A stretch of 64,000 nucleotides of DNA from Cyanophora paradoxa CCMP329 (taxonomy: Eukaryota; Plantae; Glaucophyta): contig QPMI01000133.1 of NCBI GenBank assembly GCA_004431415.1, positions 248,001-312,000 of the forward strand, written 5' to 3'. This document shows positions 1 to 64,000 of this stretch, in pieces. Below the pieces are notes generated by a model that saw only the letters and a list, made by a program, of their open reading frames with translations, had not been told where the DNA came from and searched no databases. A program made the position numbers and the translations under genes. The stretch's first letter is position 1. Each line of letters begins with the position of its first letter.

Positions 1-1
1 C

Positions 2-3000
2 CATGGGGAGGCCCGCGGGCGCTTCGGCGGCCGCTTCGGCCGCGGGTTCGCCGGCATGCGGAGCCTCGTGTCGGCGATGGTCGTTGCGGGAACGGCCTCG
101 GGCGCGGCCGTGCTCCCCTCCGACGGGCCCGCGGAGGCGCGCGAGGGGCCCGTCTCCGTCCCCTCCTTCCACCACCGCCGCCGCCGCGGCATGGACCTCT
201 CCCGCTGGACGCTCCGCTTCGTCCCCGCCGGCGCCGGCGCCGGCGCGAAGCGCGTGCCCCACTCCCGCGCCGACGGCGACGCCTCGTGCGTCGCCGCTGA
301 CGGGTTGGACGTCGGCGCCCGCCCCGCGGCCGCCGCCCTCGAGCGGTGCGGCCGCGGCCGCGCTCCCCTCTCTTCTAGATCCTCTCCGCCGCGCGCGCGC
401 CCTTGACCCGCGGCCCTCGCAGGCGCTATTTGGAGCAGACCGCTCTGAGCAGCGCGGTCAGCGCCCGCGTCGCGTCCATCCTCCTCCTTCTGGAGAACAT
501 CGTCATCGCCTTTACGGTCCCAAAGGACCCTCGCTTTGGCCTCATTCCCTGGATCCAGCTTGCGGTCTCGGCCCCCTTCCAGCTCGCCCTCTTCGGCGCG
601 TCCTTCTCCCGGGCCGCCCTCCCGCGCCTCTTCGAGCCCCTCGTGTCCCTCTCCGTCCTTTCCTTCTCCATCTCCCAGGTCCCCCCCCCCTCGCCGCCCG
701 AATCGCCGTACCCCTCCGTAAGCGCGACGGGGGTACAGCGTTTCCTGTTCGAAATTCTGGTGGTCCACAACGTGGCGATCGGGGGCGACCGCTGCGCGTA
801 CCACACCGCGATCATCTGCGTCATCATGCTCTGGGTACGGCTTTTTCAAGCCTTTTTTTCTTCAACCCGCCCGACGTACCCCCAGTTGGCGTGCACGTAC
901 TCTAACTTGCGCTTCCACGTGTCCGTCATCGTATCCCTCCTCCTCGTTCTTGAGGTACCCCCTCCCCAGCCCTTCTCCCCTCCCTCCCGGGTCCCTCCCT
1001 TCGCGCCCTGCCGCCCCCAACACAACGGCTCCCGTGCAGTCCTTTCTGCCGATCCCGCTCGTCCTGGGGCTCGGCCTCCCCGGCTCGCCCTGCCTCTCCC
1101 TCGAGCAGCACGGCACGGTGCGCCCGTACCCCCCTTGTCTCCTTCCCTGTACCCCCGCTCCAACGCGGGCGCAGTGCGCGCTGAGCGGCGTGCTGGCGGT
1201 TGCTGCATCGTACCTCCGCGAGCGCGGCGAGCGCCGCCTGTTCCTCCAAGTCCTGGTACCCCCCGCCCGCCCGCCTCCCGACGCGGTACCCCTGCCCGAG
1301 CCTCTGGCCGCAGGCGGCGGAACGTCGGACGAGCCCCCTCCCGGTTTCGAACCCGTCCGAGACGCGCGAGCCTGCGCCTCTTCAGTCGCTGAATCCCTTC
1401 CGGCGGACGGCGCTTCAAGCGTCGGCCGGAGGCGACTCGGCCGACGAGGAGCGGCCAGCGGAGCGCGCCGCGCCGGCCCCCGCCGGCGACACCCCCCGCC
1501 ACTCCGGAGGCTCCCCCCGCCGGGTCTCCTTTGGTTCGGGGTCCGGATCCGGGTCTCGCGCCCTAGCTACGGAGGCGGGCCCGCGGCGGACGTCGGGCGG
1601 CGCCGATCGATCTTCCGGCCGCTCGAGCTCGTTCGCAAGCCTGGTGCCCCCCTCTACTTCCAGCCCGCGCCCGCCTCCTGCAGCTGGCTCCGCCGCGCGC
1701 TCTGAGCTTCGTCGCCGCAGCGCGCGCTGCGGCTCACGCCCTCAGGTATCGTGCCGGAGTGGAGCGCAGGCGGCTCTACCCCCGGCCCCGACACCCCTTC
1801 CTCGCGGGACCCCCTTACCGGCCCCGAGGGGGGTACCGGCAACTCGGCGGCCGTGTGGCCGGAGGGCAGCCACGAAGAGGCGGCGCGCGTCGCGCCGCGC
1901 GGGCGGCTGCGGCGGCTCCTGCGCTGGCTTGTCGCGGGCAGCCCCTTCCCCTCCCCCGAGGCCGAGCGGGGGTACCAGATCTTCTACTGCTACCGCGCCT
2001 GGTCCCGGTGCGGCCCGCGTACCCCCCCGGCATCCGCGTACCCCCTGAAGCTCAAGCGGCGCAGGGTTCGGTTCCTGTCGGCGCCGCTCCTGCTCGTGTA
2101 CCTTGGCTCCCTCGCCACAGCTGCTGGCTTCGGCGCCTCGCGCGCTAAGGTCTCCTTCCTCGATTACGTGCGAGCGCGCAGCCCCGATTGGATCCTCGAG
2201 GTGCGTTAAAGCGGTGTACCCGGCGTGCCGTGCCGGCCCGGCCAACCCAGCGGCGCTGATCCCCGGGCGCATGCACAGTTTGTCCTGTGCGGAGGCGTCT
2301 TCATGGCGGGTACAATCATGCTGCACGCGCGCCCGGCGCGGCTCGTGCCGTTCGTCGCCTTCTTCACGACGGGGGCCTGCCTGGTCGGGCAAATGGCCGC
2401 CCTCACCTCCCTCCGGCGATTTGAGAACATCGCCCCGTACCTCGTCGAGGTCCGCACCCCCCTTCACGCCCCGGTACCCCCGCCGAGCCGGGCGCAGGCG
2501 TGGGCCAAGGTGTCTCTCTACATCACCTTCACGATGATCTCGAGCACCTTCTGGGTACCCCCCCGCGCCTTCCTCCTGGCCTCCTGCGTTTCCCTCCCGT
2601 ACGGCCTCTACGCTCTCTCCCCCCGCGACCCCACCATCTCGGGGTGCGGCTGCGAACGAAGAAGCCTCGAGGGCTGCGGCCGCGGCTGACGGGGCGGGGC
2701 CCGGGCGCGGGGCGCGCAGGCGGATCGTGGACATGGCGGGCTTCGTCCTGAGCCCCGTCGCCGTGTGCCTCGTCGTCTGCCTCCGCCAGGAGCGCAAGCT
2801 CCGCACCCTCTTCCTCCTCCACGCGCCCTGGGCGGACCACGAGGGCCCAGGGGGTGATCATGATCATGACGCCGGCGTCCGGATCCGCGAGTCTTCCTTC
2901 GGATCGAGCAGCCTAATCGTGAACCCCGAGTCGGAATTGCAGCGGCCGGGCCCGCGCGCCCCAACGTCCCCGCGGGCCCCCGCCCCCGCCCCCACGCTCT

Positions 3001-3125
3001 CCCCGCGCTCTGCGGCAGCGGCAGCGCCGGCGCCGGCGCCAGCCGCGGTACCGGCCGTGGTGCCGACGATATTCACGTCGCCCCCGTCCGCTGTCAACGT
3101 TAGGTCGCTGGCAGTGGACAGATAG
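2..3125 (+). CDS. Multi-exon polytopic membrane protein (5' partial) with two ~6-TM clusters resembling adenylyl-cyclase membrane anchors; no catalytic domain
   Basis: GT-AG splicing joins hydrophobic exons: RWTLRF..ALERRYLEQ..VASILLLLENIVIAF..IQLAVSAPFQLALFGASF..FHVSVIVSLLLVLE..LAVAASYLRERGERRLFL, then an S/P/R-rich loop, then FPSPEAERGYQIFY..FLSAPLLLVYLGSL..FVLCGGVFMAGTIML..KVSLYITFTMISSTFW..FVLSPVAVCLVVCLRQERKLRTLFL; stop at 3123-3125. The frame is open to the window edge. Exon structure is shared with the paralog at 60858-63816. Confidence 0.75.
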
Positions 3126-3558
3126 GTATCGATTTAAATACGTATACGATTAGAAGACAGTCACTGAGTACCTGCAGCGCTAGCGGATAGTTTCAATTTA
3201 AACAATTAGTTTCATGCAAGCTTTTACCAAGTTCAGCAGCTGCAGCCTGGCAGACGCATATGCATGTCATAACTACCATATTATAATAAATATATATACA
3301 AGGTTTCACACAAGCACGAGCGCTGCCGGGGGCCGACGGCCCCGCGGCCGGCGCCGGCGCCGGCGCCGCGGCCGCGGCCCCGCGCGCGCGCGCCGCGGCG
3401 CGAACATATCTACGGTATAAGACAGCGTAAGATCTACAGCTAGAGCCGCTAGCGCTGAGCAGCTGACGTAGCTGCAGCCAGGGCGCCCGGCGTGCTGAGA
3501 TGAGGCTTTGAAACGCGCTGTACCCGGGCAGTCCGAACTTCCGTCGCAAACAGCAAGC

Positions 3559-5488
3559 ATGAAGGCGCTCATTCTGGTGAGCGCGTGCATGCCAACTTCC
3601 TAAGAGCACGCATTGTGTGTCGAGGCCGCTTCGCGCTGAGTGCCTACGTGTGCGGCAGGTCGGTGGCTTCGGCACTCGGCTTCGGCCGCTGACGCTCTCT
3701 GTCCCCAAACCGCTTGTTGACTTCTGCAACAAGCCCATGATCCTTCACCAGATCGAGGCGCTCGTTCGGGTGCGCAACCAACGGACCTTAGGCCGCCGCC
3801 CAGTTTCGCATGCCGGAGAACCTGCGCCGCAGGTTGGTGTGACGGAAGTCATTCTTGCCATCGCTTATCAGCCTGAGCTGATGATGGACTTCCTGGCAAA
3901 GTATTCGAAGGATGTGCGCTTGGGCCCCCCCGGCCAGGGCTCGCCCTGCGCGCGCCCTCGTGTGACGGCTTCCGTTCTCCCTGCAGCTTGGTGTCAAGAT
4001 CACGTGCTCTCAGGAGACAGAGCCCCTCGGCACAGGTACGGCGGGGAACCGCCAGCGCACGCCAATATCCGCCTGCATAAGCGGCCCTGGCGCTTGCTCC
4101 TTTAGTGCTAATGGTCATTCCTTTCCTTTCCTACAGCTGGCCCCCTGGCGCTCGCGCGGGACAAGCTGAACGACGGCGATCCTTTCTTCGTGCTCAACAG
4201 CGATGTCAGCTGCGACTACCCGCTGGAGGACCTGCTCAAGTTCCACAAGGCGCACGGGAAGGAGGGGACCATCATGGTGGGCCGCGCCTTGTCCCTTCTG
4301 CTGCCTCCTCGCCCCTCGCACAATTTGATCGGTGGCATCCTCGCGCAGACGACGCCCGTCGAGGAGCCCAGCAAGTACGGTGTCGTCGTCTCGGAGCCCG
4401 ACGGCAAGGTGCAGGCTGCCGCGCTCGCTCTGTCTCGCGCGGACGACGAACGCGCCGCGCAGGTTCTCCGGTTCGTGGAGAAGCCGAAGGAGTTCGTCGG
4501 CAACAAGATCAACGCCGGCATCTACATCTTCAATCCCGCGATCCTCAACCGCATCGAGGTGCGATCGGATCGGTCCGCCCAATCGCCCGCCTGTGTCTGA
4601 TCGCTCGCGTGCCCGCGCGCTTCCGCCTCGCAGCTCCGGCCCACTTCCATCGAGAAGGAGACTTTCCCCGCGATGGTGAACGAGGGCCAGCTGTACCAGA
4701 TGGTGCTGCCGGGCTTCTGGATGGATGTCGGCCAGCCTAAGGACTTCCTCACCGGTCCGCCTCGGCCCGAGCGAGAGCGCCCGCGCGCGTCACGCTAACG
4801 CTGCCCAAGGGATGTGCCTGTGGCTCCAGAACGAGAAGATCAAGAACACGGGCCGCCTGCGCGTGGGCAAGGGCTTCGTGGGGAACGTGCTCGTGGTCCG
4901 CCCCGCCCCGCCCGCTTCCGTGCGGACTCTAAGCAGCGGCGTTCCGTGCGTCCGACGCGCGCAGGACGAGACGGCGCAGATCGGCGAGGGCTGCTTGATC
5001 GGCCCGAACGTCGTCGTCGGGAAGAACTGCGTCATCGAGGACGGTCCGTTCGTCGATCCCGCCAGCTGCCTTGCTCTGCCAACCGGCCGCTCACGCTCCG
5101 TGCGCGCGCGCAGGCGTGCGGTTGAGCCGGACAACGGTGATGGCGGGGAGCCGACTAAAGAGCCACTGCTGCGTGAGCAACACGATCATCGGCTGGTCCA
5201 GCACCGTCGGGCGCTGGGTGCGTGCGCGCGCTGCGGCGCCGCGGCCCCGCCTCCTCCTCTTCTCTCGCACCGTCCTAACCGCGGCGTTCTCCAGTCCCGT
5301 GTGGAGGGCAACACTGTCCTTGGAGAGGACGTTCAGGTGAGCGTTTGCTCCCGCGCCTTCCTCCGAATTCAAATTCAAATTTTTGAATCTCCGCTCAGGT
5401 GAACGACGAGCTGTACGTCAACGGCGCGGTCGTCCTACCCCACAAGGGCATATCCTCCTCCATCGCCGAGCCCCAGATCGTCTTGTAA
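3559..5488 (+). CDS. GMPPB: Mannose-1-phosphate guanylyltransferase (GDP-mannose pyrophosphorylase, VTC1/PSA1/GMPPB type), 13 exons
   Basis: Spliced translation: MKALIL|[155 protein letters not shown]. All 12 introns are GT-AG and phase-compatible (donors near 3577, 3770, 3914, 4036, 4278, 4409, 4559, 4755, 4896, 5045, 5218, 5337). Confidence 0.97.
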
Positions 5489-5894
5489 CCCCCCTGTACA
5501 GTTCCCCCCCCCCTCGCCCTCGCCCCTCCCGCCGCTTGCTTCCCTGCATCCATCCCCCCTCCGCTCAGCTGTCGGAAGGCTCTCCCCCCTTCCGCCCCGC
5601 ACCGATCGACAGGACCAGCGCATCGCAAACCCCCCATTTTTGGCGTATTCAAACTTTCGTTCTTTTCGCTCAGCCGCTCCGTAGTGTGAACTAGGGAAGG
5701 CCCTTATTGTTGTACCAAATTAAATCGAACCGCTCGCGTTTTCTTCGCCGAGTCATGACCAAGTCTGCAACTTGCAAAAGAGTGGCCTGCAACTTGGGAA
5801 ATAGTGAACGAGCTGCACACGGACATGTACAGATAGAGGGACTCCGGGAAAGGACACCGACTAATACTAGATGCGCTGCGTCGCCTGGCCGAGG

Positions 5895-8800
5895 TCAGAA
5901 GACGAGCCCGGCGTGGCTGTGGTCGACCTGCGAAACGATGCGAATCAGAAGCGGGAATTGAAAAGGAAAGGGCAGAGAAGCAAGCGGCCTGCGCGCCTCG
6001 ACGTGGGTGAACGAGTGGCCCTCGTCCCCTGCGAGGCCGCCGGCCGCGTCGTACGCGCCGGCCTCCTCCGCCCCCTGCGCGCCGGCGTCCGCCGCCGCCG
6101 CCGCCGCCGCCGACGCCGCGTCGCCGCTGACATGAAGACAGGCGTAAGAGAACTTGAGGAGAAGAAGAAGAAGGAGAAAGAAAGGGCGCACCGGTAGGCG
6201 TCGTAGGCGGAGGGCGAGGCGTCCTCGTCGGCCTCCGCCGCGGCCGACGCGAAGACCGGCGTGCCGTCCTCGGTCGTGGCTTCAACGGCGTCCTCGGCGC
6301 CGTACTTCGCTACGACGTTCTCGGCGGCTGCGCGCGGGTAGAGGAGCGAGCGAGCGCGTGAGAAAGAGGAGAGAAGAGAATAGAGGAGGAGAGGGCGGGA
6401 GGGCGAGCCTGTCGAGATGTCCGAGTCGACCTCCTTCGCGGCCGCCTTGACGAAGCTGAGGGACGTGCAGACGTCCACGGTCGGGACGAAGCCCTTGACG
6501 GGCGCCAGCGCCGTGCTCATGCAGTTGAAGTGCCCGCGCGCCGCCTTCGCGCCGGCCGCGCCGGGGATCGGCATGCCCGGGAGCGGCTTCCCGCCGGGCG
6601 CCATCGACTTGGGGAACGGAGTCGCCGCGATCGACTCGACGACGCCGCGCCCGCCCGCGTCGATATCCGTGCTGGCGAGGAGCTCGTCCTGTAGCGACGT
6701 GGTCGATCCTCCCAGCAGGTCCAGCCCGTCGTCGTCGTCGTTGAAGCCGTCCAGGCCGCCCCTGGAGCCGCCGCCACCGCCGCTGTAGAGCCCCTTCGAG
6801 AAGAGGCCCTTGGGCCCGAAGAGCCGGCTCGAGCTGTACAGGCCGCCCAGCCCGTCGTCCAGGCCCAGGCCGCCCGAGCCGAGGTCGTCGTCGCCGCCAT
6901 AGTCGCCGCGGTCCAGCGCGGCCAGCGCCTCCTTGTTCGAGAGGCCCGACGCCTTGAGCGCCTTGATCGTCTTGAGCTGTTGCGTTGTTGCGGGAACATG
7001 TTACTACCAAGCTTGGGAGCTCAGGACGACTTCGAAAGAAACGAGTTCTCACCTTGGCGCGGCACGCCTTGGCCTTGCGGCCGGAGAGGCTCTTGCATTT
7101 GCTCTTCAGCTTGCGGACCTGCCGCGGGCAGTTCGATATTTGAAAATCCGAATTCGATGCGAGCCTGCGGACCTGCCGGCGGGCCTGGCGCTCCGACCTA
7201 CCCCCGGAGCGCAGCCTGCCCTCGCCCTCGCCCTCGCCCTCGTCATCCAGCAGGCCGTCGTCCGCCTGCGCGCGGCGGCGGCGCTCGGATCGCGCGTTTC
7301 GAATTTGAATATTCGAATTTCGAGCCGTACCCCCCTCAGCCGCAGCGTGTCAGAGAAGTCGCGGTCCCAGAAGTCCCGATCCGAGTAGTCCCGGTCACGG
7401 GCCGAGAAGTCCCGGTCGCGGTCCTCGTAGTCCCGGTCCCGGTCCGCGTAGTCCCGGTCCTGCGTCGCACGTACCCCTCTCAGAACGAAGAAGAACCGAA
7501 GGAAAAGGGGAAAAAGAAAGAAAGAGAAGGAAAGAGAGGAAGGGGCGCACGGAGTCGGCGAATCCGAGATCGAGGTCGTCGTCCGCGAAGGCGTCGGCGT
7601 CGTGCACGTGGAGTCCGGCGTGCTTGAGCGTGTCCCAGACTTTGGCGTTCGACAGGCCGGCCGCCTTCAGCGACTGGAGGCGGGCGTCGACGTCAGAGGG
7701 CGGGGGCGAATCCGCAGGGGGCTACCGCACCTTGACGGTTTTGATCTTGGCCTTGCACTGCTTCTTCGCGGAGCCCTTCGAGATCTGCGGGGGCGGGGTT
7801 AGGAATCCGATATGGGGCGGGAAGGGGGGGGTACGCCGCGCCTTGCAGGCTTTGACCAGCTTCTTGATCTTGGCCTTCGCGGCCTTCTCCTTCTTCGCCT
7901 TGCACTTCTTCGTCTTGCAGGCTGCGGGGGGGTACGCGGATCGAAAAACACTCGAAGGAGGGGCAAGACCTAAAGGCGGGGGTGCTAAAAAAGACGGGGG
8001 GCGCACCCTTGCCCTTCTTGTCCTTAAGGCCCTTGTACTTGATCTTGTCCTTCTTCGACTATGCGCCAGCCGGGCAGGGTGGCGTCAGCGGCGCCGCGAA
8101 GGGGGAGGAGGCGGGCGCGGCGGCGCCGCCCCGCGACTGGGGCAGCATTCACCTTCTTGGATTTCAGCCGTAGCTTCTTGCTCTGCGGCGTGTGGTACGT
8201 CAGAGTTCGCGCCCAGCGCCGCCGTTGGGTGCGCCTAGGCGGCCGCGGCTGGGTGTGCCTTTCCAAGCGGGGCGCAAGCCACGCTTAGGGGCCGCCACTC
8301 ATTCTAACCGAAGGGACTTGGGGCTCACCAGCTTGGACTTGAGCTTGCGAGCCGCCTTCTTGGCCTTATTGTACTTCTTGCTGAGGAACTTCTTACCCTT
8401 CTTGAACTTCTTGCTGACCTGATCGCGGCCATCAGCGCGCGTCGTCGCGTTCGGAAGAGGTTCGGAGACCGCGGACCGCTTTCTTCGCCTTGCGGAGCGC
8501 CTTACTTGCCTGCCGCGGCGCGACGCAACGTCAGCGGTGCGCAGCGCAGCGCAGCGGGCCGGCGGAATCGGATCCACCTTGTTCTTGTACTGCAGGCGAA
8601 CAGCGTCAGGCGTGATGCCAGCTAGCACGGGCGCTTGGGCCGGGCGTGTACCTTCAACGCCTTGCTCTTCAACTTGCTTTTCAACCCCTTCTTCGCCTTT
8701 CTAGCTTTCTTCAAGATGCTCTTTGTTAAGCCCTGCGGGCGTGGGCGGGCATGGTCAGCGGCTGGTGGGCGCCCCGCTCGGCGGGACAGCGGCAGGCCGA

Positions 8801-8916
8801 CAACGCGGCGTCGTGGCGTCAAAGAGGCGGCAATCGCTCGGCGCCGGGACGCTAACTGCGCATATGCATAGAACTGGGCATGTCGTGCGCACCCCGAGGG
8901 CGCTGAAGAGGCCCAT
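5895..8916 (-). CDS. Unknown protein (~550 aa): Lys-rich basic N-half, DRD[YF] repeats, Gly/Asp-rich and Ala/acidic C-half
   Basis: Phase-compatible exons: MGLFSALG|GLTKSILKKARKAKKGLKSKLKSKALK|YKNK|VSKKFKKGKKFLSKK..|..KLVKACK|ISKGSAKKQCKAKIKTVK|SLKAAGLSN..|DRDYADRDRDYEDRDRDF..|..|VRKLKSKCKSLSGRKAKACRAK|LKTIKALKASGLSN..|..VDHSHAGLVF*. ATG context gcagccATGG at 8916; further upstream exons cannot be excluded. Confidence 0.7.
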
Positions 8917-9374
8917 GGCTGCGGCCCGCTACGGACGGCCCGCCCCCGCCGCGAACGCTGCAGCGAGATCAGCGGCGATGGACCGTCCGCCGCGAGCGCC
9001 GGCTCCCTCGCCCAGCCGAACTCCGGTCGCTGGTCAAAGACACCAGCCACTAACGAGTCCTGTACCCCATGAGATCGGCCTCCTCAATCTCGCGCGTCCC
9101 TACGCTCGAGTGTCGCTAGAAGCGCTCTGCGAGGCCGCAGAATTGCTTCCAGTGCGCCAGGCGCGCTCCCCCGCCCAGGACCTCAGAGCATTGGCGTTGG
9201 TGCTCCTTCGCGTGTACCCCTTCATCATCTTGGCTCTTGGACCGGAGAAGCAGCGCGCAAGCCGTCCCGCAGCTTCTACGCGTTAGGGTAGCTGCTATAG
9301 CCAGTGCGCAGCACGCTCGGTCGCTTCCAGCCCCGTCAAGTCGTGCACGGACTTGCGAGCTCCCGTCAAACGCC

Positions 9375-12300
9375 ATGACTTTCTTTACGACGGCGGTCCC
9401 CCCGCCCCGCTTCTCGGGCAGCGGCGGTGCACGTACGCATCCTCCCGCGGAATCCTCGTGCGCGGCCGCGTCGGCGCCGATCGCCAGTCTCCGGCCTTCC
9501 GAGCAACACCGCTATTTTTTCCGAGGCTTGCACAAGCTTCCGGCGTCCGTGCAGGTGCACATTTGCCCAGGAAGCGCAAATCCGTGGAGCGCGGGAGATT
9601 CTCATCAGATACGTACGCAGACCCGTCGTCGCTTCTTCGTCCCCTCGCATGCTCTGGCAAGCCAGGTGCATCTCTATGACCTATACGACGAAGCTCTTGG
9701 CCCGAGGCTCGCTCTGCCAGACCGATTCGCCGAGCTGCGCGAGTGACCGGTTCACGTCATCGATAACCGCGCGGCCCGATGACGCCGCGGCTAAGTTTGC
9801 GGCGGCCGTCTCGCTTGCCTACGAGTCAAAATCTACCGGCGTTCCAGTTCGCCACCTTGGGCGCTCGCTTGAGGAAATGCTCGCGAGGCTCTCCGGTCGG
9901 AGCCGCCCACCCGCGCTCGCTATGGCTGCCGGGTGCACCAGATCTCTTCTTTCGATACGTTTTCGGTTCTTACGCGTTTCCCTTGCAGCGCTCATGCCGC
10001 GCACGATCTGCCCGGCGGCAAGAAGCCAATTGATCCGATGTACAAGCTGCTCTCGCTCGGCGGCATGTTCTTCCTGATCCTGTTTAAGTGCGACTCCCGA
10101 TCGTTCTGAGCTAGTTCGCTATTCCGACTCGTTCCGGTTCGAATTCGCGCAGTTACACGGTGCTCCGTAGCCGGCGCCGGGCGCTAGCGCTCGCCTCCGG
10201 CGCCCGGGCTCACGGGCCCCGCCGCAGATCCTTCGCGACACGAAGGACGTATTGCTGGTCACCGGTGCGGAGATCGTCTTGAATCTCTGCTGCAACCGAG
10301 GAGGACGCGCCTCGCTGACCGGCGCATCCGGCCGCAGCGCCTGGTTCGGGAGCCGAGGCCATTCCTTTCATCAAAACCTACGTGCGCATGCCTCGGCGGT
10401 CGCCCCGGCGCGAGCCGCCGGACTCGGAGCGAGCGTTCCCGCGTTCGCCGCGCCCAAATCCCCGCTAACCCGCGGCACCGGCGCCCCCCCGTTCCTTCCC
10501 CGCCCGCAGGTCTGCGTCCCCTCGTCGATCCTCTTCGGTGCGTACGCGTACCCATCCAGCCCGCGTCCCGCGCCGCTCTCAGCCCCAGCTCACGCACGCG
10601 CCCGTAACCAGCGATCTTCTACTCTGCGATGTCGAACAAGCTCAGCCGGGAGCAGCTGTTCTACGGTACCCCGGTTCCCTCATGGGGGGGGTACAAGGTT
10701 GAGCCCCCCTGACCCGCCGACCTCGACCGGGTACCGCAGCGTCGATCGCGCCGTTCCTCTTCTTCTTCGCGACGTTCTCGACGGTCCTGTACCCCAACCG
10801 CGCCTGGCTGCACCCCAACGCCCTCGCAGACGTCCTCCAGGTCCGTACCCCCGAGCCTCTTCCCCCCCCCCCTCTCTTCTTTCGCGAACGCCCGCGCAGG
10901 CCGCGCTGCCGGCCGGCTTTAAGGGCCCAATCGCCCTCTTCCGCAACTGGACCTTCAGTGCGCACGCGTACCCGGCCCCGACCTCGCTTTCCTTTGCGCG
11001 TACCCCCTACCCGCTGAATCTCGTACCCCGCAGCGCTCTTCTACGCGCTGGCGGAGCTCTGGGGCTCGGTCGTGGTATCCCTCCTCTTCTGGGGCTTCGC
11101 GAACGAAGTCACGACGGGTACCCCCGGACTCTGATCTGCGCGCGTACCCTCCTCCTCCTTCCACTTACCGCTTTCGCCCGCAGTGGACGAGGCGAAGAAG
11201 TACTACCCCCTGTTCGGCCTCGGTGCGCCCTCCTGCCCCCTACCCCCCTCTCCGCATCCGTCCCCCCGCCCACTCTCGCGCAGGCGCGAACGTGGCGCTC
11301 ATCTTCTCGGGGCGAGTCGTGAAGTACCTGTCGAATCTGCGCATGCGCATGCCGGCCGGCGTCGACAAGTGGGGCCTCTCCCTCAACTGTGCCCGCCGCT
11401 CGCTTGCTCCCTTGCTAGCTTGCTTTGATGCGACCCCGAGCTAATTGCCCCGACCAGATTTGATGACAGTGCTTGTGGCCGGGACCCTGGGCATCATCGG
11501 CATCTTCGCGTTCCTGAACCGCGTCGTGGTTCGAGCTCGAATCCCCGCGGGGCCCCTTTCGATCTGAGATCTGCCCGCTGCGGCGGCACAGGACAAGGGC
11601 GCGGCGCGCGCGCACGGGGCCGCCGCCGCCGAGGGCGGGGGTGAGAAGAAGAAGGGCAAGCTCAAGATGGGACTCAAGGAGTCCGTCCAGTGCGCCGCCC
11701 CTCCTTTCCACCCCTTCCCCCCTACCCCCCTTCTCCCGCGCTCACTGTACCCCCCCCCAGGTACCTGGCGGGCTCGCCGTACATCCGGAACCTGATGCTG
11801 CTCGTCATCTGCTACGGAATGAGCATCAACCTCGTGGAGGGTGCGCGGGGGGGCGGGCGGGCGGGGCGGGCGGGGCGGGCGGGGCCTGGGGGGCTCTAGA
11901 TATCGATCGGATCAGATGGATGAGATCGTATCGGATCAGAGAGGGGCGCACCGCGCGATCCCCCTTCCTTCCTCTTTCGCCGCGCCGTCTGACCCGGGCC
12001 GGCGGGGCCGGGCCGGGGGCGCAGTGACCTGGAAGGGCAAGCTCAAGGAGCAGGCGAGCCCCCCACCCCCCTCGAGCCCCCAAATCTGGAGCTGACCCAC
12101 AAAACCACAGTTCCCGGACCCGAACGCCTACTCCTCCTTCATGGGCGACTGTGCGTACCCCCCTCGAGGCTGCAGATGGCTAGGGCAGGCTAGGCTGCAG
12201 ACGCCCGCCCGCTTCTGGCCTCCGACTGGCCCCCCCCTCACTCCAACCCCCGCGCAGTCTCGACGGCGACGGGGGCGGCGACTTTCGCGATGATGATCCT

Positions 12301-14643
12301 GGGCCGCCTCATCTTCACCAAGTTCGGATGGGGCGCCGCAGCCCTCGTCACCCCCTCCGTCCTGTGCGCGCCCCCGCCGCCCTCTCCCACGCCTCCGCCC
12401 CGCCCATATCCTAGGGGAGAGGGGAGGAGCTGCGCGCGGGCCGGGGCCGGGGCTCCGGCAGCTAATCGTGCCCAGCTAGCTTCCCACGCCCCCCCCCTCC
12501 CCGCCAAGCTCCGCTGACGGGGGCGGCTCGGGCCGGGCCGGGGGCAGGTGCGCGACGGGCCTGCTCTTCTTCGCCCTTGTCGTCTTCGGGCCCCAGGTGC
12601 GCACCAGGGCGAGGGGTACGGGGTCAGGTTAGGTCAGGGTTCGGAGGGAGGGCCGGGGGTTAGATAGGGGCGGGGCCGGGGGAGAAGCCCCATGTCCGCA
12701 GGCGCCATTGAGCCCTCGAGCCCTCGAGCCCGGCCCCTCCCCTCCCTCCTCCTCCTTCCCCTCCCCTGCGGGCCCCTCCCCTCCCTCCCTCCTGAGCCGA
12801 CCTCCTCCCCTCCCCTCCCCCGAATCCCCGCCCCTTAGCCTGCCCCCTCCCCTCCCTCCCTCCCTCCCCCTTCCCTCCTGATCCCCGCGTGCAGCTGGCG
12901 CCGCTGACGACGGCGGCGTTCGGGGTCACGCCCCTCTTCCTGGCCGTCCTCGCCGGCGCGGCCCAGAATGTCCTCTCCAAGTCCTCCAAGGTGCGAACGA
13001 AGGGTCTTTAGTCCCTCCCCCCGTGGATCTTTAGTCCCCCCCCCGGAACCCCACTCCTTCCCCTTCCCCCCCACCCCCCCCCCCCCCCCCCTCCTGACCC
13101 TCCTCTCCTGCAGTACTCGCTGTTCGACCCGTGCAAGGGATGGCCTACATCCCCTCGACCCGAGGCCGTGCGCCTCCTCCCCTCCCCCCTCCCCCCCTCC
13201 CCCTCCCCTCGGGGGAACCGACCAGGCCACGCTCTCCGGGACGGCTAGCTAGAGGGAACACCGCCCGCCCGTCCCGGCGGGCACGCCTAGTGCTCTCCCC
13301 TGCCCCTGCCCCTTCACCTTAGAACCTCGACCCCGGCCCGGGGCCGTGCTTGCGCCCCCCTACCAACCCCCTCCCCCCTCCTGAGCTCGCGCCGGTGCGC
13401 CCTCGCGCAGCGTCTGAAGGGGAAGGCGGCGATCGACGTGATCGGGAACCCGCTCGGCAAGTCCGGCGGCGCCCTCGTGCAGCAGGTACGAGGCGCCGGG
13501 GGCCTTTAGTTTACATTACACAGGCCTTAACATAAGATTAGAGAGTTATATTAAGCCTTCTTCATAGAGGGGCGCCGCCCTCGTCCAGCAGGTCAGTCGG
13601 GAGGCGCCAGCTGCAGCTAGAGGCCTTTACACAGAGGCTTAAGCTTCTCTGTACTTGTAGAAGAGTGTATAGAATCCTTCGCATAAGATTAGAGAATCGT
13701 GTAGATCTAGAGGCTTCTTCATAGGTGGGCACCCTCTTCCAGCAGGTCCGCTCGGTCCGGGTCGAGGGCCTTTGCACAGGGGCTCCTTAAGCTTTGTAGA
13801 AAATTACCGGCCTAGGTCGGTCGCGATCGCGAGCTTGAACCCGCGCTGACTCCCTCCCGCCCCCCTCCCCAGGCTCTCATCTTCGGGATGGGCTCCCTCG
13901 CCGCCTCCACGGTGCGCCACCCCCCGCGCAGCTGAGCTCAGCTCAGCGCGGTACCCCCCTGAGCGCGGGGCGGGCAGCCGGTGCTGGCGCTGGCGCTGGG
14001 GGCGACGAGCGCGGCGTGGATCTTCGCCGCCCGCTCCCTCGCCATCGACTTCAACAAGAAGGTCCGACTTCGTCACTGGCCACGGGCCCCGCCGCCCCGC
14101 GCCGGGCCGGGCTACGCTGATCTAATCGCAAACGTCGTCTTTGGGGCGGCTCGGCTGGCTGCTGGGGAATCCTTTTGGCTTCTAGAGCTAGGCTAGGCTA
14201 TGCCGGGCTGGGTTGGGCTCAGATCTGATCCGTCTGACGGCGCGCGCCCCGGGCCCCCCGCGATCGCGCGCCCCGCAGGAGACGGACATGCGCAAGCGCG
14301 CCGTGGCCGCCGAGCAGCAGCGCGATCGCGACGAGCGGTGCGCGCTCTGATCTGATCTGATCTGATTCCCTTTAATTTTCTGAATTCACACGTGTTCTGA
14401 TCGCGGGCGCTGCGCCGCAGGGGGCCCGAGGGTCCCGCCGGCGGCCCCGCCCCGCCCGCGCCGGCGCCGGCGCCGGCGCCGCAGTCGACGTCGGCGGTAC
14501 CCCCCCGGGTGGCGGCGGCCGGGGAGGCCCTCAGCACGAACGGGGTACTGGAATCGCCGCTGGGGGGCGGCGCGAACGCCCCCAGCAGGAACGGAAAGAC
14601 CCTCAAGGAGGGCGAGAGCCCCATGCCGCCCCTCAAGGCCTGA
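9375..14643 (+). CDS. NTT: Plastid-type ATP/ADP translocase (NTT/TLC family) with a long N-terminal extension (putative transit peptide)
   Basis: Spliced motifs: [150 protein letters not shown]. Stop TGA at 14641-14643. Start [13 protein letters not shown]. Apparent 1-nt deletions at ~13135-13165 are probably sequencing errors. Confidence 0.95.
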
Positions 14644-15695
14644 TTTGCGGGTTCGAATCCGGGCGGGCGGGCTCTGTACAGTCAAATTGCGTAGAGTGTA
14701 CAGAGAGGGCAGCTTCCTTTCAGCGTGTGTGTGCAGAGCGTCGTGATTTCAGTTTCTCCGTCTATCAGTTTCTCAGTCCGTCAGTTTCTCGGTATCTTTC
14801 ACGTGCACATTGTGACAGTGTTAGCGTTAGGGCCCTTGTGATCAGCTGCAGAAGCGGCCGCCTCGTAGTTTCAGATCTAGGGGCGGAGATCCTTCGAAAC
14901 ACTCGATTTCGGCTCGAGCCCGGGACCTGAACAACTTTCAAATGGCGAGGCTTATCGGTCCGCGGAAATTGCGATTGCGAAGTATCGTTTAATTTCAAGT
15001 CTGCGAGTCGCAGACTCGCAGTTAGACTTCAACTCAGCGACTGCAGCAGGGCCTGCAGCTGCAGCTCATGATCAGGTCGGGGCTTCAGAAAAACTTGCTG
15101 CTAGCGATACATTGTCTCCCAGGCTTCGAATTCAATATTTCAATTGCAACAACCGATCGATCACCTTGTACATGCATATGTGCCGCCCCCGCGGCCGCGG
15201 CCACATATCGATATCCATGCATATATATGCATGCGTCGTGCGCATGCTTGCAATTGAATTCGAAGCCTGGGGCGCCGAGGCCCTGAGGCTTGAGCTTGTC
15301 TTGGACTCGCGATCGAGGGCCTGATCACTGAGTCAAATCGAAGAGCCAAATTATGATAGACTAGGGGCCCGGCCGCGTTTGGCGCGCCGGGGGTGCAAGG
15401 GGGGAACCGGGATCTAATGAAAGAGTCGTAGTGGCACGGACATGCACGGGGCAGATCTAGATCGACCCCGGCCCAGCGCGCGCGGCAGGTTGAAGTGTAA
15501 AGGTACACACAGAGTATATATGATTGAAAAAAATAGAAAAGGCCCATTAAGCAGATGGTGCGATCAAACGGAATAAAGAAAAGCCTGAATGAAAGGCCAG
15601 ATTCAGCGCACTGTATATGAAAGATTGTTCTGGAGTGAAAAAACGCTGCGTATCAACTGTGTTCGCACGGCCTACTGCTAACCCTGAACAGCTGG

Positions 15696-16621
15696 CTAAA
15701 AGATGATGGTGCTGTCTGCAGAGGGCTCGCCGTAAACATAGGCGATCCAGGCCTTCTGGAGGGGGTCGGGGCGGAAGTCGAACATGGGGGTGAGCGGCAG
15801 CCAGCGGCGCCGGTCGTGAAGAGAGCCGTCCTGCGAGAGCATGGTGAGGCGGCCCGCCGCCTCGAGCGCCCGCAGAGCCACGCGGCTGGCGCGCTGCTCG
15901 CTCCCGCCGCGCATCTGGTAGACAAGGTCTTGAATTTCGATATCCGCGAGGCCGGCGTCACGGAGGCGCTTGAGGACTTCCATGTGGAGGTCCTCGATCG
16001 CAGGCCTGCCGTGGCAATCATGAGCAGAGGTCAGCTATGGGCGGTCCACTTGAATGAATTCTCGCGCACCCGACAAAGCGAACGACGAAGCGATGCTGCC
16101 GCGCAGCCGCGAGTGCTTCGACGGTCGCTAAAGCGAAGGCGACGGCTTGCTCGCGCGTGGGGGGGAAGCCAGGGCGGTCGGGGAGCTCGCGGACGAGGAC
16201 GAGCAGCGGCGTCTCAGCCGCTCCGAGCACGGACACGAGACCGCCGACGTCGGGGGCCGCTCCAGACGGCCAGGTGGACGCGGCGTGCCGGCCGCGGTAT
16301 CCGTCCGGCGGGAGCACACACGCGACGGCGCCCGCACAAAGCCGGCCGCGCGCGAGGCCGAGCCAGGAGGCGGCCGCGCGCGAGGCCGAGCCAGGAGGCC
16401 AATTTCAAGTTTGTAAAAAGTCGCGAAACCAGCTCACTTGGACACACAAACGCGCGCTTCACGGATCGCCAACTGAAGCTTAAGGCTGGGCACGCATTGC
16501 TGTGTTCGAACTCCCCTGCGTGGCGGTGAATACGTGCGTTAGCTGCTGCGTTTTTGCGAGCGTGCGCGCGGCTCGATGGAAACTGCACGAACTCGAGCGC
16601 TGCGACCGTGTTGCCGGACAT
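15696..16621 (-). pseudogene. Spliced gene of unknown function disrupted by a 28-bp tandem duplication
   Basis: A GT-AG intron at ~16004-16070 joins ..RFVVRFVG|PAIEDLHMEVLKRL..STIIF*. An exact 28-bp tandem copy (16344-16371 / 16372-16399) shifts the frame; removing one copy fuses ORF 16214..16621 with ORF 16018..16317. The 5' end is uncertain. Confidence 0.45.
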
Positions 16622-16860
16622 GAGCAGATGTGTTCACGGGCTCCGTCCGGACAATGTAAACAAATGCCGCCCGTGCACGACGATGAGAGCGTGCAGTGCG
16701 ACGGCAGGAAATCTCGCCCGAGGACAAGCTTAAGGTCCAATGCAGCTGTCCGTCCCATCTCGTCTGAAATTCGCCAAGGGAAGGTCTTTCCCTGAGCTAC
16801 TACTGATCATGAATTCGAATAAGGGAACTGCCGGTTGTTGCAAACACTGCTGAAGCTTAA

Positions 16861-18166
16861 CACTAGTAAAAGGGGGGTAGCAACTGACCTAAAAGCGGGC
16901 TAAAACCGGGCTAAAGTCGGGCTAACATAAGGTCGGACGTAATGCTCGGGTTAGATCGGACCTAAAACGGATTGGGTCGGACCTAATAGAGGCGCAGGCA
17001 GACTCCGGGATCTTAGCTTAGCTCCGGGATATGATCGGTCGGACCTCCGCCATATATAAATCGGTGATTGAATTCTGTTCATGATCAAAGGTTCTGTTAC
17101 AGTGTACACATGCACTAGTACTGAAATATCTGAAACCACGCGAACTACTGCTGAACTGAGAGCTACTGTACATCGGTTTCATGAATGAAAGGTCTGAAAG
17201 TTGAAAACTTGAAAGTACGTGCCGCCGGCGCCGCGCGCCCGGCGGCCGCCAGTGGCCCGCCACCCGCCCCGCCGCCCCGAGTTCGCGCTGCCGCCCGCCG
17301 CCCGCGCCACCGCCGCTGCTGCTCGCCGTCCGCTGCCCGGCGCCGCCTCCCGCCGTCCGCCGCCGCGCCGCCGTCCGCTGCCCGGCGCCGCCTCCCGCTG
17401 CCCGCTGCCCGCTGTCCGCTCGCCCGCGCTGCAGCGCGCGCCACCGCGCGCCGGCGCCGGCTACATACAAAGCGTCGCGACGACGCGATCGCCCTCCGCG
17501 TCAAGGCGGCAGGGGGGGCAGTCAAGGCGCTCCGCCCGATCCACTGGCCCCGCGCACCGTGGCACGAGTGGAAGTTGTATGCACTTCACATCTGATATCG
17601 ATATTTTTCTATATTTCCCCAAACTGACGCCTTCTCTCCCAGATGCCGCCAACTCCCCCGCACCGCCGCCGCGGCAGCTGAAGTCGTCCACGGCACGAGG
17701 CGTCGGCTCGCTGCTGCGAGTCCTGTACTACGGTATTTTAACCTGTACTTTTGCGTACGCTCACGTTCTTTAGTGTAGCGTACATGTACCTTACCTTGCC
17801 CAAACCCATGTGCAGCTGGGCAGCAGTGCAGTACTTTTCAATAGGCTGGTGTACAGTACCAGAAATTGCTTCCCAGCAATATATTGCGTGCGTTTCATCG
17901 CATGTATATCGAGCGCGGCGGGGGCGGGCGGGCGGGCGATCGGGCGGCCGGTCATTGGTCGGGGCTATATTCGATATATATATAGATGTATTCTTATAGC
18001 CCGCTTTTAGCCCGCTTATTGGTCCGACTTATTTTTATAGCCCGGTTTTAGCTCCACTGCAATCTTTTTAAGGTCGGTTATAGCCCGGGTTTACGTCGCA
18101 GCCGACCTACTTTTAGTTCGGTTTTAGCCCGCTTTTAGGTCAGTTGCTACCCCCCTTTTACTAGTG
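16861..18166. mobile_element. Non-autonomous CACTA (EnSpm/CMC) DNA transposon, 1306 bp
   Basis: Perfect 46-bp TIR CACTAGTAAAAGGGGGGTAGCAACTGACCTAAAAGCGGGCTAAAAC (16861-16906, inverted at 18121-18166). 3-bp TSD TAA at 16858-16860 and 18167-18169. Subterminal CGGGCTAA/TTAGCCCG repeats; no transposase ORF seen. Confidence 0.93.
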
Positions 18167-18543
18167 TAAGCTGCAGTGCAGCCAGCTGGCCTGTTAGCTG
18201 GATCCGTAACGACCGGAAAGCGGCGTGCAGCGGCGCGTCCGGAGGCAATGCCCAGGCCGGCCGCGGGTGACAGGCGGCGGGGGCGCACGCACGTGCACGC
18301 GGCGCAACACAGGGCGCACGCGGGGTGCCGAATGAGCGGACAGCACACTAGCTAGCGCTAGTCTGCTGTCCGGGTGCCGATCGCAACAAGAGCGCCGAGC
18401 GCCCGGCCCGGCCGGCGTGCTCGGCCGGCACACGCGGTTCTGCAATATAAGCTCGATATACTAAGTTATAAGTTATTACTTATGACGCAAGCGCACACAC
18501 GTAAAAAAACACGAGTAGTACGCAACAGCCGAGCCAAAACGCG

Positions 18544-19094
18544 ACGGAGCCCCTATTCAAACTCCCGACCTCATACTCAATTGGCACTTTGAGTACGGAC
18601 CAGTAGTAGAAGACCGCTGTCGCCGCCTGGCGGCGACTGCCAGTGGGCTGCCATGTGAACGCGCACCGCACGCGCGTGACTGCGCATGCGTTGGCCAACG
18701 CACTTGACTTAAGCTTGCGCTGGCAGCCTGGCACCGTGGCACTGCCAGGCTGGGCTGGCAGAGGCTGGCACAACGTTAACCAGCCAGCCTGGCAGCATGC
18801 CAGCTGCAGGCTGCGCAGCTGCCTAGCCCGGCCACGGAAGGCCGCACAGCGGCCCGTAGTAGGCGGCTGTAGCCTGTAGCTATAGAGGCCCCGTACTAGC
18901 CTAGTATACGTACCAGTAGGCTGGCAGTAGCGTACTACGGTACTACGGAGTCTACGGAGACTACGGTACGCAACGGAGCCCCTATTCAAACTCCCGACCT
19001 CATACTCAATTGGCACTTTGAGTTCGGACCAGTAGTAAAACACCGCTGTCACCGCCTGGCAGCGCCTGCCAGTGGGCTGCCACGTGAACGCGCA
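18544..19094. repeat. ~122-bp imperfect direct repeat (18544-18665 and 18973-19094)
   Basis: Both copies begin acggagcccctattcaaactcccgacctcatactcaattggcactttgagt and end gtgggctgcca(t/c)gtgaacgcgca. Confidence 0.85.
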
Positions 19095-19530
19095 TGCGCA
19101 GCGCATGCGCAGCTGATCATGAGCAGTGAGCGCACGCATGCCCACACTGTGCACGTGACAACCGGCCGGCGGGCCGGCGGCGGCCGCACAGCCGGCGCCC
19201 ACGCGCGCCCGCCGCCCAGCCGGCGCGCTGGCACCGGGCGACGCGGCCGCGCGCGCCGGCAGCGGCGCCGCCCGGGCGCCGGCGCTGGCCAGCTGGCGGC
19301 TGGCCATGGCCAGCTGAATCCGTCCGATCGGTCGTTGCCAAGTTGAAATCGATCGCGACGCGATGCGGTACGAATCGGTCCAATATCCCGATGACGTTCA
19401 TTGTTATCATCGGAAGTTGCTCCCGGAGTCCGGTACCAGGTACCGGCCAGTGGTGTCACACTGTCACTGGTGTGCACGTGCACGGAAAGTCCTAGTGGCG
19501 GACAGTGCCGGACACTGGCGGTCACTGGTG

Positions 19531-19596
19531 GATAACCGAAAGTAACGGAAGCTGGCGGATAACGTTAACGGAAAGTAACGGAAAGTAACGGAAACG
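19531..19596. repeat. Short tandem (g)taacggaaa repeats
   Basis: taacggaaagtaacggaaagtaacggaaac plus degenerate upstream copies. Confidence 0.6.
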
Positions 19597-20450
19597 CGCA
19601 CCGGAGTAATTACTGGTATAAGCTGTAGCCTGTAGGCTGTACTACGGTAGCCTGTAGGCTGCAGCTGCATTCATGCATGCAGGCGTACTACCGCGGGCGT
19701 AGTACGGGCTGTACAGCAGCTACAGCTTGCAGCTGTCGTTGGCTGAACAACCGCGTACACACATGTACAGGCACCGGACCTTCTAGATCTGTGCACGTGA
19801 ACGGACTGCGCATGCTGCTAGTAATCTAGTTTTCGAGCGAATTCGAAGCGCCCGATTCCCTGAATTCTAAGTAGCGCGGTGTAGCAATTTGAAGACGATG
19901 CTGATCCGATGATCATGAGCCCTAGGATCGTGCACGTGATTATTCTTTTGCCACGAGAGTGTCTAGATCTGGCAGACTGCCACGATAGTGACGATATATA
20001 TCGATGACGAGGCCGGCGCCGGCGCCCAACATGTGCACGTGCAGTTATTAATTATATTCATGCTCCGCTGAGAGCGCATGCGCAAATTAAAGCACCGTGG
20101 CACCTGCCCACCAGAGACAGCAGTGCGAATTTCGCGATTACAATTCATGATGCCGCGGCGCGATTCACGTTCACACAAAGACTTCACACACAGAGACTAG
20201 CCGCTGAGCTATAGCACTGGAGAAGCCCTGCGATTCACGTACGCGTTCGCGAAATTGCGAGATTTGCGATTCATTGATATTGCAGATTATACAAGTTCAA
20301 TAAATGGGGGGGTGCGGGGGGGCTTGCCCCCCTGCTTGTAAGCTCGATATAAGCGCAGCAAGAGAGTACGGTCTAGATCTGGCCGGCCGGGCGTGCTCGG
20401 CTGCGATCAGCTGCAGCGGCGCAGGCAGCAACGCAAGCAGTTTGCAGGCG

Positions 20451-20612
20451 GAAATCTAGAGGAGACGTTGACAGGTAGAGAGAAGTGGTTCCATGCAGAA
20501 CCGCGCAACGAAGAGTAAGGCGTACGCGACGCACTGCGAGGAAGCCGAAATCTAGAGGAGACAGCTAGCGCTAGGGAGAACTGGTTCCATACAGAACCGC
20601 GCAAGGAATTCG
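20451..20612. repeat. Two diverged copies of a 96-bp-period repeat
   Basis: gaaatctagaggagac..tggttccat..cagaaccgcgcaa at 20451 and 20547. Confidence 0.7.
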
Positions 20613-21622
20613 AAGACCGGCGTGAGAGAGAAGTTGGTTTTCCCCTCGAAAACCAGTTTTTCCCCTCGAATTCGACGCTCGAAAGTCGAGAGCTGACCGA
20701 TCCACCGAGCCAATCGGAACGCGAATAAGCGCCCTTTTTTTCAGGTGTTGCAAACTGGACCTCGAAAACGGCCTCATAGAAAAATTTTGGCTGAAGCGAG
20801 GGAACGGGAAGCAAGGGGGGGAAGACCTTCGGTCTTCTTTTCCCCCCTTGCAACATACATAAAATCAGCTTGCCGCCCCCCGATCGGCCTGGCATGCGCA
20901 GAGCTCGAGGCCTGAGGACCTGACCATGAACGTACACGCCGTTACGTTTCGCAATCGATATCGATCACTGCAGCTGGGCCGGGGCCAGATCTAGATCTAG
21001 GGGTCAACGTCGATCGCGAGCTCGAGAGCCTCAGGGCCGGGCCTCTGCCAGGCTGCCGCAAAGCCGCTGAGCAGTTTCGCAGAATGCGGTTGCAATCTTT
21101 TTGAATGATATCGATGCAGTCCGACGGTTGTTCATGAATCATGAATGATCATGAATTCGAAGTACATCGATCTCAAACAAGAGCAAGATATATATGTGTA
21201 TACTAATTTAAAAACGAAACTGCAGGGAGGGCTCCGAGGACTGATTAACACTAACTAGGAACCGTTGAACAGGGAAGAAATTATGATTATCGGATACTAG
21301 ACCGTACGCGACTGTCGGCCGCGGACGGCCGGACGAAGAGAACGCCGGCGCCGACCGTGCGGGAAGGCCGTGCAGGCGGACGTGGCCATGGAGACGCAGC
21401 TGCCGCAGTGCAGCAGTGCAGCAGAGACAGATCTAGAGCAGAAGACGAAGAGAGGAGGCCGACTCGGCGAGCTGCGGCGACGGCGACGGGAACGCGAAGG
21501 AAAGAATAAGGCGAGGAGGAAACCGAAACAAATTCGCGATCGAAGCTGGAACATGTATGAGACCCAACGCCGGAGATCTAGACACGCGACCAAATCCTGT
21601 ACAAGTTCTACTAATTAATTTT

Positions 21623-22148
21623 CCTGTTGTTCGCCGTCGTTTGCAGTTCGACTGCCCGTCTCGACCCCGGTCGACTTTAGTGATTCCTTTGACTGTCCTT
21701 TTGCCTGCTCTTGATCCGCCTGCTCCGCCTCCTGTGTCCTCCTCGACCTTGTGCCGTAGCTCTGCCCTTTCGCGTCGTCCTGCTTCGCCTCCGCCTCCGC
21801 GTCGTCTTGTTGTTCCTCTTACTTGTCTGCTTCCTGTTATTTATCTTTCTCAAATTTGTCCTCCGCTTCTTAGTGATGTAATTCCTTCCGATATTGATGG
21901 TATCTCTAGCTCTGGCTCTTCTTCGTGTCAGTCATCCTCTGTCCCTAGATCTGCTCGATTTCTCGTCTCTTCTCGATCTGTCTCGAGCTCTGTGTCTTTT
22001 CTTTTTTATTGTCGATTTTGGCTCTTTGTCTTATCTTTCTTCGTGCTCTTGTCTTAGTTATTTTGCTTTTTTGTCTTTAGGCCCCCTGGGCAGCCCCCGC
22101 AGTGCTGGTGTCTAGAGACTGTGGCCGGTAATTCACCAAAAAAAAAAA
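21623..22148 (+). mobile_element. 5'-truncated non-LTR retroposon (LINE/SINE 3' end), family A
   Basis: 14-bp TSD TACTAATTAATTTT at 21609-21622 and 22149-22162; A11 tail at 22138-22148; pyrimidine-rich body. The terminal 25 nt recur inverted at 60208-60232. Confidence 0.88.
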
Positions 22149-22287
22149 TACTAATTAATTTTAAACTGTGCTTGTATCCGTAGAAATACATAAACTGTAA
22201 AGAAATTCTGAGGTCCTGCGTTGACTGGTACGTATACGTACTAATAGGGATCCTACATCAATATTTCCTCATGGAGCTACAGCAATG

Positions 22288-25200
22288 TCACAGGTAAACG
22301 TCGGTGGCCATGGGGAGCCCTGCTGGCGATGCCCCCGGGTGGACGGGGCCTGTCCGCAGCTGATGGACGGTCGGCTGCAGCTGGCCGGAGCGAGCGAGCG
22401 GCTCCGCGTTCCAGCGCGCGCGCCGATCGCGATCCGCGGCTCGTGTACGACTCTGGTTCCTGGCGACGTACCCCATAACGAAGATGACGAGGGCGACGCC
22501 CCCGACGACGCCGACGCTGATGCCGGCGATCTGCCCCCCGTCAAGGCCGCTCGAGCCTCCCGCGGGCCTCTCCTGCCCGCCGCTCTGACTCGGGCTGGCC
22601 GCCCCCGACGCTGTTGCAATCGGCTCGCGATCGCCGTTGATGCTGCTGACGGCGTTGCGCGTGCACTGAGCCTTGGCGCTGGCGGTGCCGCTTGGAATCG
22701 CAAGGGAGTACGTCGCGCCGCAGAACGTGCCTGCAATCGCAAGTCATGATCAGCGAGTATTGATATTAGTATCGTGTGCGCGAAGAGAGAGGCTCACTGT
22801 TGCGAGAGAAGCCGAGCCCCGTTCCGAGGACCGAGGAGGGGCCCGAGTACGAAGCTGCAATGTCGACGGACGGCGTCGCGGCGAGCTGCAGGGCGTGGCG
22901 GCGCGTGCCGTTAACGCTGCCGACGGCCTCGGCGAAAGACGAGCGGCCGGCGAGCTGGACGCCAGCAACGCCGACGGACGGGTCGAGCCGGCGGAGGAAG
23001 TTGTAGACGAGGAGGAGCCAGTAGTCGTCCCGCGTGGCCGCGTCCAGCGAGTCGTAGTTCGCCGAGAGCCACGCCGCGAAGGATCCAGCGTTGTTGTCGA
23101 CACGGATCGTGAAGTTGAGGCGAGACGCGTTTGCGGGGACGGGCGCCGCCGAGCGGGACAGCTCCGCCTTGACCGCGGCGACGTACGGGGCCAGGCCGGC
23201 GAAGTTGCCTCCGACGGTGCGGACGGTGCCGCCTGACAACGCCGCGCCGTCGGAGAGCGGGAGCGTCAAGCCGCCGCTCAGGGACGCGTAGACAAGGGCC
23301 TGTATGATGGGCTCGGGTCCCTTCGCCGTGGGCGCGACGGTGAACGACCCGCCGCCGTCGGATGCGGGGCCAGCCAGCAGCGCTCCGAACAAGTTGACGT
23401 TGAGAACGATCGAACCCGTCGCAGAGCCGACGTACGCCATCTGCAGCGTCGATCAGCTCGATCGACACACTCGACCGGCGACCGCATCTGGGAACGACGA
23501 ACCTGAATCTCGATCGTCTTGGCCAAGTCCGTCGCGAAGGACGTGTTGCCGACTGCGCTCCGCAGCGCGCCAAGGACGGCGCGGACGAGGCGCAGGTTGC
23601 CGTACGCGGAGGCGGAGACGGGGTACAACGCCTGGAAGGCGGCCAGCGTGACGGCCTGCTGCGGGAACACGATGGAGACGGCGACGGGTTTGCCGGAGAC
23701 ATCGCGGAAGCCGCCAATGCCGGGCACGCCGGGCTGTCGCAGAATCGCCTAGTCAGCTTCAATGTTTTCGACGAGAAACATTTTCTATTCTTAAATCTGG
23801 TTCGGGCTAGGTTATAATTACAAACGCACCCAGGTGATGCGCTGGCCGTTCAGGGTCTGAGGAATGCCTCCAACGAGATACGGATCGACGGAGGACATGT
23901 CGAGCCCGTTCATCAGCGAGTCGGCATAGACGAAGTCGCGGAGCGCAGCGGCGGAGGGCGGGTTCTTGCCCGAAGCTGGATTCGCGACGCCAAAGAATCT
24001 GCGAAAATGGCGCCAATCAAAACCGGCGCGGCGTTTCGCGATAAATGTGTTTCGCGGCTCACGAGAACGTGATCTGGACGCCCTCCAACGCGCCGGTGGC
24101 CGAAGGCGAGAGCGCGCCCGCCTCGACGTCGAGCTGAAGGGCCTGATCGAAGGCAGCGATCTGAGCGGCCGCCGGGCCGATCGCGGCCGCCCGGGCGCGG
24201 ATGCGGGCGGCGAGCGCCGCAACGAGGCCGGCGGGGTCCGAGCGCGGGCTGGCGGTGAAGACGGCGGCGGCGGAGGCGTTGCCGGAGGCGGGGTACAGCG
24301 GGAACGCGACACCCAGGGAGCTGCGGGAGGTGACGTTGCGGGACTCCGGCCGAGAGCGGATCACGTGGGCGAAGTCATGGAAGACGGCGGCGGCCTCAGC
24401 CGCAGGAACGAGCGCCGTGGCGGCCGAGGTGTAGCGCCCGTCGACGCCGCGGACGGCCGCGCTGCCCGCAGCCGTCTCCGCCCAGGTGCCGGCGGACGCG
24501 TTGAAGCGCGCGAGAGAAACTGCGCAAAGGTTTCATTCAGCACTCTTCGCGCGGGGATCGGAGTCAGAAGCATTTATATGCATGCGCGCTCACTTCGCTC
24601 GGAGAGGAAGTCGAACGTTGCCGACGAAGGCACGAGCCCGGCGAACGAAACGGCGTCGGAGAGGTTGGCGGCGGGCAGGCTGTCGCAGCGGGCGCCGCAG
24701 CCGGCCCTGTAGGCCGCTAGCTGAACGACGTCCGAAGCGAACCGCTCGCTGCTGCCGTAGAGCGCCGCGGGCAGGCGGAGCGCGACGACATCGAGGGCCA
24801 GGTCGCTGGTGGCGTCGCCGAGGACGGAGTGCGCGAAGCTGGAGGGCAGGCCGACGCGTGGGTCGAAGCCGCTGAAGGCGATCTTCTGCGGAGGGTAGTT
24901 GATGGTCCTCGAGACGCAGAGCTGGATCGGGAGCAGCTCGGCGTCCTTGCGGGACGCGGATGGTGACGCGTACGCCGCCACGGGCGAGGTCCAGTTGCCG
25001 CCCGTCGACGCGCAGGTCCCGCACTCGAGGCTGCGGCGGCCGAGCTGCGACAGGAGCTGCCGCAGCTCGAGCGAGGCGGATGCGGTGCGGTCGATGCCGG
25101 CATCGTTGCTGAAGACGTTGAGGGTCCCCTCGACGAGGTTCTGGACGACGGCGTCCGTGTCGGGCGTGTACGAGTTGCAGTCGCGGACGTAGCGACTCGT

Positions 25201-28200
25201 CAGGTTCGCCGCGAGGCTGAGGGCGTCTTTCACGATGGAGGCGCTGTAGTCGGCGACGAAGGCGGCGCCGAGGACGACGGCGTACTGCGACGCGGCCGCG
25301 CTGACGGTCGCCTTGCTGTAGTCGGCGCCCTCGACGGCCTTCATCGAGCTCCGGAGCGCGTCGACCTGGATCTGGAGCAGGGCGGGGTCCGCGGCCGCGA
25401 GGCGGCGGCGGGGCGCGACGCTCTTGAAGGTCTCCAGCGCCTTCCGCCGCCGCGCGTTGACCGCTGCCGACTGCTGCGCCGACGACGTCGCAGTGATAAC
25501 GCTGCCGAAGGCGCAGACGTAGTCCTGTGCGCGCATGCACTTGCTCGTCGCCTCCTCCGTGTTCCGCGTGATGACGGCCGCCGCGTCCGCCGCCGACATG
25601 CCAGCGGTCGGGTCCTCCACGGCCACGGCCGCGAGGTCGTCGTAGGCGGTGAACGCGCCGGTGCTGTCGCGAATGTAGCCGCGGAACTTCATCATGCCTG
25701 ATCATGAGAGCGGAGCTCAGAAAATGCGAGAGCGAATCGGGCGGCGAAACGCTGAGAATTTCATGTAGGCTCACTTTTGACGGGGTAGGCCTTGATCTTC
25801 GGGAGGGTGCTGTCCATCGTGTAGGCCCGCAGCGTCGTCCTCTCGTTGTTCGCGGTCTCCTCCACCTCGAACGCGTACTGCAGCGGCGGGCTGCTCGTCA
25901 CCCAGTCGCTGCAGGAGAGGCGGTACTCCTTGGTCAGCGCGACGACCTTCTTGCTCGTGAGGAGGACGTCCTGCAGGCTGCCGTCCTGAAGCGCCTCGAG
26001 AAGCTTGCAGCTGCCCGACGCGGGGGGCTGCGGCGCCTCACCGTTACTTCTTCGCCGCGCCGACGGCCGCGAGCAATTCCGATTCGATAATTTCAGCCGC
26101 GCGCGCACCTTGTTTACGTCGAGCGTGATCTCCACGGATGCAAAGCGGGTCTTGCCGTCCTTCTCCATGGTGACGGCCAGCGCGAACGTGTAGCTCTGGC
26201 CAGGCCGCAGCACGTTCTTCTTCAGAACGAGCGAGGAGGCGGTGTCGGTTTCCGTGACTTCCTTGCTCGCGAGGTCGAGCGTGGCCGCGCTCTGGACGGT
26301 CCAGAGGTAGCGCAGCTTGTAGGCAGACTCGCCGTTGCTCTTGAAGTCGTCCGCATCGACGTCCTTGGGCGCCTCGACCGCGCCCGTGAGCTTGAGCTCC
26401 CGGAACGAGTTGACAACGCGCGACCCCTCGATCTGCACAGCGGCGGATCAGCGATGCTTGATATCGATTATGGAAGAAAAGCGCGAGCTGCGGTCCGCAA
26501 ACCGATATCGATACGGCGGGCGGAGAGTATTTCACGATGACGACGGACACCGAGGTGGCTGCTGCGGCGCGGTTGAGGCCGTCGTTGCGCGTCACCTGCA
26601 CGGAGAACGAGAACCTGCGATGCGGGCTAAGCAGGACCGGAGGAAGGCATCTGAAACATGATCAGGATCGGGGGCGGGCGCACGGCTTCTGGGGGGAGGC
26701 GGCGTCCGGCTGGAGGCTGCCGGAGCTGATCCGCAGCACGCAGCCGTTCTTGCCGGCGACGATCGTCACGCCAGCGCCCTCGGCCAACGCCCCGCTGGAG
26801 TCTTTAGGAAGGGAGTGCGCCGGAGATCCCGCGCCGACGGTCCACTTGCACGCAAGAGACGGGTCGAAACCGGAAATGCCGGTGGCGAGGTCGACGTTGT
26901 CGGGATCGAAGGACTTCGTGGCGTCGAGCACGACCTCCGAGTCCACGCCGATCGTGCTCGTGAGGGTGCGCACGCCGCCCGACTCTGAGAAGACGCGCGC
27001 CTCGGCGACGAGCTTGGCGGCCTTGATCGTGAGCTGCGTCGCGAACGAGTTCTTGAGGGCGGGGTCCGACTTGACGCGGCCCTCCACCCGAACCACATAG
27101 GGTGCGGCGCGCGGCTGGGGCTCGCATCAGCAAAGCGAAACAACATGGAGCGCGAGCAGAGAAGGAGCAGCAGAGGCGTCGACGCGGATGCTTGCCTGCA
27201 ATAAAGCCTTTCCGGTGGGGCCGACCGTGAAGGAGGAGGAAGTAGCGCCATTCTGCTCGACATCATCGATGAACCACCTGAACTCCATTTGCACAGCTGC
27301 GAAAGCGTTGTTTCAGGCACAGGATTTCAATGAACGTGACTATTGAATACGATGGGGGCATGCGCACTGCTGCTCGAGGAACACGCGCTGAATGCGGCCC
27401 TGGCTGACAGGGTCAGGTCGACCGTCTTTTGCGTCTCGAGCTTCGCCCCCTCCGCGATGACTACGCTCGGGATCTCCGTATCCACCTTCGACAGCTGCAG
27501 CGGAGAAATTAATCAAATGAAACATCGCAGATTATAAAAATCAGTTAAAGACCGCGATCGCTCTTACCGTGACGGTCTGCTGCGAGCTGGAGACGCCCAG
27601 AAAGTTCTTGCCGACCAGGCCGATCTGGTAGGTCCCCGTCGCCGCGGACGCTAGGAGGCGCAGCGTCGTGCTCGAGACGATGTAGCTCGAAGCGGCTGCG
27701 TGAAAAGCGATCCGTCTCAACGTAAACGCGAGCGGCCACTCACAACAAATTGAAGAAGTTCCATATGCATGCTCGCGCACCGACGTCGGACCCGCCCCTC
27801 CTTACGGTCCATTGGAGCGTGAGGGGCCGCCCGCACCCGCCGCCATCGATCTTGGCGATGTACTCGGCGATGTCGCACCGTCCAACAGACGTGTCGCCGG
27901 AGAGTTGAACGACCGGCGCCGGCGGGTTGGTCGGGGCCTGAATGATTACGGGGCTCGCGGTAGCCGGAATGGGGGCAGAGTTGCCGATCCTGCCGAAGGC
28001 GATTCACAACCTAGAGAAAGCAGGAAGATTCTGCACATAGAATTCGAACGCACGCATTCAGAATTGAAGCACCGGAGTTGGCGATGCTCGCTGCAGTTGA
28101 AGGGCCTGCAAGCGCGGCAGCGTTCTGGTCGTTCACTCCTGCGATTGTGACCTCTAAGACGGAAGGGCTGACGAATGAACAGAACGAGGCTGCTCGCAAC

Positions 28201-31200
28201 GCGTGAGAGGCGCGAGGCTGAAGGAAAGCATTCAGCTATGAAACTCGGACCAGGGCCAAAGAGCGTAGCAGCGTCCTGGAAGACTGCGCTGGCGCGGACG
28301 TTCTTTGCAGAGTCCAAGGACGCCGCAGCGCTCCCCTTGTAGCTCTGCCGCAGTGGATATCGATGCAGTGCAATCGAAACTCTTGCGAAAGCTACAAGAT
28401 TAAGCACCTGAAGCATGTCGGAGTCTTCGCTCAGCGTGAACAGGATGATATTGCCCTTCGCGCGAGAGAGTCAGCAAGTTGAACCGAAATTAGAGTTCAC
28501 TTTTAATGTTAATCGCACCGCGTCTGAGAACTTGGCGGAGACGATTTGGATGGGAGCTTTGGGAGTGCGGGACACAGGAAGGCGCGCCACTGGGGCGTCT
28601 GTCGAGGAGATGCGTGACCCCTCAATGAACGTCACCTGCTTCGTGTTGACGAAGAGATTGAGGGTTCCGGCTCCCGTGGCGTAGAGTTTGTAGGCTGCGC
28701 GCGCGCACGCGCAACAAACGCTCGGTTATAGATGCGCAGTTCGATCGCGAACGGGACCGGGCTCACATATAGTAACCACGCCGGTAGTGCCAGGCACGCG
28801 AGCGATCTGTTCGAGATCGGGAGTGCTCGGTCATTCTTCACGGCATGCCGCGCGCTCAATTCAACTTCGTTCGCACCTTCAAGTCGCGGAAGCAGCCGAT
28901 GACACCTTGATAGCGGACGTACGAACAGAGTGGCGTGGCTCCCGCCGCCGTTGTAAAATCGGCAAAGAAGGGAAGCTTTGCGTAGCCGTCCGTGAACGCA
29001 AACTGGAAACCGCTGTTCGGAGATCTGAGGACGTTTGCACGTTCAGAAAACGGGAGGAAATTCGAAAACTAAGCCTGCCATGCTTCGCGGGCAGCGCACT
29101 GGTCGAAGTCGACGACGTTGCCGCACGCGTCGATGCCTGTGACGCGGATCGAGTTGTCGGCCTCCGCGGCCATAGGGCCCGCTATGTCTTCCTTCAGAGC
29201 AGCGGAGGCCTGGACGCCCGACAGCGTATTCGGCTTGACGGAGAGCGAGAACGCCGCCCCGAACGTGTTGCCGGAGCGCAGCGCGTGGATCTGCTGGCGG
29301 CCCACGGAGCAGACCGAGAAGCCGACCTGGTAGACCCCCGCGAGGGTGAACGTCTGATAGGAGACGTTCCAATTCTTCGCCGCGCCGTCGACGCTGGGCG
29401 TTGCGACCACGGGAAGAATCTGCACGATGCTGGCCGGTGCCGCTAACGAAAGAGTCTGCAGAGCAAGTGGCGCGCGGTCAGCCAAACAACGGCGACAAGG
29501 CGCACGCGTAAAGCAGCACGTGCGAATTCGAAACGCGGTGCACGCGCACCGAAGCTGCCCAGGGAGACGCCATGGAAGTCACGGGGCAGGTGGCGCCGGT
29601 AGAGATTCCGAACCCGAGCGTCGTGGTACCCGCCCTCTCCGCGCTGTCAACGGACTGGTAGGCCGCCGGCTCCACGAGGTTCCCGAAAGCGTCGCGAACT
29701 GCCACGTAGCCTGTGATGAGCAGGCCGGCGCGCGTCTCGGACGCCGAGAGCCATTCGAGGCCGGAAGCGGCGAAATTTGCGAAGGCAGAATCCGGCGCCG
29801 TCGCGGGCTCGCCAGGGTTGACGAACACCGTGATGCTTGAGCCGATGCCCGCTGGTTGATCGTTGATGGAGACAGAGATTTCGTAGTAGCCTGCCCTGAA
29901 TGCGGTCACTGACACGGCGTACGTGCCGTCCGCGTTCATCGTGACAGTCGCAGTCGCGGCGGATGGGTGAATGTTGGGATTGAGAGCGGCCCTGAAATTA
30001 TCCCCGAGGACAAAAGCGGCGTCGCTGCGCGAGGAAAGGCGCAATCGGATTAAGCGGAGTCGCGGGATCTAAAATCGGACGCGCATGAGGCGCACGACGA
30101 CGCGGGTTGGGTCGAGGTGGGCCCACGGTACGTAGGCGTCACCTTGACGTTGCTGAATGCACTGACGCGCGCGCCCTTCGCGTCGCGCAGCTCGATGACG
30201 AGAGTGAAGGCCCTGCCCGCCGTGTATACCTTGCACACGCCGCTGGCAACGCCGGACTTGGAGACCGCAAGGTCGCCAGCAGCAAGGGTGATCGAAGTGA
30301 CAACGGAGGACGAGCCGCCCACGGCGCCGCTGACAGCGATCGTCGCACTCCCGTCGACGGAGGTCTTGCCCGTCAGCGTGTACCGGTCGACCCACGTCCC
30401 TTCAGGGCCGTAAGCGCCCGCCGTGGAAGCGACGTCGAAGCGGGCCGCGTCAGACAGCGAGATGCTGGCGGCAGCCGGCGGCGCGCTCGCTGCTCCTGCC
30501 GAGGCGCGGAACGCAGCGGCCGCAGGGCACGCCGACGTTATCGCACTCGCGGGGACGTTGCCCATGAAGTTCCCATTGCTGCGGAGAACATAAGAGGAGG
30601 ATTGCACCTAATGCTTTAATTTCGAGTGGAGCACACCCGTCCCGGTAAACGGCGAAGAACGAAATCGGGAAGCCCTTCAGCGCGCTGATCGAGGCGGGGA
30701 TGCCCTCGAAAGACGCCGTAGATTGCACCGCCGGAAGCGCGAAGAGTCGGATGGGAGAGTTCGAAATCTTTCCAGAGTTGGCGGCATCGCCGGTGGAAAG
30801 GCTCAGCTGCAGCTCATAGGTCCCTCTGCGCGGGGGGACCTGGAACTGGACCAGGAAGGTCCCTGCCGACGCGTCGCGATTCAGGCCCAGGCAAGTCGAT
30901 CAACGTGCGTGCAGCATGCGGACCGTTTTGGAAGTTGGTGATCGTGGGTGCGCTGCTGCTATCGGAGGCGGGCGGCGACCCGTAGTAGCTGAAAGAGGCG
31001 TCGACCGGGTCGGTCGCAGCGAGCGACACGAGCTGCAGAACGTGTACTCAGATCCAAAAGCCAGTGCGTCATGACCATGATCAGAGGGTAAAATTGTTAT
31101 CAAGGCACCTGTGCGGACAAAACGCCTGCACTCCTCCCAGATACGAGAGATCCTTCCGCATCGTATGCCTGGACGGAGAGAGAGGTGGCGGAGCCGACTG

Positions 31201-34200
31201 CTTGAAACTCGCACAGGGCGGGACCGCTGGCGAGAGTCCGCGACGCAATGACCGGAGCGAGGCCCTTGCGGGTGACAAACGTGCGCGATGCAGCGCCGGA
31301 CGAGCCGCCGGCGTTCATGGTCGTGATGGAGCACTGGTAGCCCGTTAGCGGCTCCAGCGGCACTTGTACCGTGATCGAGGTCGGCGAGGAGAGGCCGGAG
31401 ACCGTGACGGGCGGGACGGCCGCCAAGGACGCAGTCGCGGCGCAAGCGACCGTCGCGCTTGTGATGGCGTCTACGCTGAGGACCGTCACGACCAGCGAGA
31501 CCTTGCCGTCGGAGCTGCGCTCAACGTCCACCGCACCCTCCGCCGGAACTGAGATCCTCGGCAGAGCCGGCCCTGCGGCAGTCGTGAAGCTGCGTGTCGC
31601 TTTAAGCGAGGAGCCACCAGCGTTGGACGTGGTAACTTCACAGTTGTAGGCACCGGGTGCCAAAGTGACCTAACGAATGCAAACACGCCGGACAGACGCC
31701 AGATTAGAGAACTACGGATATATAGCGATTGCAAACGATGTGAGAAAGCGCACCAATACAGAGATGGAGGTTGGATTTCCGGAGATTCCCGAAAGCGAGC
31801 CTGAAGGGGGTGCTGCAGCACCAGTACTGGCCGTTGTACTAGTGCATGCGACGGTTACTCCGCTGATCGAGTCGGCAGCCAGCACCCCAATCATGAACGT
31901 GACTCGTCCATCCGCATCGCGCGCAACTCCAGATGCGCCGTCCGCGGCTGGAGAGACGAGAACGGGAAGGGCAGGGCCCGCTCGAGTGGCGAACCGACGC
32001 GTGACGGCATCCGACGTCCCTTGGGCGCCGATGCTCTGCGCCCGGCATTCGTACTGAGCGCCCGCATTCAGCGGAACTTCAACGCGTGTGGAGGTCGACG
32101 TTACAGCAGCTGCTACTGGGGGGAGGTCGGTAGACCCTGCTCCGGCTGGCTTGCACGTCAAGGAGACAGATGTGACTCCCAAAGCTGAAGTGGTGTCGAT
32201 GACAAAGGCGACGTTTCCAGAACCTACACGAGGAACGTCCGCAATACCGTCCGTAGCAGGAACAGATATGGCTGGAGATGCAGGGCGAAGGATGGGAGAA
32301 GATGATGGGGTCGGCGATGGAGACGGGGTGATGACAGCGGGGGCGGCGGCGGTCGTGAAGCTTGCGGCGGCGGAGGAGCCCGAGGTGCCGGCGCTGTTGG
32401 TGACGTTCGCGCTGCAGCTGTACTCCGTGCTGGCCGAGAGGCCCGCGAGGTCGAAGGTCGCCGTCGTGGCGCCCGCCGAGACGGTTGCGGAGCCCGACCA
32501 CGCGACGGCGCCGCCGCTCGTGCAGCTGGCCGCGGCGCCGGAGATCGCAGCGCCCCCGTCCGAGCCGAAGGTCACCGTCAGGGTCGCGGAGTCGTGGGTG
32601 ACGCTGCTGGCGGCGACGGTCGGGGCCGCCGGGGCGGTGGCGACGACGGGGGCGGCGGCGGTCGTGAAGCTTGCGGCGGCGGAGGAGCCCGAGGTGCCGG
32701 CGCTGTTGGTGACGTTCGCGCTGCAGCTGTACTCCGTGCTGGCCGAGAGGCCGCGAGGTCGAAGGTCGCCGTCGTGGCGCCGCCGAGACGGTTGCGGAGC
32801 CCGACCACGCGACGGCGCCGCCGCTCGTGCAGCTGGCCGCGGCGCCGGAGATCGCAGCGCCCCGTCCGAGCCGAAGGTCACCGTCAGGGTCGCGGAGTCG
32901 TGGGTGACGCTGCTGGCGGCGACGGTCGGGGCCGCCGGGGCGGTGGCGACGACGGGGCGGCGGCGGTCGTGAAGCTTGCGGCGGCGGAGGAGCCGAGGTG
33001 CCGGCGCTGTTCGTGACGTTCGCGCTGCAGCTGTACTCCGTGCTGGCCGAGAGGCCCGCGAGGTCGAAGGTCGCCGTCGTGGCGCCCGCCGAGACGGTTG
33101 CGGAGCCCGACCACGCGACGGCGCCGCCGCTCGTGCAGCTGGCCGCGGCGCCGGAGATCGCAGCGCCCCCGTCCGAGCCGAAGGTCACCGTCAGGGTCGC
33201 GGAGTCGTGGGTGACGCTGCTGGCGGCGACGGTCGGGGCCGCCGGGGCGGTGGCGACGACGGGGGCGGCGGCGGTCGTGAAGCTTGCGGCGGCGGAGGAG
33301 CCCGAGGTGCCGGCGCTGTTCGTGACGTTCGCGCTGCAGCTGTACTCCGTGCTGGCCGAGAGGCCCGCGAGGTCGAAGGTCGCCGTCGTGGCGCCCGCCG
33401 AGACGGTTGCGGAGCCCGACCACGCGACGGCGCCGCCGCTCGTGCAGCTGGCCGCGGCGCCGGAGATCGCAGCGCCCCCGTCCGAGCCGAAGGTCACCGT
33501 CAGGGTCGCGGAGTCGTGGGTGACGCTGCTGGCGGCGACGGTCGGGGCCGCCGGGGCGGTGGCGACGACGGGGGCGGCGGCGGTCGTGAAGCTTGCGGCG
33601 GCGGAGGAGCTTGAGGTGCCGGCGCTGTTCGTGACGTTCGCGCTGCAGCTGTACTCCGTGCTGGCCGAGAGGCCCGCGAGGTCGAAGGTCGCCGTCGTGG
33701 CGCCCGCCGAGACGGTTGCGGAGCCCGACCACGCGACGGCGCCGCCGCTCGTGCAGCTGGCCGCGGCGCCGGAGATCGCAGCGCCCCCGTCCGAGCCGAA
33801 GGTCACCGTCAGGGTCGCGGAGTCGTGGGTGACGCTGCTGGCGGCGACGGTCGGGGCCGCCGGGGCGGTGGATGTGGTCGTAAAGCTTGCGGCGGCGGAG
33901 GAGCCCGAGGTGCCGGCGCTGTTGGTGACGTTCGCGCTGCAGCTGTACTCCGTGCTGGCCGAGAGGCCCGCGAGGTCGAAGGTCGCCGTCGTGGCGCCCG
34001 CCGAGACGGTTGCGGAGCCCGACCACGCGACGGCGCCGCCGCTCGTGCAGCTGGCCGCGGCGCCGGAGATCGCAGCGCCCCCGTCCGAGCCGAAGGTCAC
34101 CGTCAGGGTCGCGGAGTCGTGGGTGACGCTGCTGGCGGCGACGGTCGGGGCCGCCGGGGCGGTGGCGACGACGGGGGCGGCGGCAGTCGTGAAGCTTGCG

Positions 34201-37200
34201 GCGGCGGAGGAGCCCGAGGTGCCGGCGCTGTTCGTGACGTTCGCGCTGCAGCTGTACTCCGTGCTGGCCGAGAGGCCCGCAAGGTCGAAGGTCGCCGTCG
34301 TGGCGCCCGCCGAGACGGTTGCGGAGCCCGACCACGCGACGGCGCCGCCGCTCGTGCAGCTGGCCGCGGCGCCGGAGATCGCAGCGCCCCCGTCCGAGCC
34401 GAAGGTCACCGTCAGGGTCGCGGAGTCGTGGGTGACGCTGCTGGCGGCGACGGTTGGGGCCGCAGGAGCGGTGGCGACGACGGGGGCGGCGGCGGTCGTG
34501 AAGCTTGCGGCGGCGGAGGAGCCCGAGGTGCCGGCGCTGTTCGTGACGTTCGCGCTGCAGCTGTACTCCGTGCTGGCCGAGAGGCCCGCGAGGTCGAAGG
34601 TCGCCGTCGTGGCGCCCGCCGAGACGGTTGCGGAGCCCGACCACGCGACGGCGCCGCCGCTCGTGCAGCTGGCCGCGGCGCCGGAGATCGCAGCGCCCCC
34701 GTCCAAGCCGAAGGTCACCGTCAGGGTCGCGGAGTCGTGGGTGACGCTGCTGGCGGCGACGGTTGGGGCCGCCGGAGCGGTGGCGACGACGGGGGCGGCG
34801 GCGGTCGTGAAGCTTGCGGCGGCGGAGGAGCCCGAGGTGCCGGCGCTGTTCGTGACGTTCGCGCTGCAGCTGTACTCCGTGCTGGCCGAGAGGCCCGCGA
34901 GGTCGAAGGTCGCCGTCGTGGCGCCCGCCGAGACGGTTGCGGAGCCCGACCACGCGACGGCGCCGCCGCTCGTGCAGCTGGCCGCGGCGCCGGAGATCGC
35001 AGCGCCCCCGTCCGAGCCGAAGGTCACCGTCAGGGTCGCGGAGTCGTGGGTGACGCTGCTGGCGGCGACGGTCGGGGCCGCCGGAGCGGTGGCGACGACG
35101 GGGGCGGCGGCGGTCGTGAAGCTTGCGGCGGCGGAGGAGCCCGAGGTGCCGGCGCTGTTCGTGACGTTCGCGCTGCAGCTGTACTCCGTGCTGGCCGAGA
35201 GGCCCGCGAGGTCGAAGGTCGCCGTCGTGGCGCCCGCCGAGACGGTTGCGGAGCCCGACCACGCGACGGCGCCGCCGCTCGTGCAGCTGGCCGCGGCGCC
35301 GGAGATCGCAGCGCCCCCGTCCGAGCCGAAGGTCACCGTCAGGGTCGCGGAGTCGTGGGTGACGCTGCTGGCGGCGACGGTCGGGGCCGCCGGGGCGGTG
35401 GCGACGACGGGGGCGGCGGCGGTCGTGAAGCTTGCGGCGGCGGAGGAGCCCGAGGTGCCGGCGCTGTTCGTGACGTTCGCGCTGCAGCTGTACTCCGTGC
35501 TGGCCGAGAGGCCCGCGAGGTCGAAGGTCGCCGTCGTGGCGCCCGCCGAGACGGTTGCGGAGCCCGACCACGCGACGGCGCCGCCGCTCGTGCAGCTGGC
35601 CGCGGCGCCGGAGATCGCAGCGCCCCCGTCCGAGCCGAAGGTCACCGTCAGGGTCGCGGAGTCGTGGGTGACGCTGCTGGCGGCGACGGTCGGGGCCGCC
35701 GGGGCGGTGGCGACGACGGGGCGGCGGCGGTCGTGAAGCTTGCGGCGGCGGAGGAGCCCGAGGTGCCGGCGCTGTTCGTGACGTTCGCGCTGCAGCTGTA
35801 CTCCGTGCTGGCCGAGAGGCCCGCGAGGTCGAAGGTCGCCGTCGTGGCGCCCGCCGAGACGGTTGCGGAGCCCGACCACGCGACGGCGCCGCCGCTCGTG
35901 CAGCTGGCCGCGGCGCCGGAGATCGCAGCGCCCCCGTCCGAGCCGAAGGTCACCGTCAGGGTCGCGGAGTCGTGGGTGACGCTGCTGGCGGCGACGGTCG
36001 GGCCGCCGGGGCGGTGGATGTGGTCGTAAAGCTTGCGGCGGCGGAGGAGCCCGAGGTGCCGGCGCTGTTGGTGACGTTCGCGCTGCAGCTGTACTCCGTG
36101 CTGGCCGAGAGGCCCGCGAGGTCGAAGGTCGCCGTCGTGGCGCCCGCCGAGACGGTTGCGGAGCCCGACCACGCGACGGCGCCGCCGCTCGTGCAGCTGG
36201 CCGCGGCGCCGGAGATCGCAGCGCCCCCGTCCGAGCCGAAGGTCACCGTCAGGGTCGCGGAGTCGTGGGTGACGCTGCTGGCGGCGACGGTTGGGGCCGC
36301 CGGGGCGTTGGCGACGACGGGGGCGGCGGCGGTCGTGAAGCTTGCGGCGGCGGAGGAGCTTGAGGTGCCGGCGCTGTTGGTGACGTTCGCGCTGCAGCTG
36401 TACTCCGTGCTGGCCGAGAGGCCCGCGAGGTCGAAGGTCGCCGTCGTGGCGCCCGCCGAGACGGTTGCGGAGCCCGACCACGCGACGGCGCCGCCGCTCG
36501 TGCAGCTGGCCGCGGCGCCGGAGATCGCAGCGCCCCCGTCCGAGCCGAAGGTCACCGTCAGGGTCGCGGAGTCGTGGGTGACGCTGCTGGCGGCGACGGT
36601 CGGGGCCGCCGGGGCGGTGGCGACGACGGGGGCGGCGGCGGTCGTGAAGCTTGCGGCGGCGGAGGAGCTTGAGGTGCCGGCGCTGTTCGTGACGTTCGCG
36701 CTGCAGCTGTACTCCGTGCTGGCCGAGAGGCCCGCGAGGTCGAAGGTCGCCGTCGTGGCGCCCGCCGAGACGGTTGCGGAGCCCGACCACGCGACGGCGC
36801 CGCCGCTCGTGCAGCTGGCCGCGGCGCCGGAGATCGCAGCGCCCCCTTCCGAGCCGAAGGTCACCGTCAGGGTCGCGGAGTCGTGGGTGACGCTGCTGGC
36901 GGCGACGGTCGGGGCCGCCGGGCGGTGGCGACGACGGGGGCGGCGGCGGTCGTGAAGCTTGCGGCGGCGGAGGAGCCCGAGGTGCCGGCGCTGTTCGTGA
37001 CGTTCGCGCTGCAGCTGTACTCCGTGCTGGCCGAGAGGCCCGCGAGGTCGAAGGTCGCCGTCGTGGCGCCCGCCGAGACGGTTGCGGAGCCGACCACGCG
37101 ACGGCGCCGCCACTCGTGCAGCTGGCCGCGGCGCCGGAGATCGCAGCGCCCCGTCCGAGCCGAAGGTCACCGTCAGGGTCGCGGAGTCGTGGGTGACGCT

Positions 37201-40200
37201 GCTGGCGGCGACGGTTGGGGCCGCCGGAGCGGTGGCGACGACGGGGCGGCGGCGGTCGTGAAGCTTGCGGCGGCGGAGGAGCCCGAGGTGCCGGCGCTGT
37301 TCGTGACGTTCGCGCTGCAGCTGTACTCCGTGCTGGCCGAGAGGCCCGCGAGGTCGAAGGTCGCCGTCGTGGCGCCCGCCGAGACGGTTGCGGAGCCCGA
37401 CCACGCGACGGCGCCGCCGCTCGTGCAGCTGGCCGCGGCGCCGGAGATCGCAGCGCCCCCGTCCGAGCCGAAGGTCACCGTCAGGGTCGCGGAGTCGTGG
37501 GTGACGCTGCTGGCGGCGACGGTCGGGGCCGCCGGGGCGGTGGATGTGGTCGTAAAGCTTGCGGCGGCGGAGGAGCCCGAGGTGCCGGCGCTGTTGGTGA
37601 CGTTCGCGCTGCAGCTGTACTCCGTGCTGGCCGAGAGGCCCGCGAGGTCGAAGGTCGCCGTCGTGGCGCCCGCCGAGACGGTTGCGGAGCCCGACCACGC
37701 GACGGCGCCGCCGCTCGTGCAGCTGGCCGCGGCGCCGGAGATCGCAGCGCCCCCGTCCGAGCCGAAGGTCACCGTCAGGGTCGCGGAGTCGTGGGTGACG
37801 CTGCTGGCGGCGACGGTTGGGGCCGCCGGGGCGTTGGCGACGACGGGGGCGGCGGCGGTCGTGAAGCTTGCGGCGGCGGAGGAGCTTGAGGTGCCGGCGC
37901 TGTTCGTGACGTTCGCGCTGCAGCTGTACTCCGTGCTGGCCGAGAGGCCCGCGAGGTCGAAGGTCGCCGTCGTGGCGCCCGCCGAGACGGTTGCGGAGCC
38001 CGACCACGCGACGGCGCCGCCGCTCGTGCAGCTGGCCGCGGCGCCGGAGATCGCAGCGCCCCCGTCCGAGCCGAAGGTCACCGTCAGGGTCGCGGAGTCG
38101 TGGGTGACGCTGCTGGCGGCGACGGTCGGGGCCGCCGGGGCGGTGGCGACGACGGGGGCGGCGGCGGTCGTGAAGCTTGCGGCGGCGGAGGAGCTTGAGG
38201 TGCCGGCGCTGTTCGTGACGTTCGCGCTGCAGCTGTACTCCGTGCTGGCCGAGAGGCCCGCGAGGTCGAAGGTCGCCGTCGTGGCGCCCGCCGAGACGGT
38301 TGCGGAGCCCGACCACGCGACGGCGCCGCCGCTCGTGCAGCTGGCCGCGGCGCCGGAGATCGCAGCGCCCCCGTCCGAGCCGAAGGTCACCGTCAGGGTC
38401 GCGGAGTCGTGGGTGACGCTGCTGGCGGCGACGGTTGGGGCCGCCGGGGCGTTGGCGACGACGGGGGCGGCGGCGGTCGTGAAGCTTGCGGCGGCGGAGG
38501 AGCTTGAGGTGCCGGCGCTGTTGGTGACGTTCGCGCTGCAGCTGTACTCCGTGCTGGCCGAGAGGCCCGCGAGGTCGAAGGTCGCCGTCGTGGCGCCCGC
38601 CGAGACGGTTGCGGAGCCCGACCACGCGACGGCGCCGCCGCTCGTGCAGCTGGCCGCGGCGCCGGAGATCGCAGCGCCCCCGTCCGAGCCGAAGGTCACC
38701 GTCAGGGTCGCGGAGTCGTGGGTGACGCTGCTGGCGGCGACGGTCGGGGCCGCCGGGGCGGTGGCGACGACGGGGGCGGCGGCGGTCGTGAAGCTTGCGG
38801 CGGCGGAGGAGCTTGAGGTGCCGGCGCTGTTCGTGACGTTCGCGCTGCAGCTGTACTCCGTGCTGGCCGAGAGGCCCGCGAGGTCGAAGGTCGCCGTCGT
38901 GGCGCCCGCCGAGACGGTTGCGGAGCCCGACCACGCGACGGCGCCGCCGCTCGTGCAGCTGGCCGCGGCGCCGGAGATCGCAGCGCCCCCTTCCGAGCCG
39001 AAGGTCACCGTCAGGGTCGCGGAGTCGTGGGTGACGCTGCTGGCGGCGACGGTCGGGGCCGCCGGGGCGGTGGCGACGACGGGGGCGGCGGCGGTCGTGA
39101 AGCTTGCGGCGGCGGAGGAGCCCGAGGTGCCGGCGCTGTTCGTGACGTTCGCGCTGCAGCTGTACTCCGTGCTGGCCGAGAGGCCCGCGAGGTCGAAGGT
39201 CGCCGTCGTGGCGCCCGCCGAGACGGTTGCGGAGCCCGACCACGCGACGGCGCCGCCACTCGTGCAGCTGGCCGCGGCGCCGGAGATCGCAGCGCCCCCG
39301 TCCGAGCCGAAGGTCACCGTCAGGGTCGCGGAGTCGTGGGTGACGCTGCTGGCGGCGACGGTTGGGGCCGCCGGAGCGGTGGCGACGACGGGGGCGGCGG
39401 CGGTCGTGAAGCTTGCGGCGGCGGAGGAGCCCGAGGTGCCGGCGCTGTTCGTGACGTTCGCGCTGCAGCTGTACTCCGTGCTGGCCGAGAGGCCCGCGAG
39501 GTCGAAGGTCGCCGTCGTGGCGCCCGCCGAGACGGTTGCGGAGCCCGACCACGCGACGGCGCCGCCGCTCGTGCAGCTGGCCGCGGCGCCGGAGATCGCA
39601 GCGCCCCCGTCCGAGCCGAAGGTCACCGTCAGGGTCGCGGAGTCGTGGTGACGCTGCTGGCGGCGACGGTCGGGGCCGCCGGGGCGGTGGATGTGGTCGT
39701 AAGCTTGCGGCGGCGGAGGAGCCCGAGGTGCCGGCGCTGTTGTGACGTTCGCGCTGCAGCTGTACTCCGTGCTGGCCGAGAGGCCCGCGAGGTCGAAGGT
39801 CGCCGTCGTGGCGCCCGCCGAGACGGTTGCGGAGCCCGACCACGCGACGGCGCCGCCGCTCGTGCAGCTGGCCGCGGCGCCGGAGATCGCAGCGCCCCGT
39901 CCGAGCCGAAGGTCACGTCAGGGTCGCGGAGTCGTGGGTGACGCTGCTGGCGCGACGGTGGGCGCCGGGCGTGGGACGAGGGGGCGGCGGTCGTGAAGCT
40001 TGCGGCGGCGGAGGAGCGAGGTGCCGGCGCTGTTGTGACGTTCGCGCTGCAGCTGTACTCCGTGCTGGCCGAGAGGCCCGCGAGTCGAAGGTCGCCGTCG
40101 TGGCGCCCGCCGAGACGGTTGCGGAGCCCGACCACGCGACGGCGCCGCCGCTCGTGCAGCTGGCCGCGGCGCCGGAGATCGCAGCGCCCCGTCCGAGCCG

Positions 40201-43200
40201 AAGTCACCGTCAGGGTCGCGGAGTCGTGGGTGACGCTGCTGGCGGCGACGGTCGGGGCCGCCGGGCGTGGCGACGACGGGGGCGGCGGCGGTCGTGAAGC
40301 TTGCGGCGGCGGAGGAGCTTGAGGTGCCGGCGCTGTTCGTGACGTTCGCGCTGCAGCTGTACTCCGTGCTGGCCGAGAGGCCCGCGAGGTCGAAGGTCGC
40401 CGTCGTGGCGCCCGCCGAGACGGTTGCGGAGCCCGACCACGCGACGGCGCCGCCGCTCGTGCAGCTGGCCGCGGCGCCGGAGATCGCAGCGCCCCCGTCC
40501 GAGCCGAAGGTCACCGTCAGGGTCGCGGAGTCGTGGGTGACGCTGCTGGCGGCGACGGTCGGGGCCGCCGGGGCGGTGGCGACGACGGGGCGGCGGCGGT
40601 CGTGAAGCTTGCGGCGGCGGAGGAGCTGAGGTGCCGGCGCTGTTCGTGACGTTCGCGCTGCAGCTGTACTCCGTGCTGGCCGAGAGGCCCGCGAGGTCGA
40701 AGGTCGCCGTCGTGGCGCCCGCCGAGACGGTTGCGGAGCCCGACCACGCGACGGCGCCGCCGCTCGTGCAGCTGGCCGCGGCGCCGGAGATCGCAGCGCC
40801 CCCGTCCGAGCCGAAGGTCACCGTCAGGGTCGCGGAGTCGTGGGTGACGCTGCTGGCGGCGACGGTCGGGCCGCCGGGGCGGTGGCGACGACGGGGGCGG
40901 CGGCGGTCGTGAAGCTTGCGGCGGCGGAGGAGCCCGAGGTGCCGGCGCTGTTCGTGACGTTCGCGCTGCAGCTGTACTCCGTGCTGGCCGAGAGGCCCGC
41001 GAGGTCGAAGGTCGCCGTCGTGGCGCCCGCCGAGACGGTTGCGGAGCCCGACCACGCGACGGCGCCGCCGCTCGTGCAGCTGGCCGCGGCGCCGGAGATC
41101 GCAGCGCCCCCGTCCGAGCCGAAGGTCACCGTCAGGGTCGCGGAGTCGTGGGTGACGCTGCTGGCGGCGACGGTCGGGGCCGCCGGGGCGGTGGCGACGA
41201 CGGGGGCGGCGGCGGTCGTGAAGCTTGCGGCGGCGGAGGAGCCGAGGTGCCGGCGCTGTTCGTGACGTTCGCGCTGCAGCTGTACTCCGTGCTGGCCGAG
41301 AGGCCCGCGAGTCGAAGGTCGCCGTCGTGGCGCCCGCCGAGACGGTTGCGGAGCCCGACCACGCGACGGCGCCGCCGCTCGTGCAGCTGGCCGCGGCGCC
41401 GGAGATCGCAGCGCCCCGTCCGAGCCGAAGGTCACCGTCAGGGTCGCGGAGTCGTGGGTGACGCTGCTGGCGGCGACGGTCGGGGCCGCCGGGGCGGTGG
41501 CGACGACGGGGCGGTGGCGGTCGTGAAGCTTGCGGCGGCGGAGGAGCTGAGGTGCCGGCGCTGTTCGTGACGTTCGCGCTGCAGCTGTACTCCGTGCTGG
41601 CCGAGAGGCCCGCGAGGTCGAAGGTCGCCGTCGTGGCGCCCGCCGAGACGGTTGCGGAGCCCGACCACGCGACGGCGCCGCCGCTCGTGCAGCTGGCCGC
41701 GGCGCCGGAGATCGCAGCGCCCCGTCCGAGCCGAAGGTCACCGTCAGGGTCGCGGAGTCGTGGGTGACGCTGCTGGCGGCGACGGTCGGGCCGCCGGGGC
41801 GGTGGCGACGACGGGGCGGCGGCGGTCGTGAAGCTTGCGGCGGCGGAGGGCCCGAGGTGCCGGCGCTGTTCGTGACGTTCGCGCTGCAGCTGTACTCCGT
41901 GCTGGCCGAGAGGCCCGCGAGGTCAAGGTCGCCGTCGTGGCGCCCGCCGAGACGTTGCGGAGCCCGACCACGCGACGGCGCCGCCGCTCGTGCAGCTGGC
42001 CGCGGCGCCGGAGATCGCAGCGCCCCCGTCCGAGCCGAAGGTCACCGTCAGGGTCGCGGAGTCGTGGGTGACGCTGCTGGCGGCGACGGTCGGGGCCGCC
42101 GGGGCGGTGGCGACGACGGGGCGGCGGCGGTCGTGAAGCTTGCGGCGGCGGAGGAGCCGAGGTGCCGGCGCTGTTCGTGACGTTCGCGCTGCAGCTGTAC
42201 TCCGTGCTGGCCGAGAGGCCCGCGAGGTCGAAGGTCGCCGTCGTGGCGCCCGCCGAGACGGTTGCGGAGCCCGACCACGCGACGGCGCCGCCGCTCGTGC
42301 AGCTGGCCGCGGCGCCGGAGATCGCAGCGCCCCGTCCGAGCCGAAGGTCACCGTCAGGGTCGCGGAGTCGTGGGTGACGCTGCTGGCGGCGACGGTCGGG
42401 CCGCCGGGGCGGTGGCGACGACGGGGGCGGCGGCGGTCGTGAAGCTTGCGGCGGCGAGGAGCTGAGGTGCCGGCGCTGTTCGTGACGTTCGCGCTGCAGC
42501 TGTACTCCGTGCTGGCCGAGAGGCCCGCGAGGTCGAAGGTCGCCGTCGTGGCGCCCGCCGAGACGGTTGCGGAGCCCGACCACGCGACGGCGCCGCCGCT
42601 CGTGCAGCTGGCCGCGGCGCCGGAGATCGCAGCGCCCCCGTCCGAGCCGAAGGTCACCGTCAGGGTCGCGGAGTCGTGGGTGACGCTGCTGGCGGCGACG
42701 GTCGGGGCCGCCGGGGCGGTGGCGACGACGGGGGCGGCGGCGGTCGTGAAGCTTGCGGCGGCGGAGGAGCCCGAGGTGCCGGCGCTGTTCGTGACGTTCG
42801 CGCTGCAGCTGTACTCCGTGCTGGCCGAGAGGCCCGCGAGGTCGAAGGTCGCCGTCGTGGCGCCCGCCGAGACGGTTGCGGAGCCCGACCACGCGACGGC
42901 GCCGCCGCTCGTGCAGCTGGCCGCGGCGCCGGAGATCGCAGCGCCCCGTCCGAGCCGAAGGTCACCGTCAGGGTCGCGGAGTCGTGGGTGACGCTGCTGG
43001 CGGCGACGGTCGGGGCCGCCGGGGCGGTGGCGACGACGGGGGCGGCGGCGGTCGTGAAGCTTGCGGCGGCGGAGGAGCCCGAGGTGCCGGCGCTGTTGGT
43101 GACGTTCGCGCTGCAGCTGTACTCCGTGCTGGCCGAGAGGCCCGCGAGGTCGAAGGTCGCCGTCGTGGCGCCCGCCGAGACGGTTGCGGAGCCCGACCAC

Positions 43201-46200
43201 GCGACGGCGCCGCCGCTCGTGCAGCTGGCCGCGGCGCCGGAGATCGCAGCGCCCCGTCCGAGCCGAAGGTCACCGTCAGGGTCGCGGAGTCGTGGGTGAC
43301 GCTGCTGGCGGCGACGGTCAGGGCTGCCGGGGCGGTGGCGACGACGGGGGCGGCGGCGGTCGTGAAGCTTGCGGCGGCGGAGGAGCCCGAGGTGCCGGCG
43401 CTGTTCGTGACGTTCGCGCTGCAGCTGTACTCCGTGCTGGCCGAGAGGCCCGCGAGGTCGAAGGTCGCCGTCGTGGCGCCCGCCGAGACGGTTGCGGAGC
43501 CCGACCACGCGACGGCGCCGCCGCTCGTGCAGCTGGCCGCGGCGCCGGAGATCGCAGCGCCCCCGTCCGAGCCAAAGGTCACCGTCAGGGTCGCGGAGTC
43601 GTGGGTGACGCTGCTGGCGGCGACGGTCGGGGCCGCCGGGGCGGTGGCGACGACGGGGGCGGCGGCGGTCGTGAAGCTTGCGGCGGCGGAGGAGCCCGAG
43701 GTGCCGGCGCTGTTGGTGACGTTCGCGCTGCAGCTGTACTCCGTGCTGGCCGAGAGGCCGCGAGGTCGAAGGTCGCCGTCGTGGCGCCCGCCGAGACGGT
43801 TGCGGAGCCCGACCACGCGACGGCGCCGCCGCTCGTGCAGCTGGCCGCGGCGCCGGAGATCGCAGCGCCCCTCCGAGCCGAAGGTCACCGTCAGGGTCGC
43901 GGAGTCGTGGGTGACGCTGCTGGCGGCGACGGTCGGGCGCCGGGCGGGCGACGACGGGGGCGGCGGCGGTCGTGAAGCTTGCGGCGGCGGAGGAGCTTGA
44001 GGTGCCGGCGCTGTTCGTGACGTTTGCGCCGCAGCTGTACTCCGTGCTGGCCGAGAGGCCCGTGAGGTTGAAGGTCGCCGTCGTGGCGCCCGCCGAGACG
44101 GTTGCAGAGCCCGACCACGCAAAGGCGCTGCCACTCGTGCAGCTGGCCGCGGCGCCGGAGATCGCAGCGCCCCCGTCCGAGCCGAAGGTCACCGTCAGGG
44201 TCGCGGAGTCGTGGGTGACGCTGCTGGCGGCGACGGTCAGGGCTGCCGGGGCGGTGGCGACGACGGGGGCGGCGGCGGTCGTGAAGCTTGCGGCGGCGGA
44301 GGAGCCCGAGGTGCCGGCGCTGTTGGTGACGTTCGCGCTGCAGCTGTACTCCGTGCTGGCCGAGAGGCCCGCGAGGTCGAAGGTCGCCGTCGTGGCGCCC
44401 GCCGAGACGGTTGCGGAGCCCGACCACGCGACGGCGCCGCCGCTCGTGCAGCTGGCCGCGGCGCCGGAGATCGCAGCGCCCCCGTCCGAGCCAGAGGTCA
44501 CCGTCAGGGTCGCGGAGTCGTGGGTGACGCTGCTGGCGGCGACGGTCGGGGCCGCCGGGGCGGTGGATGTGGTCGTGAAGCTTGCGGCGGCCGAGGAGCT
44601 TGAGGTGCCGGCGCTGTTCGTGACGTTTGCGCTGCAGCTGTACTCCGTGCTGGCCGAGAGGCCCGTGAGGTTGAAGGTCGCCGTCGTGGCGCCCGCCGAG
44701 ACGGTTGCAGAGCCCGACCACGCAACGGCACCGCCGCTCGTGCAGCTGGCCGCGGCGCCGGAGATCGCAGCGCCCCCGTCCGAGCCGAAGGTCACCGTCA
44801 GGGTCGCGGAGTCGTGGGTGACGCTGCTGGCGGCGACGGTCGGGGCCGCCGGGGCGGTGGATGTGGTCGTGAAGCTTGCGGCGGCGGAGGAGCCCGAGGT
44901 GCCGGCGCTGTTCGTGACGTTCGCGCTGCAGCTGTACTCCGTGCTGGCCGAGAGGCCCGCGAGGTTGAAGGTCGCCGTCGTGGCGCCCACCGAGACGGTT
45001 GCGGAGCCCGACCACGCGACGGCGCCGCCGCTCGTGCAGCTGGCCGCGGCGCCGGAGATCGCAGCGCCCCCGTCCGAGCCGAAGGTCACCGTCAGGGTCG
45101 CGGAGTCGTGGGTGACGCTGCTGGCGGCGACGGTCGGGGCCGCCGGGGCCGTGGATGTGGTCGTGAAGCTTGCGGCGGCGGAGGAGCCCGAGGTGCCGGC
45201 GCTGTTCGTGACGTTTGCGCTGCAGCTGTACTCCGTGCTGGCCGAGAGGCCCGCGAGGTTGAAGGTCGCCGTCGTGGCGCCCGCCGAGACGGTTGCAGAG
45301 CCCGACCACGCAACGGCACCGCCGCTCGTGCAGCTGGCCGCGGCGCCGGAGATCGCAGCGCCCCCGTCCGAGCCGAAGGTCACCGTCAGGGTCGCGGAGT
45401 CGTGGGTGACGCTGCTGGCGGCGACGGTCGGGGCTGCCGGGGCGGTGGCGACGACGGGGGCGGCGGCGGTCGTGAAGCTTGCGGCGGCGGAGGAGCTTGA
45501 GGTGCCGGCGCTGTTCGTGACGTTCGCGCTGCAGCTGTACTCCGTGCTGGCCGAGAGGCCCGCGAGGTCGAAGGTCGCCGTCGTGGCGCCCGCCGAGACG
45601 GTTGCGGAGCCCGACCACGCGACGGCGCCGCCGCTCGTGCAGCTGGCCGCGGCGCCGGAGATCGCAGCGCCCCCGTCCGAGCCGAAGGTCACCGTCAGGG
45701 TCGCGGAGTCGTGGGTGACGCTGCTGGCGGCGACGGTCGGGGCCGCCGGGGCCGTGGATGTGGTCGTGAAGCTTGCGGCGGCGGAGGAGCCCGAGGTGCC
45801 GGCGCTGTTCGTGACGTTTGCGCTGCAGCTGTACTCCGTGCTGGCCGAGAGGCCCGCGAGGTTGAAGGTCGCCGTCGTGGCGCCCGCCGAGACGGTTGCA
45901 GAGCCCGACCACGCAACGGCACCGCCGCTCGTGCAGCTGGCCGCGGCGCCGGAGATCGCAGCGCCCCGTCCGAGCGAAGTCACCGTCAGGTCGCGGATCG
46001 TGGGTGACGCTGCTGCGCGACGGTCGGGCCGCCGGGCGTGATGTGGTCGTGAAGCTTGCGGCGGGAGGAGCCGAGGTGCGGCGCTGTTCGTGACGTTCGC
46101 GCTGCAGCTGTACTCCGTGCTGGCCGAGAGCCCGCGAGGTTGAAGGTCGCCGTCGTGGCGCCACCGAGACGGTTGCGGAGCCGACACGCGACGCGCCGCC

Positions 46201-49200
46201 GCTCGTGCAGCTGGCCGCGGCGCCGGAGATCGCAGCGCCCCGTCCGAGCCAAAGGTCACCGTCAGGGTCGCGGAGTCGTGGGTGACGCTGCTGGCGGCGA
46301 CGGTCGGGGCCGCCGGGGCGGTGGATGTGGTCGTAAAGCTTGCGGCGGCGGAGGAGCCCGAGGTGCCGGCGCTGTTCGTGACGTTCGCGCTGCAGCTGTA
46401 CTCCGTGCTGGCCGAGAGGCCCGCGAGGTCGAAGGTCGCCGTCGTGGCGCCCGCCGAGACGGTTGCGGAGCCCGACCACGCCACGGCGCTGCCACTCGTG
46501 CAGCTGGCCGCGGCGCCGGAGATCGCAGCGCCCCCGTCCGAGCCGAAGGTCACCGTCAGGGTCGCGGAGTCGTGGGTGACGCTGCTGGCGGCGACGGTTG
46601 GGGCCGCTGGGGCGGTGGCGACGACGGGGGCGGCAGCGGTCGTGAAGCTTGCGGCGGCGGAGGAGCCCGAGGTGCCGGCGCTGTTCGTGACGTTCGCGCT
46701 GCAGCTGTACTCCGTGCTGGCCGAGAGGCCCGCGACGTCGAAGGTCGCCGTCGTGGCGCCCGCCGAGACGGTTGCGGAGCCCGACCACGCGACAGCGCCG
46801 CCGCTCGTGCAGCTGGCCGCGGCGCCGGAGATCGCAGCGCCCCCGTCCGAGCCGAAGGTCACCGTCAGGGTCGCGGAGTCGTGGGTGACGCTGCTGGCGG
46901 CGAAGGTCGGGGCCGCCGGGGCGGTGGCGACGGCGGGGGCGGCGGCGGTGGTGAAGCTTGCGGCGGCCGAGGAGCTTGAGGTGCCCGCGTTATTATGAAC
47001 CAGTGCAAAACATGAGATAGAGGTTTCAGCGGGCACGTTCGTGACTTGGAATGTTGCAGGGCTTGTTACGGCTGTCGGATCGATATCATTACTTCTAAGT
47101 TCGTACCAAAGCATTTCTTCAGTTTCGGTTTTTATGCAGTATGCATATACCATGTTGATGGCATCTCCACTGCCAGCTAGGGTATCAAATCGGACGGAAA
47201 GCGTTGCAGATTGATGTGTGATCGTGGACACGGCGACAGTTGGGGGAGAAGGGGGTGGCGCCAAAGTCGTGAACACCACTGTTTCGGATTCGAGAGAGGT
47301 TCCCACACAGTTGGTCACGGTTGACGTACAGGTATAGGTGGTGTTCGCGGTTAGCTTGAAGCTGAAGCTGAAGAATGCGTATTCCGAGCCGTAAGCGATG
47401 GTTCGTGAATCTGACCAAACAGAATCGCCGCCATCCGTGCAGCGGGCCAACGCGCTGTTAATAGGCGCGCCACCGTCCGAGGCAAAAGAAAAGGTAAGGC
47501 TTGCAGAGTCGTGGGTTACGTCACTGGTGCTGAAACCAATTGGAGGCGCCGGAACAGTGGCGTCGATGGCCGCTGTGTTGAAGGTTGCATCGGCAGAATC
47601 AGGAGAGGTCCCGGCGCTGTTGGACACTCGCGCTCTGCATGTATACACTGTGCCCGCAGTGAGTCCCTGAAATCCGAAGGTTTCCGACGGTGCAGAGTCG
47701 ATTACAGGTTTTGAATCCGACCATACTTCAACGTCACTTCCAGCTGCAAAGCAGCTGGCCGTGGCGTTGGCAATGGCAGCGCCTTCGTTTGAGCCGATCG
47801 CAAAATATACGGTGAGGGTGGCAGAGCTGAACGCGACGTTGTTGATCTCAAGGGAGGGAGCGGCAATGGCGAACGTTTGCAAGTTTAATACTTCAGATTC
47901 GACGGACGTGCCGATTCCATTGGTGACCGTCGCCGTGCACATGTAGGCCGTGCTTGCCATGAGATCCGTGACGACAAAGGTCGCCGTCGTGGCGCCCGCC
48001 GAGACGGTTGCAGAGCCCGACCACGCAACGGCACCGCCGCTCGTGCAGCTGGCCGCGGCGCCGGAGATCGCAGCGCCCCCGTCCGAGCCGAAGGTCACCG
48101 TCAGGGTCGCGGAGTCGTGGGTGACGCTGCTGGCGGCGACGGTCGGGGCCGCCGGGGCGGTGGCGACGACGGGGGCGGCGGCGGTCGTGAAGCTTGCGGC
48201 GGCGGAGGAGCCCGAGGTGCCGGCGCTGTTCGTGACGTTTGCGCTGCAGCTGTACTCCGTGCTGGCCGAGAGGCCCGTGAGGTTGAAGGTCGCCGTCGTG
48301 GCGCCCGCCGAGACGGTTGCGGAGCCCGACCACGCGACGGCGCCGCCACTTGTGCAGCTGGCCGCGGCGCCGGAGATCGCAGCGCCCCCGTCCGAGCCGA
48401 AGGTCACCGTCAGGGTCGCGGAGTCGTGGGTGACGCTGCTGGCGGCGACGGTCGACGTCGGGGCCGCCGGGGCCGTGGCATCATTAGTGGCGAGCGTCGT
48501 GAAGCTTGTTGCAGCGGATTCGGGCGAGATGCCAGCGCTGTTTGCAACAGTTGCCGTGCAGCTATACTCCGTGCTTGCAGCCAGATCCGTGAGGTCGAAG
48601 GTCGCCGTCGTGGCGCCCACCGAGACGGTTGTTGAGCCCGACCACGTGATGGTGCCGCCACTCGTGCAGCTGGCCGCGGCGCCGGAGATCGCAGCGCCCC
48701 CGTTTGAGCCAAATGAAACGACCATGGTTGCAGAATAGATCAAAATATCAGTAGCAGTAACCACTGGGGGTGCTGGTACAGAGACAATCTCTGGGAGGAC
48801 GCATTGTGTCCCAGACACAACGTTCGGGCTGTTGCACGAGCACTGCGGGATGCCACCGTCGAGGTACGTGTCTCCAGCGGTGCAGTTGGAGTACAAGCAG
48901 TATATGCCCATCCCAGCCCTTACAGTGGAGTGGCTCAAGGCAGCAGTGCAGATGCAGAAGGAAACCAGACCTTTGTCCGCGCATTCAGGTACAGCGGTGC
49001 AGGTGTTGCCAGAAATAAAGTTTTTGCCCGCGCACAAACACTGGGGAACGCCGTCGACAAGGTACGTAGCTCCAGTGTCGCACATGGAGTAGACGCAGTA
49101 ATCGCTGCCGCCAGCAATCACAGTGTAATGGCCTGAGGCTGCGCTGCACCTGCAATCCGAGACCAGGCTTGTGTTTGCACATTCGACGGAGGCAGCACAG

Positions 49201-52200
49201 ATGACGCCCGAGAAGCCGACGTCGACCACATTTGGGCTGCTGCACGCGCACTGGGGGACGCCACCAGCGATGTAGGTGGCACCAGCAGCACATTTGGAGA
49301 AGACGCAGTACTCTTTGTCGCTAAACGTTTCGGTAAAGGCGGGGCATCGACAGCCCGAGACGAGGCTCTTGTCCATACAGTGAGGAAGGGGGGCGGCGCA
49401 GGTGTCGCCTGAAACAATGTTTGGAGTCTCGCACGAGCACTGGGGAATGCCGTCAACGAGGTAGGTGGCTCCAGTAGTGCATTCTGAGTAGACACAAAAT
49501 TGGTCGATGCCAACAGTCACGTTGCTATGGCCAGAGCTGGAAGAGCACAGGCAGCTTGAAATTGGGCTCCTATCCCCACACTCAGGGAGGGAGCAGATGG
49601 TGCCTGAGACAACGTTGGGGTCATTGCACGAGCACTGCGGGACACCGTCGACGAGGTAGGTCGCGCCAGCAGTGCATTCGGAGTAGACGCAGTACTGACT
49701 GCTGCCAGCGATCACGGATAGATGGCCTGAAGCGGCAGTGCAAGCGCAGCCCGCAATCTCGCTCTTGTCAGAACACTCGAGGAGACAGCTGGTGCCCGAT
49801 ACTGTGTTGGGGCTGCTGCACGAGCACTGTGGGACACCGTCGACGAGGTAGGTCGCGCCAGCAGTGCATTCGGAGTAGACGCAGTACTGAGTACCACCGG
49901 CCGTCACGGAAAGATGACCGGAAGCGGCAGTGCAAGCACAGCCCGCGATCTCGCTCTTGTCAGAACACTCGGGGAGACAGCTGGTGCCCGATACTGTGTT
50001 GGGGCTGCTGCACGAGCACTGTGGGACACCGTCGACGAGGTAGGTCGCGCCAGCAGTGCATTCGGAGTAGACGCAGTATTGACTGCTGCCAGCGATCACA
50101 GTGACGTGGCCTGAGGAGGAAGAGCAAAAACAGCTGGAAATCAGGCTTGCGTCCGCACACTCCGGAGCGCATGTAGTGCCCGAAACGAAGTTGGGGCTGC
50201 TGCACAAGCACTGCGGGATGCCTCCCGCAATAAATGTGGCCCCGGCGGCGCAGCTGGAGTACACGCAGTAATTCTGGCCGTCATCTGTAGTGACAATGGC
50301 GTGGCCCGGTGCAGCACAGGTGCAGCTCGAGACCAGGCTCTTGTCCGAGCACTCGATCGACAGGCTATGGACGGTGACATGATCAGCTAATTAAAGGTGG
50401 ATCGATATCTGTCTCAAAATAGTGCTCACCTGTGCGCGACGATGACGCTATGATGCCAGGCGGCATAGAAAGCTGGAGCAGAAGGGAGACTCCCGTCCGC
50501 CGAAAGGAAAGCAGTCAGCCCGGCGCCAGGTGTGACATAGGTGAAGCTCGGGCCCTGATCAGTTACAACAGCGCCAGCTCTGCGCGATATTATCAGAAAC
50601 CACACTCATGGTAAAAGCTTTCGACCAAATGCAAATGTAGACGTGCGTACCCGTCCCCAGCAACAACACCGTCGATCCTCTCGTTCGTTTGCTCTGTGCC
50701 GGTGGCGTCGAAGAAGCGGATGGCCCCCTTAGTTCCGCTGCTCGCGTCGTTCACAGCCAGGCGCCAGAGGCCGCCTCTGCGTGAGAAAGTGCGACTTAGC
50801 GATCGAATGCTAGAGCTCGCGGTCGTGGCCGCGCGAAGGCCAGCCGGCAAGCAAACGGTATGCACTTAGTTGACAGGACGGCAATTGCAGGCCCGACTTG
50901 ATTAGTATTAGAAAGGCTCTCTAGTCCGACGAGTCCGGGGTCAATTAATATTGTTGTCCCAGCCGCGCCAAAAGCGGTGGCAGATCCTGTATCCAAGCTG
51001 ATCTGCGCGGAAGAATCACTGTGCTGGCCAAGCTTAAGGGGCCTCGATCGCGAGCCGGAATATGCACACCTTCCACAGCTTGCTGTTCGCGACCATGTAA
51101 ACAGTTCTGGCACTTGGATCGGCAGCGAGCGAATCCCCTTTTGTATTGGCGAGAATCGCTGGAAGATCGAAGAGCTTCACGGCGGTTCTGCAGCCGCCGG
51201 GAGCCATACCAAAAAGGGTGAGCGTCCCTGCAAGAGGCGGGGTTTCAGGCATTGAGCACAAAGTTGACAGTTGCAGCGTTTTCATTCTATAGCTATAGCT
51301 ATCAAATGGAAGTTGCGCGCTGACCGCCGGAGTTGGCAGTCCCCCAGACGACCAGGTTCTTGGACTTCGAGTAGGTTATCGCCACTGGCACGTACGGCCC
51401 TGCAGGCGGAGCGGGAATCCCGTCAGATCTAGAGCGACGATGTCGATGCGGGCCTCGCCGAATCGCTGAAATTAATGTATCATTTCAAACCACGCGCCTC
51501 CCGGCTGGGCAAAGCTGTCGGAAGAAGGGTCGTCTCCGCTCCAGCACACAGTGACCTCGCCGACGTGGCCCGCCGCGAGGTTGATCCAGCCCAGATATCC
51601 AAGAACGTTGGTGTCGGATAAGTGCACGAAGTACAGATCGTTCGCAGATGCGGCGGCGAGCCCGACAAGATACCTGCGAAAGACGTTGACCCGAATCGAT
51701 ATTCCAATTTAACATTATGTGATTGAGATGGAGCTTCAGCGTGTGCGAAGCTGTTTTTGGACTTACCCAAATCTGGTATCTAACCCTCTTTGCGCAGCCG
51801 TCCTGGAGCTTAATCCGTTCGTGCCGGACGTCACTTGGGTTCCTGTTCGGACACAAAAGGGTAAATAAAATGGGCTGCTTGAGAGATGCGAACACCAAAG
51901 GATTCGCGCCTGAGAAGCTTCCAGCAATTATTTTAGCCTCGCGGTTCCCGTTTACTTGCCAAATCAAAGAACACGGGACAAGCTTGTGGCCAGTAGATAT
52001 TAGGTTGTAGCCGTTTTCGTCAAATTCGTCTTCATTGATGTATGTGTAAACTGTGTAGACACCGCCGAGCGATGCTACGTATAGATCGCTGGAAAACAGG
52101 TTGTACTCGATTGCTGCGTGAATGCACCCGTGTTACGCGCACAGCCCGTGCCTCTATAGCTAAATCTGGATATTAGCAGAACGCACTGCTAATTGCTGAT

Positions 52201-55200
52201 TGATTAAAAGGGCTCAATTGGTAGCCGAAGTTCACAGCATTCCCAACACCTGCACATATGATTAAGTAAGGCTTCAAATTCTGATCATGCAAATGGCTGC
52301 AAACCCTGAGAGAAATCCGGAGCATATTTATCTCCTGCAATGAACGAAAAGCCGCCGCGGGGCAAACCAGATGGATCGCCGGGAGCAGGGGCGGCACAAA
52401 CGCCCAAGGGGTACAGAACCGTGTTCGGGCTGCTGCAAGAGCACTGTGGTACGCCGCCGACGAGGTAGGTGGCGCCAGCAGTGCATTCGTAGTAGACGCA
52501 GTACTGGCTGCTGCCGGCCGTCACGGTGACGTGGCCGGAGGAGGAAGAGCAAAAGCAGCTGGAAATCAGGCTTGCGTCCGCACACTCCGGAGCGCATGTA
52601 GTGCCCGAAACGAAGTTGGGGCTGCTGCACAAGCACTGCGGGACACCGTCGACGAGATACGAGGCGCCAGCAGTGCATTCGGAGTAGACGCAGTACTGGC
52701 TGCTGCCAGCGATCACGGATAGATGACCGGAAGCGGCAGTGCAAGCACAGCCCGCGATCTCGCTCTTGTCGGAACACTCGGAGAGACAGCTGGTGCCCGA
52801 CACTGTGTTGGGGGTGCTGCACAAGCACTGCGGGACACCGTCGACGAGGTAGGATCCGGAGGCGCCAGCAGTGCATTCGGAGTAGACGCAGTATTGACTG
52901 CTGCCAGCGATCACAGTGACGTGGCCTGAAGCGGCACTGCAGACACAGCCCGCGATCTCGCTCTTATCGGAACACTCCGGAGCGCATATAGTGCCCAAAA
53001 TGAAGTTGGGGCTGCTGCACAAACACTGCGGGATGCCTCCCGCAATAAATGTGGCCCCGGCAGCGCAGCTGGAGTACACACAGTACTTCTGGCCGTCATC
53101 AGTCGTGACAATGGCGTGCCCGGGTGCAGCGCAGGTGCAGCCCGAGACCAGGCTCTTGTCCGAGCACTCGATCGATAGGCTACGTATACGGTCGATGTCA
53201 TGATCAGCCAATATTCATAAGATGTGGTTCGGCTTTTAAAATAGTGCTCACCTGTGCGCGACGATGACGCTATGATGCCAGGCGGCATAGAAAGCTGGAG
53301 CAGAAGGGAGACTCCCGTCCGCCGAAAGGAAAGCAGTCAGCCCGGAGACAGGAGACATATAGGTGTAGCTCGGGCCCTGATCAGTTACAACAGCGCCAGC
53401 TCTGCGCAATCGGTATCATCAGAAACCACACTTTCGGTAAAAGCTTACGACCAAATGCAAATGCAGGCGCGCGTACCCGTCTCCGGCAACAACACTGTCG
53501 ATCCTCTCGTTCGTTTGCTCTGTGCCGGTGGCGTTGAAGAAGCGGATGGCCCCCCCAGTTCCGGTGCTCGCGTCGTTCACCGCCAGGCGCCAGAGGCCGT
53601 CTCTGCGAGAGAAAGATGATTATAGAGGCTCGAGTCTGTGCAAAGAGGCCAGCATGCAAGCAAACAATACGCACGCTGTTGACAGGACTGCAAGCCCCCA
53701 AAGTGAAATGGAATCTGGAATGTACGCAGAGTCGATATCTCTAATGACGGGGTTGATGGTTGCGCCCGCCGCGAAATTGGAGTAACTTCCATCATCCAGG
53801 CTGATCTGCGCGGACCGGACGTCTCATCTATTTGAATGCATGCGCAACAAGAAGCAAATCACACGACAGTCGCATATACGCACGTACCTTCCACAGTTGG
53901 CCTTTCGTCAACAGGTACACCCAACTTGAACTTGGATCGGCAGCAAGCGAATCCCCCCATGTATCCAAAGCAATCGCCGGAACATCGAAGAGCTCCACGG
54001 TGGTTCCGCAGCCGCCGGGAGCCATACCGAAAAGAGTGAGCGTCCCTGCAAGGCGGCGGTTCAGGCACCGAATCGCGGGCATGTAATCATGACGACGCGC
54101 CCGATGCCTGAGAAGAGCCACTGCCTTTAGCAGCTGCCCAGACAACCAGGTTCTTGGGCATAGAGTAGGTTATTGCCACAGGCGCGTACGGCCCTGCAGG
54201 CGTAACGTGAGGATCGGCAGCTGCAGGGCGACGATGCGGGCCACGTGCGCGAAGTGCTGAAAATGTAACTTCAAACCGCGCACCTAGCGGCTCGGCAAAA
54301 CTGTCGACAGAAGGATGATCTCCACTCCAGCACACAGTGACCTCGCCGACGTGGCCCGCCGCGAGGTTGATCCAGCCCACGTACTGGCGCAGACCAGTGC
54401 CGGGAAGATGATTGTGAGCGAAGTACAGATCATTCACAGATGCAGCCGCGAGCCCAACAAGATAGCTAGGACGTTCAAGACTCATGATCAGGAATGACCG
54501 TACTTGCGAACAAGCGCAACAAGAATGCACTGCAGAAAGAAACGCTCACTCAAACTGTGTGTTGAGCCCTAGTTGTGCAACTGTCCGGGGATTTGGACGC
54601 GTGATTCGTTCCCCCCCGGATTGCAAATTTATACCTGATCATGAGAATGCCAATCATCAGCGCGCTGCGCATGTCGCCCAGTTGACTGCACGAGGAAACG
54701 TACCAGCGGTGCCTCCTATACCAGCGATGATTCTTGCTTCGCGGCTACTGTTCACTTGCCAAATAAAGCAGGGGCGAATGCCTTCATAGGTGGCAACCAC
54801 ATATAGATTGCTGTTGAAGGGATTGTACTCCATTGCTGCGCGTGCGCGTGCGTATATATATGCTGGATGGCACACCATTGCAATGTGAAACGTGCGCAAC
54901 AGGTTCCGCACTCACTTTTGATGGGTCTTACAATATTATTGTAGCTTGCAGGATATGGCGCGGTGCGACCGAAGTTTGCGTCCCTTCCGACCCCTGCACC
55001 GCTGTTGGATCGATGCACATGCACATGCGGGCATGCTGCAATAATTACATACCCTGAGCTGAATACGCCGCGTATTGATTTCCTGCAACGTAAGCGAAGC
55101 TCCCGCGCGAGAGGTCTGCGGGGTGTCCTGGCGCAGGAGCCGCGCAGACAGTGCCCTGAACCGTGTAAGGATCGCTGCACGCGCACTGGGGCACGCCGCC

Positions 55201-57528
55201 GACGAGGTAGGTGGCTAAGCCGGTGCAGCTGGAGTACACGCAGTACTGGCTGCTGCCGACGGACACAGTGACGTGGCCATGGCCTGAGGCAGTGCAGAAG
55301 CAGCCGGAAATCAAGCTCTTATCTGGACACTCTTCGCGCATTCTGCTGTCGGCATGAGCAAAGAGCAAGCGGAAATGCCAGCGAGCTCTGATTTCACCTT
55401 TGTGCGACGATGACGCTGTGATGCCAGGCTGCGTAGAAGGCTGGAACGGAAGGAAGACTCTCGTCGGCCGCGGCCAGGAGGAAAGGCGAAATGCCACCGG
55501 CAGGAAAAGAATAGGTGAGACTTCGGCCCTTCCACGTTGGAACAGCACTAGCTCTGCTTGACTACAATGATCAGACGCCACGCACAGTGAAATCGTGTGA
55601 CCAAGTTAAGCGTGCGCACCCGTCTCCGGCAACGTTAACAAGATCGTCGATCCTCTCGTTCGTTTGCTCTGTGCCGGTGGCGTCGAAGAAGCGGATGGCC
55701 CCTCCTGTTCCGCTGCTCGCGTCGTTCACCGCCAGGCGCCAGAGGCCGCCTCTGCGAGAGGAAGTGCGAATCAGATATCTGGAGCTCTATAGAGCCCGCG
55801 CACCGAGGCCGTGCAGGCCGTGAGGCTAGCCGGCAAGCTAAAGCAATCGGTGCGCACCCAGTTGACAGGACAGCGAGCCCAGGACGGTGTCCCGACATCT
55901 GCTGGTCAAGGGTAATGGTCGTGCCCGCCGCGAAATTGGAGTAACTTCCATCATCCAGGCTGATCTGCTCGGAGGTCTCAACTATTTGATTGCATGCGCA
56001 ACTAGAGGCCGGTCGTATAAATCTACGTACCCTCCACAATTTGCTATTAGTCAACAGGTACACCCAGCTCGAACTTGGATCAGCCGCAAGCGAATCCCCA
56101 TATAGATTCACAACTATTGCCGGAACATCGAAGAGCTTCACGGCGGTTCCGCAGCCGCCGGGAGCCATACCAAAAAGGGTGAGCGTCCCTGCAAGCCGGC
56201 GGTTCAGGCGCCGAATTCGAGTCGTGAGCGTATCATTGTGGGCGACGCGCCCAATATCACATCAGTGCTGCTGCCTTTTGCAGTTCCCCAGACGACCAGG
56301 TTCTTGGACTTCGAGTAGGTTATCGCCACTGGCACGTACGGCCCTGCAGGCGGAGCGGGCCGGGAGGCACGCGCACGTGAGATCGATGCAGACCGCGCCA
56401 AATTGCTGTTGATATTGTAATTTAAAACCGCGCATGCGCGCCTCCCGGCTCGGCGAAGCTGTCGGAAGAAGGGTCGTCCCCACTCCAGCACACTGTGACC
56501 TCGCCGACGTGGCCCGCCGCGAGGTTGATCCAGCCCAGATATCCAAGAACGTTGGTGTCAACGTCGGACAATTGCAAGTGCACGAAGTACAGATCGTTCG
56601 CAGATGCGGCGGCGAGCCCGAGAAGATTCCTGTGCACGTGATACTATGATAAGTGCGGGTCAGAAGGCTAGGGCTAGCTATAGGATTCCCTTGGCAAGCG
56701 GAAACGTTTGCACTCGGGATCACCAGAAGTTCGTGTCGAGCCCAGGCTGTGCGACTGTTCTGGATCCGGAGCTAAATATGCTCGCGCCAGAGCTCAGGGA
56801 GCTCCCCCCTCCAGCAATCTTTCTGGCCACGCGGTTGCTGTTCACTTGCCACACGTAACCGACACGATCCCAATTATTCTCCCCCGACGCAACATAGATG
56901 TTGCTGTCGAATGGGTTGTATTCGATTGCTGCGCAACAACCCATTCAAGTTCGTGATCAAGTTCGGACTCGTGCACGTTGCAAGTGATCGAGCATCGATA
57001 TTGATATCGTGCAAGATTAGGACGTATACATATGCCATGATGCATATATGAATTACAGCGCGCACTGTGGATTGCAACATAGTTTCCTGTGAAGGGGTTC
57101 GCGACGGCGCCGAAGTTGGTTTCGTTCCCAACTCCTGCATGCGGTCATGCCGTTGCTGAGGCCGGACCGAAGCGCATATATACGCATATATGCGCGTGCG
57201 CATGCCCACGAACCCTCGGAGAAAGGCGCAGCAAACGGATTTCCTGCTATATAAGTGAAACCTCCAATGGGAAGGCCAGAATCTGGCCCAAAGACATCGA
57301 GCTGAGCAAAAGCTGCGCAAGTGTAAATGCTAAGCTTGAGGTACGTATACGTAGCAGCGACGGTTCATCGGTTGTATATTTGTCGATCGTCGTTAACTTC
57401 AAAAGCTGCCAACTGCAAGACGCACCGACGGCCGCGGAGAGCAGAGCGTGGACCACTACAGAGAAGCCGAGAAGGCGCGTTGTGCGAGTTCGGCGTTCCA
57501 TGCATGTGCGTCCAAGTGCGTGCGCCAT
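22288..57528 (-). CDS. Giant (~10,000 aa predicted) type I membrane protein: 3 head modules + 8-Cys repeats + ~58 FN3-like + filamin-like + REJ/GAIN-like + TM
   Basis: Hydrophobic N-terminus (M at 57528 or 57501: ..LLGFSVVVHALLSAAVGASC). A chain of minus-strand GT-AG exons includes one 18.6-kb exon at 31754-50364. Filamin-like DGTYAVSVTAFRAGYYEISVSIN / VRDAFGN at ~29070-30300. REJ-like VVLDATKSFDPD, LRYLWTV, LVLKKNVLRPGQSYTFALAVT, LSCSDWV..LQYAF at ~25600-27950. TM LDGGQIAGISVGVVGGVALVIFVMGYV at ~22465-22545; stop at 22288-22290. Not every junction was checked, so single-gene continuity is partly inferred. Confidence 0.75.
32340..46945 (-). repeat. Coding tandem array of 48 near-identical FN3-like units (309-bp long and 294-bp short variants)
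   Basis: Unit: APAAPTVAASSVTHDSATLTVTFGSDGGAAISGAAASCTSGGAVAWSGSATVSAGATTATFDLAGLSASTEYSCSANVTNSAGTSGSSAAASFTT(AAAPVVAT/TST). It carries FN3 hallmarks P..P, DGG..I, L...TEY, N..G.S. Counted by eye from the gtcgt(g/a)aagctt motif. Confidence 0.9.
46948..48770 (-). repeat. Six further FN3-like domains, partly diverged and partly identical to the array consensus
   Basis: Diverged units such as LTAGTVYTCRARVSNSAGTS, LTANTTYTCTSTVTNCVGTS and VPAETSISCFALVHNNAGTS lie next to consensus-type segments at ~47975-48460. Confidence 0.85.
48790..50364 (-). repeat. Eight tandem ~62-aa 8-Cys repeats
   Basis: Pattern C-x8-CxC-x16-C-x4-C-x13-CxC-x10-C, e.g. ECSDKSEIAGCACTAASGHLSVIAGSSQYCVYSECTAGATYLVDGVPQCSCSSPNTVSGTSC. 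Four more copies at ~52400-53175 and one at ~55140-55335. Confidence 0.9.
50428..56935 (-). repeat. Three tandem copies of a multi-exon beta-rich head module (~50428-52112, ~53250-54835, ~55398-56935)
   Basis: Recurrent exons in the same order with matching introns: A[IM]EYN.F.S.[IL]YV, WQVN..R.A..IAG, GLAAAS.NDLYF, GWINLAAGHVGEVTVCWSGD, GPY.PVAITYS..KNLVVW, GTLTLFGMAPGGC..V.LFD.PAI..GDSLAADPS, GLWRLAVNDAS.GT.GAIRFF.ATGTEQTNERID, FY..WHHSVIVAQ. Confidence 0.85.
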
Positions 57529-58201
57529 CTCTATCCGCTCACCGTGCCTGCATGCGCAGCTGCAGCTGCAGCTGGTCGGTCACTCAGAGGGCTCAGTGAT
57601 TAGGATCTATAGCTAGCTATATGCACTCACGCGTATACGTATACAGCGATCGACCGCGCACGGCGCGGGCCGAGGCCTAGGCTTGACTCTCAGGCGTGCA
57701 CGTGACTTCGACGACGACGAGTGCCACTGGGGTGACTGGGCCAACATGTACAGCGTACGCGACTAGTACGCGTACGCCGTCGACGTCGGCGCCGCGGCGC
57801 GTCGATCGCGTACTACGTATATACGGTACGCGTCGTGGCCGGGGCATGCAATTGCAAGTTTGCAACGTGCAACGTTGAACGTCGAACTCGGAACCTGAGT
57901 CGACGTCGGAAGCGCAACTTAAAAAGCTTGCTGCCAGGCTGGCAAGCTTGCAATTGAAGTATACGTATACGGTACACCGTACTACGGACTACTACGTAGT
58001 ACGTATACGTACTACGGTACTATCATAGTATACCGGTAGTCTATAGCTACGTACTACGGACCTCTACCGTGGGCTCTACGGTATACTGGTACAGCTCCGA
58101 ATCCGCGGGGGTACGTATACGTACTACGGACCAGTCTACGCGTACGCGTACGGTATGTACATGTATGATGTATCATGTACATGGATCCGGAGTCCTAGCT
58201 A

Positions 58202-58831
58202 CTGTAGAACGGGTAATATTTAAGACCCCAGAATATTTAGTTATCCCGAGTTTTGGCCGGTTTAGTAGCCTGAAAATATTTAAGACTTGGCCGCGGAGCG
58301 CTTTAGTAGGGAGCTTTAGTAGGCCCTAGGGGGTGGGCGCGGCGCGCGCGGGGGGGTCTGCTGGTGCGCCCCGGCCCCCCGCACTTCGCACAGCTCGTAT
58401 GTACTTCAAGAAACAGCTCTAGCACTATAGCTAGCGCTAGCACTAGCGCTAGCTGCAGCTCAGATCTAGATCTAGATCTCGCACTCCCTTCGGCGGCATG
58501 CTTAATTATATTATAAATTCTCCCGCGCTGCATGCAACTACGGCTGCTCCGACGCGACAGAGCTAGGTACCCCCCCACGCGGTTCAGGTTTAATATACGG
58601 TAAATATTTAGTACTCAGCCCTCAAAACTTTGGTACTTTTCGGGTTCGGTTCCTGCTGTTTCCGCTACGTTGTACTTCGAATCCCTGTGATTCCCGATAC
58701 CGTGACTTGTATCCTCGTTGTGTACTACGAGTGGGCACGCCCACCGTAGATCTTTAAAAAAAAAACTTTGGTACTAAAAAGATATCGATCCAGTACTAGT
58801 ATACTAAATATTTCCCGATCTACATGTACAG
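58202..58831. mobile_element. Probable TA-targeting (Tc1/mariner-like) non-autonomous element
   Basis: Left end TA|CTGTAGAACGGGTAATATTTA; right end reverse complement TA|CTGTA(CATGTA)GATCGGGAAATATTTA. Internal AATATTTA repeats; contains a nested retroposon. Confidence 0.55.
58638..58761 (+). mobile_element. Short poly(A) retroposon (SINE or truncated LINE 3' end), family B
   Basis: 14-bp TSD AAAACTTTGGTACT at 58624-58637 and 58762-58775; A-tail; 3' stem-loop GTGGGC-AC-GCCCAC at 58731-58744. Confidence 0.8.
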
Positions 58832-58924
58832 TATAGCTGGCCACTGCTAGGAATTTCCACGGAATTTCCGGATCCGGTCCACCGGTACACGGTAGCGGCG
58901 TAGCGCTAGCCTAGTACTCCAGTT

Positions 58925-59437
58925 CAGTGATGGCATTTTTTCTAGAAACTTTTCTATAAACAATTTCGAAATCAATTTCGAAATTGTTTCCGAAAAGGTC
59001 CCGAGAGACCCCCCTAATTAGGAATTGTTTCTATTTAAGGGGGGTACTCTCGTTTTGCCACATTCTGCGCGAAACACGGCGAAACAACGCATTAGAATGA
59101 TAGGAAACGTGATAGAAAGGTTAAACAACACGATAGGAGTCTATCGTAAACGTCTAGAACCGGAACTCAGCCGCCAACAAGGCTCAGCGGCTGGCAGGGG
59201 GTACGAGGTGTGAATTTCCCTTTCGTACTGTCGCATGTTCTGATGATCAGGAAGACACGAAACTGGACAGTTACCAATAAGGAAAGCATAAGAAGGTTAA
59301 AGGGAGCGTCAGGCATCAGAAGAAGGGCCCTCGGGAGGGGCCCCTGATTTCGGAAATATTTCGGAAATATTTCCGAAATATTTCGGAAACGTTTCCGAAA
59401 TGGTCCATTTTTGGGTTAATTCGGAATTCCATCACTG
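58925..59437. mobile_element. Non-autonomous hAT-type element, 513 bp
   Basis: TIR CAGTGATGG(C/A)ATT; 8-bp TSD CTCCAGTT at 58917-58924 and 59438-59445; subterminal TTTCG(G)AAA repeats at both ends. Confidence 0.88.
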
Positions 59438-59718
59438 CTCCAGTTACCAGAGTCCAGTAGTAGAGTATACGTAGCAGCCGAGTCCGACGGTCGCCGAGTC
59501 GACGCCGACTCGCCGTCGACCGTACGCGCACGTACACGTCGCGTCCTATGCAATGTCACAGTGTATGCATTGTCTCCGAATTGAAATGGATAATGTTTTG
59601 GATTCAATTGAATCGGATAGTTTTTTGGATTCCGCGAGCTCGAGCCTCGAGCAGCTGAAGGTTCGCGTCGTTCGCGATCGATTCCGAAGTTCGAATCCCC
59701 TTATAATTAAAAAGCTTA

Positions 59719-60021
59719 CCGTAAAACACAATATTAATTCGCACGATATTAGTTCGTTTTTGGACCCGGAGTCCCGGACCCCCACCATATATAGTAATTA
59801 ATTAGTTCGGTCGACGTCTCAAATTAGTGCGTTTTTGCCTTATCGGAGTGTGGGGCGGGGGGTACACGCCGTATATATATAGTGCGTCCTTATATTTGTG
59901 CGGTATTTTTCTTAGCGTCCTTATATTTGTGCGGTTTCAAATTAGTGCGTTTTCACGGCAAAAAACGCACTAATTTGGTGCCGAACTAATATTATGCGCG
60001 AACTAATATTCTGTCTTACGG
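59719..60021. mobile_element. MITE with TA TSD (Tc1/mariner/pogo-like), 303 bp
   Basis: TA|CCGTAAAACACAATATTAATTCGC versus the right-end reverse complement TA|CCGTAAGACAGAATATTAGTTCGC (3 mismatches in 24). Internal ATTAGTGCG/ATTAGTTCG repeats. Confidence 0.82.
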
Positions 60022-60194
60022 TATGCTTAGGTCGTGACTCGTGACTCGTGAGTCGCGATCGTGACCGTCGAACCGTCGATTCATGACGCGTATACGCGTA
60101 CGTGACCGTCGAATTCGAACGGTCGGGTACCGGGGTAGTAGGGGGGTACATGTACAGGCTACCCTGGGTACTCCACCAGTGTACCGTAAAGTAG

Positions 60195-60232
60195 TTTTTG
60201 TTTTTTTGTGAATTACCGGCCACAGTCTCTAG
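60195..60232 (-). mobile_element. Extremely truncated copy of retroposon family A 3' end
   Basis: Reverse complement CTAGAGACTGTGGCCGGTAATTCAC plus an A-rich tail; 25/25 identical to 22112-22136. Confidence 0.7.
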
Positions 60233-60857
60233 TTACTGGTACAGGCATGCAGGGGGGGCTCCGCCCCCCCCGCACCCTCCCCCCCCCCTGCTAGCTGGCC
60301 AATCGGAATTGCGAGCGCAGGTATTGGTGGCCTAGCTACAGGTTTAAATAACCAATCACCAAGTCACCCGAGTTTTAGGCTGGGGCGTTTGGACTTGACT
60401 CGCCGTAGTAAGCGATTTCAACTCAAATCTTGTGACGTACCCCAGCCGCTAATAATTAGGCCAGGCTCCCTGATCACGAGTCATTGTCGTGACACTTCAT
60501 GATCAGTCACTGAGTTAAAACGTTGTTTTTGAGAGACTATGGTGGGCCCGGGGCCGGGGCGAACCCCCGTACAGTACGTATACTCAGGTACTAGCATAAT
60601 AAGACAACAAAAAAAGGAACGAGAACCAGGACCCGAGATGCCCCCCGAGAGCACATCCGATGCAAATGATCACTGGTACCGGTAATACATGAGTTCACTC
60701 AACAAGGTTAATACTCTGGTACAGGCTCGTACAGCTCTACGTAATACGTTTACGTTAACCGATAGTTCACTGAGTCACTCAATTAGCGATAATTAGCTAC
60801 TGAGTCACACCAGTGCTGGTACGTATACTGTCCTCCGAGGCTCGGCACATCTTCCAC

Positions 60858-63816
60858 TCAGGCGGGGGCGACGCGGATGGCGGGTACGCCGCCGCAGAGC
60901 GCCGCGAAGCTGAGCGCGAGGCCGGCGGAGCCGGGGGGGGTACTGGTCGGGACGCCGCCCCCGTCTTCCATCTCGGGGGCGTGGAGGAGGAAGAGGGTGC
61001 GGAGCTTGCGCTCCTGGCGGAGGCAGACGACGAGGCACACGGCGACGGGGCTCAGGATGAAGCCCGCCATGTCCACGATCCGCCTGCGCGCCCCGCGCCC
61101 GGGCCCCGCCCCGTCAGCCGCAGCCTGCGCGTGCCGCAGTGCAGGGGGCGGCGAGGCCCTCGAGGCTTCTTCGTTTGCAGCCGCACCCGGAAAGAAGGGG
61201 GTCGCGGGGGGAGAGAGCGTAGAGGCCGTACGGGAGGGACACGCAGGAGGCCAGGAGGAAGGCGCGGGGGGGTACCCAGAAGGTGCTCGAGATCATGGTG
61301 AAGGTGATGTAGAGCGACACCTTGGCCCACGCCTGCGCCCGGCTCGGCGGGGGGTACGGGAGGGCGGAGGGGGGTACGGACCTCGACGATGTACGGAGCG
61401 ATGGATTCGAATCGGCGGAGGGAGGTGAGGGCGGCCATTTGTCCGACGAGGCAGGCCCCCGTCGTGAAGAAGGCGATGAACGGCACGAGCCGCGCCGGCC
61501 GCGCGTGCAGCATGACCGTACCCGCCAGAAAGACGCCCCCGCACACGAAGAACTGCGCCAGGGGGGGCCGGAGCAGGTAAGTAAGACCGGGGCCGCATGG
61601 CACGGCGAACGAACGAAAGGTCGCACCTCGAGGATCCAGTCGGGCCGGCGGGGGCCGACGAATTCGAGGAAGGGAAGGCCCGAGCGGGACGCGGCGAGCG
61701 CGGCGGCGGACGCGAGGGAGCTGAGGTACATCGCGAGAAGCGGCGCCGACAGGAACCGAACCCTACAGCGGCGCCGCTTGAGCATCGGCGGGGTTCGGGG
61801 ATGCCGGGGGGTACGCGGGCCGCACCGGGACCAGGCGCGGTTGCAGTAGAAGATCTGGTACCCCCGCTCGGCCTCGGGGGAGGGGAAGGGGCTGCCCGCG
61901 ACCAGCCAGCGCAGGAGCCGCCTCAGCCGCCCGCGCGGCGCGACGCGCGCCGCCTCTTCGTGGTTCGCCGGTTCCGCCGAGTCGCCGGTACCCCCCTCGG
62001 GGCCGGTAAGGGGGTCCCGCGAGGAAGGGGTGTCGGGGCCGGGGGTAGAGCCCGAAGCGCTCCACTCCGGCACGACGCCGGCCGGCGAGAGCCGCAGCGC
62101 TAGGGCGCGCTGCGGCGTCCCGCCTCAGCGCCTCGGCAGGGGAGGGCGGGGGCGGGCTGGGTGGGAGGGGGGTACCGCGCTTGCGAAAGACCCCGCTGAA
62201 CCGGAGGAGGTTCTGGGCGCGCTGCCGCCGCCAGACGTCCGCCACGCGCCCGCCTCCGGAGCAAGGGTCTGGAGCCCCGCCCCAGACCCGGATCCGACGG
62301 CGAGGGACCGGAAAGGGACGGGGCGGGGCGTGTCGCCGGCGGGGCCCGGGGCCGGCGCGGCGCGCTCCGCTGGCCGCTCCTCGTCAGCCGAGTCGGCTCC
62401 GGCCGACGGCGACTGAGGCAGCTGCAGGGGAGGCGCCCGCCTCTCGAACGGGCTCGAATCCGGGGGCGGACTTGTCCGGTGCCCTGCCGCCTAGGGCCCA
62501 GAGGCTCGGAAGGGGATACCGCGCCCGGGGGCGGGGGGGCGGGGAGGGGGACGGGGGGTACCAGGACTTGGAGGAACAGGCGGCGCTCGCCGCGCTCGCG
62601 GAGGTACGAGGCAGCAACCGCCAGCACGCCGCTCAGCGCGCACTGCGCCCGCGTCGGCGCCGGCCCGGGGGTACGGGGGAGGAGGGAAGGGGGGTACGGG
62701 CGCACGGTGCCGTGCTGCTCAAGGGAAAGGCAGGGCGGGCCAGAAAGACCGAGTCCCAGGACGAACGGGATCGGTGCGAGGGACTGAACCGGCGTCGCGT
62801 CGGGCCCGGGGGGGCGCGAGGGGATGGGGGAAGGAACGACAGAGGAGGGGGTACCTCAAGAACGAGGAGGAGGGATACGATGACGGATACGTGGAATCGC
62901 AGATTCAAAAAGGTGCACGTGAACTGGGCGGACGTCACGCGGGCTTCGGGGTAACGCAAAGACCGTCAGAAACGCGTACCCAGAGCATGATGACGCAGAT
63001 GATCGGGGCATGGTACGCGCAGCGGTCGCCCGTCACATTGTACACCGCAAGAATTTCAAACATGAAACGCTGTGGCCCCGTCAGGCGTCTGGAGGTGTAC
63101 AGCGGATCGGGCCGGCGAGGGGGGTACCTGGGAGATGGAGAAGGATACGACGGAGAGGGATGCGAGGGGCTCAAAGATGCGCGGGAATACGCCTCGCGAG
63201 AAGGACGCGCCGAAGAGGGCGAGCTGGAAGGGGGCCGAGAACCCAAGCTGGATCCAGGGGTACGCGCCGAATCGTTCGTTCCGCGGAAGCGTGAGAGCCA
63301 TCATAATGTTCACAAGGAGGACGAGAATGGACGCCACGCGGGCGCCGACCGCGCTGCTCAGAGCGGTCTGCTCCATGTAGCGCCTGCGAGGTCCGGGCGG
63401 CCGCGGGTCAAGAACGTACGGGCGCGCGGCGGCCGCGGAGAGGATCTAGAAGAGAGGGGAGCGCGGCCGCACCGCTCGAGGGCGGCGGCCGCGGGGCGGG
63501 CGCCGACGTCGATGCCGTCAGCGGCGACGCACGAGGCGTCGCCGTCGGCGCGGGAGTTGGGCATGCGCTTCGCGCCGGCGCCGGCGGGGACGAAGCGGAG
63601 CGTCCAGCGGGAGAGGTCCATGCCGCGGCGGCGGCGGTGGTGGAAGGACGGGACGGCGACAGGCCCCTCGCGCGCCTCCGCGGGGCCGTCGGAGGGGAGC
63701 ACGGCCGCGCCCGAGGCCGTCCCCGCCACCACCAGAGCTGACACGAGGCTCCGCATGCCGGCGAACCCGCGGCCGAAGCGGCCGCGGGCCGCCTCCGCAT
63801 CTGGCGGGTCGCTCAT
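60858..63816 (-). CDS. Paralog of the 2..3125 membrane protein (adenylyl-cyclase-anchor-like, no cyclase domain), complete
   Basis: MSDPPDAEAARGRFGRGFAGMRSLVSALVVAG..RWTLRF..ERRYMEQTALSS..SYLRERGERRLFL..FPSPEAERGYQIFY..AWAKVSLYITFTMISSTFW..RQERKLRTLFLLHAP..RVAPA*. Exons are highly similar to copy 1, while introns and the C-tail have diverged. Confidence 0.78.
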
Positions 63817-64000
63817 CCCTTCACTTGGCGATGATCCTAGGGCTCGCTGGGCCGGGGCTCCATTCAGCGACTCGCCGGGCTGTGTCGCTGCAGAGTCGTG
63901 GGGAGCTTACACCCGCAACTTCTGCCTGGCTGATGATGAAGCGATGCAAGAAACCGCGAAGCTGCTGTGCAGCTGTGTAAGACGGTACTAAGACCTCGCG

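What the first reader, a model, noticed from the sequence alone, without database searches (positions are those of the whole stretch)
22288..57528. Predicted ~1-MDa single-pass surface receptor/adhesin with an unusual domain combination
Seen: N to C, a signal-like peptide, [beta-rich head + 8-Cys repeats] x3, ~54 tandem FN3 plus ~4 diverged FN3-like domains, at least 3 filamin-like repeats, a REJ-like region, a helical GAIN-like region, extra domains, one GxxxG-rich TM helix and a ~58-aa tail ending DVYL. Established: REJ/GAIN occur in polycystin-1-type receptors, and long FN3 arrays act as extensible stalks. Inference: a stalked sensor or adhesin projecting three ligand-binding heads roughly 200 nm from the cell (58 domains at ~3.5-4 nm each), with possible mechanosensing, mating or microbe-recognition roles. 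Unlike PKD1, it has no PLAT domain or multi-TM channel region. I know of no described protein with this architecture, but could not search.
Basis: partly seen in the sequence, partly recalled or inferred. Interest (0 to 1): 0.85.

Follow-up and report, generated by a model that had tools for sequence, protein, structure and literature searches.

The report
Giant FN3-stalk REJ surface protein, Cyanophora
The alga Cyanophora paradoxa has a transcribed, roughly 35-kb gene, cut short in the public annotation, that most likely encodes one membrane-anchored surface protein of about 10,300 residues, with three unclassified heads on a rod of 54 fibronectin-type domains and a base like part of the human kidney protein polycystin-1.

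Summary
The described anatomy is real. It lies on the minus strand (ATG 57528, stop 22288-22290) of Cyanophora paradoxa contig tig00000523 and has about 53-56 exons.

- **Confirmed:** an RNA-supported signal-peptide exon. Three paralogous ~400-aa heads (66-71% identical), followed by 1, 4 and 8 copies of a 64-aa 8-Cys module. Six diverged plus 48 near-identical FN3 units. Filamin repeats, a full REJ domain (104 bits), one TM helix and a 57-aa tail ending DVYL. Total about 10,300 aa, about 0.99 MDa.
- **Caveats:** 22 of 47 complete array units carry 78 one-base deletions. All are deletions, and 86% sit in G/C homopolymers, which looks like PacBio consensus error rather than decay. GAIN-likeness is unproven: no GPS or GAIN profile hit and a poor model. 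The head and the Cys module match no known family. No RNA bridges the array.
- **Annotation:** the public model g1870 covers only the last 2,574 aa.
- **Family:** five paralogs share the ~2,400-aa base. This scan has already noted related giant REJ/FN3 genes on other DNA of this genome.
- **Verdict:** a real giant single-pass surface protein and a new variant of REJ-type or FN3-rod proteins. Its function (adhesin, surface or flagellar filament) is inferred.

The parts
57426..57528 (-). Exon 1: start codon and signal peptide. It has an Arg-rich n-region and a hydrophobic core, with an A-x-A-type site spanning the splice junction.
   Evidence: First in-frame ATG after a stop. RNA-like contig X17 joins 57426 to the exon starting at 57312, removing intron 57313-57425 (GT..AG).
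55398..57312 (-). Head 1: a ~400-aa beta-rich module in 9 short exons. Its fold is unassigned.
   Evidence: Curated model has no stops. Five of its introns are RNA-supported. 66-71% identical to heads 2 and 3. No Pfam hit exon by exon.
55141..55332 (-). Cys repeat 1 (64 aa, 8 Cys).
53252..55140 (-). Head 2, in 10 exons. The first of these is the tail of the Cys-repeat exon.
   Evidence: Eight of its introns are RNA-supported, including GC..AG intron 54046-54100.
52396..53169 (-). Cys repeats 2-5 (four repeats of 64-66 aa, 8 Cys each), within one 875-nt exon.
   Evidence: No Pfam family.
50430..52395 (-). Head 3.
   Evidence: Exons placed by homology to head 2. Intron 52250-52304 is RNA-supported. 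Versus head 2, exons are 72% nt-identical and introns 62%.
48795..50354 (-). Cys repeats 6-13 (eight repeats of 64-67 aa, 8 Cys each). They mark the start of the giant exon that begins at 50364.
   Evidence: Two-repeat AF2 model has pLDDT 65. No fold match: best Z 2.8 and best Foldseek E 3.8.
46990..48785 (-). Six diverged FN3 domains.
   Evidence: Their profile hits FN3 domains of titin (5.4e-19), contactin-4, Robo3 and NCAM over their full length. Four of the six hit PF00041 singly.
32338..46989 (-). Array of about 48 near-identical FN3 units (309 nt, or 294 nt with a shorter linker). 25 of the 47 complete units are intact; 22 carry one-base deletions.
   Evidence: TRF finds 48.2 copies with 96% matches. 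Pfam fn3 scores 151.7 bits on minus frames only. 78 deletions, 67 of them in homopolymers, and no insertions.
31103..32337 (-). Pro/Ser/Thr-rich linker and about four diverged FN3-like domains. The annotated protein P0006 starts at an internal Met near 31894.
   Evidence: Same open frame as the end of the array. fn3 scores only 15-17 bits, below the cut-off. P0006 mapped.
29481..31100 (-). Filamin-type Ig repeats.
   Evidence: PF00630 scores 59 bits with two stretches in P0006. Exon-wise scores are 26.2 and 15.9 bits.
27330..29480 (-). Unassigned beta-rich region between the filamin repeats and REJ.
   Evidence: Exons tile against the paralogs. No Pfam hit.
25520..27320 (-). REJ domain.
   Evidence: PF02010 scores 104.1 bits, E 8.9e-30, profile positions 7-443 of 452, at P0006 residues 1147-1619. 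Exon-wise scores are 42.5 and 20.2 bits.
24063..25519 (-). Helical segment followed by a beta segment (the 'GAIN-like' region). It ends in a Cys-less GPS-like stretch.
   Evidence: Conserved at 54-75% identity in 5 paralogs. Low-confidence model shows nine helices followed by strands. GAIN structures are the top two VIA hits, but within helical-bundle noise. No GPS or GAIN Pfam hit and no PDB sequence hit.
22798..23998 (-).
   Evidence: Best-modelled part of the post-REJ model, with pLDDT 50-78 and alternating helices and strands. No family assigned.
22462..22530 (-). Single TM helix with small-xxx-small (GxxxG-type) motifs.
   Evidence: The N-terminal half of the helix is conserved in the paralogs.
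22288..22461 (-). 57-aa Arg-rich cytoplasmic tail ending DVYL, plus the stop codon.

Best explanation
This is one gene of the glaucophyte alga Cyanophora paradoxa, truncated in the public annotation. It encodes a type I membrane protein of about 10,300 residues.

A cleavable signal peptide sends the chain into the secretory pathway. One C-terminal helix anchors it, and 57 Arg-rich residues stay in the cytoplasm. About 10,150 residues lie outside the cell. From the tip inward these are:
- three tandem copies of an unclassified ~400-aa beta-rich head, spaced by 1, 4 and 8 copies of an unclassified 64-aa 8-Cys module;
- a rod of 54 FN3 domains;
- a conserved base of about 2,400 aa, made of FN3-like and filamin Ig domains, a REJ domain, a helical-plus-beta region and a juxtamembrane alpha/beta region.

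Five paralogs in the same genome share this base, so the gene belongs to a lineage-specific family with a constant base and variable distal parts.

The protein most likely works as a long, semi-rigid surface filament. It would hold its heads up to roughly 200 nm from the membrane for binding or contact, as an adhesin, a surface-coat fibre or a flagellar hair.

**Shown:** strand, splicing and expression of the 5' third; domain identities (FN3, filamin, REJ); the paralog family; the predicted topology.

**Inferred:** the 78 frame breaks in the array are assembly errors; one transcript spans the whole locus; the protein is extended; the heads bind something.

**Confidence:** about 0.75 that it is one intact giant gene for a single-pass surface protein. 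The overall figure is lower because it includes the filament or binding role.
For: - Pfam fn3 hits occur only on minus-strand frames.
- RNA-like contigs from three studies remove 15 short introns that are GT..AG or GC..AG on the minus strand, including the signal-peptide junction.
- Curated 31-exon N-terminal model of 2,710 aa has no stops. The C-terminal model threads to the stop codon. Its exons tile without gaps on spliced paralog proteins.
- The window's own annotated protein P0006 starts at an internal Met inside an FN3-like domain. That Met lies in an open frame running on from the array.
- REJ scores 104 bits and filamin 59 bits.
- Array breaks: 78 deletions, no insertions, 86% in homopolymers, in units with few mismatches to the consensus. 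The assembly is PacBio RSII with Quiver, and Illumina correction cannot place reads uniquely in repeats (PMC6704402).
- Between head copies, exons are more conserved than introns, and codon position 2 changes least.
- Five paralogs share the base at 47-69% identity.
- Topology: the N-terminal signal peptide, the single TM helix and the Arg-rich stretch after it.
Against: - No RNA or long-read evidence bridges the 14.6-kb array, so one transcript is an inference.
- As assembled, the array is out of frame in 22 units.
- The copy number of a 96%-identical array may be wrong. Its length is about that of the PacBio library's ~15-kb average insert.
- The runs are only guessed to be RNA, and one contig is unspliced across intron 1.
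- Surface location, extension and binding are untested.
- Neither the head nor the Cys module resembles any characterised binding domain.
Confidence: 0.62

Rival explanations
1. Two or more separate genes. An N-terminal secreted protein carries the heads, Cys modules and FN3 units. A separate REJ-TM protein corresponds to the public model g1870.
For: The public annotation starts g1870 at about 31894. No protein containing the Cys repeats was found among database proteins of 621-4,508 aa. No RNA evidence spans the array.
Against: The annotated start is an internal Met in the middle of an FN3-like domain. It lies in a frame that stays open back into the array. The annotated models of all five paralogs found (P0001-P0004, P0007) likewise lack the N-terminal part, as expected if gene callers or contigs break at arrays. 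The authors themselves say the models need manual curation.
Confidence: 0.12
2. A decaying pseudogene. The frameshifts in the FN3 array are real, and only 5' fragments are still transcribed.
For: There are 78 frame-breaking deletions in 22 units as assembled.
Against: - There are no insertions. 86% of the deletions are in homopolymers and recur at the same sites.
- The affected units are otherwise near-identical to the consensus.
- More than 5,300 flanking codons in about 55 exons are intact with good splice sites.
- Exons are conserved over introns between head copies.
- The 5' part is spliced in RNA-like contigs.
Confidence: 0.07
3. A polycystin-1 or adhesion-GPCR-type mechanosensor. A true GAIN domain cleaves itself, and pulling on the stalk exposes a tethered ligand or gates a partner channel.
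For: The REJ domain is followed by a helical-then-beta region. In a low-confidence model, the two best of 48,161 structural matches are GAIN domains: 4dlo_B (Z 11.4) and 6v55_A (Z 11.0). A stretch resembling the Trp-containing start of a GPS motif is conserved in all paralogs.
Against: - No GPS or GAIN Pfam hit at E up to 10, and no PDB sequence hit.
- The model has pLDDT 41.5.
- The Z values lie inside the range the tool warns about for helical bundles. Foldseek finds nothing.
- The four GPS cysteines and the H-L-T/S site are absent.
- About 470 extracellular residues lie between this region and the TM helix.
- There is no 7TM or 11TM part to receive a tethered ligand.
Confidence: 0.1

Closest known systems
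Sea urchin sperm receptor for egg jelly (suREJ1)
   Same: A modular surface glycoprotein with distal binding modules, a REJ module and a membrane anchor (PMC2120838 abstract). The single TM helix and short tail are from my memory of that paper, not checked here.
   Different: suREJ1 is about 210 kDa and has one EGF and two C-type lectin modules. This protein is about five times larger. It has 54 FN3 domains, filamin repeats, three unclassified heads and 13 unclassified Cys modules. No EGF or lectin profile hit was found.
Polycystin-1 (PKD1) / PKDREJ / Ectocarpus Esi0130_0068
   Same: An extracellular REJ domain preceded by Ig-like repeats. REJ proteins are already known from an alga, the brown alga Ectocarpus (PMC4700764).
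   Different: Those proteins have a GPS motif next to the first of 6-11 TM helices, and a channel-like region. PKD1 also has PLAT. Here there is no GPS hit, one TM helix, 57 residues after it, no PLAT and no channel region.
Giant FN3/Ig rod proteins (titin-type FN3 arrays; long repeat adhesins)
   Same: Tens of tandem FN3 domains forming a rod. The FN3 profile's best solved match is titin.
   Different: Titin is intracellular and mixes Ig with FN3. Here the rod is predicted to be extracellular, to consist of 48 nearly identical units, and to be anchored by a REJ-containing base.
Other giant REJ/FN3 genes of Cyanophora paradoxa noted by this scan (s1-509139, s1-534776, s1-511120)
   Same: Same genome. 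Each is described as a REJ module plus tens of FN3 or Ig-like domains. Two are described as single-pass membrane proteins and one (s1-534776) as secreted. All are cut into pieces in the public annotation.
   Different: Those notes describe a sugar-enzyme-like (GH16-like) head or other modules. None found mentions the triple head plus 8-Cys module arrangement. I did not test their claims.

Membership tests
Fibronectin type III (PF00041) | A ~90-100-aa beta-sandwich matching the fn3 profile over its length. | tested here: met
   151.7 bits on the minus-strand ORF. A profile of the six diverged units hits solved FN3 domains: titin at 5.4e-19, plus contactin-4, Robo3 and NCAM, aligned over positions 4-92 of 98. 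Four of six units hit PF00041 singly at E 2e-4 to 8.5e-4, below the gathering score.
REJ-domain proteins (PF02010) | Full-length match to the REJ profile above the gathering score. | tested here: met
   P0006, the window's own annotated protein, scores 104.1 bits against a cut-off of 25, over profile positions 7-443 of 452. Paralogs score 96-102 bits.
Polycystin-1 family (PKD1/PKD1L/PKDREJ) | GPS motif or GAIN domain immediately before the first TM helix. | tested here: not met
   No PF01825 or GAIN hit at E up to 10 in three paralog segments or in P0006. The four GPS cysteines and the H-L-T/S site are absent from the conserved stretch. About 470 residues separate that stretch from the TM helix.
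Polycystin-1 family (PKD1/PKD1L/PKDREJ) | PLAT domain and a 6-11-TM or channel-like region. | tested here: not met
   There is one hydrophobic helix and 57 residues after it. No PLAT or PKD_channel hit.
GAIN domain (adhesion GPCR / PC1 type) | A helical subdomain A packed on a beta-sandwich subdomain B that ends in the GPS. | tested here: inconclusive
   The AF2 model has pLDDT 41.5. GAIN structures rank first and second in the VIA wide search (Z 11.4 and 11.0). Unrelated helical proteins follow at Z 8-10.8, and the tool sets the bar near 13 for helical bundles. Foldseek best E is 0.18, with 4dlo_B at E 1.0.
Filamin/ABP280 repeat (PF00630) | Ig-like repeat matching the profile above the gathering score. 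| tested here: met
   59 bits with two stretches in P0006. A third candidate scores only 15 bits.
EGF-like or other known Cys-rich modules, for the 8-Cys repeat | Match to an EGF, laminin-EGF, TNFR or furin-type profile or fold. | tested here: not met
   No Pfam family over 4.5 repeats. The Atlas gives only weak EGF leads at 0.76-0.82, below the 0.9 level. The two-repeat model (pLDDT 65) has best Z 2.8 and best Foldseek E 3.8.
Beta-propeller (NHL/YWTD-type), for the head | Five to eight repeated four-stranded blades, or a match to a propeller profile. | tested here: inconclusive
   Exon-wise Pfam found nothing. Exon-profile searches against PDB sequences found nothing. hhalign self-comparison of the three-head alignment found no internal repeat. 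The propeller idea is only my impression from strand-like motifs.

The most novel reading that the evidence does not exclude
This family could supply the flagellar hairs (mastigonemes) or surface fibres seen by deep-etch EM on Cyanophora. Each hair would be a single membrane-anchored polypeptide of about 1 MDa. Its polycystin-type REJ base would couple the hair to the membrane. That would be an independent parallel to the PKD2-mastigoneme link in Chlamydomonas. The three heads and the 8-Cys module would then be new extracellular domain families.
Probability: 0.12. Interest if true: 0.8.

Novelty: new variant of a known kind. Interest (0 to 1): 0.55.

Why it matters
Glaucophytes are one of the three primary-plastid lineages, and their cell surface is almost unstudied at the molecular level.

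A transcribed protein of about 1 MDa, with a polycystin-type REJ module at the base of a 54-FN3 rod, shows that REJ modules are used outside animals in single-pass, channel-less proteins. With its paralogs, it gives concrete candidates for the two kinds of flagellar hairs and for the surface features seen by electron microscopy in this alga.

It also adds two recurrent modules, the ~400-aa head and the 64-aa 8-Cys repeat, that no profile, sequence or fold search here could place.

On the practical side, the public gene model is truncated. The tandem array also carries assembly-type frameshifts that would mislead any proteome-based analysis.

Tried and rejected
- **Plus-strand reading.** The long plus-strand ORFs in the array give only spurious, below- or near-threshold Pfam hits (DUF1294, a pilin). 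They are GC-rich antisense frames.
- **Automatic gene model.** With a codon-usage score it skipped or invented exons in the lower-GC head region. I replaced it with RNA-supported and homology-placed junctions.
- **Homologs of the Cys repeats.** None in proteins of 1,417-4,508 aa or 621-1,977 aa. Other lengths were not searched.
- **Atlas search of the 367-aa exon.** No usable hit.
- **Contig look-up for P0006.** Not on record.
- **Weak bacterial hit P0005.** This Calx-beta adhesin scored E 2.4e-5 as a sum of four stretches. It is not significant in a pairwise BLAST, so I do not use it.
- **Flanking ORFs.** No Pfam hits.
- **Head.** Exon-wise Pfam, exon-profile PDB searches and a self-repeat search all came back blank.
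- **Post-REJ region.** The profile against PDB sequences was blank. Foldseek was blank.
- I redid it by reference.
- **Joined head model.** It was used only in local scripts.
Full report
**Where and what**

The finding's coordinates are exact, but the gene runs on the minus strand. FN3 profile hits appear only in minus-strand frames. The first in-frame ATG after a stop is at 57528. The last exon ends ...DVYL, followed by a stop at 22288-22290.

The window is GC-rich (0.56-0.77 across the gene) and its introns are short. Relatives of the largest C-terminal exon are all EukProt proteins of Cyanophora paradoxa. One of them, P0006 (tig00000523_g1870.t1, 2,574 aa), is the window's own annotated protein. 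It maps exon by exon to 31894-22291 and ends DVYL. Intron size and GC content fit the published assembly: mean intron 86 bp, 67.6% GC, PacBio RSII with Canu and Quiver (PMC6704402).

**Expression and gene model**

I laid contigs of four runs from three studies on 51701-57700. Their RNA label is only a guess. They remove 15 introns of 55-113 nt whose ends are GT..AG on the minus strand. Two of them are GC..AG.

One contig joins 57426 to the exon that starts at 57312. This defines a 103-nt signal-peptide exon. One contig of another run is unspliced across that intron.

I built the N-terminal model from these junctions and from the three-fold paralogy of the heads. It has 31 exons and 2,710 codons down to 47001, with no stop. 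The 3' part threads from the last array unit to the stop codon through 22-25 short GT..AG introns. Its exons tile without gaps on the spliced paralog proteins.

The exon that starts at 50364 appears to run through the whole array to 31760, about 18.6 kb. That gives about 53-56 exons in all. Predicted size is about 10,300 residues and 0.99 MDa before glycosylation.

**The FN3 array and its frame breaks**

Tandem Repeats Finder reports 48.2 copies of a 309-nt unit at 96% matches, from 32338 to 46989. Units are 309 nt, or 294 nt with a 15-nt shorter linker.

Of the 47 complete units, 25 are intact. The other 22 carry 78 one-base deletions, no insertions, and 67 of the deletions fall in G/C homopolymers. 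The same sites recur. Two units carry 13 and 20 events each. The broken units otherwise differ little from the consensus (131 mismatches over all 47 units).

This is the signature of residual PacBio consensus error in a repeat that short reads cannot polish. It is not the signature of decay. That reading is an inference, and I could not test it because the one read-laying run had been used on the 5' region. The copy number is uncertain for the same reason.

FN3 identity does not rest on summing near-identical copies. A profile of the six diverged units upstream of the array hits solved FN3 domains of titin (5.4e-19), contactin-4, Robo3, NCAM and Tie2 over their full length.

**The distal part**

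Three ~400-aa heads are 66-71% identical to one another. They are followed by 1, 4 and 8 copies of a 64-67-aa module, each with exactly eight cysteines. Between heads 2 and 3, exons are 72% identical at the DNA level. Introns are 62% identical, against a 57% background. Codon position 2 changes least. The copies are therefore under coding constraint.

Neither module could be placed:
- No Pfam hit exon by exon.
- No database protein of 621-4,508 aa with the Cys repeats.
- Only sub-threshold EGF leads from the Atlas.
- A two-repeat model of beta-hairpins (pLDDT 65) with no fold match: best Z 2.8, best Foldseek E 3.8, Atlas TM up to 0.35.
- For the head, exon-profile searches of PDB sequences and a self-repeat search were blank.

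The spliced head was not sent to any fold or search tool, because only unaltered window sequence is allowed. That joined step is left out. My impression of propeller-like strand motifs is untested.

**The base**

In P0006, Pfam finds a full REJ domain (104.1 bits, profile positions 7-443 of 452) and filamin repeats (59 bits, two stretches). The four FN3-like domains after the array score below threshold.

After REJ comes a 367-aa exon with about nine predicted helices and then strands. The next exon carries a conserved stretch that resembles the start of a GPS motif. It lacks the four cysteines and the H-L-T/S site.

The model of this region is poor (pLDDT 41.5). GAIN structures are the top two of 48,161 chains in the wide structural search (4dlo_B at Z 11.4, 6v55_A at Z 11.0). 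Unrelated helical proteins follow at Z 8-10.8, and the tool warns that helical bundles reach such values by chance. Foldseek, Pfam and a PDB sequence-profile search find nothing. GAIN-likeness is therefore open.

Two things argue against a working GAIN/GPS unit. About 470 further extracellular residues, an alpha/beta region that was the best-modelled part, separate it from the membrane. There is also no multi-TM part.

The TM helix (22462-22530) has GxxxG-type motifs, and its N-terminal half is conserved in the paralogs. The 57-aa tail is Arg-rich next to the membrane, which fits a cytoplasmic position.

**One gene or several**

The annotated start of P0006 is an internal Met in the middle of an FN3-like domain. 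It sits in a frame that stays open back into the array. The annotated models of the five paralogs found likewise lack the N-terminal part. The authors state that their models need curation. I put about 0.75 on one gene. RNA across the array is still missing.

**How it probably works**

Signal peptide, one C-terminal TM helix and a positively charged tail predict a type I protein with about 10,150 residues outside the cell. At a textbook 3.5-4 nm per FN3 domain, 54-58 domains would give a rod of about 200 nm. This is arithmetic, not measurement.

The constant base with variable distal parts across paralogs suggests a common anchoring or assembly function, with diversified tips. Deep-etch EM of this alga shows two kinds of flagellar hairs, one of them long and narrow (PMC6704402). 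In Chlamydomonas, a polycystin (PKD2) anchors the mastigonemes (PMC7265326). A role as a surface fibre or flagellar hair is therefore worth testing, but nothing here shows it.

**Comparison with what is known**

- The closest known design is the sea urchin egg-jelly receptor, which has binding modules plus a REJ module (PMC2120838).
- REJ proteins are also known in a brown alga, but there they carry GPS and several TM helices (PMC4700764).
- The protein fails the tests for polycystin-1 membership (GPS, PLAT, multi-TM). It shares only the REJ module.
- I found no paper on FN3 or REJ proteins of Cyanophora.
- This scan has already noted related giant REJ/FN3 genes on other pieces of this genome. 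None of those found has this head and Cys-module arrangement.

**Verdict**

This is a real, expressed giant single-pass surface protein and a new variant of known kinds. Two of its modules remain unplaced, and its function is untested. Interest is moderate at 0.55.

Noticed in passing
window 56344-56441 and 54046-54100 (minus strand): Two RNA-supported introns use GC..AG instead of GT..AG. GC donors are also the best-fitting choice at the paralogous positions of the other heads (56189-56250, 51400-51497). The unusual donor seems to have been kept through the head duplications.
   Followed up: partly
window 52633/53024 and 53402/55637: Two RNA-like contigs join distant points. One skips 390 nt inside the Cys-repeat exon. 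The other links head 1 to the matching place of head 2, with 10 foreign letters between. These may be assembler paths through near-identical repeats, or module-skipping isoforms. I could not tell which.
   Followed up: no
window 32998-35736, 36883-39651 and others (plus strand): ORFs of 700-990 aa lie antisense to the FN3 array. They arise from the 76% GC repeat and give only spurious Pfam hits. They are not evidence of genes, and they recall the 'bidirectional ORFs' discussed for this genome (PMC6704402).
   Followed up: yes
C-termini of P0006 (window 22291-22300), P0001, P0002, P0004, P0007: Cytoplasmic tails differ in length and sequence. Five of the six proteins nevertheless end in two or three hydrophobic residues (..VYL, ..ILV, ..VLV, ..QLI). 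This could be a C-terminal export or sorting signal.
   Followed up: no
P0004 (tig00020965_g16847.t1), residues 1-400: This paralog's annotated N-terminus looks like the end of a subtilisin-type peptidase. It is followed by dozens of short Pro-rich repeats before the shared base. It may be an annotation fusion or a different distal part.
   Followed up: no
window 57284-57700: One RNA-like contig (X20, the deepest here) runs unspliced through intron 1 and on past the start codon. Several contigs have loose ends at 57546 and 57575. These could reflect an unspliced precursor, DNA in the run, or an overlapping upstream transcript.
   Followed up: no
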